Assembly: GCA_045628585.1 (NCBI GenBank)
Contig: JAZQPN010000256.1
Span: forward strand, 1-49,664
Length of the DNA stretch: 49,664 nucleotides
Reading direction: 5' to 3'
Source of the DNA: Bacteroidales bacterium
Lineage (GTDB): Bacteria; Bacteroidota; Bacteroidia; Bacteroidales; F082
Part shown: in pieces, positions 1 to 49,664 of the stretch
Layout: every line of letters begins with the position of its first letter
How positions within the stretch are numbered: the first letter of the stretch is position 1
Notes under the pieces: generated by a model
Databases searched by the model: none
What the model was told of the DNA's origin: nothing
What the model saw: only the letters and a program-made list of their open reading frames with translations
Translations under genes and position numbers: made by a program

Positions 1-74
1 GCTCCGCTATGCTTCGGACTGCACGGCAAATGTAGGTAAATGATTCCCTCGGCGCTCTTTTTTACAAAACAAAA

Positions 75-136
75 TTTTCCTGCAATTTGACCTATAGAAG
101 CATAACTGCTATTTTTTTCCTGCAATTTGACCTATA
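75..136. repeat. Two exact 22-bp direct repeats TTTTCCTGCAATTTGACCTATA (75-96 and 115-136), 40-bp phase
   Basis: Read directly from the sequence. The spacer is 18 nt. Function unknown. Confidence 0.9.
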
Positions 137-188
137 CGCCAGTTTTTTTGCAGAATATTTTCGAATGGTTTTCTTACTAAAACAATGT

Positions 189-2438
189 TCAGAAAACGAC
201 GATTTTCTGCATCCTATCACCCATTCTCACCACATAAACGCCAGTGCTCAGATTAAGCGGTTGGTTGCAACTGCCCTTCACTGAGTGATTGCTGACGATG
301 TGTCCAGTCATGTCTATGATTTGCAGGGCACTTTCGCCTTCGATGAACGGAATCACCAGACGTCCGTCAGCGAAATAACAGAAATTGCCAGCAGAGGTTT
401 CGTCATCGTGGTGCAACTGATACACCAATTTGAAACGCGCTGCATAATCAGATGGTTTGGCAGTGAATATGCAGTTCGCAGAGTTTGCCGAAGCGACCAT
501 CAAATCAAGATCCTCACCCGTCAGGTTATCCACCAGATGCAGATAATCGAATTCGATGCCATTATTAGCAACGCTGATGGTATATTTTCCATTTTCGGAT
601 GATTGGAAAAACACAGGGATTTCACCTACAGTTTCATCGGCTGCATAATGCGCAATGGCATAATTCTTGGCATTTTGACGCAGATACAGCATCGGTGCAT
701 CGCCGAAATGAGCGATTTTGTTCAGGCCAATGCCTTCATTGAAATATACGAATGCCTTGTCGCAGCCTTGTTCGCCTTCAACCGCAATGGCAAGGCGGCC
801 TTCAGCTTTCGCACCGCGCGATGACGACGCTGCCACACCATTGATAGTCAAATCGCCTGCTACGGAAGTCTGGATGAGGATGCCTTGGCATGGAGCAATC
901 AGGTCATCATCGGTATGGGTTTCCCAGATGCCGCTGTGGGTCAAAGTATAATAGCCCGTGGCGAGACGTGCATCATCGATGGCGCCATCACTGCCCTTCT
1001 TGATGTTGTGCGCGTATGGATTGCCCACCAGGGCGAAGCCTTTCAGGTCGTCGGGACGGGAATCAGTATAAGTCATTGCGTATGTTGCAGTTTCCGTGTT
1101 CAGCGTTCCTTTTAGATTGACACACAAATCGTTGCTGTTGGCGTAGAGATAGCCGCGACCGCTTTCAAAACCAGTGAAATTGTTTTCAGGATTCTTGTAG
1201 TTGCGCCATTCCTTGGTGACAACGGTTTCACGGAAAAAGAACAAGTCGAAATCGGGCGACAGCAGGTTGCTCGACGAGGCGATTTCGCCCGTCACAGGCG
1301 AAGCTATGGTGTACCAGCCGTTTTTTTCCATTGCATCGGCATAAGCCAAAATGTTTTTCTGAACGGTAACCTGGACATCAGGCGAAGAACAAATCAACTG
1401 TGCGCCGTCTTCAATGATGAGATTGGAAGGATTCACCGTACTTAAACTTCCGATTTCCAGCACACTGCCAGATTCCACGACATACATCTTTGCCGCATCG
1501 GTCACAGTCAGTTCATCCATAATGCCGCTAATGACTTCGCATTGTGCGAAAAGAAAAAGCGTGTTTTCCGTCTGACTGCAATAAAACGAATCCTTGACTT
1601 CATCATAATACAGATAAAACGTATTCCCTTCCACAACGGTGCTAGTCCTGACTCCACCCGAAGGAGCGACCTCGATATCCCAGTTTGCAGGCGCACCGCC
1701 AAGCAAAATATTGCCAGACACATTCACCGACAGACCGCTACCATTGACATCATCAAACAATGTCCAGGCATCTCCGTTTTCATTCAAGGTGAACTGATAC
1801 GGCATATCGACGACCGTAGGATTAAAAGCAATGCCCTGTTCTGTCTTTTGATTGGCGAACACAGCATCGACTGCTGCACGGACTTCATTCTCGGCATCTT
1901 GGCAGCCCATCAGTTTTCCAGATCCATCGCAGGCATTGCCTATCACGAACTGGCGGCCTGGGACTAACATCCCTGCATCGCTTACGAGCTTGAAGCACTT
2001 GGTCTGTCCCGACGTTTCAAAATAGACAATGAAAGGATCAAAAATATCACCATAGTTATCACCTTCGTGAAAAGAAATTGTGGTAATGCAATTCAGTTCC
2101 AATTCCTTGCCAGCAGTATGGTCGTACAAGCGGAAAGTCACAATGTCGCCATCAAATCCAGAAATGACAGGGCCTGCCCAGTAATGCTGCGGGAACACCG
2201 ACGGTGGCATCTGGAAGAAGGAACAACCACGACAGATGTCGCCTGTGAAGGCGCCCAGTTCCAAATCGGGACGTTCCTGCTGCACACCATCAATGAAAAC
2301 CACAATGGTAGCTGAAATGGGATTTGTGCCCGAACCGACTGGGAAATAATGTTTTACATAAGGATCTTGTGCTTGCGCCTTAAAAGGAATGACAGCCAGA
2401 AGCACTAATAATAAAACTACTTTCTTAACTATATTCAT
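189..2438 (-). CDS. T9SS-secreted protein of unknown function, 749 aa
   Basis: Intact ORF, last gene of the minus-strand cluster (12-nt gap to the upstream gene). Signal peptide MNIVKKVVLLLVLLAVIPFKAQA. The C-terminal ~75 aa (...LQIIDMTGHIVSNHSVKGSCNQPLNLSTGVYVVRMGDRMQKIVVF) fit the T9SS type-A sorting-domain pattern. The N-terminus carries the shared FRLYDH module. Confidence 0.9.
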   Translation of the reverse strand: MNIVKKVVLLLVLLAVIPFKAQAQDPYVKHYFPVGSGTNPISATIVVFIDGVQQERPDLELGAFTGDICRGCSFFQMPPSVFPQHYWAGPVISGFDGDIVTFRLYDHTAGKELELNCITTISFHEGDNYGDIFDPFIVYFETSGQTKCFKLVSDAGMLVPGRQFVIGNACDGSGKLMGCQDAENEVRAAVDAVFANQKTEQGIAFNPTVVDMPYQFTLNENGDAWTLFDDVNGSGLSVNVSGNILLGGAPANWDIEVAPSGGVRTSTVVEGNTFYLYYDEVKDSFYCSQTENTLFLFAQCEVISGIMDELTVTDAAKMYVVESGSVLEIGSLSTVNPSNLIIEDGAQLICSSPDVQVTVQKNILAYADAMEKNGWYTIASPVTGEIASSSNLLSPDFDLFFFRETVVTKEWRNYKNPENNFTGFESGRGYLYANSNDLCVNLKGTLNTETATYAMTYTDSRPDDLKGFALVGNPYAHNIKKGSDGAIDDARLATGYYTLTHSGIWETHTDDDLIAPCQGILIQTSVAGDLTINGVAASSSRGAKAEGRLAIAVEGEQGCDKAFVYFNEGIGLNKIAHFGDAPMLYLRQNAKNYAIAHYAADETVGEIPVFFQSSENGKYTISVANNGIEFDYLHLVDNLTGEDLDLMVASANSANCIFTAKPSDYAARFKLVYQLHHDDETSAGNFCYFADGRLVIPFIEGESALQIIDMTGHIVSNHSVKGSCNQPLNLSTGVYVVRMGDRMQKIVVF
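192..416 (-). other. T9SS type-A C-terminal sorting domain (CTD) of the 749-aa protein
   Basis: The last ~75 aa show alternating beta-strand hydrophobics, G.Y.V and a basic/hydrophobic tail (KIVVF), typical of Por_Secre_tail-type CTDs. Boundaries are approximate. Confidence 0.7.
2019..2366 (-). other. Shared ~110-aa FRLYDH module, copy 1 (aa 25-140 of the 749-aa protein)
   Basis: DPYVKHYFPV..LELGAFTGDICRGCS..GDIVTFRLYDHTAGKELEL..FDPFIVYF aligns by eye with the copies at 3012-3350 and 40659-40991. I verified the FRLYDH codons at 2118-2135. Confidence 0.7.
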
Positions 2439-2450
2439 TGTCTTTGTCCG

Positions 2451-5400
2451 TTAAATAATAATAATCTTTTTCGTCAATACTTCGCCCGTCCCCATCGTAA
2501 TGACAACCGTATAAGTGCCAGTTGTACGAATCGGATCCAGTTCTATTGGGAAACGGTGTGGCTTGAATGACTGAACGAGAACGCCATTCAAGTTATAGAC
2601 TTCGACCTTGAGGCCGCGTTTCTGCTCCACACTGAAAGGATAAAACAAAGTGACTTTATCACTTCTATTGGCTGGTACTGGGCTAACTATCAATTCATTC
2701 TGCATTTCATAACTGTTTATCTTGTAAGTGACAATGCTATCGCAACCGTATTCGGTCACAAAATGCAAGACATAATCGCCTGGGCCGTCGAACACAATAC
2801 TGTCAAGCTCGAATGGGAAATCCAAGGCTATGGCTTCCTTCTGGTATTCGTAGGAAGGATTGACTGTCAACTGCAGTTTTACAATGCTATCATTTCCATT
2901 GTCATTGGTCAGTTCACGGAAATAGCTACCAGTCTCATTGGCACGGAAACCATTTTCGAGATAATAATTGCCTTGGCAAATCTCAGCCTCGATCAAATAA
3001 TCGTAATAGGTGTCAAATTTGAAGATATAAGGATTATCCATCGATCCGAATGTGGAATTCGGGGTAAAGACAACCTTTTGGTCAGTCAACACACGTCTTT
3101 CCTTACCCCGTTGATGATCATAGAGGCGGAAAGTAATGGCGTCACCTTCTAATCCACTGACATTCAAAAAGATTCGATAGGAATCAAGAGATTCTATGTA
3201 GATAGCACGTCCACTGCCACGTTTTTCAGCCTGACAAAATGCACCGACTTCAAGGGTATCCGAATAAATCAAGCGGTCGTCGAGTTGAATCATACCGACA
3301 AAAGTGATGTTTTCTGCAAAACGATGCTCATCAGATTTCCAATAAATTTCCGGCAAAGGCAAAGGTTCGCCGAAGCTGCGCGTCTGGTGCTGATATGTCA
3401 ATACTATGTCATCTGCATTTTTCGACATATACATATAGCCATTGCCAGGCTGCATCATGCTCAAGGTGCCATACCAACAGCCCAACGATTCGTAATAGTA
3501 AGCGAACTGATTCTGCGATTTCAAGATACTTCCGTCGGCGGGTGTCACATTCAACCCCGACATGGCGGTTGACACAGGGACCTGATAAGCCGATGGATAC
3601 GATATCCAGTTCCAGCCTGGACTTAACGGGATGTCGACATCCTGGCTGTCGACATAACAGCCAGTCAAATCAACCCGCTGGTGATCTGACACATTAATCA
3701 TATACATCGAAATGTTGTCGATTTCCGACAGATTGCCATACCAGTCTTCGCCACTACGCTGAACGAACTGTTGCTTGGACTTGATAAGCATGCCGTTTTC
3801 GCCCAACGCGTTTTCGAGGTTTTCCAAGCCACGGCCATTGCTTTGATCGATGTAGGTGGAATACCATCCCCATCCGGCAGCGAGGTCGTTGGATTGCGTG
3901 CCGTAGTCAGGATTGAGGCGAATGTTGACCGTAATCGTACTGTCGCAGCTGAAACGGTTTAGATAATGCCGTTGGAAAGTAGTGTCACATGAGAAAGGCC
4001 AACTGTTATAGATGAAAGGCAAATCCGTTGGACACACCAAATAGTTTTCCTCTAATGCATAAGCAGGATGTACCGTCAAAGTGAGGCGTGCAGTATCCAT
4101 GCAACGGTCAACGTTTTCCGTGTATTTTTCCAGATTCAGAACGATATTGTCATGCATATCCCAGCCCTGAGTAAGGGAGGATATGCTGTCGGCAGTGAGT
4201 CCGAAACCATTTTCCAAATAGTCGTCCCCAAAGCATATAGCATCATCGTAATAACTCGTTATTGGCTTAACGGCCTTGGAGATGCGCAAGCACACCACGC
4301 TATCGCAGCCCAAAGACGTGCTCAGCGTATCGTAAAAGACACCTTCATCGAAAAGGTAACTGCCGCCAAACATAACGCTTTCGCCTGGGCAAAGACGTGC
4401 ATAAATCATTGTCGGTTCTGGCTTCTCGGCAGGAGTGGCCGTCAGAACGAAATCCTTATCCAGATAGGAGTTCGTGATATCGGTGCTTCGCACACGAATA
4501 GTGAACGAATAGTTGCCCCGGCAGCGGAAGTCGTAATCGGTCACAAGGCGGTTGTCCTCAATGCGGAACAAATTGTTGTCGTTGTCACGGCTATTGACCA
4601 ATGAATATGTGAAGATGTCGGTATTCTGGTCGTCGAAAGTCGTAAACTCACCAATTAAGGTGCCGATAGCATCGTTTTCGGCAAAAACCGAATTGGAAAG
4701 CGTGATGTCGTATGGCGGTTTGCCTAATGAGTAATATAGTTCGGCAACGGTTTTGAAAGCCTCGCGATTTCCGACGTTATCAATGGCAAGTCCGATGAAC
4801 TCGAAATTGGTGCCGCCCGTCAGCGAATAGTAGAAAACGCTATCGGCGAAGACATTGGACACTAACTGATAGCCGGCATAATCGATGTTGGCATACAATT
4901 CGATATATTTGACACCCGAACCTCCGGTATCGTCAAGAGCGTCGAAACCAATGGTCAGCGATTTGGTCAGGAAAGCTCCCGTCGTGTCGCAAACAATGGC
5001 TGAAGTTGGCGCCACGACATCGAATGTGTTGACATAGGTGTTAGTAGGCACGACTTCGTTTTCATCGAAGATGATTTGTGCTTGTTCAGCGACAGTGTCG
5101 CCAGTGTGCAGGCCTGTGGCAGGCATGATGTTGAAAGTCACATAGCCTTCGCCGTTGCCAATCAAGGTATCGTTGACAGGCAGGAATCCGATACTGTCAA
5201 TTGGGGCAAGACCAGTAGCGGGATCAATGGACTGGAAAATCCAGAAAGCCTCGTCCGCGTCAACATCGATGCCAGCAGTGACATCGAGCCATACGCCGAG
5301 CGAGTCGGCCAAATCGATGCGCTGGTTGTAGTTGTTGGCAAGAGGCGGGATCTCGAAAGTATATTCGCCGAAGCCGAAGTTGCCCAGGCGGAAGCTGTTG

Positions 5401-7247
5401 CGGACGGCGTTGGGGTGAATCGGGCAAGTCACCTTGACGCGAGCAGCGGCAGCGGTGGCAAATTCGGGATCGTTCTCGAAGCGGATGGTGTAATTCATCT
5501 TGTCGCTGGCATTGACGAACTTTTCATCGCCGAAACCATCAGGGCCGAAGATTTCGTTGGGGTCGTTGGAGCACCACAGCGGCCTTTCATAGAGCTGCTT
5601 TGTGACTTCCTTGAATAATTCGCCACGCTCCCCTTCATCTGATTTCTTGTAAATACGATATGTGATTTCGTCAGTGACGTTTTTACCGAGAGCCATCCGC
5701 TGCAAACCGTGGCTGTATTGTTCATTGTACAAATCATAGTGCCACATCATCGTTTCGTAGGCGCCAAAACCACCCATGTACGGATTATAGGCTTCATACG
5801 GGTCGAACTGATGAATTGTTGGCGTAAACAGTTTACCTATGGGCGTTTCCCATTCATCTGTAAAATGGCTCACCGCCTCATCATATTCGGAATATGGATG
5901 GTATAGATTATCGCCATAATCAATGGCCAGCTGTGAATAAAACTCACCATAAATGTTGTTGCTATAAAGAGTGATGCCAGGAGTGACGGAAAGATCCATG
6001 GATGCCGTTGAAATCTTGAATGTTTTACTAAAGATGTATTTCGTATCATCCCAATTACATCTTGGATAAATTTTAAATTCATAATCGCCCGCACAAAGAT
6101 TTTCAAAATAAAACACATTTTCAGGGTCGACATGCGTGATTGTTTCGTTTTCAGACACATTGGTCAACTCAACCTTGTACCATTTATTCAAATCATCTAT
6201 CGGACAAGAAGCGCAAGTATCGTAATCATATACACTCGGATGAGTGATGGTCAATGTTCCATCACACGCACCTTCCAAAGATTCATTAGTCCAATCGAAA
6301 GTAAATTCTTCCAAATCCTCTCTTGTCTTCATGAAAAACTGATTAATAGATGTCTCAATATCCGGACACTCAGGATCGCTGACCGTATAGTGCCGAATCA
6401 CCAAATATCCATTCTGAGTTGATTCATCGCTAACAGCCAGTGACAAATTAGACGCATTGCAAGTATAATCAATGAAAACACCGTGATTTTGCAATTCGGC
6501 AACAGTCCTGTAGGCAGCTGGCAAATTATCTTTGAAGATTTCACCCTTGAGGGATCCCAAAAGTTTCAGTTTTTTGTTAAGCCGGATATATTCATGAATT
6601 GTTCCCAGATCACCACGACCCACGAGGGCAAGACACTTATCCGTGATGGTGTATGCGCGGTCGAAAATGGTAAAACAGCCAGCAGGCTCGCCCCACACCT
6701 CTGTAGTAACGGAGAGTTCCAGCTGCTCATCCTTTCCACAGGAAGAAACGATTTCAAATCCTTTTGCCCGCAAACCATCTATCGTCAACTCATCTGGCAA
6801 ATCTTCTTTGAAACAACCTGTCAATTCCGTATCGAAAGAACCAGAAACAGTGGGCTCATTAGATTCATCATAAGTCAAAACCGTAATGTTTTCGTGGAAA
6901 GTACATACTGTGGTAATATCCTCACAACGAAGCAGAACTACGTATTCCCTCTGGAAGCGGAAAGAGCAGTCGTTTTCTTCCAAAGGGGAATTTGTGTAAT
7001 GAGCAGAAACAGGATTACCATTACAATTGTATTGTGCAATCAGATCATCAATTTCGGAATAGCCGCGAAGGTATGTCAATATGGCTTCCGTATTGTTTTC
7101 AGGGTCGAAAGCATTAAATGACGTTTCACAGCTGGTTTCAAAACGGTCCATGATGTCAAAAGTCCACTCAACTACTTGACCGTAAGATTGAACAAATAGT
7201 AGTTGTAGTCCTACCAGCAAAAACAAGCATCGTCTATTCATAAACAT
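2451..7247 (-). CDS. Large multidomain T9SS-secreted surface protein, 1,598 aa
   Basis: Intact ORF with signal peptide MFMNRRCLFLLVGLQLLFVQSYG. It contains a cadherin-like repeat, five Cys-bracketed mini-domains, one FRLYDH module and a C-terminal CTD (VSPVPANRSDKVTLFYPF..LKVEVYNLNGVLVQSF..GTYTVVITMGTGEVLTKKIIII). Gap to the upstream gene is 19 nt. Confidence 0.92.
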   Translation of the reverse strand: MFMNRRCLFLLVGLQLLFVQSYGQVVEWTFDIMDRFETSCETSFNAFDPENNTEAILTYLRGYSEIDDLIAQYNCNGNPVSAHYTNSPLEENDCSFRFQREYVVLLRCEDITTVCTFHENITVLTYDESNEPTVSGSFDTELTGCFKEDLPDELTIDGLRAKGFEIVSSCGKDEQLELSVTTEVWGEPAGCFTIFDRAYTITDKCLALVGRGDLGTIHEYIRLNKKLKLLGSLKGEIFKDNLPAAYRTVAELQNHGVFIDYTCNASNLSLAVSDESTQNGYLVIRHYTVSDPECPDIETSINQFFMKTREDLEEFTFDWTNESLEGACDGTLTITHPSVYDYDTCASCPIDDLNKWYKVELTNVSENETITHVDPENVFYFENLCAGDYEFKIYPRCNWDDTKYIFSKTFKISTASMDLSVTPGITLYSNNIYGEFYSQLAIDYGDNLYHPYSEYDEAVSHFTDEWETPIGKLFTPTIHQFDPYEAYNPYMGGFGAYETMMWHYDLYNEQYSHGLQRMALGKNVTDEITYRIYKKSDEGERGELFKEVTKQLYERPLWCSNDPNEIFGPDGFGDEKFVNASDKMNYTIRFENDPEFATAAAARVKVTCPIHPNAVRNSFRLGNFGFGEYTFEIPPLANNYNQRIDLADSLGVWLDVTAGIDVDADEAFWIFQSIDPATGLAPIDSIGFLPVNDTLIGNGEGYVTFNIMPATGLHTGDTVAEQAQIIFDENEVVPTNTYVNTFDVVAPTSAIVCDTTGAFLTKSLTIGFDALDDTGGSGVKYIELYANIDYAGYQLVSNVFADSVFYYSLTGGTNFEFIGLAIDNVGNREAFKTVAELYYSLGKPPYDITLSNSVFAENDAIGTLIGEFTTFDDQNTDIFTYSLVNSRDNDNNLFRIEDNRLVTDYDFRCRGNYSFTIRVRSTDITNSYLDKDFVLTATPAEKPEPTMIYARLCPGESVMFGGSYLFDEGVFYDTLSTSLGCDSVVCLRISKAVKPITSYYDDAICFGDDYLENGFGLTADSISSLTQGWDMHDNIVLNLEKYTENVDRCMDTARLTLTVHPAYALEENYLVCPTDLPFIYNSWPFSCDTTFQRHYLNRFSCDSTITVNIRLNPDYGTQSNDLAAGWGWYSTYIDQSNGRGLENLENALGENGMLIKSKQQFVQRSGEDWYGNLSEIDNISMYMINVSDHQRVDLTGCYVDSQDVDIPLSPGWNWISYPSAYQVPVSTAMSGLNVTPADGSILKSQNQFAYYYESLGCWYGTLSMMQPGNGYMYMSKNADDIVLTYQHQTRSFGEPLPLPEIYWKSDEHRFAENITFVGMIQLDDRLIYSDTLEVGAFCQAEKRGSGRAIYIESLDSYRIFLNVSGLEGDAITFRLYDHQRGKERRVLTDQKVVFTPNSTFGSMDNPYIFKFDTYYDYLIEAEICQGNYYLENGFRANETGSYFRELTNDNGNDSIVKLQLTVNPSYEYQKEAIALDFPFELDSIVFDGPGDYVLHFVTEYGCDSIVTYKINSYEMQNELIVSPVPANRSDKVTLFYPFSVEQKRGLKVEVYNLNGVLVQSFKPHRFPIELDPIRTTGTYTVVITMGTGEVLTKKIIII
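2454..2696 (-). other. T9SS type-A CTD of the 1,598-aa protein
   Basis: aa ~1518-1598 contain P.PA....., V.VYN..G..V and G.Y.V motifs and end in KKIIII. Boundaries are approximate. Confidence 0.75.
2712..2990 (-). repeat. Two Cys-bracketed mini-domains (aa ~1420-1512 of the 1,598-aa protein)
   Basis: CQGNYYLENGFRANETGSYFRELTNDNGNDSIVKLQLTV and LDFPFELDSIVFDGPGDYVLHFVTEYGCDSIVTYKI. Pattern: C..(Y/F)..G......G.Y.......(G)CDS.V.L.L.V. Confidence 0.6.
3012..3350 (-). other. Shared FRLYDH module, copy 2 (aa ~1300-1412 of the 1,598-aa protein, internal position)
   Basis: YWKSDEHRFAENITFVGMIQL..TLEVGAFCQAEKRGSG..GDAITFRLYDHQRGKE..MDNPYIFKF. I verified the FRLYDH codons at 3114-3131. Confidence 0.7.
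3903..4400 (-). repeat. Three Cys-bracketed mini-domains (aa ~950-1115 of the 1,598-aa protein)
   Basis: CPGESVMFGGSYLFDEGVFYDTLSTSLGCDSVVCLRI; CFGDDYLENGFGLTADS..VDRCMDTARLTLTV; CPTDLPFIYNSWPFSCDTTFQRHYLNRFSCDSTITVNIRL. Confidence 0.6.
4437..4715 (-). other. Cadherin-like repeat (aa ~845-937)
   Basis: PPYDITLSNSVFAENDAIGTLIGEFTTFDDQNTDIFTYSLV..NNLFRIEDNRLVTDYDFRCRGNYSFTIRVRSTD follows the cadherin-repeat consensus (v.En...Gt.vg.l...D.d......ysl....f.i....l.t.....y.l.v...D). Confidence 0.6.
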
Positions 7248-7266
7248 TCAGTTTTAATCATTAACA

Positions 7267-8601
7267 CTAAAAATCTTGACATGCATCCCCCACTCCATTG
7301 CAATCTTCGTCTTCCTGGCCTGGGTTGAATACGTCAGGACAATTATCCCACATATCGGGGACGCCGTCACCATCCTGATCTTCGTCGCACACATCGCCGA
7401 TGCCATCGTAATCTGAATCCAACTGATCCGGATTTGCATTCAGTGGGCAATTGTCGCAAGCATCTCCATATCCATCATTATCACTATCAACCTGATTCGG
7501 ATTGTTGATAAAGGGACAATTATCCAGTTCATTAGGCCAGCCGTCACCATCCATATCGGGATCCAGTTCATTAAGCAAGCCGTCACCATCAATATCAGGA
7601 TCACACACGACGCCAGTATAGATCAAATTAATAACAAGACTGTCTCCGACATAAGTACTATCATACTCTATCACATAATCATTGGACGGATCGAACTGAT
7701 AAGGGCAATAGTCACACACGTCGCCAACACCGTCATTATCGGCATCAGCCTGGTCTGGATTGTAAGTATCCATGCAGTTGTCACAATGGTTGCCTACACC
7801 ATCCTGATCAACATCCTGTTGTCCTGGATTCGGAAAAGTAGGGCAGTTGTCACATTCATCTCCATAGCCGTCAGCATCAGTGTCTTTTTGCAACGGATTG
7901 TATATGCACGGACAGTTGTCATTCCAGTTGCTTATTCCGTCACCGTCCATGTCATCATCGACGAGCAAGGTAGATGCGCTGTAATTCGGCAGATATAAAT
8001 ATAGGTTGGTCAACACAGAGGAACTGTCTACAGAAGCTGCCATGCGCCAATTGCCATCAACTTCCTCAAATGAATAATATGTGTTGCATAAAACTGTATT
8101 GTCATGGTAGGCATCAACAAAAACGAAAAATCGTTCGCCTTGATGGAAGCCAAGCAACACATCGAATTTGTTGATGTCGTGAATCATGCCGTGCCATTTC
8201 TGATATAAGCTGTCAACAGCCAGGATTTCGGCAATTGCCGATGCATCCTGCTGACGGTACAGTTCACTCACCTGACGAGGATTTTCGCCACCATAAAACT
8301 TCAAGAGACGGGCCAACAATGCCGTCGGAGAATTTGTCTCAGCTGCGTTTTGTGTTCCGCCAGAACACCTCACCCATCGATTTGAGCCATTATTCATTGG
8401 AGGAATACCATCCAATTCATACAGCATATACGAATTGCAGATATAATGCTGACTATCATCATCAAACACGGTCATCGAATCCGCCTTGACGTTTATGGCG
8501 ATGTTATAATGTTCCTCAATGTATGGAGGGAAACAATCAGTTTGGGCAAAAGCCATGGCCGAAATTGCCAATAGCAATGAAATAAACAAGTATCTTTTCA
8601 T
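7267..8601 (-). CDS. Secreted thrombospondin type-3 repeat (calcium-binding) protein, 444 aa
   Basis: Intact ORF with signal peptide MKRYLFISLLLAISAMAFA. The C-terminal half is built from D.D.DG..D..DNCP units. It ends ...NGVGDACQDF with no T9SS CTD or OmpA domain. Confidence 0.9.
   Translation of the reverse strand: MKRYLFISLLLAISAMAFAQTDCFPPYIEEHYNIAINVKADSMTVFDDDSQHYICNSYMLYELDGIPPMNNGSNRWVRCSGGTQNAAETNSPTALLARLLKFYGGENPRQVSELYRQQDASAIAEILAVDSLYQKWHGMIHDINKFDVLLGFHQGERFFVFVDAYHDNTVLCNTYYSFEEVDGNWRMAASVDSSSVLTNLYLYLPNYSASTLLVDDDMDGDGISNWNDNCPCIYNPLQKDTDADGYGDECDNCPTFPNPGQQDVDQDGVGNHCDNCMDTYNPDQADADNDGVGDVCDYCPYQFDPSNDYVIEYDSTYVGDSLVINLIYTGVVCDPDIDGDGLLNELDPDMDGDGWPNELDNCPFINNPNQVDSDNDGYGDACDNCPLNANPDQLDSDYDGIGDVCDEDQDGDGVPDMWDNCPDVFNPGQEDEDCNGVGDACQDF
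7270..7962 (-). repeat. About 10 thrombospondin type-3-like Ca-binding repeats
   Basis: DDDMDGDGISNWNDNCP, DTDADGYGDECDNCP, DVDQDGVGNHCDNCM, DADNDGVGDVCDYCP, DPDIDGDG, DPDMDGDGWPNELDNCP, DSDNDGYGDACDNCP, DSDYDGIGDVCDEDQDGDGVPDMWDNCP, DEDCNGVGDAC. Confidence 0.85.
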
Positions 8602-8609
8602 ATTCCGAT

Positions 8610-9929
8610 TTAATTATTTTCTGTAACATTCTTTAAAGTTGGATATATCAGCCACTTTTGGACATCAATATTGAATCCTATGACACGAGCTTCAATTTTT
8701 GCATAAACCTTAATGACATTTTCCCAATCAGGCTTAATATAAGGCGATTTTGGCAAACAATTCAGCGACAATTGGGCATCGGTCTGAATGAATCCGCCTG
8801 CACTTAAAATATCCCTATTGATCACAGCAACAATGACACCAAAATCAAATGACAAATAAAATGGCAATGAAAAAGAATTGGAAAAACAACTTTCCTTTCC
8901 AATATCAAAAAACAAAACCGGGAACTTCGCTCCTAACTTAGCTTCACCAGAAACCATAAGGCCTCCGACGCCAGGAATGGAGAGATAAGGCACTGGAACA
9001 TCAACCGTAACTCCAAAAATGACAATGTCAGCAGACACCTGGGTATGAAGACGTGTTGAAAGACAGTCGTTGCAACACTCACCGTATAGATTAAAGTCTA
9101 AATCAACATTTACCAAATCAGGGTCAATCGGTCGGACAAGTGGCGAGCATTGTTTAACACGTGCCAAAACATCAGTGTATGAGCCCATCAAATCACCCCA
9201 ACGCTTAATCTCGCGTATAGTTTGTGCTGCTTTCTTCAATTCTTTTATTCCTTGGACACAATTCTTTTTTGTATCCGAATTAAACTGTAGACTCAAAGAC
9301 ATTATGTCGATGTTCTCATTAACCACCCAAATTTTGGTCAAATAATCATCACTATTATATACCTTACCATCTTTTTCAATATGGTATGTCACAGTTTCCA
9401 TATCAATACCATTTCGGGAATTTGGAACGGTATGCTGGTCAAGGACAATGTAAGGCTCGTATCCATCGGGCAAGGTCTGGAACACAAAATCACTTTCCGA
9501 AAGCGGATCGCCTGGATGCCAACATTCGCTATTGACTCGGAGTACATTGATAATCGGTTGCTCCAAAACGTGAATGACATAATTGTAACGGACTGTCGAA
9601 TATTTCGACACATTAACGAAGCTAAACAGATAATCACCCGGAGAATAGAATCGGACACTAAGTGTCTGACTATGCACTGTATTATGATCCAAAACAATTT
9701 CAACGTCGCCTAAATACTCCCAACGCATCTGAGAATCCGTGACATGTTGGAAGGAATAGATGTCCTTCTTCATGCAATCGGTTCCACTATATTGGTCGTT
9801 AACCTCAAAAACATAATAGCGGTCCCATTCATAGGTGGTGGTGGCGTTCTGAGTCCATCCCCATTTAAAAGCAAGCAGAGCCAAAGTCATCAGGATGCAT
9901 CTAAAAAATCTGTTCAAAGTATTAGTCAT
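8610..9929 (-). CDS. Orphan secreted protein, 439 aa, no family recognised
   Basis: Intact ORF starting 15 nt after the giant gene stop and ending 8 nt before the next gene. It has an N-terminal hydrophobic signal-like segment (FFRCILMTLALLAFKWGW). The C-terminal half is rich in alternating hydrophobic, beta-like stretches. I recognise no motif. Confidence 0.75.
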   Translation of the reverse strand: MTNTLNRFFRCILMTLALLAFKWGWTQNATTTYEWDRYYVFEVNDQYSGTDCMKKDIYSFQHVTDSQMRWEYLGDVEIVLDHNTVHSQTLSVRFYSPGDYLFSFVNVSKYSTVRYNYVIHVLEQPIINVLRVNSECWHPGDPLSESDFVFQTLPDGYEPYIVLDQHTVPNSRNGIDMETVTYHIEKDGKVYNSDDYLTKIWVVNENIDIMSLSLQFNSDTKKNCVQGIKELKKAAQTIREIKRWGDLMGSYTDVLARVKQCSPLVRPIDPDLVNVDLDFNLYGECCNDCLSTRLHTQVSADIVIFGVTVDVPVPYLSIPGVGGLMVSGEAKLGAKFPVLFFDIGKESCFSNSFSLPFYLSFDFGVIVAVINRDILSAGGFIQTDAQLSLNCLPKSPYIKPDWENVIKVYAKIEARVIGFNIDVQKWLIYPTLKNVTENN

Positions 9930-9944
9930 CTTCTTTCCCTTTCA

Positions 9945-12900
9945 TTAAAACTGCAAAACATTTTTCAAGAATTTATATGCTTCAATTTCGTCGTTCACGT
10001 CGATGCAGAAGAGCATTTCGGCATTGGTGAAGCAGTAAATCGTGATAGTATGACGCACGCCTGGCCGCAAGATGCCGTCGGGTTCGTCTTCGAACTGGTC
10101 GGTCGGAATCTCAAGCACGGTGCGGTGAATGTTGAGTTCGCCACGGCGCAAGCCAATCCACGATTCGCCCAAGCTGCGCAGCTGAATCTTAGGTGCCACT
10201 ATGTCGTTGGTGCCCAAGTTTCCGTATTCGAGCGTCAGGCAGCAGTAACGGTTGGCACGCAAGCCTTCAGGAATGATGAGGTTGGTGGCCAGCAGTTCAG
10301 GCTCACCCTCAACCACCGTGAAACAGTCGTTCAGATAAGTGTATCCGGCGCAATAGTTATAGGCTTCGAGCGAATAGACACCTAACTCGGCGCCCTTCAG
10401 GTTGAAGGTAGCGAACACCTGATTGAAGTTGACATAACGCAAGGTGTCGGCATAAATCGAGATGGTGTCTGTGCCATTTGACTTGAACAGACGTACCGGC
10501 ATGTCATGGCGGAACTTGGAGCCGATGATCTTCACCGTCACATTGCCCGTGTTGCCGCCCTTGTTGGGCGAGATGCTGCGGATTTCGAATGGCAGAATCT
10601 GAGCCTCAACCGTCACTTCCTGGGTCTCGTTCACTGGGCTGAAGCCGTAGAAGCTCACGCCGTAGTAGCCGGCCTCGGTACGTGGAATGAAGAGTTCGGA
10701 ATTGCCTGACATCTGGCCATCGGTTGAGAAGTCGTAGTTGAGGTTGTCGCCAATGTCGTTGTGCAATACATAAATGTTGTTCACGGCACCCATGAGCGAG
10801 TCAGGCGTGACGATGTAAACGCGGGCTGTCTCGCTGATGGCTCCAAGCACCTCGAGCTTAAAGTCCTTATATTCGAGTTTCTTCAACTCGAAGGTCTCAG
10901 GATGGTCGAAATAAAGCACCGGCAATTCCACCTTGAACGGCGACGACGAGCAGCCGATATTGTTGTCCTCGTCCGCTTCATAGAAGGTGTTGCGGGCATC
11001 GGTGATGACGATAATGTAGTAATTGCCTTCATGCAGGCCAGCGATATTGGCCGTGAGGCTATGCGTCTCCGAGGTGACAATAGGCAGGTTCATGTCGTAT
11101 GACACCGAGCCAAGGAGCTTGTCGTTGACATCGAACTGAGTATCAGTCGACAGATAAACCACATCGCTGCAACCGACACCGGTAGCCGTGTTCGGGCCAT
11201 TGTTCTTCACTGTCCAAGTGATGGTGATGTCGTCACCCGACATGATGGTTGTCGGATGTTCGATGCTTTCCACGACCAAATCGACAGGAGGATTCAATGT
11301 CAACACGACAGGAATCATGGTCAGGTTGTTCTCGTAATCCATCTCAAACATTGCCTTTGACTGGTTGGCATAGATGTAGACGGCATAGTTGCCAGACTGC
11401 GGCACCGGCACGACGAATGAAGCCGTGTCGATGTAATAATCGCCTGGTGACAAGGTGTCGGAACGGGTTACATTCGATGCCACGGTACCATTATTAAAGG
11501 TGTTCTTTGAGAATCTGACCTGATCGTTCCAGGTGCCGCAAGTAGGTCCGTCTCCGATGTTGGTCACGCGGTACGAGACGAGAATCGGTTGTCCACAGGC
11601 GGGGAATTCGGTCAGGACCGTCACATCGCTCACCTCTAAGTTCGGGACAGGAATGCTCGAAATGTTGACTTGCAATGCACCCACGTTGTTTTCACTGTTT
11701 TCGTCAGGGTTGGCACTATTCACATCAGTAACGGCCAAGATATAGTAGGCACCCAGTTTGCCATAAGGAATGACAACTTGCACGTTCTCTGTATAACTGC
11801 CGTTACCAGGCAGGACATCATTCTGGATGATCTCGCCAAGCATGATGTCATCGACATCCCACGACGCATCGGTGGAGAGGAATATCTTGTCAGTCCAATG
11901 GCTAATCGTAGAGCGAGTTCCCAAATTGCTGACCGTATAGGATACATTGACACGTTCGTTCCATTCCACTTCATCGTTGCCATTGATATCGGTAACGGCG
12001 AGGTCAAGGCTGTAGGCTGTCAACGGGACAGATGCACTCTGGTAAGTGTTGTTGTATTCACCCACATACTCGAAGATAGCATCGGTTGCATCGGCGATGA
12101 TATAGATATAATAGTTGTCAGCTGGAAGGTTAGCTGGAAGAGTGAACGTTTGGGTAACGGAATAACTGCCACCGATGGCCAACGGCCCGTTCTTAGTAAT
12201 CGAACCAAGCAAGGTGGAAGTCTCCGTATTGAACTGCGGATTGTTGGAGATGTAAACAGCATCCGTCCAGCTTTCCGAAGCCAAAACGTCACGGATTCCC
12301 TGGTTGCCCATTTCGTATGAGACATGAATAGTGCCGCCTGCAACAGCTTCGCTTGACGTAGAAGCGTCGAGGAAATAGAGGTCAGGATAAGGCGACAAGG
12401 TTACGGTCAGCATATCCGAAACGATGTAGTCTGTATTTACATTATCGCCTTCGCAAATGGTCTCACCATCGTTGACATTGACATAGATGTAATACAAGCC
12501 TTCGGCATCAACCGGCAAGGTTGCATATTGCGTAATCTGGATGGTGTCGTTAATGTCAAGGTCGAATGGGAAGGTTTCGAGTTTCAGCCGTTCAGCCGTG
12601 ATAAAGTTCAGCTCAGGCGAAAGGCCAAGATAGAGGCCGAGATCAATCTCGCCATAATACTTCGCACTACCATTGTTTGTCACCTTGTAGGTAACGGCAA
12701 ATGTTTCGCCGGAATTAAGCTGCGCCGGAGCTTCTATGTCGAAGGCCAAGAAGTCAGGATTGCTCAGCAAAATTGTGGAAGAAAGGTTGTTGTTGGTGGC
12801 ATCCTTGTCGTTGTAAGGTGTAACTGTCACCTTGATGGTGTTTTCCTCATAGAAATTGCAAGGAATGCTGATTGGCACCGTACCGGACAAAGTGTCGCCC

Positions 12901-15900
12901 ACAGGGAGATTGACATGGGTCAAGACCGTGTCGCCGACTTGGGCATTGTTGAAATTAGCTGTCACCATGAAACGTCTGCAATCAATGAAGTCGCCACTAC
13001 CGACATTCACTGCCTTATAGTTAATATGCGAACGGTCTTCAGAAATTTCGACACTCAGCATCTTCAAGTCTGGTTGCACCACATATACGGAATCCTTGGC
13101 CACGTTATTGTCGTTGCATCCATATTCAAAGATGGCGTCTTCAGAGTCGGTTTTGGCATAGAAATAATACCAACCTTCGACAGCATTTTCTGGGACATAA
13201 GCGAAGCCCTGTCTGTGATAATTGCCAATGTATTTCTTCAATTGCCGAGTAAGGTAGTTTTGCTTTTCGCGTTCAGCCTGCGCAACCGCATTCTGATACC
13301 TAATGCTGTCGTTATGTGAAGCATGTTCGCTCAGCGTGTCAGGAATGGCATAATGACATTCAGCCCATTGACGCACCAATGTGTCGATGGCAATCAGCAT
13401 GTCGGGCAGATAAAGTATGGTGTCATTCGTAAATGAAGTGATCAAAGTACTGTGCGCCACATTGAACGTATCGATTTGCGAGAAATACAGCTTGTCATTC
13501 CATGCCTTGCCACGGAACGGCGGGATGGTGCCGCAGGTATCAACGGTACCTGTCGATCCAGGCAAGACCTTGCAAGGCTCGAGACCGACATTGGTGACTC
13601 TGAAGTAAACCGGATAAACAGCATTCGGCGCCAGGGTATCAGCGACAGGATGCGAGCCTACCACAAGCGAATCAATAATCAAGTCAGGTGTCGGAGGCGG
13701 AACGATATGACAGCTGTGTTCCGAAACCAACGACATGTTGTTGTACTCGAACAGCGATTCATAGACCTGATTCCTTGAATCGGTCCTGACAAAGAAATTA
13801 TAATCGCCGAATTTGCGTTCATCGGTGATGAAGCGTGCCACTCTCGTAATGGTATCATTGATTCCCATGGCGATGGTATCGGCAAACGTGCCAATCTGGA
13901 TGGCATTGGTATTGAAGACTGAATCCATCGTCATATAGACGACATCGGTAACAAGAGTCGGTTCAAACGCAGCTCCGCCTTGGTTGATGAGATTCCACGA
14001 AATGGTAATCGAGTCGCCGGCCTGATGATCGTAAGGCGAAATCACGTTTCTTGCCACCAAATCAGGAATTGGCGGAATGGCCACGTCAATGTACTGGTAG
14101 AAGAAGTTGTCGCAACCATGTATTTCCTCAAACGACTCTGGCGAGCATGAGCCTTCCATGTAGCCTTCAGGATCGCCGGGGTCGTGAGGAATGTACGGCG
14201 GATTGTATGGGTTCGGGAACACGCCGCCATACGGAGTGAAGTCGAGCGACATGCCGCTGTAAGGCTTCCAGTTGGAAAGCACAAAGAGGAACACGCTGCC
14301 ATACATGTCGTCAGGCACCGTTATGTTGACGCTGTTGGTGTATTGCTCGCCTGGATTCAAGGCCATCAAGTTAGGAACACTAGCCATAAGGAATGACTCT
14401 GCCGGCGTGTCGGTGAAGCTGACACGTTCCCAGTTGACAGGATACGACAGCACGATGTAATCGTTCCACTCCTCGCCTACCGGCGTCGGGCCAACGCCAT
14501 CGTTCTTCACGGTCCATTCAACAGTCATCACCTGTCCCGTCTGGGCGAATGAATGGTCCATACTGGTGACATGCAAGTCAGGCAAAGCCGTGTTGAAATA
14601 CATGGTGTCGCTTTCGATGGTAGCACATTGCTTGTGAGCAACAACCTTCCAAGCATAGTAAGCCGTTTCATACGGGTCTACTTGACGCAGATAGACAGGA
14701 GGTTCAGGATCGCAACCCCAGCCTGGGCAATGGTCGTAAACGCCATAGCCTTGGTAATTGGACTGATACAAATCGACAGTCGTATAGTTGCGTGTCAGAC
14801 CGTACGCCACAGGGAAGTCAGGTATTGGCAAGCCGTTGCCATGGTCGGTACGCCACAAGTACAGGTCGTATGATTCGGCGCCGTCAATGTAATCCCAGCT
14901 GAAATAGATGTGGCTGTTCGATTCAAGGGTCTGGTCTTGCAATGGCACCAGTCCTTCTTCAACGAGATAATTGGTCCATACGATGGAGTCAGGGTCGCAC
15001 AGCGTGTTGAAATACTTCGGCACGCAATACGAACTCATTTCATCGCCGCCACACATCGAGCGCACCTTGACGAAATATCCCAGATTCGGATGCAGGTTCT
15101 GCAACTGGATGTAGTTGGTGTCGACTGCAACAGTCTGGACATCGCTGCCATTGGAACGTGCGTAATAAACCAGCCACTGGGTTTCGTCGCCGCCTGGTGT
15201 CCAAGTGACGTCAGCCGTGGTGTAGGTCAGCAGTTCTTCAGGAACCTGAAGGTTGGTCGGCACCTTGCAGTTGATAGGCGTCTGTTCGTATGCGCCCATA
15301 TCGATGAAGCCGCCACGTATACGCTCGTTGCCGTCGAGGTCGTAATCGCCAGGAGCAGCGTAGTCGTTGCTACCTACATCGATGCACATGGAGTTTTCCA
15401 GCAGGCGGAAGTCGCCATCGTCAGGATTGGTGAAGCGGGCGTAATTCAAGGTGGCATCCGTGCCGTCATTAGCCGATTCAATCACGATGTTGCCTGTGCC
15501 CGAAGGCATCACTTCGTCGCGTTCGATGGCGTTGTAGGTCAATGTGCCAGCGTTTGGCGTAGTGCCTCTGATGTTACTCACCAAAGCACCCGTCTTGTTG
15601 CCCCAGATTACATTGTTGGTGACGGTATTATAAAGCGTTCCGCCAAAGGCATCCGAACCGCCAAGATTATAAATGCCGCCGCCGTTTTTCGAATCACCGC
15701 CAGAGGTGATGTCAGCCGTGTTCTTTACGACAGTGCAATTACGCATCTTGTTGACATTATAGGCACCGCCACCCTTCACTGCCGAGTTACTGCTGATTTC
15801 GCAATCGTACAATTCATTGCCGCCCATGATGCCGCCGCCATTTCGGTCAGCGCGGTTGCCCTTTATGAGACAGTGCGAAATGATTGAACCCGATTCCTTA

Positions 15901-18900
15901 ATGGCACCGCCGTCAATCATGGAATAATTGCCGACAAATTCGCTGTGATAGACCTTACAACCCGAAATGTTCAAGGCACCGCCAGAAATGCTAAGACTGC
16001 CTTCATCAACGCAAGTATTGTTGTAGAACTTACAGTTATCGACATAGCATTTCACCAAATTAGCAGCACCACCCGAACGGTTGGAACGGCCATTCTGGAA
16101 GACAAAGCCATCAATATAATCGTAATTGTTGCCATTGCTTTCATCGTGACGCATAATCTGCTGCAAGTTATGGCCATCCAAGAAGGATGTGTTGGTCTCG
16201 AAATCACGGAGGGCAAGGTCGTATGTGGCGGGTTCATCACCGGCGAAACTACCGTAAATGCTCACGCCCTTCGGCAAAATGAAGGCCGGGAACTGAGGCG
16301 TTCCATCACCGTGATAGCTGCCAGCCGCCACCCAGATGACCGGTTTCGGACTCATCAGCGAAGCATGGTCGAGGGCATATTGCAGGTATGGCGTTGCATC
16401 GGCCCACGAAGAACCGTTCATATCGCCAGCACCATTTTGCGTGACATAGATGATATTGTTTGCATCAGGGGTGATTTCAAAGTCTTGGTCGTATGGTGAT
16501 TCGTAAGCACCCATGTCGACCGTATACTGACGCACACGCGGATTATGCGACAAATCGTATTCGCCATTCACGTAAGCGTTATTACCATGACCGATACAGA
16601 CGGAGCCTTCCATTAATGTCCAGTCGCCGCCTTGATAATCACTGCCAGCCGCAATGCTTGGTTCAGCAAACATCGGATAATTCACATCGTCGGAACCTTC
16701 GTTTTCGCCATTCAAAGTGATGTTGCCTATGCCCGACATGCCGCCTTCGATAGCAGAATAGGTCACATCGCTATCAGCGAAGACATTTTCAGCGGTTGTT
16801 CTTGCCGTGAAGAGGTTGCATGGCAAATTGTTGCCAACCTTGTTGCCCCAAACGATGGAGTTCTTCACCGTATAACTGCCAGCCAAACCGCCGCCATTGA
16901 CATCCGAATAGTTGTTGACAATAGTCGAATTGACGAAAGTGCCACTGTAAGCCGCACCGCCGCCGCTGGTATTGCTACGGCAAACTATAGCAGAGTTATT
17001 GGCCAACAAGCAGTTATTGAACGTGATGTTGCCATAAGAGCCGCCGCCGCCATAATAGCAGTCTTCAGCCTTGCAATTGCGGATAATGGAATTTGACACT
17101 GTCACATTGCTGGCCGCCTTGACGATACCGCCACCACCGTTGGAACCGCTCAAAGCATGGCAATTTTCAACAATACAGTTGCGCAAATCGCCCTTCTGCA
17201 TTCTTACGCCACCGCCGTCGTTCTTGTAGACGAAACCGTTCCTGATGGTCAAGCCGTCGTAAATGGCACTGTGAAGTTCCTCAATTTGCTTATACTTGAA
17301 GAAAGTGCTGTGTGCCTGATGCAAGGTGCGCTGAATGTTCTGACCGTCAAGAATGGTCTGATGTGCCACAAGGTCACGTTCATCAAGGTCGTAATCGTAG
17401 GTTTCGTTGCCTGCAAAACCGCCATAAAGGTCAATGCCATTCAAGGCAACGAAAGCATCGACGTAAGGCCATCCGTTGCTGGTGTAGGTGCCGCCTGCAA
17501 TCCAGACTTTCGGATGATTGTCGTCATCGCCTGCAAAATTGATGGCCAATTGCAAATCAGGAATTGCATTTTCCCAAGAGTCGCCCGACATATCGCCGCC
17601 ATGGTTGTTGACATTCACATAGATGATATTGTGGGCATCAGGTTCGGCATGATATCCGTTGACGAAGTTGCTTTCATAGGCACCAATGTCGATGCGGTCG
17701 TTCTTCAGACGTGCATTTGAGAGACTGTCCAAATCGTGGGTCAAAGTGTAGGTCATGCGCTCGCCGTGGTTGGCAAGGATTGAGCCATCGGCAAAATGCC
17801 AATCGCCGCCGCCGTAGTTGGCTCCTACATTTTCGGAAGGCGAAATGAATTGCGGAGCGAAGATGCTTGAACCCGTATTGGCAGCCGTCAAATTGATGTT
17901 ACCGATGCCGGCGCAACCGCCTTGGACGGCGCAATAGCGCATGTAAATCGGCACGTTGGAAGCCGACACTGCCACCTGCTGGGTGTTGAGCAAAGTCTTG
18001 TTGCCCCACAACACGCAGTTGATGAACTCATTGTTACTGCCACTGTTCACGCTATAGACGCCGCCGCCCAGATTATAGGAGAAGTTGTTGACCATAGTGC
18101 AATTCAGCAACTGACTTTGGACTGTGGAATTGTCGATATACATACCACCACCGAAAGAGTTGTCAGTCAAAGCACTGTTGTTGGCAATCAAGCAGTTGTT
18201 GATGGTTGCATTTCTGCCGAAAATACCTGCGCCACGGCGTTGCTGATTAGCGGCAGACGTGTTATCGCAAAGATTGTTATGGATATGGCAATAAGTCAAG
18301 GTTGAAGACGAGCAGTAGGCACCGCCGCCATCGCTGAGTGCGGTGTTGCTATAGATGTCGCATTGCGTGATTTCGGAACGGTTGTCTGCATAAACGCCCG
18401 CGCCCTTGCCGCCCTGGTTATTATAAATCTTGCAGTTCTGGACAGTGACAAAATTCTTGACATACACGCCGCCGCCGTTACCCGTAGAATAGCCATCGCG
18501 AATGACAAAGCCATCAATAACAGCCTTGTTCACTTGGCTGAAAGAAGATTCGTTGCCATAGTTGCCGACGACGCGCTGGCAATGGCTACCCGTCAAAACC
18601 GTACTATCGACACTGAAATCACGGGCATCCAAATTAACATTCATGACTTCGTTTCCATGGAAACCGCCATAGATGTTCACATTAGGTTTCAGTTGGAACG
18701 CTTGCGACGAAGTGCCGTTTCCAGCGTATGTGCCTGCTGCCACCCAAACCTGTCCCGGACCATACTCAGCAACATCATTGCATGCCCTATTGATAGCCGT
18801 CTGGATGTTATCCATGGCATTTTCCCAAGAACGTCCGTCCTTAGTACCAGAGCCCGTAGGAGTCACATAATAGATATGTCTGATATCAAGATGCAGGCTC

Positions 18901-21900
18901 ACCAGACTATCACATTCGGCACCTTCGGGAGTCCACTGATGCGAATAATCGCCCGATTCAGTGAGCAATTGCCCATAGAAATCATACGACTCGCTGACAA
19001 CCACATCACGATGGACATAATTGATGCAGGTTTCTTCGTAAGCGCCCATATCGACCACATCGTCCTTGATACGGTTCTTGAAGGCCAAATCATAACTGCC
19101 AAACACATGGCTGTTATCGCCGAGATTGATGAACGAGGAATTTTCAAGCGGACGATAAGTGTAATTGTCAGGGTCAAGGAAGTTAGGATAATTCACGCTT
19201 GGGTCATCGCCCGTATTTTCCTGAGCGAGATTGATGAGTCCTTCGCCTGAACCTTCGGCCGGGCCGCCGCCTTGGATAGCGCAATAATCGTATGTGTTAA
19301 GACTGCCTTCGGTCTGGAAGGCATAGTTGCGCGACGAGTTGCCCCACAAGACGCAGTTGACAAACCTGTTGTACTGGTGTCCCGAAGTCAAGGTGTCGAA
19401 GGCATACAAGTCGGTCGTGTTGTGGATAATCGAAGTGTTCAAGACCAAAGTCCTATTCGTCCTCAAGGCGCCGTGACGGTCAGACTTGTTGTCGTTGATT
19501 TCGCAGTTGGCGATGGTATCGACTGGAGTTGTGCCGTTGAAATAACCGGAAGGCATGTTGGAATAAATGCCACCGCCTTCTTCGGTTGCGAAGTTCTGGC
19601 TTATCTTACAATTGAAGATGTTTGAAGCCAATCCTCCGTTGGAAGTCTTGTAAATGCCGCCGCCCTTCGTTGCATTGTTGCTGTAGATATTGCAGTTCCT
19701 AAAGGTTCCGCCCGTCTTCATAATGGCAGCGCCGCCATTCATGTAACTGCCGAAATAAGAATCAACTTCCGATTCGGTCAAGGCGATGATGTTGTCGGTG
19801 TAACCCTTGCGGGCATAGCCGTTGCGCATTATGAAACCATCCCAAACCACAGTGTTTTCGGCATTGAAATCGTCAATTTGTTCAAGGATACGCTTCTTGT
19901 TTTGGCCGTCCAGAATGCTGAGGTGATTGTTCAGGTCGCGGTCATCAAGGTTGTAGGATGCAGGTTCGTTACCGGCAAAACCGCCGTAGACATTCACGCC
20001 AGGCATCATGGCATAACCGCTCCAGAAATGAGGATTATCATCAAGATAGGTACCTTCTTTCACCCAGATCTGAGGTTTTGGATTCATGGTCAAGGCAAAA
20101 TTCTGAGCCATCTGGAGATAAGGCGTTGCATTTTCCCATGAGGAGCCATTCATTGTGCCGCTTCCTTCAGGAGAAACATACATGATGTCGTTGGCATCGG
20201 CAGCCATCAAGACCTGGCCTTCAAGATTGGATTCAACGGCACCAATGTCGATTCTGCCCTGACGGACACGCGAATTGCCGTAGATGTCGTATTCAGGAAC
20301 CGTTACGCCTTCTGTAGTGCCTTGGTTGACACATGCTGACAACGTGTCCGGGGTATATCCTGACAAATCCAGACGGAACTTATTGTTCAGCGTAATGTTG
20401 CCTTCGCCAGGATAACCGCCTTCGATGGCGCAATATTTCATGTCGTAGGTCTCGATGCTGATCATCGAAATCAGTTCCTCTTCGCACAACGTGAATTCAC
20501 AATAGTAATTTGAAAGCTGGTTCGACTTGCTGCCAGCCTTGTTGCCTGACAAAATCGTATTGGTCAAATGGAAACTTGAACCATACAAGCCGCCGCCATC
20601 TTTCTGTGCGCAGTTATTCAGGATTGTCGAACATACGATATTGATTGGAGTTGACTCATCGCCAAAGATAGCGCCACCCTTTTGATAATTATGCTTAATG
20701 AAGCCATCCTGTCCCATGGTGTAGTTTTCCACATCAGTAGTCGTATTGCTGACAATGACCGTGCTCATGATGTTGCCTTCACCATGTCCGCCACAAGTCC
20801 TGATCTTATAGGCAATGCCACCGCCATTGTTCGTCAACACGCAGTTGGTCATATCCATGTAGTCGATGGTGTAGGTTTCCTTCCATTCGTTCTGGAATTT
20901 CTTGAAAGCAGGAATCAGCCAGACCGCACGGCCCTTGTTGGCAGTAAAGGTGCAATTGTCGAACTTCGTGTAAGTCACGATTTCAACGCCTCTCCTGTCG
21001 TTGTTTTCAAACGAGCAATTGGTGAATGAAGTGTTCGACGAGTGAACGGCGTAGGTGCCTTGGTTTCTGGTGAACTTGCAGTTTTCAAAGGTGTTGAGGA
21101 TTTTCTTAACGTCGCAGTTGTTGATGTCTTCAGCCTGAATGTAGACAGCTCCTACTCCACTCATCGTGTAGTTTTCGGTGATGTTGCAGTTGCGCACATG
21201 GACATATTGTTTCAGGAACATGGCCGTACCTTGCGACACATTGGCACGCGAGAAACCATTCTTAATGGTGAAACCATCAATGATTGGCGCAGTCTCTTCG
21301 GTGGCATCTTCAACCATATAGATGACGCGCTGGATGTAATCGCCATCCAAAGTTGTGACATGGTTTTCATAATCACGCTGCGTGATGTCGTAATCAGCCA
21401 GTTCGTTGCCGACGAAACCACCATACAGCTGCACATTCGGGAAAATGCGGAACGCATTGACCGATGTGCCGTCGCCGCGATACAGACCTTGCGCTACCCA
21501 AATCTGAGTCAAGTCATCGGTGTTTTGGCCAGAGGCTTCCATGGCCTCATACAAAGTGCCGTAAGCATTTTCCCAAGAGGTACCGTTTTTCAAGCCGCTA
21601 CCCGTTTCGGTGACGTAAATGATGCGCTTGAAATGCAGGTTCAAGACCACCACGCTGTCGCAATCCTTATCTTCGAGCCAAAAGCGATGGATGTACTGAC
21701 CTGATTCCGTGAGCCATTCGCCACAGAAAGGGTAAGCACTGGCCTGCGTAACATCAGAATATTCGTAATAATGCATACACTTGTATTCGTAAGCACCGAT
21801 ATCAACGATGCCGTCAGCCATACGGTCCTGACCCAAATAATCATGTTCTGCCGTAACCACGCTGTTATCACCCGCATTGATGAGACAGGAAGCATCGCAA

Positions 21901-24900
21901 AGTTCATAATCATCGGCATCAGGTGCCAGGAAATACGGATATGCGTAGGCTTCGCTGGTGCCCGTGTTGCTCGATGCAAGAGAAATAATGTCAGGATAGC
22001 CTTCCAAACCGAGTTCAACAGCGCAGTGATTGAAGACATAACTTGAATTCAAATTGCTTGAACTGAAATGGGCCGGCATATCCAGATAATCGCGGTTGCC
22101 CCAAACAACAGTATTGTTAAAGATACCGCCACTCACTGGGACGGCAGCCGTATTCTGCGACTTATTGCCGATGATGTTGCAGTTGGTGAACGTATCGTTA
22201 TCCTGCGAAGTGTGGTTGCGGATGGCCACGGCATTGTTATTCACGAACAGGCAGTTTTGGTAAATGTTGCCGTAGACCGTGCCACTGCCGGATTTCGAAA
22301 CGGCCACCGCATTGTTGCGGGCAAACTTACAGTTGACGAAGGTCGAAGCATTGGCAAACAATTGCGCCTCGTTCACATTGTCAGTTTCCGGCAGTTCCCA
22401 GCAGACCTGGTTGTTTTCAAAGACCGTGTTTTCAACCCTCGTGCCCCACAGCATAATCTTACCAATATTGTGATTGAAATTGGAATTCCTGATTTCGCCG
22501 TTGATGGCAAACAGATAGGAATTGATTGCACTGTTGGCCGTGCTGACATACACCGTCGAGTCGTTGGTGATGCTGACGCTATCCAAAACGCCGCCGAGCA
22601 TGCTCAAGGCCGTTCCCTTGGTTAGGTTGCTCGCATTTGTAGCGACACTGGCATCACGGGCAATGTTGTTGTTGCCGAAATCAACGTTTCTCAACACGCC
22701 GTTTTCCATGATGGCCGCACCGGCACCGTGAACCTGATTGAGCATCCAATCGCTGTTGGTCGAAACCGGGTTCTTTATGATGGACGAATTGTAAGCATAA
22801 AAATCAGTCTCGCTCATGAAGCCGTTGCGGATGGCAAAGCCGTCCCAAGCGGTCTCCGTTGCAAACGGCTCATTCTGATAAAGGACGCGCTGCACATTCT
22901 GGCCATCGAGCACTGAGACATGAAGTTCAATATTACGTTCTGCCAAACTGGTTTCCGTTCCGGCAAAGCCACCGTAAACATCAACGCCCTCCATCATGCT
23001 GAAAGCATTGTTGGTATTGATTCCGTCTCCTACATAATCGCCTTCGCTGACCCAAACCTGAGCGGCAGGCGTAAAGGTATTGGCACGCGAAACGGCATAT
23101 TGCAGATAAGGAGTGGCATTGCTCCATGATGAGCCGTCACCATTTGGATTGTTGGAATCGGCGCTGACATAAATCACGCCATCCGTAGGATTCAAGGTTA
23201 GGACTGCATCAGCGTCCGAAGCAATGGCACCCAAATCGCAGCCTTCACTACCCTGCTTCAAGCAGATGGAAGCATCGGTGAGACTCCAATCCAAATCGAC
23301 GTCAAGATTCAAATGGCCAGCCGTTGAACTTGGAGCATTGAAATATGGTGCAAACACATTATCCTCATTTACCTGACTCAAAGCAATATTGCCGATGCCA
23401 TTGTACACATTATTCTGAATGGCGCAATAGTTGATTTCGGAAGCCAAATTCTTGGCAATGATGTTGTTTTCAAACACATTCTGGGCATTGCCCCATACGA
23501 TGCTGTTTTCCAAAATCGCATTCTGCAAGGCGATGGTCGTATATTTCGGTTGCATGAAGCAGTTGTTCGAACCGTCTTCCATGTTGACATAACACGAAGG
23601 CGATATCGTGCCCGAATAGTTGGAACGGTTATTCACCACCGTGCAGTGCGACACCAGAGCATCATTGCTTGCACTGATGATGGAACCCGTCAGTTCGGAA
23701 GACGATGAATTGTATTTGCCCGTGTTGTTGTAAATCAAGCCGTAGGTCAAGGCAGCATCGCTGAGTTTCACTAGCAAGCCAGCCGCATTGTTATGATGGA
23801 AGCTGCAGGAATCGACCGAACCGCCCGCAATACTGAACATCGGATAAGACGAATTGCTTGTGGCATTGCCATCAAACTCACAACCAATGATGGTTGAGTT
23901 GCTTGCCGAAACCACGTTCCTATTCGTATTGACATTGTGGAATGTGCAGTTTCTGATGCTGGCATTTGTTGCCGAAACCGCAACCAGATTTGAAGCCGAA
24001 ACGTTGGCAAATTCGCAGTTTTCAAGACTTGCGCCGCTCATCGAAACCGGAATTTCGATGAGGCAGTTCTGCAATTCGGTGTAGGCATTCAGTTGAATCT
24101 GTCGGCCTATGCGCATCGTGAAGCCATCCCACGAGCCTGTGCTGCCTTCAACACAAGGATTTGAACTTGAAGAAGATGTGAAATACTGGTTTGATGCGCC
24201 CTGCAAAATGCTCTGATGGTTTTCAAGGTCGCGTTCCGCAAGACTTGTTTCATTTCCGGCAAAACCGCCGAACACCTTCAGGCCGCCCATCATCGGGAAG
24301 GAGACACCCGAAGCGTTGCCCGCGTAAGTGCCTTCGGCCACCCAAATCTGCTTGCTTCCGTAGCCCGTTGCCATACCAGCCTGATTCATTGTATTAATCA
24401 GATTGTCGGAAGCATTAGCCCATGACGAACCGTCCTTGTTGCCTGCGCCATTTTCAGTGACATACCAAATTGCGGAATTCATCGAGACATTGGCAATGAC
24501 CAGACTGTCGCAATCGGCGGCGTATGCCCATTGATGCATATAAACGCCTGGTTCCGTGATGAATGAACCGTAGAAATCATAAGGAGAGCCTGCCTCGACA
24601 TTGAGATCCATATATCTGAACTGCGTGCAATACTGCTCGTAGGCACCCGGTTCGATGCTACCGTCAATGATACGGTCGCGGCCAGCCAAATCCTTTTCAG
24701 GCAAACCTGTAACCGAATTGTTGCCCCTGCCTACCAGGCTCGATTCGTTCTGCAACTGATAGATGCCAAAATCAGGAGCGAGGAAACGGACATAGTTCTT
24801 CGACACTTCATCGCCGTCATTCTCAGCGGCAAGATTGATGTTGCCTGTGCCCGAAGGCTGACTGCCTTGGATAGCCGAATAGGTGAACGAACCACTATAA

Positions 24901-27900
24901 TACTGGTTAAAGCTCTCCCCTACCTTATTACCCCAAACAATCAAGTTCGCCAAAGTATATGATGAACTGGTGTTGCTATAAATACCGCCGCCATTGTTAC
25001 GGGCATTGTTGTTGACTATGGTCGTGTTGATGACATGGGAATAATAGTTATAGATACCGCCACCGTAGTTGTACGAGCTGTTGTTGCTCACCAGGCAGTT
25101 GATGGTCTTGGAATAATAGGAATAGATACCACCACCGGAGCTGCTCGTCGATGTGTTGCCATTCACGATGCTGTTGGTCAATGTTGTGTATTCCATGCGG
25201 ATACCGCCACCTTCGTAAACAGATTGGTTGTTGCGGATTTCGCAATTGGTGATGGTGTTGTAAGCTGCGCTGAGGCCCGTCGAATACACGCCGCCGCCTA
25301 CAGTGCCTGAACCAGCCGTAGCATTGTCGGTGATAATGCAGTTCTTCAAGTGAGCGTAGGCTTGCATATAGACGCCTGCACCATTGCCATTCACATAACC
25401 ATTACGTATTGTGAAACCGTCCCAAGTTGCAGCCGTAGTCTCAGTGAAAGCATATTTCTGATAAAGGACGCGCTGTGCGTTGTTACCGTCAAGAACTGTG
25501 ACATTGGTGATGAAATCGCGATTGTCCAAATCGAAGTCAGCCGATTCAGTTCCGGCAAAGCCTCCGTAGACATTCACGCCAGCGACCATATTGAAGGCTG
25601 ACGAAAGGCTCTGGTTGCCGTAATAGGTTCCGCATGCCACCCAAACCTGTGCGGCAGGCTGAACGGCAGCCGCGCGGTTGACGGCCATCTGCAAATCGCC
25701 CGCGGCATTGGCCCACGACGAACCGTTGCCATTGCCGTCAAGTTTCACATAAACGATGTTGTTGGCATCAGGAACGATGTCGAATGTCGTTTCGTATGCC
25801 GATTCGTAAGGGCCGCAGTCAGGATTGCCTTGCTGCACGCGGCTGTTACCGGCCAAATCCTGTTCAGGCAAGGTCTCCAAAACAGCACCTTTATTGATAA
25901 GGAAAGAATTGCTTTGCAAAGTCCAGTCTGCATTATCAGGCGAAGTGAAGCATGGACTCATCACATTGCCCGTGTTTTCGGCAGCCAACGAGACATTGCC
26001 AATGCCAAACATGCCGCCTTCGATAGCGCTGTATCTGACGTCAATGTTACCGTGATTGTAGATAGCCGAGCGGTTTTCGCCTACCGTGTTGCCCCAAACC
26101 ACAGAATTTTGCATCACATTGCCAGTTGAATTTGCATAGACACCTGCACCATTGTTTGCTGCCGTATTGTCATAGACACCGCATTGGGACATAGTGACAC
26201 TGCTACCAGTCCATACACCGCCGCCCGAATAGCGGGCATTATTGTCCGTAATCAAGCAGTTGGTCATCACAGCGTAGGAATTGGCATAAATGCCGCCACC
26301 GTTACCACCGTTGTTATCATAAACCTTGCAATTGGTCAGTTTTGCATTTCCCGACGACGAACCATATAGATAAGCGCCACCTCCGTTATTGCTGCCAGTG
26401 TTTTCATTGCCATAAATGAGGCAATTGCGCAATTCGGCATTGGCCTGCAAATAAGCGCCAGCACCTCCAACATTACCTACACCATTCGTAATGGTGAAGC
26501 CATCCCAAACGGCAGCATTTTCAGCAGTGAAATCAGTGCGCTGGTAAAGGACGCGCTGCACGCCCTGGCCATCCAATACCGATGCGTGGTTCACCAAGTC
26601 GCGCTGTGAAAGGTCGTAGTCGTAAGGTTCGGTGCCGGCAAAACCGCCATAAACCGTGATGCCCGAAGGAATGGTGAAGGCATTGCCACCAGCCACGCCA
26701 TTGCCGACGTATGTGCCTTGTGCAACCCAAACCGTTGCCTTTGGTTCGAAGGTTCCGGCACGGTTGACGGCCAACTGCAGATAAGATGTTGCATTTTCCC
26801 AAGAAGAACCGTCGGCATTGCCTGCGCCTGTCGTCGTTACATAAAGAATATGGTTGGCATCAGGTGCTAAAACGACTGCATTGTACGGCGATTCAAAAGC
26901 ACCCATATCAATAGCACCTTGCTGTATACGCTCGTTGCCTGCCAAATCAGTTTCTGGCAATGTCACGCCATTTATCGTGCCTTGGTTGATGCAGACTGAA
27001 GCCATGCTCAAGGTCCAGTCGCCATCGCTAAATTCGGCACCAGCATCTTCGGTCGGATTGTTGAAGCACGGATGCAGTTCGCCACCTTCGTTTTCAGCAC
27101 TCAGCGTGATGTTGCCTGTTCCGTCATAACCGCCTTGGATAGCGCAATAGGTGACCGTTGGCGTGCCGCCAAAATAATACTGGTCGCTGGTCTGGTTTTT
27201 CTTGTTGCCCCAGATGATGCAGTTGGTGAGTTTGCGGGTTCCGTTGCTTCCAAGATAAATGCCTGAACCGACATTGCTGCTTGTATTCGTGCAAAGGTTG
27301 TTGACGATGTTGGTGTTCACGAAGGTGCAATTGCCCGAAACCGATACGCCGCCGCCATTATATGTTGCTGTATTGTTGGCGATATTACAGCCGATGACAT
27401 TGAAATAATAGGTGCCGCCGATACCGCCGCCTTCGTATGCCGTATTGTTCTCGATACGGCAGTTGATAAGTTCCGAATAATTGCTCGACGAGCCATAGAG
27501 ATAGATGCCGCCGCCGTTACTGCTAACCGTGTTGCGGACAACAACACAGTTTTCGATGACACTCTTTGTATTCGATGCGCAATAAATGCCGCCGCCTTCG
27601 CCATTACTTGTGCTATGGCCACGAAGCGCGTTGTCGTGGATGAAGCAGTTACGGATGATTGAGCCAGAAGAATAGATGCCACCTCCTTGGATAGCGGTTG
27701 AGGAAGTATAAGTGCCATAGTTGCCGTAGATTTCGCAATCCTCAACGACTGCCGAACTGGCATAAATGCCTGCGCCATATACGGAACCGCGAATCGTGTC
27801 GTTACGGACAATGCTGTTCCTCAGAGTGGAATTGCCAAGCAGATAAGCTCCAGCACCATAGCCGCCGCCCACATAACCTCTTTCGAGAACGAAACCGTCC

Positions 27901-30900
27901 CAAACCACAGCCTTTGCCGCCGAATAGGAGGCTTTCTGTTCCAAGACGCGCTGCCTATTCTGGCCGTCAAGAATAGTCTGGTTTTCTTCGAGATTACGGG
28001 CCGTGAGGTCGAAATCGTAAGATTCATCGCCGGCGAAACCGCCATAAACGCTCACGCCTGGCTGCATCACGAAGGCACTGGCTCCAGGTATACCCGTATA
28101 GGTGCCCTCCTTCACCCAAATCACTGGCACAGGGTTCATAGCCGATGCCTCCGAAATGGCAAAGTTCAGGTTGCCAGAAGCATTTTCCCACGAAGAGCCG
28201 TCTTTCAAGCCTGCGCCTTCAACCGTCACATAAATGATATTGTGCTCGTCGCAATGAATTTCATAGCTGGAGTTGTATTCCGATTCGTAGCAGCCCATAT
28301 CGACCCTGCCCTGCTGCACACGGCTGTTGCCGGCGAGATCAGTTTCGGGCAAAGTGGAATAAAGGCCTTCCTCAACACCTTTGTTAATAAGGACAGAACC
28401 TTGCTGCAACAGCCAAGAACCACCTGAATATGTAGCGCCAGCGCCCTCAGAAGGAGCCACGAAAGCCGGCGACAAATCCACTCCCGTGTTAGCAGCATCC
28501 AAAGCGATGTTGCCCGTTCCGTTCCAGCCGCCCTGAATGGCACTGTAACTGATTGTCGGAGTGGAACTGTTATAGCTTACATTATTATCGGATGTGTTTC
28601 GTTTATTGCCCCACACCACGGAATTCTGCATGTAACAGCTACCGCTCGCAACATAAACGCCGCCACCATAATAACTTGAAGAGCTAACCAGATTGTTCAC
28701 CACATTGCAGTTAGTCAGGTAAGTGTAGTTGCTCATATAAACGCCACCGCCATAGCTGTTTGACGTATTGTTATTAATCAAGCAATCGGTCAGATACATA
28801 TAGCCATTGGAATAGATGCCGCCGCCTTCCCCGTTGAAAACCTTGTTGCAACTGATTTCGCAATTGGTCATTCGCACATACTGCGCATAAATGCCGCCGC
28901 CTTGATGCTGATTCACCGTATTGCCTGTTACCGAGCAGTCTTCAACAACGACATAATTGCCATTTCCATTCGCATATAGGCCACCGCCATAAGCGTGTGC
29001 CGTATTGTCGAATACCGAGCAACCATACATCGACGAAGTATACATAAGGTATGCGCCGCCACCATATCCGTAACTTGAAGAATATCCCTTGGCATAGTTT
29101 TCGTAAATGTTGCAGTTCACCAAAGTGGCATATTCGGCATAAACGCCGCCACCATCGTAGGAGTTGGAGTGGCTTGATGTCCGTTTCGACATCACGGCAT
29201 TGCCATAAATGTCGCAGTTTTCAAGCATGCCGTACGACATATAGACACCGCCACCATACGAATTGCCATAGCTGACATTCGTCCCGACAATGGAGTCGTT
29301 ACAGATGACACAGTTACGCAAAGTGCCGCCTTTCAGTATGTAAGCGCCCGCGCCATAACCCGACGACAGACGGCCATTCGTAATCGTGAAGCCATCCCAT
29401 GCAATGGTATCGGAATAAGTGGCACCCTGATACAGGACGCGCTGTACATTCTGGCCATCGAGGACGGAAGCATTGGTCCTGAAATCACGCAGAGTCAAAT
29501 CATAATCATAGGCTTCGTTTCCGGCGAAACCGCCATAAACGTTAATGCCCGGCTGCATACGGAAAGCATTATTGCCTGCTATGCTGTCGCCGACATAATG
29601 GCCGCCTGCCACCCAGACACTTGGCTTCGGACTCATCGTTGTGCCTGCTGTCAAAGCAAAATTGATGTCGTCACAAGCATTTTCCCATGATGAACCATCC
29701 TTCAATCCGGCACCACCTTGTTTCACATAAATGATGTTGTGCTCATCGGCGACAATCTGAATTGAAGTGAAATCCGATTCATAGGCACCAATATCAATTC
29801 TGTCGTCCTTGACACGGTCGTTGCCTGCAATATCGTATTCCGGAAGTGTAATTCCGAGAGTTCTGCCATTATTGATTAATGCCGAACCTTCCTGAACGCG
29901 CCAGTCTCCCCCGCTGTAGCTGTTGCCTGCACCTTCGGTCGGTGCGACGAACATCGGACATTGGCCGCTGCCTTCGTTTTGACCTGAAAGCTGAATGTTG
30001 CCCGTTCCGTTCCAGCCGCCTTCCACAGCGCAATACGAAACCGTGATGCTGCTGCCCGAAATGCTGTTCGAGGAACTGCCAATCTTGTTGCCCCAAATCA
30101 CGGTGTTATACATATAGTTGTAATTGCCTGATACATAAACGCCACCGCCATTGCCAGTATAGATTTTGTTGTTCACGACATCGCAGTTGGTAAGGGTTGA
30201 ATAATTCGCCAAAAGCAAGCCGCCGCCATTGCTATTGCTGTAATTGATGTAGTTGTTGTTGATGATGCAGTTGGTAAGATTGGCATAATCGGAGTAGACG
30301 CCCGCACCTGATGACGAGCCTTGGTTGCGTTCAATGACACAATCGTTCATGGTGACGTAAGAACCAGAGCCATCGGCATAGACACCTGCGCCGTATGCTG
30401 CCATATTATAGTCAACATGGCAATGTTCGAGACTTGTAGCATATTTGGCATAAACGCCGCCACCACGATTGTAACCCGAATAATAAGCCGCAAGCGAGTT
30501 ATCGTGGATATAGCAGCCGATAAGCGTCCCGTATTCCGAATAAACGCCACCGCCATAGGAGTATGAATAACTCGTTCCTGAATATTTGGCATAGTTGCCG
30601 TAAATCTCGCAGTTTTCCAAAGTGCCGTAAATCATATAGACACCACCGCCGTATGCGGTTGAATTATACATAACGGTGTCGTAGCGTACAACGCAGTTTC
30701 TCAAGATGCCGTTCTTTTGCAAATAAGCACCGGCACCATAATTGTCGGAAACCGTCAGACGGCCTTTTTCGATGACGAAGCCGTCCCAAGCCGTGCTTGT
30801 GGTGAAAGCCGCCCCTTGATACAGCACGCGCTGAACGTTCTGGCCATCGAGGATGGTTGCGTTGGTTTCAAAATCACGGCTGCTCTTGTCATAATCATAA

Positions 30901-33900
30901 GGCTCGTTTCCGGCAAAACCGCCGAAAACATTCACGCCTTGCGTCATAATGAAAGCGCTGTTTGCGGCGATGCTGTCGCCGACGTATGTACCGGCTGCCA
31001 CCCAGATTTCAGGTTTCGGGTTAATGGATGATGCCGCAGAAAGTGCCATATTGATATAAGGTGTTGCGTTATCCCACGATGAACCATCCTTATTTCCCGC
31101 ACCATCTTGCGTGACATAAATGATATTGTGTTCGTCTGGCAAAATCATGGTTGACGAATAAGGCGATTCGTATGCGCCAAAATCAATTTCACCTTGCTGT
31201 ACACGCTCATTGCCGGCAATATCGGTCTGAGGCATAGTGATGTTCAAGCCTGATTGCGTTCCCTTGTTGATGCAGACCGAACCGCTCTGCAACGACCAGT
31301 CGCCACCTGAATAATTATAACCGACATCTTCTGAAGGAGAAACGAATTTCGGACTGTAATCATTACCCTCGTTATCATCCGAAAGGCTGATGTTGCCAAT
31401 GCCATTCAAGCCGCCCTGAACACCGCAGAACGTAACCGATGCAGAACTGTTGACCGACACATTGTTGACGTCACTGTTTTTCACATTGCCCCAAACCACG
31501 CAATTGGCCATGACAAACGTAGTGTTGCCAGAATAAACGCCAGCACCCGCGTATGAATAAGTGGTCGAATTGATGTAATTATTGACGATGGTGCTGTTAT
31601 AAACATAGTTGTAACTACCGTTTGCATAAATACCGGCGCCACTGTCAGGAGCCGAATTGTTGGCCACAACGCAGTTAACGGTTTTGGTGTAGCTGTCAGC
31701 ATAAATGCCGCCACCACCGTATGTTGCATAGTTGCCTTCGAACCTGTCGTTTGTCAGCATGGCATACGAAGAAGAACTGCTTACATAAATGCCGCCACCA
31801 CGACCCGAAGTGATGTTTCCAACAACAGAGCAATCGCGCAGGACAAACGTATTGCTACCCGAATGATAGATACCCGCACCCTGTGCGTATGACGATGAAC
31901 TGGCGTTTTTCGCAACATTATCATGAATGTTACAACCCAGGATAGAAGCGCCTTCCGAATAGGCACCGCCGCCGCGTGCATAACTCGAACCGGTGAGCTG
32001 GACATAGTTGCCGTATATTTCGCAATTCTCCAATGTGCTGTTTATGCCAGCAAACACACCGGCACCTCCACTGGCTGAACCCGATGTCACGATGCTATCG
32101 TTGCGGACAACGCAATTCTTCAGCGAACCGTAAGCCAACAGATAGGCGCCCGCACCATAGCCCGAAGCAATGCGTCCGTTCTGGATAGTGAAACCGTCCC
32201 AAGTGGAAGCCGTTGCCTGATTGTATGCACTGCCCTGATAAAGGACGCGCTGCACCCGCTGACCGTCAAGAATTGTGGCATTGTTTTCAAGGTCACGGAG
32301 ACTCTTGTCGTAATCATAAGGTTCGTTTCCTGCAAAACCGCCGAAAACATTCACGCAAGGCTGCATGCGGAAAGCATTGTTACCTGCAATGCTGTCGCCA
32401 TAATAAACGCCACCAGCCACCCAAACGACAGGCACCGGATTCAATACCGCAGCCTTGTTAACAACAGAATTGATGGAAGCCGCAGCATTTTCCCATGAGG
32501 AGCCATCCTTCGTTCCCGCACCACCAGACACCACATAAATGATGTTGTGCGCGTCAGGCGTAATCGGGGTTTGCGAGAGATTTGATTCGTATGCACCCAT
32601 ATCTACCTGGCCATCCTGAATGCGTTCATTGCCGGCAATATCAAAGTCGGGCATCAAGTTTGCACCATTGTTACCGACATTGATGCAAGCCGAACCTTCG
32701 GCCAGATTCCAATCGCCTCCCGTAAATTCAGCACCAGCACCTTCGGTCGGACCGGCGAAGCACGGATGGACATCATCGCCCGTATTGCTACCCGAAAGCG
32801 TTATGTTGCCTGTGCCGCTATAGCCACCCTCGATGGCAGAATACGAAACCGTCAAACCGCTACCATAAATCCGGCTCGAAGCCGAGTTTTTCCTGTTCCC
32901 CCATACGATGCTGTTGGTCAAGACATTCGAGTTACCGTTGGAATAAATTCCCGCACTATTATAAGAGGATGACGTACTGGTTGTTGTGGTCAGGTTACAT
33001 AGAATGTCACAGCAAACGAAATTGTTGTAATAATACACTCCCAAACCGCCATAACACAATGCAGTATTGTTGTTCACTATGCAGGAAACGACATTGTTGT
33101 AATAATAGGCATACAAACCGCCATAATTATTCGTTGCCGTATTGTTGCTGACAAAGCCATTGGTCATACTTGTGTAAGTGATGTAGGCACCGCCATAATT
33201 ATAGGCGCTGTTGCCTCTGACAGTCGTGTTTGTCACTACAGCACGGCTTGAGGTGGAATTTCCCTCCACATAAAGACCGCCGCCGTAACCATTCGTGGTG
33301 TTGTCCTCAATCACGCAGTTCAAGACCGAAGAATTGTATTGGGCGTAGACACCGCCTGCGTATGCGTAACTATATGAATAGCTGCTGTTTGTGGCATTGT
33401 CATGTATATTACATTGGAACATGTTACCATACTGCAGATATACGCCGCCACCATACACGCTGTTAGAGGAAGTCTGTTTGACATAGTTGCCATAAATCTC
33501 ACAGTTTTGCATGTTGCCATATTTGCAATACACGCCGCCACCGTATGAATTGTCGTAATTGCTATTGTTTCCTAAAATGGTGTCGTTGCGGATGATACAG
33601 TTGTTTAAGGTGCCGTAATAGAGGTATGCGCCGGCTCCATAACCGTAATAAAGGCGACCACGCTCAATGGTGAAGCCGTCCCACAAGGCTGCCGACGACG
33701 ATGTGCCTTGATAAAGCACGCGCTGCACATTCTGACCGTCAAGGATGGAAGCGTTGGCAGCGAAATCACGCTGGCTCTTGTCGTAATCGGCCGGTTCGTT
33801 TCCAGCAAAACCGCCATACACCTTCACACCCGATTCCATCGTGAAGGCATTGTCGTTACGCTCGCCGTTGCCGACGTATGTGCCGCCAGCCACCCAAACC

Positions 33901-36900
33901 TGATATGTCGGAGAAACCAAAGATGCCACACTGACCGCTAACTGAAGATTATCGGTGGCGTTGTCCCACGACGAACCGTCTTTCGACCCAGAACCATTCG
34001 GTTTGACATAGATGATGCCGTTCACATCGGCCACCAGAAGCGTTATTGCGCCGAACTCAGATTCGTAGCAGCCCATATCGACCTTATCGGACTGGATGCG
34101 GTAATTGCCGGCCAAATCGAAATCGGGCAACGTGACATTGCTCGTCGTTCCATGGTCGATGCACGCCGAACCTTCCTGCAAAGTCCAGTCGCCACCCGAA
34201 TAGCTTGCGCCGAAACCTTCTGTTGGGGAAACAAACTTCGGACTCATCGAAGCACCTTCGTTTTCCGAAGCCAATGGCAAATTACCCGTTCCTGCAAAAC
34301 CACCTTCAACGGCATTGTAAGTAGCCGTGACCGTTCCCCTATTGGTAATCTGGTTGGAACCCGAGTCACATTTATTGCCCCAGACAAGGTTATTGGTCAG
34401 TTTCACGCTCGAAGTCGCGCTGCTGTTCACATATATACCGCAACCGGCATTGTTGGCTGCCGAGTTCTGCACAATGGTATTGTTCAGCAACTGCTGGTAA
34501 TTACTGCTGAGATAAATGCCGCCACCTGCGGCTGTCGAACTGTTGTTGCTCACCAAACAGTCGGTCATCTTGGCATATTGGTTCAGATAAGCACCTGCGC
34601 CCGTTCTTCCAGCTGTGTTGTTCTGAATGTAGCAATCCTGAATGTTGGTATAGGAAGAAGACCCGTACACATACATGCCGCCGCCGAAACCATTTGTAGC
34701 ATTATTCCTGAAAACACAGCTTGTAATGTTTGGAACCTGATCGGCATACAGACCACCCGCATACGCGTAATCAGTGGAATACGAATTTTGCGTTTGGTTA
34801 TTGTGAATGTTACAGTTGCTCAGGTTTGCATACGAAGCATAAACGCCGCCGCCATAGGCATAATACGAAGTGCTCAAACTGATGCTGTTGCCGTAGATTT
34901 CGCAATTGTCCAAGGTGCCGTAACTCACATAAACGCCAGCGCCATACGAATTGCCAGCATTGCCCTGAATGACATTATTCCTGATGACACAATTTCTCAA
35001 TGTCGAATATTGCAAGAGATAGGCACCCGCTCCATAACCCGAAGTAAGCTTACCGTTTTCAATGGTGAAGCCATCCCATGTTGCCGTCGTCGAACTTGTA
35101 TAATTAACCGCCTGATACAGTACACGCTGCTGGTTTTGTCCGTCAAGAATAGAAGCATGAGTGGCAAAATCACGCTGGGTCAAGTCGTAATTATAAGGCT
35201 CGTTGCCGGCAAAGCCGCCATACACATTGACACCGGCCTGCATATAGAAAGCATTTTGGCCTGAAGGACCTTCGGTATAGGTGCCTTCCGCCACCCAAAC
35301 CGACGCTTTCGGGTTGCAAGCCGAAGCTGCCGAAATGGCGAGATTAAGATAAGGCGTTGCGTTGTCCCATGATGAGCCGTTTCCAGTGCCGCCATTCTTA
35401 ACGTAAATGATGTTATGCGCATCAGGCGTGATGACATAATTGGAGTTGTACGAGGTTTCGTATGCACCCAAATCGACTGCATCATTCTGAACACGGGAAT
35501 TGCCAGCCAAATCGGTTTCAGGCAATGTGACATTCAAGCCTGTCGTTACACCTTTATTAATTAATATGGAGCCTTCTGTCAAGGTCCAGTCGCCGCCCGA
35601 ATAAGAATTTCCAGCACCTTGAGTTGGAGAAGCGAATTTCGGATGCAGCAAACTGCCCGAATTGGCTGATGCTAGGCTGATGTTTCCAACACCTTGGAAA
35701 CCACCTTCGACAGCCGAATAAGTCACCGTCGCATTGTAGATATTATCTCTCCCGCTGCCGTTCCTGTTGCCCCAAAGCACCGAATTCTGCATATTAAAGG
35801 AGGAACCATTTCCATAAATGCTGCTTCCGGAAGTCGCAGAGACCAAATTGTTCACAATCGTATTGTTGACATACGAAACATACGACGACGACACATAAAC
35901 CGCTCCGCCTTCGCTGCTTGCCATATTGTTGGCCACCAAGCAGTTCGCCACATTGGTGTAACCTGAGTTGTAAAGGCCGCCACCCTGTGAACCCGTGTTA
36001 TTTTCTATCTTACAGTTTATCAGGTTGACATAATTCGATGATTCGCCCGAAGTGCAGATACCGCCACCGCCATTGCTCGTCGTGTTATTTTTCACCACAC
36101 AATTCTCAATTCTTGAACCATAATAGGCATAAATGCCTCCGCCATAGGAATAGGAGGAATAATACGAAGAATTAGCCGTGTTGTCGTGAATATCGCAGTT
36201 GCTGACGGTTCCATATTTCACATAAATGCCACCTCCACTGCCTAAATAACTTGAACTCGAACCTGAATAATTGACAGAATTATTACAGACCTCACAATCT
36301 TCAACCGTGCCATACAAAGCATAGATGCCGCCACCGAAAGCCGAAGAGGAAGCGTTGGCTATCGTATTGTTCTTTACGATACTGTTCCGTAGCGTTCCGC
36401 GATTCTTCAGATTGGCACCAGCACCATAACCAGTGGTAATCCTACCATTTTGAATCGTGAAACCGTCCCATACCGTCGTATGGTTTTCTGCAAAATCATA
36501 AAGTTGTTCGAGGACTCGGCGCGTATTGCTACCGTCAAGCACAGTTGGATGACTGGACACATTGCGCTGGTCGACAGAGGTTTCAGTTCCTGCAAAACCG
36601 CCAAACGCATTCACGCCTTCATACATGAAAAACGCGCTGCGGCCATCGGCCACATTGCCATAATAGGTGCCTTCCCTGAACCAAACCTGAGGCTTGCTCT
36701 GCAACGAGGCGGCAAACACCATCAGCGAGTCGACGGCAGGACATGCGTTCTGCCACGAGCTGCCGTTTTTCAGACCAGCGCCTTGCGGGCTGACATGCAA
36801 TATGTTATCATTTCCAACAACAAGCTGATACATATCGAACTGCCACACGGGGCTTTCCGTCTCGCCGGCACTGTTGCGTTCCTTAATCTGCCAGTAATAA

Positions 36901-38876
36901 GTCTTATTGGTCGGCAAAATGGCCGAATAGGTTTCCGCAACGTCCGAAGTCCAGTCGACGGCCACCGTGGTAGGCGGATTGGTCTCCCCTATCAGCAACT
37001 GATATTCCAGAGTGAAATCGCCCAACGACCAGCCTAAGTAGCAACGGCTGTCGCCATTGTAGAAGCTGCAGTTTTCCGATGGCTGAGGGCGGTCGGCAGC
37101 AACAGGTTCCGACATTGAGGTGACATCGACCGAAACGGTAAAGCCTTGCATAGTGGACGAAGCCACCAGATAGTAGGTGCCCTGTTCCACAAACACATCA
37201 CAGATTTGATAAGGCGAACGGAGCTGTTCCTCAAAAAACACGATGTCATCAATAAAGAAGCCGTCGTCATTGCTATTCACAGAACCATCCTTGTGATATT
37301 GCCATTTGAAAGTATGCGAACCGCGCGTAACCGGATATTCATATTTGATCCAGCTGCCGTTTCCGCTGATACCATCAATCTTAGCCGTGCCATCAAGATA
37401 GAAATAACCTTTGTCGTAGTTCGATTCCGATGAAACGCGGGCATAAAAACTCATCAAGCCGTTGGACGGAATGTCCATGGTGATTTCAATATAACAGTCA
37501 GAACCTGAAACGCCACGGTTTCCCGGAGCCAAGCAGTAGTTGCCCTGATGCGGGCTTATCGTCGAACGTGTCCAAGGGCGTGAGGCATCATTTGACCATT
37601 CAAAGGATTCGAAGATTTCCTGATCTTCAAAGTTACATTCCCAATTGCCCAACTGACCGAATCCCAAATAGTTGTTGCCTGCCATCGGGCCGCCTTCGCC
37701 TTCAAAGCCTTCACGGTAAAGTGCCATTTTCGGATCATCGCCCGAAACGACACCAGCCTTCATGACAACATCTTCATCGAAAGTCATCTTATAGACTGCA
37801 TCATAGCCATCAGACTTGCTGCCTGGCAATTTGTAGTCATTATGCAGGTTAACGGAACGGTCGATGGTCTCATAAAAAGGAAATTCTGTGATTTCCTGAG
37901 CCAGTTCCCACACATCAGGACTGACTGGCGTGTAGGCCGTAGCTGTCATTGGCGTTGTAAGGCTTTGGCCATCTGCATAACTGATAATCAAGTCGCCCGT
38001 CATCTCGCCCGTTCCAGTTCCCGACGAAACCGAAAAATCAAACGAATCATTAATGTCCAATTCTTTTGGCAAATCCAAGCCGTTGATAACGAAAAAGTCA
38101 TTACTTACCTGATAGGAATTGACCGTAGTTGCCGAACCGACATTCTGTAATGTGACATCGACCGGCTCCATCCAGCAGCCCGATGGACGTTCTCCCAAAT
38201 CGATTGCGGCAGGTTCTAAAGCAATAATCGGAACCAATGGCATGACACTGAATTTCATATTGTTACGATAACTGCAAACCGAACCATCGAATGGACTTGA
38301 CGGAGTGGAATTGTCGGAATCGCTGTACTGGAAAATGGATCTGGCCGAAGAAACGGCATGGGTATAGAACTTTTCTCCGTTATTGTCGTATGAACCTGTA
38401 TTATCATCGACAGCCACCACAAGATTGTCCGTACCGTTGTAAAGGAACGGCGTAGCAAGCTCAATGTCAACCCAATAGCCATCGAAGCTGTTCTTAAAAC
38501 TCACATTGCCCGTGAAGACCTGGGTCAAGCTGGAAGCAGGCACATAATCATTACCATTGGCGAAGCTCGACTTTTCAGTCACACCCATATAAATGGTGAT
38601 TTTTCGGGTTCGTGTGGTGCCATTGTAATACTGGAACGCAATATGCGTGATGTTACACGCATTTTCCATTGCAAATTCGTCAGCACCAATGATTTGCTGC
38701 GTATATGAATATTTGTAATAGGTATTTGTCGGCAATACGTTACCATTGGTATAGCCCGTCCCCGACCCGATTGTGTATTCCAACGCATCCCTATTCATTC
38801 CTTTTTGGCAGAAAGCCGAATTCCCCAAAACGACAGCCATTACCGCCAGCACCATATATCTCATTATCAACCTCAT
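9945..38876 (-). CDS. Giant secreted surface protein, 9,643 aa: head + 16 parallel beta-helix modules + Fn3 + 9 CARDB-like + PPC/TIG-like tail
   Basis: Single uninterrupted 28,932-nt ORF with signal peptide MRLIMRYMVLAVMAVVLGNSAFC. I checked the reading frame at 18 landmark motifs spread along the gene (residue D690, the 16 module C-cap codons and residue C7870). All are in phase. See the sub-features for domains. Confidence 0.93.
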   Translation of the reverse strand: MRLIMRYMVLAVMAVVLGNSAFCQKGMNRDALEYTIGSGTGYTNGNVLPTNTYYKYSYTQQIIGADEFAMENACNITHIAFQYYNGTTRTRKITIYMGVTEKSSFANGNDYVPASSLTQVFTGNVSFKNSFDGYWVDIELATPFLYNGTDNLVVAVDDNTGSYDNNGEKFYTHAVSSARSIFQYSDSDNSTPSSPFDGSVCSYRNNMKFSVMPLVPIIALEPAAIDLGERPSGCWMEPVDVTLQNVGSATTVNSYQVSNDFFVINGLDLPKELDINDSFDFSVSSGTGTGEMTGDLIISYADGQSLTTPMTATAYTPVSPDVWELAQEITEFPFYETIDRSVNLHNDYKLPGSKSDGYDAVYKMTFDEDVVMKAGVVSGDDPKMALYREGFEGEGGPMAGNNYLGFGQLGNWECNFEDQEIFESFEWSNDASRPWTRSTISPHQGNYCLAPGNRGVSGSDCYIEITMDIPSNGLMSFYARVSSESNYDKGYFYLDGTAKIDGISGNGSWIKYEYPVTRGSHTFKWQYHKDGSVNSNDDGFFIDDIVFFEEQLRSPYQICDVFVEQGTYYLVASSTMQGFTVSVDVTSMSEPVAADRPQPSENCSFYNGDSRCYLGWSLGDFTLEYQLLIGETNPPTTVAVDWTSDVAETYSAILPTNKTYYWQIKERNSAGETESPVWQFDMYQLVVGNDNILHVSPQGAGLKNGSSWQNACPAVDSLMVFAASLQSKPQVWFREGTYYGNVADGRSAFFMYEGVNAFGGFAGTETSVDQRNVSSHPTVLDGSNTRRVLEQLYDFAENHTTVWDGFTIQNGRITTGYGAGANLKNRGTLRNSIVKNNTIANASSSAFGGGIYALYGTVEDCEVCNNSVNYSGSSSSYLGSGGGIYVKYGTVSNCDIHDNTANSSYYSSYSYGGGIYAYYGSRIENCVVKNNTTSNGGGGICTSGESSNYVNLINCKIENNTGSQGGGLYNSGYTNVANCLVANNMASSEGGAVYVSSSYVSYVNNTIVNNLVSATSGSSIYGNGSSFNMQNSVLWGNRNGSGRDNIYNATVTYSAVEGGFQGVGNISLASANSGSLLHPKFASPTQGAGNSYSGGDWTLTEGSILINKGVTTGLNVTLPETDLAGNSRVQNDAVDLGAYETSYNSNYVITPDAHNIIYVKNGGTGNGSSWDNATPYLNLAISAASACNPKASVWVAEGTYTEGPSGQNAFYMQAGVNVYGGFAGNEPYNYDLTQRDFATHASILDGQNQQRVLYQAVNYTSSTTATWDGFTIENGKLTSGYGAGAYLLQYSTLRNCVIRNNVIQGNAGNSYGAGVYVSYGTLDNCEIYGNSISLSTSYYAYGGGVYASYANLSNCNIHNNQTQNSYSTDYAYAGGLYADQVPNITSCVFRNNATNGFGGGMYVYGSSSYTNIQDCYIQNNTAGRTGAGAYLNQYAKMTDCLVSNNSSTAAGGGIYLSSNYQQLLNNTIVQNSAANNAGCGIYVNSSATSSVKLTNNLVWGNKCDSGSNQITNRGTVTATYNAVEGGFAGTGNLPLASENEGASMSPKFVSPTEGFGASYSGGDWTLQEGSACIDHGTTSNVTLPDFDLAGNYRIQSDKVDMGCYESEFGAITLLVADVNGIIYVKPNGSGSKDGSSWDNATDNLQLAVSVASLVSPTYQVWVAGGTYVGNGERNDNAFTMESGVKVYGGFAGNEPADYDKSQRDFAANASILDGQNVQRVLYQGTSSSAALWDGFTIERGRLYYGYGAGAYLYYGTLNNCIIRNDTILGNNSNYDNSYGGGVYCKYGNMQNCEIYGNYVKQTSSNSVYGGGVYLQYGNMFQCNIHDNATNSSYSYSYAYAGGVYAQYNSSVLNCVIEDNTTNGYGGGLYVEGNSTSSRAVVTNTTVRGNSAYNYGGAYITYTSMTNGFVSNNTATNNYGGLYAYYYNNVVSCIVNNNTALCYGGLGVYYYNNFVCCDILCNLTTTTSTSSSYNSAGIYSNGNSNVLTNSIVWGNRKNSASSRIYGSGLTVSYSAIEGGYSGTGNITLSGSNTGDDVHPCFAGPTEGAGAEFTGGDWNLAEGSACINVGNNGANLMPDFDIAGNERIQDGQVDMGAYESNLSQTPITPDAHNIIYVVSGGAGTKDGSSWENAAASINSVVNKAAVLNPVPVVWVAGGVYYGDSIAGNNAFRMQPCVNVFGGFAGNEPYDYDKSLRDLENNATILDGQRVQRVLYQGSAYNQATASTWDGFTIQNGRIASGYGAGAYLLAYGSLKNCVVRNDSIVTSGSASGGAGVFAGINSTLENCEIYGNYVQLTGSSYARGGGAYSEGASILGCNIHDNVAKNASSSSYAQGAGIYHSGSNTFVLRDCSVVGNITSGRGGGIYVSSSSSYAMLTNDRFEGNYATYGGGGIYADSYTKTVNCVVANNSAPDSGAGIYANGSYNYVYNSTIVNNYINSTTYSYAGAGVYSGNTTFVMANCVVWGNVKNSDVNNVSVNSSASVTFCGVQGGLNGIGNISLSDDNEGNDYSPKFVSPSEDVGYNYSGGDWSLQSGSVCINKGTQSGLNITMPQTDIAGNERVQQGEIDFGAYESPYSSTMILPDEHNIIYVTQDGAGNKDGSSWDNATPYINMALSAASSINPKPEIWVAAGTYVGDSIAANSAFIMTQGVNVFGGFAGNEPYDYDKSSRDFETNATILDGQNVQRVLYQGAAFTTSTAWDGFVIEKGRLTVSDNYGAGAYLQKNGILRNCVVRYDTVMYNSTAYGGGVYMIYGTLENCEIYGNYAKYSGTSYSYSYGGGVYSEYGTLIGCYIHDNSLAAYYSGYNRGGGVYAKYATSLEHCHVDYNMAAYGAGVYADGSGSYVTMNDCVIERNQGSSSGAGVYSDYANLTNCIINNNYINYSNSNGGGLLLANYSTLTNCDVVNNKIYTGNGGGVYVSGNYNYMYNTVIWGNKIGSSSNSISGSSITVSYCAVEGGWNGTGNIQLSGQNEGSGQCPMFVAPTEGAGNSYSGGDWRVQEGSALINNGRTLGITLPEYDIAGNDRVKDDRIDIGAYESDFTSIQIVADEHNIIYVKQGGAGLKDGSSWENACDDINFALTAGTTMSPKPSVWVAGGHYVGDSIAGNNAFRMQPGINVYGGFAGNEAYDYDLTLRDFRTNASVLDGQNVQRVLYQGATYSDTIAWDGFTITNGRLSSGYGAGAYILKGGTLRNCVICNDSIVGTNVSYGNSYGGGVYMSYGMLENCDIYGNAVMSKRTSSHSNSYDGGGVYAEYATLVNCNIYENYAKGYSSSYGYGGGAYLMYTSSMYGCSVFDNTAHAYGGGLYANGNGNYVVVEDCSVTGNTVNQHQGGGIYAQYVRMTNCEISCNKVFNGEGGGIYSNGYMYLTDCLINNNTSNSYGGGVYMSNYTYLTNCNVVNNLVSSSSYYGGGVYVASGSCYMQNSVVWGNKRNTSDNNVSYNSSTPTISYSAIQGGWNGTGNIALDAANTGVDLSPAFVAPSEGAGATYSGGSWLLQQGSVLINKGVEEGLYSTLPETDLAGNSRVQQGRVDMGCYESEYNSSYEIHCDEHNIIYVTVEGAGLKDGSSWENASGNLNFAISEASAMNPVPVIWVKEGTYTGIPGASAFVMQPGVSVYGGFAGDESYDFDLTARNLEENQTILDGQNRQRVLEQKASYSAAKAVVWDGFVLERGYVGGGYGAGAYLLGNSTLRNSIVRNDTIRGSVYGAGIYASSAVVEDCEIYGNYGTYTSSTAIQGGGIYSSGSIIRNCFIHDNALRGHSTSNGEGGGIYCASNTKSVIENCVVVRNTVSSNGGGIYLYGSSSNYSELINCRIENNTAYEGGGIGGTYYFNVIGCNIANNTATYNGGGVSVSGNCTFVNTNIVNNLCTNTSSNVGSGIYLGSNGTRKLTNCIIWGNKKNQTSDQYYFGGTPTVTYCAIQGGYDGTGNITLSAENEGGELHPCFNNPTEDAGAEFSDGDWTLSMASVCINQGTINGVTLPETDLAGNERIQQGAIDMGAFESPYNAVVLAPDANHILYVTTTGAGNADGSSWENATSYLQLAVNRAGTFEPKATVWVAQGTYVGNGVAGGNAFTIPSGITVYGGFAGTEPYDYDLSQRDLVNHASVLDGQGVQRVLYQRTDFTAENAAVWDGFTITNGVGNVGGAGAYLQANAELRNCLIYGNENTGSNNGGGAYLYGSSSGNAKLTNCKVYDNNGGNGGGIYANSYAVMTNCLITDNNARYSGGGVWTGSSVTMSQCGVYDNTAANNGAGVYANSTGNVMQNSVVWGNTVGENRSAIYNHGNIDVRYSAIEGGMFGIGNVSLAAENTGNVMSPCFTSPDNADWTLQSNSFLINKGAVLETLPEQDLAGNSRVQQGNPDCGPYESAYETTFDIVPDANNIVYVKLDGNGNGSSWANAAGDLQMAVNRAAAVQPAAQVWVACGTYYGNQSLSSAFNMVAGVNVYGGFAGTESADFDLDNRDFITNVTVLDGNNAQRVLYQKYAFTETTAATWDGFTIRNGYVNGNGAGVYMQAYAHLKNCIITDNATAGSGTVGGGVYSTGLSAAYNTITNCEIRNNQSVYEGGGIRMEYTTLTNSIVNGNTSTSSSGGGIYSYYSKTINCLVSNNSSYNYGGGIYNYYSHVINTTIVNNNARNNGGGIYSNTSSSYTLANLIVWGNKVGESFNQYYSGSFTYSAIQGSQPSGTGNINLAAENDGDEVSKNYVRFLAPDFGIYQLQNESSLVGRGNNSVTGLPEKDLAGRDRIIDGSIEPGAYEQYCTQFRYMDLNVEAGSPYDFYGSFITEPGVYMHQWAYAADCDSLVIANVSMNSAIWYVTENGAGNKDGSSWANASDNLINTMNQAGMATGYGSKQIWVAEGTYAGNASGVSFPMMGGLKVFGGFAGNETSLAERDLENHQSILQGASNQYFTSSSSSNPCVEGSTGSWDGFTMRIGRQIQLNAYTELQNCLIEIPVSMSGASLENCEFANVSASNLVAVSATNASIRNCTFHNVNTNRNVVSASNSTIIGCEFDGNATSNSSYPMFSIAGGSVDSCSFHHNNAAGLLVKLSDAALTYGLIYNNTGKYNSSSSELTGSIISASNDALVSHCTVVNNRSNYSGTISPSCYVNMEDGSNNCFMQPKYTTIALQNAILENSIVWGNAQNVFENNIIAKNLASEINYCAIQNNVYNGIGNIALSQVNEDNVFAPYFNAPSSTAGHLNLDVDLDWSLTDASICLKQGSEGCDLGAIASDADAVLTLNPTDGVIYVSADSNNPNGDGSSWSNATPYLQYAVSRANTFTPAAQVWVSEGDYVGDGINTNNAFSMMEGVDVYGGFAGTETSLAERNIELHVSVLDGQNVQRVLYQNEPFATETAWDGFAIRNGFMSETDFYAYNSSIIKNPVSTNSDWMLNQVHGAGAAIMENGVLRNVDFGNNNIARDASVATNASNLTKGTALSMLGGVLDSVSITNDSTVYVSTANSAINSYLFAINGEIRNSNFNHNIGKIMLWGTRVENTVFENNQVCWELPETDNVNEAQLFANASTFVNCKFARNNAVAVSKSGSGTVYGNIYQNCLFVNNNAVAIRNHTSQDNDTFTNCNIIGNKSQNTAAVPVSGGIFNNTVVWGNRDYLDMPAHFSSSNLNSSYVFNHCAVELGLEGYPDIISLASSNTGTSEAYAYPYFLAPDADDYELCDASCLINAGDNSVVTAEHDYLGQDRMADGIVDIGAYEYKCMHYYEYSDVTQASAYPFCGEWLTESGQYIHRFWLEDKDCDSVVVLNLHFKRIIYVTETGSGLKNGTSWENAYGTLYEAMEASGQNTDDLTQIWVAQGLYRGDGTSVNAFRIFPNVQLYGGFVGNELADYDITQRDYENHVTTLDGDYIQRVIYMVEDATEETAPIIDGFTIKNGFSRANVSQGTAMFLKQYVHVRNCNITENYTMSGVGAVYIQAEDINNCDVKKILNTFENCKFTRNQGTYAVHSSNTSFTNCSFENNDRRGVEIVTYTKFDNCTFTANKGRAVWLIPAFKKFQNEWKETYTIDYMDMTNCVLTNNGGGIAYKIRTCGGHGEGNIMSTVIVSNTTTDVENYTMGQDGFIKHNYQKGGAIFGDESTPINIVCSTILNNCAQKDGGGLYGSSFHLTNTILSGNKAGSKSNQLSNYYCEFTLCEEELISMISIETYDMKYCAIEGGYPGEGNITLNNKFRLDLSGYTPDTLSACVNQGTTEGVTVPEYDIYGNSRVRQGRIDIGAVESNLEGQVLMAADANDIMYVSPEGSGTMNGSSWENATPYLQMAQNFALTMNPKPQIWVKEGTYLDDNPHFWSGYAMMPGVNVYGGFAGNEPASYNLDDRDLNNHLSILDGQNKKRILEQIDDFNAENTVVWDGFIMRNGYARKGYTDNIIALTESEVDSYFGSYMNGGAAIMKTGGTFRNCNIYSNNATKGGGIYKTSNGGLASNIFNCKISQNFATEEGGGIYSNMPSGYFNGTTPVDTIANCEINDNKSDRHGALRTNRTLVLNTSIIHNTTDLYAFDTLTSGHQYNRFVNCVLWGNSSRNYAFQTEGSLNTYDYCAIQGGGPAEGSGEGLINLAQENTGDDPSVNYPNFLDPDNYTYRPLENSSFINLGDNSHVFGSYDLAFKNRIKDDVVDMGAYEETCINYVHRDVVVSESYDFYGQLLTESGDYSHQWTPEGAECDSLVSLHLDIRHIYYVTPTGSGTKDGRSWENAMDNIQTAINRACNDVAEYGPGQVWVAAGTYAGNGTSSQAFQLKPNVNIYGGFHGNEVMNVNLDARDFSVDSTVLTGSHCQRVVGNYGNESSFSQVNKAVIDGFVIRDGYSTGNGGGVYVKNFVTVQNCKIYNNQGGKGAGVYADNRSEITQCDIYSNTALSDGGGAYCSSSTLTYCHIHNNLCDNTSAANQQRRGAGIFGRNATINNCLIANNSALTDNSFGGGMYIDNSTVQSQLLNCTMVNNFSYNLGGGVYSVNSGSNNEFINCVLWGNKTLLNTQQVAVSASNVPIYMRYCAVQGGCAGIGNINLTAANTGSSIFAPQFISPSENVGANYGGGDWHFADGSILANHGERMTYTLTHDLDSLSNARLKNDRIDIGAYESNFVNGYHAEPDAHNIIYVNVNNHGGDMSGDSWENAIPDLQLAINFAGDDDNHPKVWIAGGTYTSNGWPYVDAFVALNGIDLYGGFAGNETYDYDLDERDLVAHQTILDGQNIQRTLHQAHSTFFKYKQIEELHSAIYDGLTIRNGFVYKNDGGGVRMQKGDLRNCIVENCHALSGSNGGGGIVKAASNVTVSNSIIRNCKAEDCYYGGGGSYGNITFNNCLLANNSAIVCRSNTSGGGAAYSGTFVNSTIVNNYSDVNGGGLAGSYTVKNSIVWGNKVGNNLPCNLFTARTTAENVFADSDVTYSAIEGGMSGIGNITLNGENEGSDDVNYPMFAEPSIAAGSDYQGGDWTLMEGSVCIGHGNNAYVNGEYDLSHNPRVRQYTVDMGAYESPYDQDFEITPDANNIIYVTQNGAGDMNGSSWADATPYLQYALDHASLMSPKPVIWVAAGSYHGDGTPQFPAFILPKGVSIYGSFAGDEPATYDLALRDFETNTSFLDGHNLQQIMRHDESNGNNYDYIDGFVFQNGRSNRSGGAANLVKCYVDNCKFYNNTCVDEGSLSISGGALNISGCKVYHSEFVGNYSMIDGGAIKESGSIISHCLIKGNRADRNGGGIMGGNELYDCEISSNSAVKGGGAYNVNKMRNCTVVKNTADITSGGDSKNGGGIYNLGGSDAFGGTLYNTVTNNVIWGNKTGALVSNIRGTTPNAGTLTYNAIERDEVMPSGTGNIVIESANDGTDATLNYARFTNPDDGDFRLLENSMCIDVGSNDYAAPGDYDLDGNERIRGGFIDMGAYEQTPINCKVPTNLQVPEELLTYTTADVTWTPGGDETQWLVYYARSNGSDVQTVAVDTNYIQLQNLHPNLGYFVKVRSMCGGDEMSSYCVPKYFNTLCDPDSIVWTNYLVEEGLVPLQDQTLESNSHIYFSWDYIDGAESYDLYLWRTDHGNGLPIPDFPVAYGLTRNYTTVDLYQSNYQGYGVYDHCPGWGCDPEPPVYLRQVDPYETAYYAWKVVAHKQCATIESDTMYFNTALPDLHVTSMDHSFAQTGQVMTVEWTVKNDGVGPTPVGEEWNDYIVLSYPVNWERVSFTDTPAESFLMASVPNLMALNPGEQYTNSVNITVPDDMYGSVFLFVLSNWKPYSGMSLDFTPYGGVFPNPYNPPYIPHDPGDPEGYMEGSCSPESFEEIHGCDNFFYQYIDVAIPPIPDLVARNVISPYDHQAGDSITISWNLINQGGAAFEPTLVTDVVYMTMDSVFNTNAIQIGTFADTIAMGINDTITRVARFITDERKFGDYNFFVRTDSRNQVYESLFEYNNMSLVSEHSCHIVPPPTPDLIIDSLVVGSHPVADTLAPNAVYPVYFRVTNVGLEPCKVLPGSTGTVDTCGTIPPFRGKAWNDKLYFSQIDTFNVAHSTLITSFTNDTILYLPDMLIAIDTLVRQWAECHYAIPDTLSEHASHNDSIRYQNAVAQAEREKQNYLTRQLKKYIGNYHRQGFAYVPENAVEGWYYFYAKTDSEDAIFEYGCNDNNVAKDSVYVVQPDLKMLSVEISEDRSHINYKAVNVGSGDFIDCRRFMVTANFNNAQVGDTVLTHVNLPVGDTLSGTVPISIPCNFYEENTIKVTVTPYNDKDATNNNLSSTILLSNPDFLAFDIEAPAQLNSGETFAVTYKVTNNGSAKYYGEIDLGLYLGLSPELNFITAERLKLETFPFDLDINDTIQITQYATLPVDAEGLYYIYVNVNDGETICEGDNVNTDYIVSDMLTVTLSPYPDLYFLDASTSSEAVAGGTIHVSYEMGNQGIRDVLASESWTDAVYISNNPQFNTETSTLLGSITKNGPLAIGGSYSVTQTFTLPANLPADNYYIYIIADATDAIFEYVGEYNNTYQSASVPLTAYSLDLAVTDINGNDEVEWNERVNVSYTVSNLGTRSTISHWTDKIFLSTDASWDVDDIMLGEIIQNDVLPGNGSYTENVQVVIPYGKLGAYYILAVTDVNSANPDENSENNVGALQVNISSIPVPNLEVSDVTVLTEFPACGQPILVSYRVTNIGDGPTCGTWNDQVRFSKNTFNNGTVASNVTRSDTLSPGDYYIDTASFVVPVPQSGNYAVYIYANQSKAMFEMDYENNLTMIPVVLTLNPPVDLVVESIEHPTTIMSGDDITITWTVKNNGPNTATGVGCSDVVYLSTDTQFDVNDKLLGSVSYDMNLPIVTSETHSLTANIAGLHEGNYYIIVITDARNTFYEADEDNNIGCSSSPFKVELPVLYFDHPETFELKKLEYKDFKLEVLGAISETARVYIVTPDSLMGAVNNIYVLHNDIGDNLNYDFSTDGQMSGNSELFIPRTEAGYYGVSFYGFSPVNETQEVTVEAQILPFEIRSISPNKGGNTGNVTVKIIGSKFRHDMPVRLFKSNGTDTISIYADTLRYVNFNQVFATFNLKGAELGVYSLEAYNYCAGYTYLNDCFTVVEGEPELLATNLIIPEGLRANRYCCLTLEYGNLGTNDIVAPKIQLRSLGESWIGLRRGELNIHRTVLEIPTDQFEDEPDGILRPGVRHTITIYCFTNAEMLFCIDVNDEIEAYKFLKNVLQF
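10305..10919 (-). other. PPC-like beta-sandwich (10596-10919) followed by an IPT/TIG-like Ig domain (10305-10595)
   Basis: PPC-like: FELKKLEYKDFKLEVLG..ARVYIVTPD..NIYVLHND..GYYGVSFYGF. TIG-like: PFEIRSISPNKGGNTGNVTVKIIGSKFRHDMPVRLF..ATFNLKGAELGVYSLEAYN. Calls are by motif only. Confidence 0.5.
10920..14585 (-). repeat. Array of 9 CARDB-like domains
   Basis: Nine units open with PDL/PNL/VDL..(V/I)....(G/S)..(I/V).(V/I).(Y/W).V.N.G (for example PDLHVTSMDHSFAQTGQVMTVEWTVKNDGVGPT and VDLVVESIEHPTTIMSGDDITITWTVKNNGPNTA). Most close with a ..(F/Y)E....(E/D)NN tail (AIFEYVGEYNN, MFEMDYENN, FYEADEDNN). Unit 3 carries a ~65-aa insertion (about 13200-13397). Confidence 0.75.
15006..15269 (-). other. 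Fibronectin type III-like domain directly after the last beta-helix module
   Basis: CKVPTNLQVPEELLTYTTADVTWTPGGDETQWLVYYARSNGSDVQTVAVDTNYIQLQNLHPNLGYFVKVRSMCGG. A second, longer Fn3-like stretch follows at about 14586-15005. Confidence 0.7.
15285..36809 (-). repeat. 16 tandem, individually capped right-handed parallel beta-helix modules (aa 690-7864)
   Basis: Modules are delimited by the recurring C-cap LPE.D(L/I)AGN.R....(V/I)D.GA(Y/F)E. The lowest coordinate of each Glu codon is 35457, 34062, 32586, 31167, 29778, 28284, 26892, 25803, 24636, 23220 (degenerate GAIA), 21786, 20232, 19035, 17673, 16500 and 15285, all in phase. Module lengths are 451, 465, 492, 473, 463, 498, 464, 363, 389, 472, 478, 518, 399, 454, 391 and 405 aa. 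Each opens with ..IIYV..GAG.KDGSSWENA...L..A......VWVA.GTY.G...AF.M..GV.VYGGFAGNE.YDYD...RD......ILDGQN.QRVLYQ....WDGF.I.NG. The core is ~22-25-aa coils of the form N(C/N).(I/V)..N.A...GGG(I/V)Y. Confidence 0.85.
36810..38804 (-). other. N-terminal head region (aa 25-689): several non-repeated beta-sandwich-type domains
   Basis: aa ~30-215 is an unassigned domain (YYKYSYTQQIIGADEF..ITIYMGVT..WVDIELATPFLYNGTDNLVVAV). aa ~220-315 is Ig-like. aa ~410-550 is a MAM / choice-of-anchor-J-like jelly roll (NWECNFED..W..SNDASRPW..SPHQGNYCL..MSFYARVSSE..GYFYLDG..SWIKYEYPV..GSHTFKWQYHKD..FFIDDIVF). aa ~600-685 is Fn3-like. Calls are by motif only. Confidence 0.45.
38805..38876 (-). other. Sec signal peptide of the giant protein
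   Basis: MRLIMRYMVLAVMAVVLGNSAFCQ has a basic n-region, a hydrophobic core and an A-F-C/Q small-residue cleavage context. Confidence 0.7.
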
Positions 38877-38923
38877 AGTATATATTTTTTTGAAGTATAT
38901 ATTTACACTTTTTACAGAAAATG

Positions 38924-38952
38924 CAAAGATATGGAATTATTAATATCTCAAA
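38924..38952 (-). promoter_or_regulatory. Candidate Bacteroidetes sigma-ABfr-type promoter of the giant-gene unit
   Basis: On the minus strand: TTTG (38952-38949), a 17-nt spacer, then TATCTTTG (38931-38924, matching TAnnTTTG), 47 nt upstream of the ATG at 38876. It sits in the only sizeable intergenic gap (219 nt) upstream of the cluster. The spacer is slightly shorter than the textbook ~19-21 nt. Confidence 0.4.
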
Positions 38953-39095
38953 CAGGTATTATCACATATAATTATCAACAAGTTATAAACAATGGTGTTG
39001 ATAACTCGTGGAACTTTTCCTCCAACAAGCCAATGTTCACAGGCATTTCCGAGCAGTTCGGAGATGCTGTTGAAACACATTTCGGTGAAAAAGAA

Positions 39096-41051
39096 TTATT
39101 CCACCACGACTTTCACGGCACGGCGGAATGATTCGCTTGAAACGATTACGATGTAAATGCCACTTTGTTCAACGCTGATTTCTTCATGCTCTGAAGGATT
39201 GCCATTTTCATAAATCTTTCGGCCAAAAACATCGAAAACCGCGACCTTTTTCATTGATGGACACTTCACCGAGAACCATCCATTTGAGGGATTCGGATAA
39301 ACAGAAAACACATCCGTATTTTCCTCAACTTCACTAACATACACAAAATGTGCCGTCAAGTGGCAATCGCGCGAAACTGCAAAGCTGTATTCAGGTTCCT
39401 CGCTCAACGTGTCGCCCGACATTTCCCAATGAGAAAAATAGTAATCGCCCAACGCGACAGCCTTCACCGTGCAGACATCGCCATAATAGAACCAGCCGCC
39501 GCCTTCCACCGTTCCGCCCATTTCAGGCTCAGCCGACACCGTGACTTCGTAAGGCACCTGGAAGAAATGCGCCGTCAAATCATGGTTTTCATTGACTGCA
39601 AAACTATATGAAGATGAATTGCTTACCGTCACACCGTCTTCGGTCCACTTATCAAAGCCGTAGCCTGGTTCCGGATGCGCCACAAGCTGGCACTGCGTGC
39701 CGGCTATATAATTGCCCGCTCCAGTAATGCTTCCGCCATTGATTGGTTCGGGCGTTGCCGTCACCACATAACAATCCTGTGCAAAAGTGGCCACGAAATG
39801 ATGGTTGCCGTCAACGGCAAAAGCATAATCTTGCGCCGTGCTCACCACTTCGCCGTTTTCCTGCCAATTGATGAAATAATAAGTGGAATTTGCCGCAGCA
39901 CGAACCGTAACCGAATCACCGAAATGATAGATTCCGTTGCCTTCGACAGAACCACCATCGGCAGGCTCTGCGTCAAGGCTGATTTCATATTCATCAGGCT
40001 GAAAAACTGCAATCAGGCATCGGTCGTTTTCAACCGTGAAAACATAAACGCTATCCGTGCTGACTGAGGTTCCGTTTTCCTGCCATTCGGCGAAAGAATA
40101 ACCATAATGGGCACTTGCCGTCAAAGTGCAGGTCTCGCCAATGAGATACGTTCCCGAACCTTCAGCCAAGCCCGCTACGGCCGGATAAGGACGAGCCTCA
40201 ATCGAACAGGAGATCCTTTCAAAATTTGCCGTCAGATTTCTGTCGGAAACAACGGCAAAAGCATAGTTTTCAGAGGTTGAGACAATTTCGCCGTTCTCAG
40301 TCCATTGCACAAACCGGAATTGTCCGGAAGGTGTCGCCGTGAGCGTACATATTGCACCATCGGCATAAACGCCCGCTCCCGAAACCGTTCCCGCATCATC
40401 AGGCGAAACCTCGGCCTCAATTTGCCAGATTATAGGTTCAAAACAAGCCGTCAGCGCTCGGTCGTTGGTAGCGGCAAAGGCATATTCCGTTTCCGTTGAA
40501 ACGGTCTCGCCGTTTTCCTGCCAATACAAGAAACGGTAATGCTCGGCCGGCGCAGCCGTCAAGGTAACGGTTTCGCCCATCAGGAAAGTGCCGCCGCCCG
40601 TTGCGGTGCCGCCTTCGGCGGGCTGCACATCGGTCGTAACGACACACGAACCACCCGTAAACGAAAAAACGTATGGCTCTGACAATGAACCCAAAATAGC
40701 ATTGGCAGAAAAATTAATCGAGACCTGTGACGTTAGATTCAGTTCGGTTCCCGTGGCATGGTCATACAGACGGAAATCCAGAACATGACCGTATTGTCCG
40801 TAAAGCGTCAGGAAAACCAAGCAACGGTCCAATCCCGCATAATAGGCCAGCATCTCGCTGCCACGACATTCATCATCACAAAAAGCTCCTATTTCGAGTT
40901 GCGCCGAGGCCTGCTCCAAGCCATTGATTTCAATCACGCCAATCACATTCATGTTGTCGGCAAACTGATATGGATCTGGAATCCAGTGGTTTGCCAATGC
41001 CATCCGGTTAACGAGTGCCAGCAATAAAATCAATAATGTTTTTCGCATCAT
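39096..41051 (-). CDS. T9SS-secreted protein with six InlB-B-type repeats, 651 aa
   Basis: Intact ORF with signal peptide MMRKTLLILLLALVNRMALA. It has an N-terminal FRLYDH module and six ~73-aa repeats. The classic CTD is FSVYPNPSNGWFSVKC..VAVFDVFGRKIYE..GIYIVIVSSESFRRAVKVVVE. A TAATTTTG box (minus strand, 41074-41067) lies 15 nt upstream of the ATG. Confidence 0.92.
   Translation of the reverse strand: MMRKTLLILLLALVNRMALANHWIPDPYQFADNMNVIGVIEINGLEQASAQLEIGAFCDDECRGSEMLAYYAGLDRCLVFLTLYGQYGHVLDFRLYDHATGTELNLTSQVSINFSANAILGSLSEPYVFSFTGGSCVVTTDVQPAEGGTATGGGTFLMGETVTLTAAPAEHYRFLYWQENGETVSTETEYAFAATNDRALTACFEPIIWQIEAEVSPDDAGTVSGAGVYADGAICTLTATPSGQFRFVQWTENGEIVSTSENYAFAVVSDRNLTANFERISCSIEARPYPAVAGLAEGSGTYLIGETCTLTASAHYGYSFAEWQENGTSVSTDSVYVFTVENDRCLIAVFQPDEYEISLDAEPADGGSVEGNGIYHFGDSVTVRAAANSTYYFINWQENGEVVSTAQDYAFAVDGNHHFVATFAQDCYVVTATPEPINGGSITGAGNYIAGTQCQLVAHPEPGYGFDKWTEDGVTVSNSSSYSFAVNENHDLTAHFFQVPYEVTVSAEPEMGGTVEGGGWFYYGDVCTVKAVALGDYYFSHWEMSGDTLSEEPEYSFAVSRDCHLTAHFVYVSEVEENTDVFSVYPNPSNGWFSVKCPSMKKVAVFDVFGRKIYENGNPSEHEEISVEQSGIYIVIVSSESFRRAVKVVVE
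39330..40646 (-). repeat. Six tandem ~73-aa divergent InlB B-repeat (Listeria-Bacteroides repeat-like) domains
   Basis: Pattern: ...(V/I)....P...G.(V/A).G.G.Y..G....L.A.P..GY.F..W.E.G..VS....Y.F.V.....L.A.F, repeated six times. For example YEISLDAEPADGGSVEGNGIYHFGDSVTVRAAANSTYYFINWQENGEVVSTAQDYAFAVDGNHHFVATF. Confidence 0.8.
40659..40991 (-). other. Shared FRLYDH module, copy 3 (aa 21-131 of the 651-aa protein)
   Basis: NHWIPDPYQFADNMNVIGVIEING..QLEIGAFCDDECRGSE..GHVLDFRLYDHATGTELNL..SEPYVFSF. I verified the FRLYDH codons at 40758-40775. Confidence 0.7.
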
Positions 41052-41162
41052 CTCCTATTTTTTGTGCAAAATTAAAAAAACTGTTTTTAAAATCAGAAAC
41101 GCCACCCATTTCCACGCAGGATTTGCAAACGGAACAAACAGGCAAAGAATCCATACGCTTTG

Positions 41163-42146
41163 CTATCTTTTCAGTTTCACAACAGTTCCTGGTTTCACCA
41201 CATTGCCTAAATCACCATTGTATTTCTTCAGTTTATCCAGTTTCACGGCAAAACGGAGTGCCACATCACGCAAGGTCATGGTTTCCTCGACTGTGAAGGT
41301 TGACGGATGCCTGCATTTATTCTTCAACGGGACCACGTACACCGCATCACCACTAAGGAAGACAAAATCCTTTGGACTTGAAATGCAATTATAATCAGCG
41401 ATTTGGCGTGTCGCAATGCCTAATTCCTTGGCTAATGATTTCGGGGTTTCGCCTTCCTTGGCATAAATGAAACGCACGCCGTTGTTAAGATAAATGAAAC
41501 GCCCTGTTTCCGTCATATCAACGATTTCGAAAGCCGATTTCACATCAGGATTATAGAGCAGGCCGAAATCTTCAAATGAAGTTTCGGCAAGTTGCGGTTC
41601 AGATTCGGGTTCTTCCACAGGTACTTTTTCATCTATAAGGCCCAAGGCCTCGCGGTCGTAGCGCGTCAAGTCATACTGGTTGATTCGCGCAATCAGCAGT
41701 TGCGCATATTTAGGATTAGTGGCATAACCCGCTGCCTTCAAACCTTTCGCCCAACCCTCATAATCAGTGATTTCCAGATCGAATAAAGCTGCGTAACGGC
41801 TTCTTCCCGTCAGGAAAAGCGAGTGATCAACAAAGGACTCCTCAGCATTTCTGTATTTGCGGAAACACTCGTTTTTCTCGTCATCATCCATAGTATAGGT
41901 TTTGCCTGTCCAGCCCTTATGACATTTTATGCCGAAATGGTTTTTTGCCTCACGCGCCAACTCGCTATTGCCGCAACCCGACTCCAAAAGGCCTTGCGCC
42001 AAAGTGATGGAAGCCGGAATCTTATGCTCGCGCATTTCGCGCATGGCAATGTCCTTGTAAGTTTCGATATATTCCTCAGCAGTAATTCTTTGCGCCTGCA
42101 AAAAAAGCGGGAAACACAACAATAAAACGGAAAATAATTTCTTCAT
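41163..42146 (-). CDS. Secreted GH73-type N-acetylglucosaminidase with two C-terminal LysM domains, 327 aa
   Basis: Signal peptide MKKLFSVLLLCFPLFLQA. Glucosaminidase motif: IPASITLAQGLLESGCGNSELAREAKNHFGIKC..GYATNPKYAQLLI. LysM-like segments: FIYAKEGETPKSLAKELGIATRQIADYN and FTVEETMTLRDVALRFAVKLDKLKKYNGDL..VKPGTVVKL. Confidence 0.9.
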   Translation of the reverse strand: MKKLFSVLLLCFPLFLQAQRITAEEYIETYKDIAMREMREHKIPASITLAQGLLESGCGNSELAREAKNHFGIKCHKGWTGKTYTMDDDEKNECFRKYRNAEESFVDHSLFLTGRSRYAALFDLEITDYEGWAKGLKAAGYATNPKYAQLLIARINQYDLTRYDREALGLIDEKVPVEEPESEPQLAETSFEDFGLLYNPDVKSAFEIVDMTETGRFIYLNNGVRFIYAKEGETPKSLAKELGIATRQIADYNCISSPKDFVFLSGDAVYVVPLKNKCRHPSTFTVEETMTLRDVALRFAVKLDKLKKYNGDLGNVVKPGTVVKLKR

Positions 42147-42239
42147 AAGACGATTTGAATTTGAGCGGTAAAGATAGGTAAAAAAATATTCGCCGACCGA
42201 ACATATTTTTTACTATTTTTGGCAGTTTATTATACCCTT

Positions 42240-42866
42240 ATGGATACAACAAGAATCTTCAAATATTTCCCCGAACTGAGCGAACAGCAAAAGTCGCAGT
42301 TCAACCAGTTGAAAGACTTGTATTTAGACTGGAACAGCAAAATCAATGTCATTTCCAGGAAGGACATGGACCACTTCTACGAGCATCATGTTTTGCATTG
42401 CCTTGCCATTGCGAAATACATGGAATTGCTCCCTGGAATGAGAATCATGGACTTGGGCACGGGCGGCGGTTTCCCCGGCATCCCGTTGGCCATCATGTTT
42501 CCGCAGACCGAATTCTATCTGATTGACGGCACAGGAAAGAAAATCACCGTGGTCAATGCCGTGAAAGAAGCCATCGGCTTGCAAAACGTTGTGGCAGAGC
42601 ACAAACGCGCCGAAGAAGTGAAAGAGAAATTCGATTTCATCACCGGACGTGCCGTTATGACCTTGCCCGAAATCGTCAATCTGGCGGGCAACAAGTTGAG
42701 AATCAGAGGTGACATTGAGGCTGGCGGCATCCTTTACCTGAAAGGCGGCGACTTGACAGCGGAATTCAATGCCATCTCAAAATATTGGAAGCACAAGAAA
42801 GTGGCTGTCAGCAAATGGTTTAGGGAGGAGTATTTTGAAGAGAAATATGTGGTTCATTTGTATTAA
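42240..42866 (+). CDS. rsmG: 16S rRNA (guanine527-N7)-methyltransferase RsmG/GidB, 208 aa
   Basis: MDTTRIFKYFPELSEQQ..WNSKINVISRKD..HHVLHCLAIAKY..IMDLGTGGGFPGIPLAIMFP..LIDGTGKKI is colinear with Bacteroides RsmG and includes the SAM-binding G.GGG.PG motif. I prefer the ATG at 42240 over the TTG at 42219 in the ORF track. A TATTTTTG box lies at 42214-42221. Confidence 0.92.
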   Translation: MDTTRIFKYFPELSEQQKSQFNQLKDLYLDWNSKINVISRKDMDHFYEHHVLHCLAIAKYMELLPGMRIMDLGTGGGFPGIPLAIMFPQTEFYLIDGTGKKITVVNAVKEAIGLQNVVAEHKRAEEVKEKFDFITGRAVMTLPEIVNLAGNKLRIRGDIEAGGILYLKGGDLTAEFNAISKYWKHKKVAVSKWFREEYFEEKYVVHLY

Positions 42867-42903
42867 GCAATTATTTCAAGTTCAAAACATTCTAAATAAT
42901 GAG

Positions 42904-42946
42904 ATTCCCGCCTGCGCGGGAATGACGGCCTCGAAAAAAGGCCGTC
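42904..42946 (+). repeat. Two abutting perfect 8-bp-stem hairpins (REP-like palindromic element) downstream of rsmG
   Basis: ATTCCCGC-ctgc-GCGGGAAT (42904-42923) is followed immediately by GACGGCCT-cgaaaaa-AGGCCGTC (42924-42946). No U-tract follows on the plus strand. Confidence 0.8.
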
Positions 42947-43008
42947 AAAGAGTCTAAAAGTCCAAATGTCAAATTGTCTAAAAGTTTAACAATCAAATAA
43001 TTCAAAAA

Positions 43009-45810
43009 ATGAAAAAGTTAGCATTACTTTTCCTTGCAGTGGCTGGTTTTGCCACGGCAAGCATCGCACAGCAGATGCCGCCATGTCCGTCAGACCCTAA
43101 CGTCAGGACTGGCCAATTGGAAAACGGATTGACTTACTACATCCGTCACAACGAGAAACCGGCACAGCGCGCCAATTTCTACATTGCGCAGAAAGTCGGT
43201 TCCATTCTTGAAGAAGAAGAGCAGCGCGGTCTGGCTCACTTCCTCGAACACATGTGCTTCAACGGCACGCAGCATTTCCCTGGCAAGGATCTGCTTAACT
43301 ACATGGAACACAACGGTGTGAAGTTCGGCGAAAACGTCAACGCATGGACCAGCATCGAGCAGACCGTCTACATGCTGACCAACGTCCCGACCACCAATCC
43401 CGGCCTGATTGACTCCTGCCTTTTGGTTTTGCACGACTGGTCGAACTACGTTTCACTTGAAGACGAAGAAATCGACAAGGAACGTGGCGTTATTCTGGAA
43501 GAAATGCGTCAAGGACAAAACGCCATGATGCGTATGTACGAAACTTTGCTTCCAGCCCTGTATCCAGATAGCCCTTACGGTGCCCGTCTGCCAATCGGTA
43601 CCGAACAAGTGGTTGCCAACTTCGATTACGAAACCCTACGTGCCTATTATAGAAAATGGTATCGCCCTGACTTGCAAGGCATCATCATCGTTGGTGACAT
43701 CGATGTAGACCAAATCGAAAACAGAGTGAAGACCATGTTTGGTGCCATTCCTGCTGCCGAAAATCCGGCAGAACGCACACGTTTCCAGGTCGCTGACAAC
43801 GACGAACCATTGGTCGCCATCGCTTCCGACAAAGAAGAGACCAGCTATCAAATCAGCGTTTACTACAAGCACGACATTACCCCGATGGAAGAAAGAGGTA
43901 ATCTCGATTATTGGATTTCGACATACGTCAACGACATCATTTCAAGCATGTATAACAACCGCTTGGAAGAACTGACCCAGAAGCCGAATCCTCCATTCAT
44001 TTACGCAGGTGGCTATTACGGAACTTACTTTGTTTCAGACACTAAGGACGCTTGGTCGAGTGCTGCCTACGCAAAAGACTTCAACGGCATTGACGAAGCT
44101 CTCAGCGCCATCATCATGGAAAACAACCGCATGAAGCAATTCGGGTTCACCGCTTCGGAATACGAACGCGCCAAGGCCGATTATCTCAGACAAGTCGAAA
44201 GCCAGTTTGAAGAACGCAACAAGCAGGACAACGGCAGATACCTCTACCCTATCCTCAACCATTTCCTGTCCAACGAACCTATGATGGGCATCGAAAACGA
44301 ATATGCACTGCTTTCGCAAATCATGCCTGCTCTGCCTCTGGAAGCCATTAACGCTTACGCTCAGGAACTTATCACCGAAAAGAACATTGCCATCGCACTG
44401 ACTGCTCCACAGAAAGAAGGCGAAACACTGCCTACCAAGGACGAACTTCTGGCCCTCTTCAACAAGGCAAACGCCATGGAAGTTGAAGCCTATACCGAGA
44501 CCGTTTCCGACGAACCTCTCATCGCCCAACTGCCAAAGAGCGGTAAAATCACCGACAAGAAGGCCAACGACACTTTCGGCACTACCGAACTCACCCTCAG
44601 CAACGGCATGAAGGTCATCTACAAGCCTACCACTTACAAGGATGACGAAATCGTCATGTCAGGCTACAGCTTTGGCGGTTACTCCGTCATGAGCATGGAC
44701 GACCCTTACACTTTGCAGGAAATCAACGAATTGGCCACACTGGGCGGCGTTGGCAATTTCAGCGCCATCGACCTTCCAAAGGTTTTGGCCGGCAAGAAAG
44801 CCAGCGTTTATCCTTCCATCAGCAATTACACTGAAGGCATGAGCGGCAGCTGCTCCGTGAAGGATTTGGAAACCATGCTCCAACTCACCTATTTATATTT
44901 TACTGCACCACGCGCCGACGAAGAAGCCCTTCAATCCTACCTGACCCGCACCAAGTCGATGCTGGCCAATGCCGAATCAGACCCAATGACAGCTTTCCGC
45001 GACAGCCTCTATGCCGTCATGTACGACTCACATCCATTGGTAAAGCGCATGAAAGCAGAAGATTACGACAAGATTGACTACGCAAAGGCCCTGAAACTCT
45101 ATCAGGAACGCTTCAGCGACCCGAACAACTTTGTCTTCACATTCGTCGGCAACATCGACCCAGCCACTTTCGAACCAATGGTTGAACAATACCTCGGTGC
45201 CCTGAAGTCACAGAAGAACGACGAGACTTGGAAAGACAACGGTCTGAACCTCACCAAGAAAGACAACATTTGCCACTACAAAAAGCAGATGGAAACGCCA
45301 AAGGCTACCTGCTACATGATTTACAACGGCGCCATGGAATACACCCTCAAGAACCAGCTCGCCATGCAATGCCTGAACGATGTGATGGACATCGTCTACA
45401 CCGAAAAAATCCGTGAAGACGAAGGCGGCACCTACGGTGTCGGCGTTCAAGGCAATGTCGGTCTCCGTCCTGAAGGCAACTTCATGTTCCTCATCGGTTT
45501 CGACACCAACAAGGAAATGCACGAAAAGCTGATGAACATCGCCAAGGCTGAACTCGCCAACGTTTCAAACAACGGCCCACGTCCGGAAGACCTCAAGAAG
45601 GTGAAGGAATTCCTTGTGAAGAAACATGCTGAAAATCTCGAAAGCAACCGTTACTGGATGAACAGCATCGTCGCTGAACAGCGCGATGGCTTCAACCAGA
45701 TGAAGGATTACGAAGAAGTCCTCAACAGCATCAGCAGCGATGACGTTGCAGCCATGGCAAAGAAAGTCCTCAACGGCTACAAGAAGGAAATCGTCCAACT
45801 GCCTGAATAA
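43009..45810 (+). CDS. Secreted M16 (pitrilysin/insulinase) family zinc peptidase, 933 aa
   Basis: Signal peptide MKKLALLFLAVAGFATASIA. Inverted zinc motif HFLEHMCFNGT (HxxEH) with the downstream ERGVILEEMR glutamate. The length fits a tandem M16 active half plus inactive half. Confidence 0.92.
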   Translation: MKKLALLFLAVAGFATASIAQQMPPCPSDPNVRTGQLENGLTYYIRHNEKPAQRANFYIAQKVGSILEEEEQRGLAHFLEHMCFNGTQHFPGKDLLNYMEHNGVKFGENVNAWTSIEQTVYMLTNVPTTNPGLIDSCLLVLHDWSNYVSLEDEEIDKERGVILEEMRQGQNAMMRMYETLLPALYPDSPYGARLPIGTEQVVANFDYETLRAYYRKWYRPDLQGIIIVGDIDVDQIENRVKTMFGAIPAAENPAERTRFQVADNDEPLVAIASDKEETSYQISVYYKHDITPMEERGNLDYWISTYVNDIISSMYNNRLEELTQKPNPPFIYAGGYYGTYFVSDTKDAWSSAAYAKDFNGIDEALSAIIMENNRMKQFGFTASEYERAKADYLRQVESQFEERNKQDNGRYLYPILNHFLSNEPMMGIENEYALLSQIMPALPLEAINAYAQELITEKNIAIALTAPQKEGETLPTKDELLALFNKANAMEVEAYTETVSDEPLIAQLPKSGKITDKKANDTFGTTELTLSNGMKVIYKPTTYKDDEIVMSGYSFGGYSVMSMDDPYTLQEINELATLGGVGNFSAIDLPKVLAGKKASVYPSISNYTEGMSGSCSVKDLETMLQLTYLYFTAPRADEEALQSYLTRTKSMLANAESDPMTAFRDSLYAVMYDSHPLVKRMKAEDYDKIDYAKALKLYQERFSDPNNFVFTFVGNIDPATFEPMVEQYLGALKSQKNDETWKDNGLNLTKKDNICHYKKQMETPKATCYMIYNGAMEYTLKNQLAMQCLNDVMDIVYTEKIREDEGGTYGVGVQGNVGLRPEGNFMFLIGFDTNKEMHEKLMNIAKAELANVSNNGPRPEDLKKVKEFLVKKHAENLESNRYWMNSIVAEQRDGFNQMKDYEEVLNSISSDDVAAMAKKVLNGYKKEIVQLPE

Positions 45811-45813
45811 AAA

Positions 45814-45901
45814 GGTTCAAAGGCGCTTTGCGCGGAGAAAAATTGTTCAAAAAGCGTTCATGCGCTTGTCGGAGAAAACGCTTTTTGAACGATTTTGAAC
45901 C
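45814..45901 (+). terminator. Nested inverted-repeat structure after the M16 peptidase gene (possible terminator or structured RNA)
   Basis: The outer 8-bp arms are GGTTCAAA (45814-45821) and TTTGAACC (45894-45901). The inner 14-bp arms are GTTCAAAAAGCGTT (45845-45858) and AACGCTTTTTGAAC (45877-45890), with an 18-nt loop. A mini-hairpin GCGCtttGCGC lies at 45824-45834. Confidence 0.45.
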
Positions 45902-45951
45902 ACTTAAACAATTGACAAACAATTTAGTATTAACAATAAAAATTTAGTCAA

Positions 45952-47577
45952 ATGACAGAAAAACTAACAATGAGAGACAATGCCACCTATAGGTGGATTG
46001 CCTTACTGCTTTTGGCCCTGGCCATGTTTTGTTCATACATCTTTATGGACATTCTCTCCCCCATTAAGGACCTGATGATGCTTCCTATCGAAGAAGGCGG
46101 TCGCGGTTGGGATTCAACGGCATTTGGCACTATGCAAGGTGCCGAGACTTTCCTTAATGTGTTTGTATTCTTCCTGATTTTTGCAGGCATCATCCTCGAC
46201 AAGATGGGTGTCCGTTTCACCGCAGTCCTTTCAGGTGCAGTGATGTTAGTAGGCGCCCTCATCGAATGGTATGCCGTTTCCGACAAGTTCATCGGCAGCG
46301 GTGCTGAAACATGGTTCACCAACAACCTTAACTACATCCCTGGTTTTGAAGAGATTGGCGTCGCCCCATTCTATAGAGGCATGCCTGCTTCAGCTAAGCT
46401 TGCCGCCCTCGGTTTCATGCTGTTCGGCTGCGGTACTGAAATGGGCGGCATCACCGTTTCACGCGGTATCGTGAAATGGTTCAAGGGCCGCGACACCGCC
46501 TTGGCTATGGGTTCTGAAATGGCTCTGGCTCGTCTCGGCGTTGCTACCTGCATGATTTTCTCACCTTATTTTGCAAAACTCGGCGGCAGCGTCCATGTCG
46601 ACAAGTCAGTGGCTTTCGGCGTTGTACTGCTCTGCATCGCACTCATTATGTTTGTTGTCTATTTCTTCATGGATAAGAAATTGGACGCCCAAACTGGCGA
46701 AGCCGAAGAAAAAGACGACCCATTCAAGGTTTCAGATATCGGCAAGATTCTGTCAAGCCTCGGTTTCTGGCTGGTTGCCCTTCTCTGCGTGCTCTATTAC
46801 TCAGCTATTTTCCCATTCCAGAAATATGCCGTCAACATGTTGCAGTGCAACCTGACCCTGGTTCCTGGCGAAGGTTTCTGGGCAAGCAATAGCGTCACAA
46901 TCGTTCAATACATCATCATGCTTGTTGTGGCCATCTGCGCATTCGCAAGCAACTTCTCGAAGAAGAAAGGCCTGAAATTCGGCCTGATGGCTCTCGCCGT
47001 TGTGGCTCTCGTCGTTTACTGCTGGATGGGTTACAAGCGCGGCACTGCCGAAACCATTTTCGCCGTGTTCCCACTGCTCGCCGTGGCCATCACGCCAATT
47101 CTTGGCAACTATGTCGACCACAAAGGCAAGGCAGCTTCCATGCTGATGATTGGCTCACTGCTGCTCATCCTTTGCCACCTCACCTTCGCATTTGTCCTGC
47201 CTATGTTCAAGGGCAATGCCGTTGGCGGCATCATCGTGGCTTACCTCACCATCTTAGTCCTCGGCGCATCGTTCTCATTGGTTCCAGCCGCTTTGTGGCC
47301 AAGCGTTCCAAAGCTCGTTGACGAAAAAATCATCGGTTCGGCCTACGCACTCATTTTCTGGATCCAGAACATCGGCTTGTGGCTGTTCCCTCTGCTGATT
47401 GGCAAGGTTCTCGACAAGACCAACCCAGGCGTAACCGATCCTACGGCATTCAACTACACATGGCCTCTCGTCATGTTGGCATGCTTAGGCATTGCAGCCC
47501 TGATTATCGGCATCATCCTCAAGAGTGTCGACAAGAAGAAACACCTCGGACTGGAAGAGCCTAACATCGTTGAATAA
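45952..47577 (+). CDS. MFS transporter, 541 aa
   Basis: About 12-14 hydrophobic helices along the whole length. MFS motif-A-like GIILDKMGVRF follows the second helix. Substrate not inferable. Confidence 0.85.
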   Translation: MTEKLTMRDNATYRWIALLLLALAMFCSYIFMDILSPIKDLMMLPIEEGGRGWDSTAFGTMQGAETFLNVFVFFLIFAGIILDKMGVRFTAVLSGAVMLVGALIEWYAVSDKFIGSGAETWFTNNLNYIPGFEEIGVAPFYRGMPASAKLAALGFMLFGCGTEMGGITVSRGIVKWFKGRDTALAMGSEMALARLGVATCMIFSPYFAKLGGSVHVDKSVAFGVVLLCIALIMFVVYFFMDKKLDAQTGEAEEKDDPFKVSDIGKILSSLGFWLVALLCVLYYSAIFPFQKYAVNMLQCNLTLVPGEGFWASNSVTIVQYIIMLVVAICAFASNFSKKKGLKFGLMALAVVALVVYCWMGYKRGTAETIFAVFPLLAVAITPILGNYVDHKGKAASMLMIGSLLLILCHLTFAFVLPMFKGNAVGGIIVAYLTILVLGASFSLVPAALWPSVPKLVDEKIIGSAYALIFWIQNIGLWLFPLLIGKVLDKTNPGVTDPTAFNYTWPLVMLACLGIAALIIGIILKSVDKKKHLGLEEPNIVE

Positions 47578-47596
47578 TAATAATCAATGTATAAAT

Positions 47597-47627
47597 GAAA
47601 AAAGCCGCCTGTTTGGGCGGCTTTTTC
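47597..47627. terminator. Bidirectional rho-independent terminator between convergent genes
   Basis: AAAAAAGCCGCC-tgtttg-GGCGGCTTTTT: a GC-rich stem (47603-47609 / 47616-47622) flanked by an A-tract and a T-tract. It lies between the MFS stop (47577) and the stop of the minus-strand small gene (47631). Confidence 0.8.
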
Positions 47628-47630
47628 ATT

Positions 47631-47963
47631 TTATCGTGCAACAAACGGAATGTTGCACATTTCAAGGATTTCGGTGACAAACTTCCGTTCCAAAACGCCA
47701 AACTCTCCATCAGAACGCGCAATTTTGGTCATCATAAGCGAAAAATCATGTTTTTTCTCTTTCGGCAAACGCTTCAATGTTTCAAAGGTTTTAGATTGCA
47801 ATTCATCTTTCGGACAAGGCACAAAACTCTCATCCGAAAAATTCAGTTCCTTTAAACACTCCTGATAAACAGCCATTTCCGCATCATGCTTCAGATAATC
47901 AGCCTGAGCTAAATTGTAGAGCACGCTGACGATGGCTTCCTGTTCTGTTCTTGTGTATTCCAT
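47631..47963 (-). CDS. Small hypothetical protein, 110 aa (start taken at MEYTRTEQ)
   Basis: The ORF track gives 159 aa from 48110, but the first 49 codons read as non-protein-like sequence. The portion from ATG 47963 looks helical and protein-like (..EAIVSVLYNLAQADYL..MMTKIARSDGEFGVLERKFVTEILEMC). No family is confidently recognised. Confidence 0.5.
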   Translation of the reverse strand: MEYTRTEQEAIVSVLYNLAQADYLKHDAEMAVYQECLKELNFSDESFVPCPKDELQSKTFETLKRLPKEKKHDFSLMMTKIARSDGEFGVLERKFVTEILEMCNIPFVAR

Positions 47964-48249
47964 ACCGTTGTTTTTCAAATTATTCTCTCTGTGACCATGC
48001 CATTCCACCGGTTTCAGTCCACCAAGTGCGATGTTACCGATTTGCACCCGAATCGAACAGATAGTCCGAAGATACGCTAACTGAGAAGCCAATGTCATTG
48101 CGGGATGCAAAGGTATATTTTTTATTTGTTCTCCTATGGCTGTCCACTAAAAAAAACGATAACGTTCTTCGACATTCTCAACAAAGAAAAAAGAACAGCC
48201 AAGTGCCAATTGCGGAAAGCCTCCGCTCGGACGAACCCTGACTATTCTC

Positions 48250-48316
48250 AAAAAAAGTAACCAGACGGCTGGTGGGGTAAAGCCTCCCCTTTAGCATAGG
48301 CATCCGATTACTTTCG
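48250..48316 (-). ncRNA. Candidate small RNA B (~65 nt)
   Basis: On the minus strand: TTTG, 21 nt, TACTTTTG (-7 box at 48328-48321), then CTGGCGAAAG.., GGGG-aggcttta-CCCC, the hairpin ACCAG-ccgt-CTGGT (48273-48260), then TAC and U7 (48256-48250). This is prediction only. Confidence 0.35.
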
Positions 48317-48368
48317 CCAGCAAAAGTATGAATAATTTCTAATACGCAACAAAATGAAGGGAACAATG

Positions 48369-48434
48369 AAAAAAAAGCGATAGGGCGCCATCTAATGCTA
48401 TCCGCAAGGTTAGGCCACTCGTCCACCGCTTTCG
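48369..48434 (-). ncRNA. Candidate small RNA A (~65 nt)
   Basis: On the minus strand: TACTTTTG (-7 box at 48446-48439), the same CTGGCGAAAG 5' decamer, the bulged hairpin GCGgATAG-14 nt-CTATCGC (48405-48377), then U8 (48376-48369). The 18-mer TACTTTTGCTGGCGAAAG is identical in units A and B, which sit 118 nt apart. This is prediction only. Confidence 0.3.
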
Positions 48435-48530
48435 CCAGCAAAAGTAAAAAAAATTGCGGCTAAAACGATTTTATTGGACAATATTATTTTTGAAAAGATT
48501 CATGTAAGATTTGTTTCCAATCCCACCCAC

Positions 48531-49652
48531 TCATTCCGCAATCTTCTGAAGCACGAAATCAGCGATTTTGCCCCGCGCCTCGGTCATGCCGATTTTCTTG
48601 CGGATGTTGGTACGCCCCTTCCCCACCGTGTCGGGACTTACCTTTAGAATGTCAGCCACTTCCTGCACCGAAAACGGCATCATGGACAAGATGCAAATGC
48701 GGAACTCCCAGTCGGCGAGCGTCGGGAACTTGCTGCGAATGCCCTCCACCACATCGGGATAGGTTTTCTGGTATTCGTTGAAAATGGCGTCATACGCAGT
48801 TTCGGCTTTCTTACCACAGACAAACCCTTTCAGTTTCTGATAGGTAGCCACGTTTTTCTCCTTGGCTTCGCCGAGTTGGAACACCTTGAAAATCAATTCC
48901 GCTTTTTGGAACATATTGTTTTTCGTAGTCTCCGAAACGGCTTCATATTCCGTCTGCAAAGCAATGATTTCCTCATTCAGTTCGGCCATTTTCTTTCGCT
49001 TTTTCGACAGGTTCATCACCACGGCAAGCACCGCCGAGAGTGCCGCCAAAAGCGACAAGGAAAGCACTATGACCCAACGCTGCTTGCGAATCAGCGCGTG
49101 GTTAAAGTCGTTTTGCAAGACCGCACATTTATTGTAATAATAAAGCGCACTGTCGATTTCGCCCGCCATTTCGAAAAGTCTTCCCATAGCACCATAATTG
49201 CGTTCCAAAACCGTGAAATCGTTGTCATTCAATTTGTTGGAATTTCTGAAATCAGCCAAGACCGCAGCATGGTTTGCCGAATCGGTGTATAAGGTCGAGA
49301 CGGTTTGCTTCACTTTGTCCACCAAGGCGGCATTACCCGAGGTTTCTGCAATGGAGAAAGCCTCATTGATAGCCACCGCCGCCGAATCATAATCGCCGCG
49401 CTGCCAATACGCGCAACCGCTGTAAAGGGACGACGAGGCCTGCATTTCGGCATCATCACAATGCTTGGAAAAATAACGCTGCACTTCGAAAACCGATGTG
49501 TCCTGCGAAATGTCTTCGCCATTCTCAAACTTCGTTTCGATTTCGGCAAGGCGTTTCTCCATCATCATCCGGCGGTTGCTTTCGTCGCAGGAAACGATGA
49601 AAAACATTGCACCGAACAAGAGCAAAATCACCAAAGAATTATTGTTGCGCAT
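48531..49652 (-). CDS. Membrane-anchored one-component regulator: TPR-like sensor + TM helix + LuxR/GerE-type HTH, 373 aa
   Basis: The N-terminal signal/lipoprotein-like segment is LVILLLFGAMFFIVSC. TPR-like helices include YSGCAYWQRGDYDSAAVAINEAF and GRLFEMAGEIDSALYYYNKC. One TM helix: WVIVLSLSLLAALSAVLAVVMNL. The C-terminal HTH is FSVQEVADILKVSPDTVGKGRTNIRKKIG. Confidence 0.85.
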   Translation of the reverse strand: MRNNNSLVILLLFGAMFFIVSCDESNRRMMMEKRLAEIETKFENGEDISQDTSVFEVQRYFSKHCDDAEMQASSSLYSGCAYWQRGDYDSAAVAINEAFSIAETSGNAALVDKVKQTVSTLYTDSANHAAVLADFRNSNKLNDNDFTVLERNYGAMGRLFEMAGEIDSALYYYNKCAVLQNDFNHALIRKQRWVIVLSLSLLAALSAVLAVVMNLSKKRKKMAELNEEIIALQTEYEAVSETTKNNMFQKAELIFKVFQLGEAKEKNVATYQKLKGFVCGKKAETAYDAIFNEYQKTYPDVVEGIRSKFPTLADWEFRICILSMMPFSVQEVADILKVSPDTVGKGRTNIRKKIGMTEARGKIADFVLQKIAE

Positions 49653-49664
49653 GACTGTAGTTTT

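Follow-up and report, generated by a model that had tools for sequence, protein, structure and literature searches.

[quoted passage not shown] No domain that would sort or anchor the giant itself could be recognised in it. It belongs to an uncharacterised family of Bacteroidota that is defined here, the 'CARDB stalk + PPC/TIG/terminal unit' family. Its members end in the C-terminal unit and have, downstream on the same strand, a gene for a partner of the RHS and/or DUF7619 kind, and both features are found for the giant.

Integrity of the giant gene

The giant gene is a single uninterrupted ORF (9945..38876, −) with an ATG start and a single terminal stop, TAA, directly behind which lies a further stop in frame (TAA TGA). 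The predicted product has a mass of 1,039 kDa and a pI of 4.4. A sequence-only reading had described a single gene for a ~1-MDa modular protein, and its coordinates and length proved exact, with collinear homologues in addition.

Short-read assemblies often break or mis-join repetitive giant genes, other assemblies of the giant's locus end at the giant gene, and one relative, L011, is interrupted by a stop codon. These points would favour a faulty assembly or a non-functional, decaying pseudogene, an explanation so improbable as to be negligible when set against the remaining data. The chance probability of an open frame of 9,643 codons is ~1e-201, and 10 of 12 relatives retain an open frame of 3,700 aa or more. 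The β-helix modules share just 25–57% pairwise protein identity, and no DNA repeat >100 nt exceeds ~75% identity; hence, the repeats are too diverged for mis-joining. In independent assemblies, homologues match the giant as single collinear segments at residues 218–4581 (P0088, 60% identity), 3034–9626 (P0090, 51% identity), 3799–9641 (P0089) and 5426–9641 (P0101), so that collinearity extends across residues 218–9641. Thus, a chimera or collapse of the ORF was ruled out by the diverged repeats together with the collinear homologues.

Domain architecture

The order of domains proposed earlier (signal peptide, head, 16 β-helix modules, Fn3, nine CARDB-like units, PPC-like and TIG-like domains) was correct, and one extra terminal domain of ~110 aa, absent from that list, is added here. 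Residues 1–23 (38808..38876, −; MRLIMRYMVLAVMAVVLGNSAFC, followed by Q) form a signal-like N-terminus, read by eye, with a probable signal peptidase I site that would leave Gln at +1. The same Gln+1 pattern recurs in six neighbouring exported proteins.

The head (aa 24–684; 36825..38807, −) has 74 homologues, the coverage of which was mapped. It includes a widespread N-terminal module of ~180 aa (aa ~30–210), Ig-like domains, a jelly-roll-like domain (aa ~415–550) and an Fn3-like domain, and no Pfam, NCBIfam or PDB sequence match was obtained over its ~660 aa. The first ~355 aa align to P0019, a standalone head-only T9SS cargo (E=7e-34), which carries a Cleaved_Adhesin domain at the position equivalent to the jelly-roll-like domain. 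Pfam did not detect Cleaved_Adhesin in the giant head, and its assignment there is positional only.

The head is followed by an array of 16 capped right-handed β-helix modules of 362–517 aa each (aa 685–7866; 15279..36824, −). Their coordinates, all on the − strand, are 35439–36824 (M01), 34038–35438 (M02), 32565–34037 (M03), 31146–32564 (M04), 29757–31145 (M05), 28260–29756 (M06), 26871–28259 (M07), 25785–26870 (M08), 24492–25784 (M09), 23196–24491 (M10), 21645–23195 (M11), 20208–21644 (M12), 18897–20207 (M13), 17649–18896 (M14), 16476–17648 (M15) and 15279–16475 (M16). A local HMM found 16 N-caps with the motif ..IIYV..G.G..DGSSW.NA..VWVA.GTY.., and the C-cap motif is ..D.AGN.R....D.GAYE, degenerate in M10. 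The coil motif GGG(I/V)Y pointed out earlier is indeed abundant in M01–M09 and M14–M16, but nearly absent in M10–M11 (0–1 copies).

The assignment of the modules to right-handed β-helices of the choice-of-anchor-Q kind was confirmed by family models and predicted structure. Sampled modules scored 40.9 and 42 bits with Pfam Beta_helix PF13229 (cut-off 25.9). The module C-cap matches NCBIfam choice_anch_Q NF041518 (cut-off 25 bits) at 36.1, 32.9 and 25.1 bits in M01, M05 and M12, respectively; M08 falls just under the cut-off at 24.7 bits, and M10 gave no match. The AF2 model of M05 is a β-helix (pLDDT 83.8, pTM 0.85), and Foldseek related it with probability 1.00 to Pel9A, LnbX and a rhamnogalacturonan lyase (pectate-lyase fold), and also matched it to the adhesins PfbA and Rhombotarget A and to phage tailspikes. 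Positions conserved across the 16 modules are those of the caps and an Asn/Gly ladder, and coil number varies via insertions and deletions. This pattern suggests that the modules are structural rather than catalytic.

The stalk begins with an Fn3 domain (aa 7868–7955; 15012..15275, −; Pfam fn3 E=6e-8, 33.2 bits against a cut-off of 25). A second, Fn3-like β-sandwich region (aa 7956–8097; 14586..15011, −) is conserved in P0089–P0092 and gave no family match. The nine CARDB-like units (aa 8098–9320; 10917..14585, −) were recognised by a local HMM and BLAST self-comparison, and unit 3 has a helical insert of ~100 aa. Pfam CARDB was above cut-off in three chunks of the giant, and the Fn3/CARDB/Ig-like stalk deduced previously is further supported by Foldseek.

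The C-terminal unit consists of three domains. A PPC-like β-sandwich (aa 9321–9439; 10560..10916, −) comes first; it is conserved in the alignment and its region was modelled by AF2 at pLDDT 84, and the Pfam PPC match is weak in the giant (E=0.13; 6.5e-4 in the homologue L026). The IPT/TIG-like domain (aa 9440–9533; 10278..10559, −) is under the Pfam TIG cut-off (E=0.0097). Thus, of the PPC-like and TIG-like domains named in the sequence-only reading, both are weak by sequence and the latter is backed by its fold, since Foldseek matched it to the IPT/TIG domain of EBF3 (TM 0.45–0.49). The terminal β-sandwich of ~110 aa with a C-terminal helix (aa 9534–9643; 9948..10277, −), as seen in the AF2 model, carries the conserved motif ..ILRPG....I.IYCFTN.., which is the family-defining end; the last 113 aa gave no family match at E<=5. 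The model of the last 370 aa shows consecutive Ig-like/TIG sandwiches and a helix (pLDDT 84.2), and a profile of the unit matches the giant at aa 9190–9631 of 9,643 with E=1.4e-189. No T9SS sorting domain was detected on the C-terminus of the giant at E<=0.01 (TIGR04183/PF18962, TIGR04131, NF033708).

The five-gene cassette

The giant opens a compact cassette, in which it is followed by gene X, a TSP3 protein, a 1,598-aa DUF7619 protein and a 749-aa T9SS cargo, with intergenic gaps of 8–19 nt. The short gaps and the lack of an excess of terminator-like sites suggest an operon, with the reservation that sigma-70-type promoter and terminator scans are uninformative for a Bacteroidota genome. The sequence TATCTTTG (38924..38931, −), 48 nt upstream of the ATG, matches the Bacteroides −7 promoter consensus TAnnTTTG. 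The window contains 20 copies of this motif, against 30 expected, and hence no excess; the copy in question is intergenic and correctly oriented, and the narrow gaps further down the cassette have none. It may be regarded as a candidate promoter of the giant, though a weak lead.

Gene X (8610..9929, −; 439 aa) starts 15 nt past the stop of the giant and encodes an exported, fast-evolving protein with no known Pfam or NCBIfam domain. It is syntenic in relatives, yet only 25–27% identical there, and the sole match in a homology search was a 99% identical copy. The possibility that X is one of the known outer-membrane partners, such as PorP/SprF, was rejected, as it matched no family. The 444-aa product of the next gene (7267..8601, −) has thrombospondin type 3 repeats, which are calcium-binding (Pfam TSP_3 E=2.5e-39), and is without a sorting tail; it is syntenic and 51–52% identical in relatives, and identical copies occur in two other assemblies.

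The partner (2451..7247, −; 1,598 aa) carries Cys-motif repeats and a T9SS type A tail (aa 1522–1597; 2457–2684, −). Its DUF7619-containing region (aa 549–1100; 3948–5603, −) has a homologous counterpart in the RHS/YD partners of other Bacteroidota. A PDB sequence search with the DUF7619 region found nothing. The last gene (189..2438, −; 749 aa) is syntenic in relatives and has a weak type A tail. Type A tails are thus found on three neighbours of the giant (2451–7247, 39096–41051 and, weakly, 189–2438), which points to the presence of a T9SS in the source genome; no T9SS core gene lies within the window. No window protein matched RHS_repeat, and scans of the cassette revealed neither polysaccharide-utilisation genes nor any toxin or immunity domain.

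Many loci of the family have a single stop between same-frame ORFs, an observation that raised the idea that programmed stop-codon readthrough fuses the stalk protein with the product of the following gene. The idea was rejected: same-frame pairs account for 30 of 80 (38%, against 33% by chance), 64 of the 80 stops are TAA, and the stop in the window is a tandem TAA TGA.

Relatives of the giant

A search with the module profile matched 188,264 proteins. The best 150 of these are all multi-module proteins of 1,480–7,792 aa with 4–27 matched stretches, and 25 among these 150 share the β-helix modules, CARDB stalk and C-terminal unit (4,000–6,800 aa). Hence, the earlier view that one unit is normal and a 16-fold array unusual did not hold, and tandem arrays of these modules are common, not exceptional. 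With 16 modules the giant nevertheless exceeds the 25 representatives sharing its C-terminal unit (11 at most) and is the longest seen here; compared with P0090, it has about five extra modules.

The close relatives (61–72% identity) are all Bacteroidales MAGs from the gut of horse, yak, sheep and roe deer, and in 10 of 12 the frame is open through the 10 kb examined upstream. Full-length relatives of 4,200–7,173 aa are present in several sources. Among other multi-module giants, 22 of 62 have T9SS tails, and, in keeping with the name of the family, related multi-module proteins end in varied anchors (T9SS types A, B and C, dockerin-type and others).

Against the suggestion of an undescribed system, the same architecture is already in the databases, where the relatives carry the routine NCBI name "right-handed parallel beta-helix repeat-containing protein". 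As to experimental studies, a literature search found no papers on 'choice-of-anchor Q' and none on the family of the giant. Taken alone, it is another of the giant surface proteins of bacteria, from a family already in public databases under a generic name. The family is thus sequenced but unstudied, and what appears new is its genomic context, i.e. a tail-less stalk with a tailed partner, and the fusions described below.

Linkage and fusion to the DUF7619 partner

At all 74 of the 74 loci across Bacteroidota that have enough downstream DNA, the C-terminal-unit protein is followed on the same strand by an RHS and/or DUF7619 partner; this partner often includes an RHS/YD shell and usually bears a T9SS type A tail. 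Such tails were found on 21 of the 33 partner ends sampled, all those from Bacteroidales included. In most other Bacteroidota lineages the partner consists of DUF6531, 13 RHS repeats, DUF7619 and a T9SS tail; RHS repeats occur in the partners at Chitinophagaceae and Saprospiraceae loci, and cultured Chitinophagaceae have a simpler two-gene version of stalk and partner.

In P0126 and L086, which represent two diverged lineages, the β-helix modules, CARDB stalk, C-terminal unit, DUF7619 region and type A tail are joined in one uninterrupted ORF each. The two fusions are 73% identical and come from different metagenomes, and they would constitute Rosetta-stone evidence linking the family of the giant with the DUF7619 partner. 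A comparable order is seen in teneurin-like bacterial proteins, which have CARDB/Ig repeats ahead of a YD shell in a single chain (PMC6425310). In the 150 best representatives, a search for further fusions and for homologues of X and the TSP3 protein found the P0126 fusion only. The lack of a tail on the giant, the five-gene cassette, and the linkage and fusion to a T9SS-tailed DUF7619/RHS protein had all been missed in the sequence-only reading.

Proposed organisation and export of the fibre

The host is probably a relative of Candidatus Limimorpha among the Bacteroidales of herbivore guts. The long surface fibre or adhesin suggested earlier is the most reasonable function for the giant. The C-terminal unit, with its PPC-like, TIG-like and terminal β-sandwich domains, would form the base of the fibre, and eleven β-sandwich domains (nine CARDB-like, one Fn3 and one Fn3-like) would form the stalk. 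Beyond these would lie the sixteen capped β-helix modules, separated by linkers of ~15 aa, and the ~660-aa head of β-sandwich and jelly-roll domains would serve as the adhesive tip. At 4.8 Å per coil and ~4 nm per Ig-like domain, the extended fibre would measure roughly 150–180 nm.

The cargo of T9SS can be folded and very large, as in the case of the 6,497-aa SprB, and is understood to need a sorting tail (PMC9251779). This requirement counts against the passage of a tail-less 1-MDa giant across the outer membrane. The giant may reach and stay on the surface with the tailed DUF7619 partner, through its C-terminal unit. We know of no T9SS cargo that is exported as the passenger of a tailed protein, and a literature search for tail-less T9SS passengers found none. 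Further observations count against the partnership. In the window, the genes for X and the TSP3 protein separate the giant from the tailed partner, the fused form is found in two related sequences only, and the partner in the window has lost the RHS repeats found in most other lineages; given the last of these, the partnership may differ between clades.

A wider generalisation is possible but doubtful. A two-part system throughout Bacteroidota would export and/or anchor a tail-less stalk via a DUF7619 partner (often an RHS/YD shell) that binds the PPC/TIG/terminal unit. It would amount to a passenger-style type IX secretion, kin to teneurin-like proteins, and the gut version of the fibre would be lengthened by up to 16 modules. 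The proposed system spans lineages from Chitinophagales and Saprospirales to gut Bacteroidales.

The giant costs ~29 kb of a small gut genome, and for this reason it probably matters for attaching these abundant rumen and hindgut Bacteroidales to plant particles or other cells. The missing tail, the invariable tailed partner and the fusions make a testable hypothesis of how tail-less giants reach the surface of Bacteroidota, and it is testable genetically, as cultured Chitinophagaceae have the two-gene version.

Alternative explanations

Surface display could also be achieved if the C-terminal unit represented a T9SS sorting signal of a new class that has so far escaped recognition. In that case the giant would be an ordinary T9SS cargo, with the partner unneeded for export, and the linkage to the DUF7619 protein would stem only from a function that the two share once secreted. 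The unit is conserved, always lies at the extreme C-terminus of its proteins, and was found in Bacteroidota only, apart from one contig labelled Bordetella, which is probably mis-binned; moreover, several classes of T9SS tail exist (types A, B and C in NCBIfam), and a second unrecognised tail type is present on partner proteins. However, the type A, B and C models gave no match, and hhalign of the terminal domain against type A tails gave a probability of 0.8%, as compared with 100% for the positive control. Foldseek yielded generic Ig-like matches only, and a diverged type A tail was rejected on these last two grounds. In the fused proteins, furthermore, the unit lies inside the chain, which ends in a canonical type A tail; this tail would be redundant if the unit were itself a sorting signal. 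A sorting role for the unit is thus unlikely.

Two further alternatives concern function rather than export, and both are less probable still. In one, the giant would be a multi-catalytic carbohydrate-active enzyme, with modules that act as lyases or glycosidases on plant cell-wall polymers and a stalk that holds the array. The relatives inhabit herbivore guts, and the best structural matches of M05 are LnbX (a lacto-N-biosidase), Pel9A, rhamnogalacturonan lyase, GH87 and fucoidan lyase. These matches have low TM-scores (0.3–0.4), however, and β-helices in the PDB are mostly enzymatic. No catalytic family was recognised, only generic Beta_helix and the choice-of-anchor Q cap; the coils of the 16 modules show no conserved acidic/basic constellation, coil number is variable, and the cassette is devoid of polysaccharide-utilisation genes. 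An enzyme array is therefore improbable, though some individual modules may be catalytic, the top Foldseek matches of the model being enzymes. In the other alternative, slightly less probable again, the fibre would serve as the stalk in a teneurin-like system or one for contact-dependent delivery of toxins and present a YD-shell/RHS partner that delivers an encapsulated effector. The DUF6531, RHS, DUF7619 and T9SS-tailed partner of most Bacteroidota lineages would suit this role, and in teneurin-like bacterial YD-shell proteins CARDB-containing β-sandwich and Ig repeats precede the YD/RHS shell (PMC6425310), an order mirrored by the adjacent, collinear CARDB stalk and RHS/YD genes of most Bacteroidota loci. 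Unlike in those proteins, stalk and partner are separate genes, and the partner is without RHS repeats in the window and in all Bacteroidales relatives. Where a shell is present, it is followed by DUF7619 and the sorting tail rather than by a recognised toxin domain, so that the partner ends in that tail and not in an encapsulated toxin domain, and the cassette has neither toxin nor immunity domain. A surface fibre that works with the tailed partner is the preferred explanation.

Comparison with known surface proteins

Like SprB, the gliding adhesin of Flavobacterium johnsoniae, the giant would be a repetitive, Sec-exported surface filament of Bacteroidota linked to type IX secretion. SprB itself bears a type B sorting domain and depends on the PorP-like SprF, the gene of which lies close by. 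The giant, in contrast, has no TIGR04131 match and no SprF-like neighbour (X and the TSP3 protein are without a PorP/SprF match), is built of β-helix and CARDB units rather than SprB repeats, and lies in a cassette without motility genes.

The resemblance to chlamydial Pmps proposed earlier, i.e. β-helical surface adhesins with short Gly-rich, Asn-containing coil motifs (GGA(I/L/V), FxxN), holds at the motif level but not at that of the family model. PF02415 Chlam_PMP reached 20.2 bits against a cut-off of 20.6 in M01 only, and none of the window chunks yielded TIGR01376. As type V autotransporters, Pmps combine one passenger helix with a C-terminal β-barrel, whereas the helix of the giant is split into 16 separately capped modules and a Pfam scan of its C-terminal 684 aa gave CARDB and DUF11 only, with no autotransporter β-barrel. 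PfbA (4mr0) and Rhombotarget A (9cdu, 9cdv), the fold of which is matched by the module, have a single β-helix and their own anchor (LPXTG or GlyGly-CTERM), unlike the giant with its 16 modules and no recognised anchor.

The nearest counterparts are Bacteroidales giants of the same family, namely MBQ2906448.1 (P0089, 6,363 aa), the P0090 cluster (6,743–6,755 aa), and MBR6848179.1 with MBR6848180.1. They share the capped modules, Fn3, CARDB stalk and C-terminal unit, and the head is present in P0090 and P0088. They are collinear with the giant at 48–60% identity and are followed by the same downstream cassette.

The giant gene and its close relatives

The giant protein is encoded by one open frame on the minus strand, from an ATG at 38876 to 9945, and its translation of 9,643 aa contains a single stop, at the terminus. 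The coordinates 9945-38876 and the size reported in the sequence-only reading were thus exact (ORF list, translation). In the DNA, the frame is closed by tandem in-frame stops, TAA TGA (window 9942-9947 (-)), and the next gene, X, starts 15 nt past the giant's stop in the same frame. The product, rich in Gly, Asn and Ser, has a mass of 1,039 kDa and a pI of 4.4. The probability of so long a frame arising by chance is ~1e-201.

The possibility of an assembly chimera, also raised in that reading, was checked. The 16 modules of the giant share 25–57% identity with each other, and DNA repeats >100 nt in the gene are identical at or below ~75%, hence an assembler would find nothing that could be collapsed or mis-joined. 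Independent database homologues each align to the giant in one collinear segment, namely P0088 to residues 218-4581 (60% identity), P0090 to residues 3034-9626 (51% identity), P0089 to residues 3799-9641 and P0101 to residues 5426-9641, and the two halves covered in this way overlap. Other assemblies of the same organism include an identical thrombospondin type 3 repeat (TSP3) protein and the cassette described below; their contigs stop short of the giant gene, which is the usual fate of such genes. The giant is a real, very large gene and not an artefact.

All relatives sharing 61–72% identity over the C-terminal 370 aa come from MAGs of Bacteroidales. These were obtained from horse faeces, yak abomasum, sheep reticulum and roe deer colon, and Candidatus Limimorpha equi is among them. 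In 10 of 12 relatives the frame is open across the entire 10 kb upstream, and each of these genes therefore encodes at least 3,700 aa. The orthologue in the sheep-reticulum MAG (L011) is split by one in-frame stop at 6590-6592 into ORFs of 5,253 and 1,485 aa (MBR6848179.1 and MBR6848180.1). Other members of its 90% cluster are intact (6,743–6,755 aa), and the stop reflects a nonsense variant or else an error of sequencing.

Domain organisation

Domain searches and models agreed with the anatomy proposed earlier for the giant. The N-terminus looks Sec-type, with a putative signal peptide, MRLIMRYMVLAVMAVVLGNSAFC, followed by QKG with Gln at +1 (read from sequence). Seven exported proteins of the window, the giant included, have Gln at +1 after the predicted signal peptidase I site (genes at 189-2438, 2451-7247, 7267-8601, 8610-9929, 9945-38876, 41163-42146 and 43009-45810), a pattern known for substrates of this peptidase as the Bacteroidetes 'Q-rule'.

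The head (aa 24-684) gave no sequence match in Pfam, NCBIfam or the PDB. Its first ~355 aa align to P0019 (E=7e-34), a standalone cargo of type IX secretion (T9SS) that has a Cleaved_Adhesin domain where the giant has a jelly-roll-like domain, followed by Fn3 and a type A tail. From this alignment and the position of Cleaved_Adhesin, the head looks like an adhesive unit, which other proteins would display directly and the giant at the end of a fibre. The first domain of the head (aa ~30-210, window 38247-38789 (-)) is widespread and belongs to no Pfam family. This module has the pattern ..LP....Y.YSY.QQI....E......I..I.F.Y.....R...IY.G.T....F........ and at least 74 proteins of Bacteroidota and Cloacimonadota carry it, in 1–3 tandem copies that often sit right behind the signal peptide.

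The 16 beta-helix modules (M01-M16) occupy aa 685-7866, directly after the head. A local HMM found exactly 16 N-caps (..IIYV..G.G..DGSSW.NA....VWVA.GTY..), and the number of coils between these and the C-caps (..D.AGN.R....D.GAYE) varies. Sampled modules scored above cut-off for Pfam Beta_helix and NCBIfam choice_anch_Q, the latter spanning the C-cap. The AlphaFold2 model of M05, built with the 16 modules as alignment, is all-beta (pLDDT 83.8, pTM 0.85) and was matched by Foldseek to the pectate-lyase fold, including LnbX, Pel9A, rhamnogalacturonan lyase, tailspikes and the adhesins PfbA and Rhombotarget A. Since the conserved positions of the modules are those of the caps and of the Asn/Gly ladder, and the number of coils is variable, a role as spacer or binding surface would fit better than that of an enzyme. 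M01-M09 and M14-M16 are rich in the GGG(I/V)Y motif, which is nearly absent from M10-M11.

A Cys-bracketed motif, C..Y.F.G..lTE(S/P)G.Y.h.W......CDS.V.l.l, is inserted behind M09, M11 and M13 (24477-24629, 21627-21779 and 18882-19028, all (-)). It recurs in many copies in the 1,598-aa partner protein (several within 2451-7247 (-)), and P0094, P0098, P0126 and L086 have it in their tails; Pfam reported no family for it.

The modules are followed by Fn3 (E=6e-8) and then by another region that is Fn3-like, and the stalk includes nine CARDB-like units. The third of these is broken by a helical insert (..HASHNDSIRYQNAVAQAEREKQNYLTRQLKKYIG.., aa ~8500-8560, window ~13197-13379 (-)) shared with P0089 and P0090. 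In the AF2 model (pLDDT 84.2), the C-terminal unit (aa 9321-9643) consists of three beta-sandwiches and closes with a helix. Its PPC assignment is weakly supported (E=0.13), and that of TIG is under cut-off by sequence, with a model resembling EBF3 IPT/TIG (TM 0.45–0.49). Foldseek returned generic Ig-like matches alone for the unit. No T9SS type A, B or C tail was matched on the giant in Pfam or NCBIfam, and its last 113 aa gave no family match even at E<=5. Profile-profile comparison of its end with type A tails gave a probability of 0.8%, as compared with 100% for the positive control. The giant is without a recognisable sorting or anchor domain.

Linkage to a T9SS-tailed partner

The giant heads a cassette of five same-strand genes in operon-like packing, with intergenic gaps of 8–19 nt, that is syntenic in all Bacteroidales relatives. 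It is followed by X (439 aa; 8610-9929 (-)), the TSP3 gene (7267-8601 (-)), the gene for the DUF7619-containing partner (1,598 aa; 2451-7247 (-)), which carries a T9SS type A tail, and a gene for a protein of 749 aa whose type A tail is weak. X belongs to no family and is fast-evolving, sharing 25–27% identity with syntenic genes (51–52% for TSP3 and 37–47% for the partner); only one copy, 99% identical, was found among 5.8 billion proteins.

When 185,579 species genomes were scanned for the C-terminal unit, 80 loci were recovered, and the partner is present in all 74 that have at least 3 kb of downstream DNA. Outside Bacteroidales (Chitinophagaceae, Saprospiraceae and Lewinellaceae), the giant's homologue is a CARDB-repeat protein of ~2,600 to >3,700 aa without beta-helix modules. 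The gene immediately after it encodes a ~1,900-aa protein with DUF6531, 13 RHS repeats, DUF7619 and a T9SS tail, which has a ~290-aa region in common with the partner in the window (44% identity). Pseudoflavitalea rhizosphaerae KACC 18655 (L026) and Flavisolibacter longurius BT320 (L071) are cultured bacteria with this two-gene version. A type A tail was found on 21 of 33 sampled partner ends, including all those from Bacteroidales. Nine of the 33 end instead in a conserved, unrecognised sequence of ~110 aa, ..TWEGT.S..WENPANWSCNSLPD.NTDVII..GK.NYP..NSN..IRTL...PGATG.VN.GFTLTI.K, seen at L028, L031 (partner ORF 11104-16911), L035-L037, L039 and other Chitinophagaceae loci, which could represent another sorting-domain class.

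In P0126 (6,120 aa), the C-terminal unit is internal and is followed by a DUF7619 region (41% identity to the partner in the window, E=2e-113) and by Cys-motif repeats, with a tail of T9SS type A at the end. P0126 is a singleton; a scan of JGI metagenomes with its junction recovered L086, which is 73% identical and is arranged in the same way. Its single ORF, of at least 3,648 aa and without interruption, encodes modules followed by 9 CARDB units, the C-terminal unit, a DUF7619 region (E=5e-111) and a type A tail. Sequences so diverged cannot share one sequencing error, hence the fusion is real. Stop-codon readthrough as a source of fused products was rejected: gene pairs are in the same frame in 38% of cases, against 33% by chance, the stops are mostly TAA, and those in the window are in tandem. 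Single-chain bacterial teneurin-like proteins also have CARDB/Ig repeats ahead of a YD shell (PMC6425310). Taken with this layout, the fusions argue, as Rosetta-stone evidence, for a stalk protein and a tail-bearing partner that act as one unit on the T9SS route.

Predicted function

The giant is predicted to be a T9SS-associated surface adhesin with a tail-less design. It would be displayed on the cell surface with the head at the distal tip of the fibre and the C-terminal unit forming the base, where the T9SS-anchored partner would hold it; X and the calcium-binding TSP3 protein may serve as accessories. [quoted passage not shown] The main weakness of this explanation is the passage of a tail-less protein across the outer membrane when stalk and partner are split. 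The protein could travel with the partner, or the C-terminal unit could act as an unrecognised signal.

The coil motif had been likened to that of chlamydial Pmp proteins, and membership of that family fails, as the repeat match is under cut-off and a C-terminal scan revealed no autotransporter-type anchor. A SprB-type adhesin was rejected, with no type B tail on the giant and no SprF-like gene in the cassette. RHS membership likewise fails in this window.

Distribution of the architecture

Among 1.84 billion representative proteins, a profile built from the 16 modules matched 188,264 at E<=1e-3, and 33,506 when the limit was set to E<=1e-30. Of the 188,264, the best 150 are all multi-module proteins (1,480–7,792 aa, 4–27 matched stretches), and 25 of these 150 end in a giant-type C-terminal unit, with 2–11 modules. 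Hence tandem arrays are common and the architecture is already in databases, for example as 'right-handed parallel beta-helix repeat-containing protein [Bacteroidales bacterium]' (MBQ2906448.1); one cluster of 6,743–6,755-aa proteins is found on many contigs of NCBI, ENA, JGI and Logan. The suggestion that a 16-fold concatenation is unusual was therefore not borne out, and searches of the literature found no study of proteins with this architecture. With 16 modules, about five more than P0090, the giant is the largest of the proteins examined. Rather than an architectural oddity, it is the biggest member seen so far in a Bacteroidota family that has been sequenced and is uncharacterised. The interest of the family lies in the tail-less design and the obligate genetic coupling to a T9SS-tailed partner, natural fusions included. 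Among 62 other multi-module giants sampled, the tails are T9SS type A (18), type C (3) and type B (1), besides dockerin-type and others; this variety is the sense of 'choice-of-anchor'.

Other features of the locus

A ~110-aa domain, ..LE(I/V)GAF....FRLYDH.., is common to three T9SS-tailed proteins of the locus (40659-40988, 2019-2303 and 3015-3344, all (-); 32–39% identity). The 651-aa and 749-aa proteins have it in N-terminal position, the 1,598-aa partner internally. The domain has no family match and could be a common docking module.

Two more intergenic, correctly oriented TAnnTTTG matches, at 41067-41074 (-) and 42214-42221 (+), lie just upstream of the gene for the 651-aa T9SS cargo and rsmG, which suggests that these two genes are transcription units separate from the giant's cassette.

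What the first reader, a model, noticed from the sequence alone, without database searches (positions are those of the whole stretch)
9948..10304. The giant protein ends without any recognisable sorting or anchoring signal while its neighbours have T9SS CTDs
The final ~120 aa (..EGEPELLATNLIIPEGLRANRYCCLTLEYGNLGTNDIVAPKIQLRSLGESWIGLRRGELNIHRTVLEIPTDQFEDEPDGILRPGVRHTITIYCFTNAEMLFCIDVNDEIEAYKFLKNVLQF) look like the start of one more CARDB-like unit followed by a unique tail. They do not match four known signal types: a type-A CTD (no P.P / G.Y.V... pattern), a type-B gliding CTD (no FTPNGDG.ND), an autotransporter barrel, or a lipobox. Three neighbouring proteins carry textbook type-A CTDs. How a ~1-MDa protein crosses and stays on the outer membrane is therefore open. 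Options are a novel CTD class, piggy-backing on the CTD-bearing partners, or dependence on the downstream orphan protein.
Basis: partly seen in the sequence, partly recalled or inferred. Interest (0 to 1): 0.65.

Follow-up and report, generated by a model that had tools for sequence, protein, structure and literature searches.

The report
Conserved end-domain linking giant protein to partner
The 1-MDa surface protein really has no known secretion tail; it ends in a conserved, undescribed domain that in other bacteria is fused to the protein encoded next door, so the neighbouring proteins that carry the type IX secretion signal probably hold it, and perhaps carry it out.

Summary
ORF 9945..38876 (-) encodes 9643 aa and ends ...KNVLQF. 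No type A, B or C T9SS CTD model matches the tail, even at E<=10. The ORF is not truncated: all 13 homologues with this region, about 80 genome loci and 149 of the 150 best cluster representatives stop at the same point.

The last ~115 aa are a complete 7-strand beta-sandwich. It belongs to an undescribed family (890 clusters at E<=1e-3) that always closes a CARDB-repeat - PPC - IPT module.

In 66 of 77 Bacteroidota loci the next gene, 0-70 nt (372 in one) away, encodes an RHS/YD-shell protein (DUF6531-RHS-DUF7619). It has its own signal peptide and usually a type A CTD. In the window's clade the next genes are D, a TSP3 protein and B. B shares the DUF7619 region and carries the CTD.

In Planctomycetota the same tail is internal and continues in frame into DUF6531-RHS-DUF7619. 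I therefore read the tail as the junction of a split teneurin-like "stalk + head" system, not as a sorting signal. The signal sits on the partner.

Docking, co-export and anchoring through the partner are inferred, not shown. A fourth CTD class is not excluded.

The parts
9945..38876 (-). Giant ORF, 9643 aa. Order of parts: Sec signal peptide, N-terminal domain, beta-helix regions, 12 stretches matching choice-of-anchor Q, fn3, CARDB repeats, PPC-like, IPT-like, tail domain.
38808..38876 (-). Signal peptide MRLIMRYMVLAVMAVVLGNSAFC|QKG. It reads as a signal peptidase I site with Gln at +1 (Bacteroidetes Q-rule). It is not a lipobox, because Phe sits at -1.
   Evidence: Sequence. Q-rule from PMC5837995. 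A, B, C, D, I and J in the window also have Q at +1.
10959..14579 (-). CARDB repeat array, residues 8100-9306: 7 strong and 3 weak copies.
10641..10940 (-). PPC-like (pre-peptidase C-terminal-like) beta-sandwich; limits approximate. Conserved in all homologues. Pfam PPC is seen only in relatives.
10311..10586 (-). IPT/TIG-like domain, residues ~9431-9522, with invariant GGNTGNVTV motif.
9993..10298 (-). Tail domain proper: a 7-strand beta-sandwich with one short helix, residues ~9527-9628. Conserved motif (E/G)P.GILRPG..(H/G)TI.IY. Undescribed family.
9948..9992 (-). C-terminal amphipathic helix NDEIEAYKFLKNVLQF (pLDDT 58-76). Present in most of the Bacteroidales subclade only.
9942..9947 (-). 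Tandem stop codons TAA TGA. D starts 15 nt after TAA, in the same frame.
8610..9929 (-). D, 439 aa: signal peptide, PKD-like domain, second Ig-like domain, helical linker and a beta-rich C-terminal part with a CC motif. It occupies the position that RHS holds in other lineages. Small, fast-evolving family with no Pfam or NCBIfam model.
7267..8601 (-). C, 444 aa: thrombospondin type 3 repeat protein with no OmpA domain. Conserved in this position in L001, L003 and L015.
2451..7247 (-). B, 1598 aa. Residues 553-844 (window 4716..5591) hold the DUF7619 region, 44% identical to the post-shell part of the RHS partners. The type A CTD is at residues 1522-1597 (window 2457..2684).
189..2438 (-). A, 749 aa, with a sub-threshold type A CTD-like end (residues 701-747).
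39096..41051 (-). H, 651 aa: InlB B-repeats and a type A CTD at residues 584-650 (window 39102..39302).

Best explanation
The last ~115 residues are not a sorting signal of any known class. They form a complete beta-sandwich domain from an undescribed family. This domain is the final element of a conserved CARDB(n)-PPC-IPT-tail module.

That module is the 'stalk' half of a teneurin-like / RHS system. In Planctomycetota one polypeptide runs stalk - tail - ~110-aa linker - DUF6531 plug - YD/RHS shell - DUF7619. In Bacteroidota the gene is split immediately after the tail, and the second half has its own Sec signal peptide and usually a type A T9SS CTD. In the window's Bacteroidales clade the shell has been replaced by D, a TSP3 protein and B, and B keeps the DUF7619 region and the CTD.

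Proposed mechanism:
1. The giant protein enters the periplasm by Sec/SPI.
2. Its tail docks non-covalently on the product of the downstream gene(s), D and/or B here.
3. The partner's type A CTD supplies T9SS targeting and A-LPS anchoring.
4. The giant protein ends up held at the surface by its C-terminus, with its N-terminal end distal.

Shown: absence of a known CTD; conservation and strict terminal position of the tail; invariable synteny; the fused form; CTDs on the partners. Inferred: physical docking, co-export and surface anchoring through the partner.
For: 1. No CTD is found by HMMs or by profile-profile comparison with 30 local type A CTDs (probability 0.3%).
2. The ORF is not truncated. 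All 13 homologues with this region end within about 15 aa of the same column. In all 80 genome loci read, the ORF closes ~11-18 residues after the alignment, or ~140 after its IPT part where only that aligned (two fragmentary: L060, L074). In the 150 best cluster representatives the profile match ends a median of 4 residues from the C-terminus, and within 27 residues in 149 of 150.
3. Synteny. Of 77 loci with a downstream ORF, 66 have an RHS gene 0-70 nt (372 in one) after the stop, 9 have a D-like gene, and 2 have a ~390-aa gene of unknown family followed by a DUF7619 + Por_Secre_tail gene.
4. The partners carry the signal. 28 of 42 full-length RHS partners end in a textbook type A CTD. Window B passes TIGR04183.
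5. B residues 553-844 are 44% identical to residues ~1176-1485 of the RHS partners.
6. Fused form. L086 (66% GC) and L088 (Planctomycetota MAG) carry PPC-IPT-tail-linker-DUF6531-RHS-DUF7619 in one frame. P0164 shows IPT-tail-linker-DUF6531 without interruption.
7. Bacterial teneurin-like proteins with beta-sandwich repeats (CARDB included), then a conserved beta-sandwich, plug and YD shell are described in PMC6425310.
8. There are only 1-2 tail-bearing genes per genome, each with its own partner. This is unlike a general secretion tag.
Against: - No direct evidence of binding between the tail and any partner.
- In the window the RHS shell and DUF6531 plug are absent, so the docking surface would have to be D or B. 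D shows no similarity to the RHS N-terminus.
- Hitch-hiking of a CTD-less protein through the T9SS has, to my knowledge, no precedent, and I found none in the searches I ran.
- Each fused contig has one frameshift. They lie at different places and the assemblies are probably nanopore, so the single-polypeptide reading rests on combining contigs plus P0163, P0164 and P0168.
- The strict C-terminal position across Bacteroidota, with no domain ever added after it, is also what a secretion signal would show.
Confidence: 0.5

Rival explanations
1. The tail is a fourth, family-specific class of T9SS C-terminal signal. The translocon or a dedicated shuttle recognises it directly, much as type B CTDs work with cognate PorP/SprF proteins. 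The downstream gene product would be its cognate anchor rather than its carrier.
For: - Strictly C-terminal in 149 of the 150 best representatives.
- All 80 genome loci are Bacteroidota.
- The carriers have Sec signal peptides.
- Predicted 7-strand beta-sandwich of roughly CTD size.
- A cognate gene lies immediately downstream, as with sprB/sprF.
Against: - The same domain is internal, fused to RHS, in Planctomycetota, which I take from general knowledge to lack a T9SS.
- It occurs only behind one passenger type (CARDB-PPC-IPT) and only 1-2 times per genome.
- No sequence or profile similarity to type A, B or C.
- No solved CTD among the 50 best fold matches.
- No PorP/SprF-like gene nearby.
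Confidence: 0.2
2. The tail is only a structural cap of the stalk. The giant protein is not displayed through the T9SS at all: it stays periplasmic or leaves by vesicles or lysis. The synteny would reflect co-regulation only.
For: No signal is detectable. The fold is a generic beta-sandwich.
Against: - A cap would not need to be invariably terminal, so well conserved (417 clusters at E<=1e-10), and always followed by the same partner gene.
- The fusion with the partner in another phylum argues for a physical link.
- CARDB, beta-helix and choice-of-anchor Q domains are typical of surface proteins.
Confidence: 0.12
3. The ORF is 3'-truncated by a recent nonsense mutation and has lost its CTD.
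For: D is in the same reading frame, 15 nt downstream.
Against: - There are two tandem stops (TAA TGA), and D has its own start codon and signal peptide.
- All homologues, from 27 to 75% identity, stop at the same point.
Confidence: 0.01

Closest known systems
Bacterial teneurin-like YD/RHS proteins (Jackson et al. 2018; review PMC6425310)
   Same: A stalk of beta-sandwich repeats (CARDB explicitly listed), then a conserved beta-sandwich just before the plug, then plug, YD shell and Rhs-associated core. The Planctomycetota relatives of the tail have this order in one polypeptide.
   Different: - In Bacteroidota the protein is split into two genes right after the tail.
- No NHL propeller is detected.
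- The plug is DUF6531, not an FN-plug.
- The tail gave no TTR or teneurin fold match in the top 50.
- The window itself has no YD shell; D, C and B stand in its place.
T9SS type B CTD proteins with cognate PorP/SprF partners (SprB/SprF; PMC9143113)
   Same: A giant repetitive surface protein whose C-terminal domain is thought to work with a dedicated protein encoded next to it. Few copies per genome.
   Different: No match to the type B model. The partner is an RHS protein or D, not a PorP-like barrel. The tail is internal in a non-T9SS phylum.
T9SS type A CTD (TIGR04183 / PF18962; structures reviewed in PMC11285876)
   Same: Extreme C-terminal beta-sandwich of about 100 aa on a Sec-exported Bacteroidota protein.
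   Different: No HMM or profile similarity. Restricted to one passenger architecture. Not among the top fold hits.
Carrier-cargo pairs of RHS toxins: TcA with TcB-TcC, and T6SS VgrG/PAAR with Rhs
   Same: An RHS cocoon encoded next to, and delivered with, a large partner. Some RHS partners here have short variable C-termini like polymorphic toxins.
   Different: No homology of the giant protein to TcA or VgrG. The export route is Sec plus (predicted) T9SS. The window lineage has lost the cocoon.
TANFOR polymorphic toxins of Bacteroidetes (PMC7073777)
   Same: Large Sec-signal proteins without a CTD, encoded next to CTD-bearing T9SS substrates, with T9SS export only speculated.
   Different: No TANFOR domain in the giant protein. 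A different conserved module, at the C-terminus rather than the N-terminus.

Membership tests
T9SS type A CTD (TIGR04183 / PF18962) | Match to the family HMM at or near the curated cut-off | tested here: not met
   No hit at E<=0.1 for the last 1500 aa and none at E<=10 for 13 tails. hhalign against 30 local type A CTDs gives probability 0.3%.
T9SS type A CTD (TIGR04183 / PF18962) | Located at the extreme C-terminus of a protein with a Sec signal peptide | tested here: met
T9SS type A CTD (TIGR04183 / PF18962) | Compact Ig-like 3+4 beta-sandwich of seven strands (PMC11285876) | tested here: inconclusive
   The AF2 model has 7 strands plus 1-2 helices. Foldseek top 50 are generic beta-sandwiches with E>=0.012 and no CTD entry.
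T9SS type A CTD (TIGR04183 / PF18962) | T9SS-dependent secretion, removal by PorU and A-LPS attachment | not testable with these tools
   Needs experiment.
T9SS type B CTD (TIGR04131 / PF13585) | Match to the family HMM | tested here: not met
T9SS type B CTD (TIGR04131 / PF13585) | Cognate PorP/SprF-like gene adjacent | tested here: not met
   D, C, B, A and H give no PorP/SprF hit.
T9SS type C CTD (NF033708, ChiA-like) | Match to the family HMM | tested here: not met
   Only H gives a sub-threshold hit (24.5 bits against a cut-off of 40). The giant protein gives none.
CARDB (PF07705) | Match of the tail to the CARDB HMM or to the protein's own CARDB repeats | tested here: not met
   No Pfam hit for the tail. 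hhalign against the protein's own repeats aligns only 28 residues, E 0.03.
Bacterial teneurin-like YD/RHS protein (split form) | Stalk of beta-sandwich repeats followed by plug, YD shell and Rhs-associated core, in the same polypeptide or the next gene | tested here: not met
   Met in relatives (66 of 77 loci). The window's D, C and B contain no DUF6531 or RHS repeats. Only the post-shell DUF7619 region survives, in B.
Bacterial teneurin-like YD/RHS protein (split form) | TTR-like fold of the domain preceding the plug, and an NHL propeller | tested here: not met
   No TTR or teneurin entry in the Foldseek top 50. No NHL hit in the RHS partners.
Lipoprotein / autotransporter anchoring | N-terminal lipobox with a small residue at -1, or a C-terminal beta-barrel domain | tested here: not met
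   The N-terminus is ...NSAFC|QKG, with Phe at -1 and Gln at +1, which reads as an SPI site under the Q-rule (PMC5837995). No barrel family is detected.

The most novel reading that the evidence does not exclude
[quoted passage not shown] It would do this by docking its conserved terminal domain onto a separately encoded CTD-bearing partner (RHS-DUF7619-CTD elsewhere; D/B here). This would be, to my knowledge, the first hitch-hiking substrate of the T9SS and a natural split teneurin-like system. Alternatively, the tail is a fourth class of T9SS signal.
Probability: 0.3. Interest if true: 0.8.

Novelty: new variant of a known kind. Interest (0 to 1): 0.6.

Why it matters
T9SS substrates are currently predicted by their CTDs, so a large family of giant surface proteins is invisible to that rule: at least 890 clusters at 50% identity, in gut Bacteroidales and in Chitinophagaceae, Saprospiraceae and Lewinellaceae MAGs.

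If the tail is a docking module, it shows how a signal-less protein can borrow the signal and anchor of a partner. It also gives a natural split point for studying how the stalk and head of teneurin-like/RHS proteins assemble.

The analysis also flags RHS cocoons that carry type A CTDs as likely T9SS cargo, which bears on interbacterial antagonism in Bacteroidota. The tail family deserves a family model of its own.

Tried and rejected
- Truncation or nonsense mutation: rejected. All homologues end at the same place, and the stop is a TAA TGA pair.
- Type A, B or C CTD by HMM at permissive thresholds and by profile-profile comparison: nothing.
- The tail as one more CARDB repeat: only the first 28 aa align. 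No similarity to any internal repeat by BLAST.
- PDB sequence-profile search with the tail: only chance-level hits, CueO and fibronectin monobodies at E>=0.058.
- Fold search of the IPT+tail model: dominated by antibody Fabs and uninformative.
- Fold search of the tail alone: generic beta-sandwiches, with no T9SS CTD and no teneurin TTR in the top 50.
- D as a PorP/SprF-like or known family: no Pfam or NCBIfam hit. Only a PKD-like N-terminal domain.
- D as a remnant of the RHS N-terminus: only the signal peptides align.
- The C-terminal helix as a partner-specific adaptation: not clean. L014 and L015 have D-like partners but lack the helix.
- N-terminal lipoprotein anchor: rejected from the sequence and the Q-rule.
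- Literature search for this system (T9SS + RHS/CARDB): nothing relevant in the held library.
Full report
**1. Observation**

The window carries an intact ORF on the minus strand, 9945..38876, of 9643 aa (about 1.06 MDa).

The protein starts with a Sec signal peptide...NSAFC|QKG. Phe at -1 is not a lipobox residue. Gln at +1 fits the Bacteroidetes Q-rule for signal peptidase I substrates (PMC5837995), as do A, B, C, D, I and J in the same window.

Pfam and NCBIfam find the following in the giant protein:
- 15 stretches matching right-handed beta-helix
- 12 stretches matching choice-of-anchor Q
- one fn3 domain
- an array of CARDB repeats at residues 8100-9306

No type A, B or C T9SS CTD model matches anywhere in the protein at E<=0.01. 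None matches the last 1500 aa at E<=0.1. None matches the isolated tail or 12 homologous tails at E<=10.

The neighbours do carry CTDs, but not all are textbook:
- H passes both curated cut-offs.
- B passes TIGR04183 only.
- A is sub-threshold.

**2. Not truncated**

D starts 15 nt after the giant ORF's stop and lies in the same frame. However, two stop codons (TAA TGA) separate them, and D has its own start codon and signal peptide.

The homologues settle the question:
- Thirteen of the 14 homologues found with the last 400 aa (27-72% identity; the 14th, P0014, is frameshifted) end within about 15 residues of the same alignment column.
- In all 80 genome loci read, the ORF closes ~11-18 residues after the alignment, or ~140 after its IPT part where only that aligned (L060 and L074 are fragmentary).
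- A tail-only profile (A2, 130 positions) finds 890 clusters at E<=1e-3 and 417 at E<=1e-10 among 1.84 billion representatives.
- In the 150 best of those, the match ends a median of 4 residues from the C-terminus. It ends within 27 residues in 149 of 150.

**3. What the tail is**

AlphaFold2 predicts the last 231 aa as two domains (mean pLDDT 87). The first is an IPT-like sandwich. The second is a 7-strand beta-sandwich with a short internal helix, followed in this clade by a C-terminal helix.

The tail has no relative in Pfam, NCBIfam or PDB sequences. Profile-profile comparison with 30 type A CTDs taken from this window and related loci gives probability 0.3%. Comparison with the protein's own CARDB repeats aligns only the first 28 residues (E 0.03).

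Foldseek against the PDB returns only generic beta-sandwiches: TRAP subunits, macroglobulin and transglutaminase domains, with best E 0.012 and TM<0.5. No T9SS CTD and no teneurin TTR domain is in the top 50.

In every homologue the tail is preceded by the same PPC-like and IPT-like domains and by CARDB repeats. The N-terminal parts vary.

**4. Context**

All 80 genome loci are Bacteroidota, apart from one contig labelled Bordetella that looks mis-binned:
- Nine are gut Bacteroidales MAGs (Candidatus Limimorpha and relatives; up to 75% identity to the window).
- The rest are Chitinophagaceae, Saprospiraceae and Lewinellaceae.

Of the 77 loci with a readable downstream gene:
- 66 have, 0-70 nt (372 in one) after the stop, a gene for an RHS protein. 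It has a signal peptide, a DUF6531 plug, YD repeats, an Rhs-associated core and then a variable C-terminal part.
- 9 (the Bacteroidales) have a D-like gene.
- 2 (L015, L017) have a ~390-aa gene of unknown family, followed by a DUF7619 + Por_Secre_tail gene. In L015 a TSP3 gene lies between them.

Of 42 full-length RHS partners, 28 end in DUF7619 plus a textbook type A CTD. The other 14 end in a different conserved motif. Shorter forms of about 1455 aa carry variable, toxin-like ends.

The window's layout of D, C (TSP3) and B therefore recurs outside Bacteroidales. Window B residues 553-844 are 44% identical to the post-shell segment of the RHS partners. The constant feature in most loci (about a third of full-length RHS partners lack a recognised CTD) is a downstream protein carrying DUF7619 and a type A CTD.

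**5. The fused form**

The weakest homologue, P0014, led to a 66% GC contig, L086. There the tail (profile E 1e-12) continues in the same frame through a ~110-aa linker into DUF6531 and RHS repeats, for 912 codons.

A search with the tail plus linker found 37 more fragments:
- P0164 runs IPT-tail-linker-DUF6531 without interruption.
- P0163 runs IPT-tail-linker.
- P0168 runs tail-linker-DUF6531, with the tail garbled by a local frameshift.

A Planctomycetota MAG locus, L088, carries PPC, TIG, tail, linker, DUF6531, RHS, Rhs core and DUF7619, next to a DUF1501 gene.

L086 and L088 each have one frameshift, at different positions, in what look like nanopore assemblies. Together with P0164 they support a single polypeptide.

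In that phylum, which I take from general knowledge to lack a T9SS, the tail is an internal domain. It therefore cannot owe its conservation to being a C-terminal signal.

**6. Interpretation**

The architecture matches the bacterial teneurin-like proteins described by Jackson et al. These have beta-sandwich repeats (CARDB is named), then a conserved beta-sandwich before the plug, then the YD shell and Rhs core (PMC6425310).

In Bacteroidota this protein is split right after the tail, and the T9SS type A CTD is on the second half. The most economical reading is that the tail is the junction that holds the stalk on its partner, and that the partner supplies targeting and anchoring.

This gives a consistent topology. 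The partner's C-terminus is fixed to the cell surface, through A-LPS in the case of type A CTDs. The tail is bound to the partner, and the giant protein's N-terminus is distal. This is the same N-to-C order as in the fused protein.

For the window, D and/or B must be the docking partner, because the shell is gone. D is a small, fast-evolving family (17-23% identity among members) with a PKD-like N-terminal domain. It shows no similarity to the RHS N-terminus.

**7. What is shown and what is inferred**

Shown:
- absence of known signals
- a conserved, strictly terminal domain family
- invariable synteny with a partner cluster
- fusion with the partner in another phylum
- CTDs on the partners

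Inferred:
- docking
- co-export through the T9SS
- anchoring by the partner

I found no precedent for T9SS hitch-hiking in the papers searched. The nearest parallel is the speculation about CTD-less TANFOR toxins (PMC7073777).

A family-specific fourth CTD class working with a cognate downstream protein, by analogy with SprB/SprF (PMC9143113), remains possible; I give it about 0.2. I rate a purely structural cap with no T9SS involvement lower, at about 0.12.

**8. Verdict**

This is a new variant of a known kind, namely a split teneurin-like/RHS system whose second half carries the T9SS signal. Its tail domain family has no Pfam or NCBIfam model. Interest 0.6.

Noticed in passing
window 39096-41051 (H, residues ~22-131), 189-2438 (A, residues ~1-166), 2451-7247 (B, residues ~1299-1434): A ~110-aa domain (..IGVIEINGxEQ..LEIGAFCxDECRGS..FRLYDH..) is shared by the N-termini of H and A and by the C-terminal part of B (31-39% identity to homologues). 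It also occurs twice at the N-terminus of P0089, a CARDB protein that ends in the same tail domain. This links H-like modules to the stalk.
   Followed up: partly
window 9927-9947: D's ATG is in the same frame as the giant ORF. They are separated by tandem stops TAA TGA and four codons. The operon is tightly packed, with 8-19 nt gaps between D, C, B and A.
   Followed up: yes
L018-L083, downstream ORFs (e.g. L020:8724-14636, L023:8778-14681): RHS/YD-shell proteins with a Sec signal peptide and a textbook type A T9SS CTD (28 of 42 full-length). Fourteen others end in a different conserved motif, 'WENPANWSCNSLPD...NSN..(I/V)RTL....GA.G.V..G..LT..K', of unknown meaning.
   Followed up: partly
L048:8775-13139, L057, L066, L069, L070 downstream ORFs: Shorter RHS partners (~1400-1470 aa) have about 240 aa of variable sequence after the Rhs-associated core (core end motif NNPxNxxDxxGL). 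This is the layout of polymorphic toxins, but no candidate immunity gene was looked for.
   Followed up: no
window 4716-5591 (B residues 553-844) and L002 RHS residues ~1176-1452: The homology between B and the RHS partners begins at a shared motif, DPNEI.GP.G, followed by NYTIRFEND. DUF7619 lies inside this segment.
   Followed up: partly
window 7267-8601 (C); L001:9148-10440; L003:2653-3948; L015:9616-11160: A thrombospondin type 3 repeat protein without an OmpA domain is conserved between the D-like gene and the DUF7619-CTD gene, in both Bacteroidales and a Saprospiraceae MAG.
   Followed up: partly
L025 (CALRSN020000135.1): The contig is labelled as a Bordetella parapertussis MAG but carries a typical Chitinophagaceae-type giant-plus-RHS locus. 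It is probably mis-binned or mislabelled.
   Followed up: no
window 8610-9929 (D): The profile of D-like proteins matches the PKD domains of KIAA0319L (PDB 6nz0, E 3e-6) in its N-terminal ~90 aa. The rest, including a conserved CC(N/C)G motif, has no known relative.
   Followed up: partly
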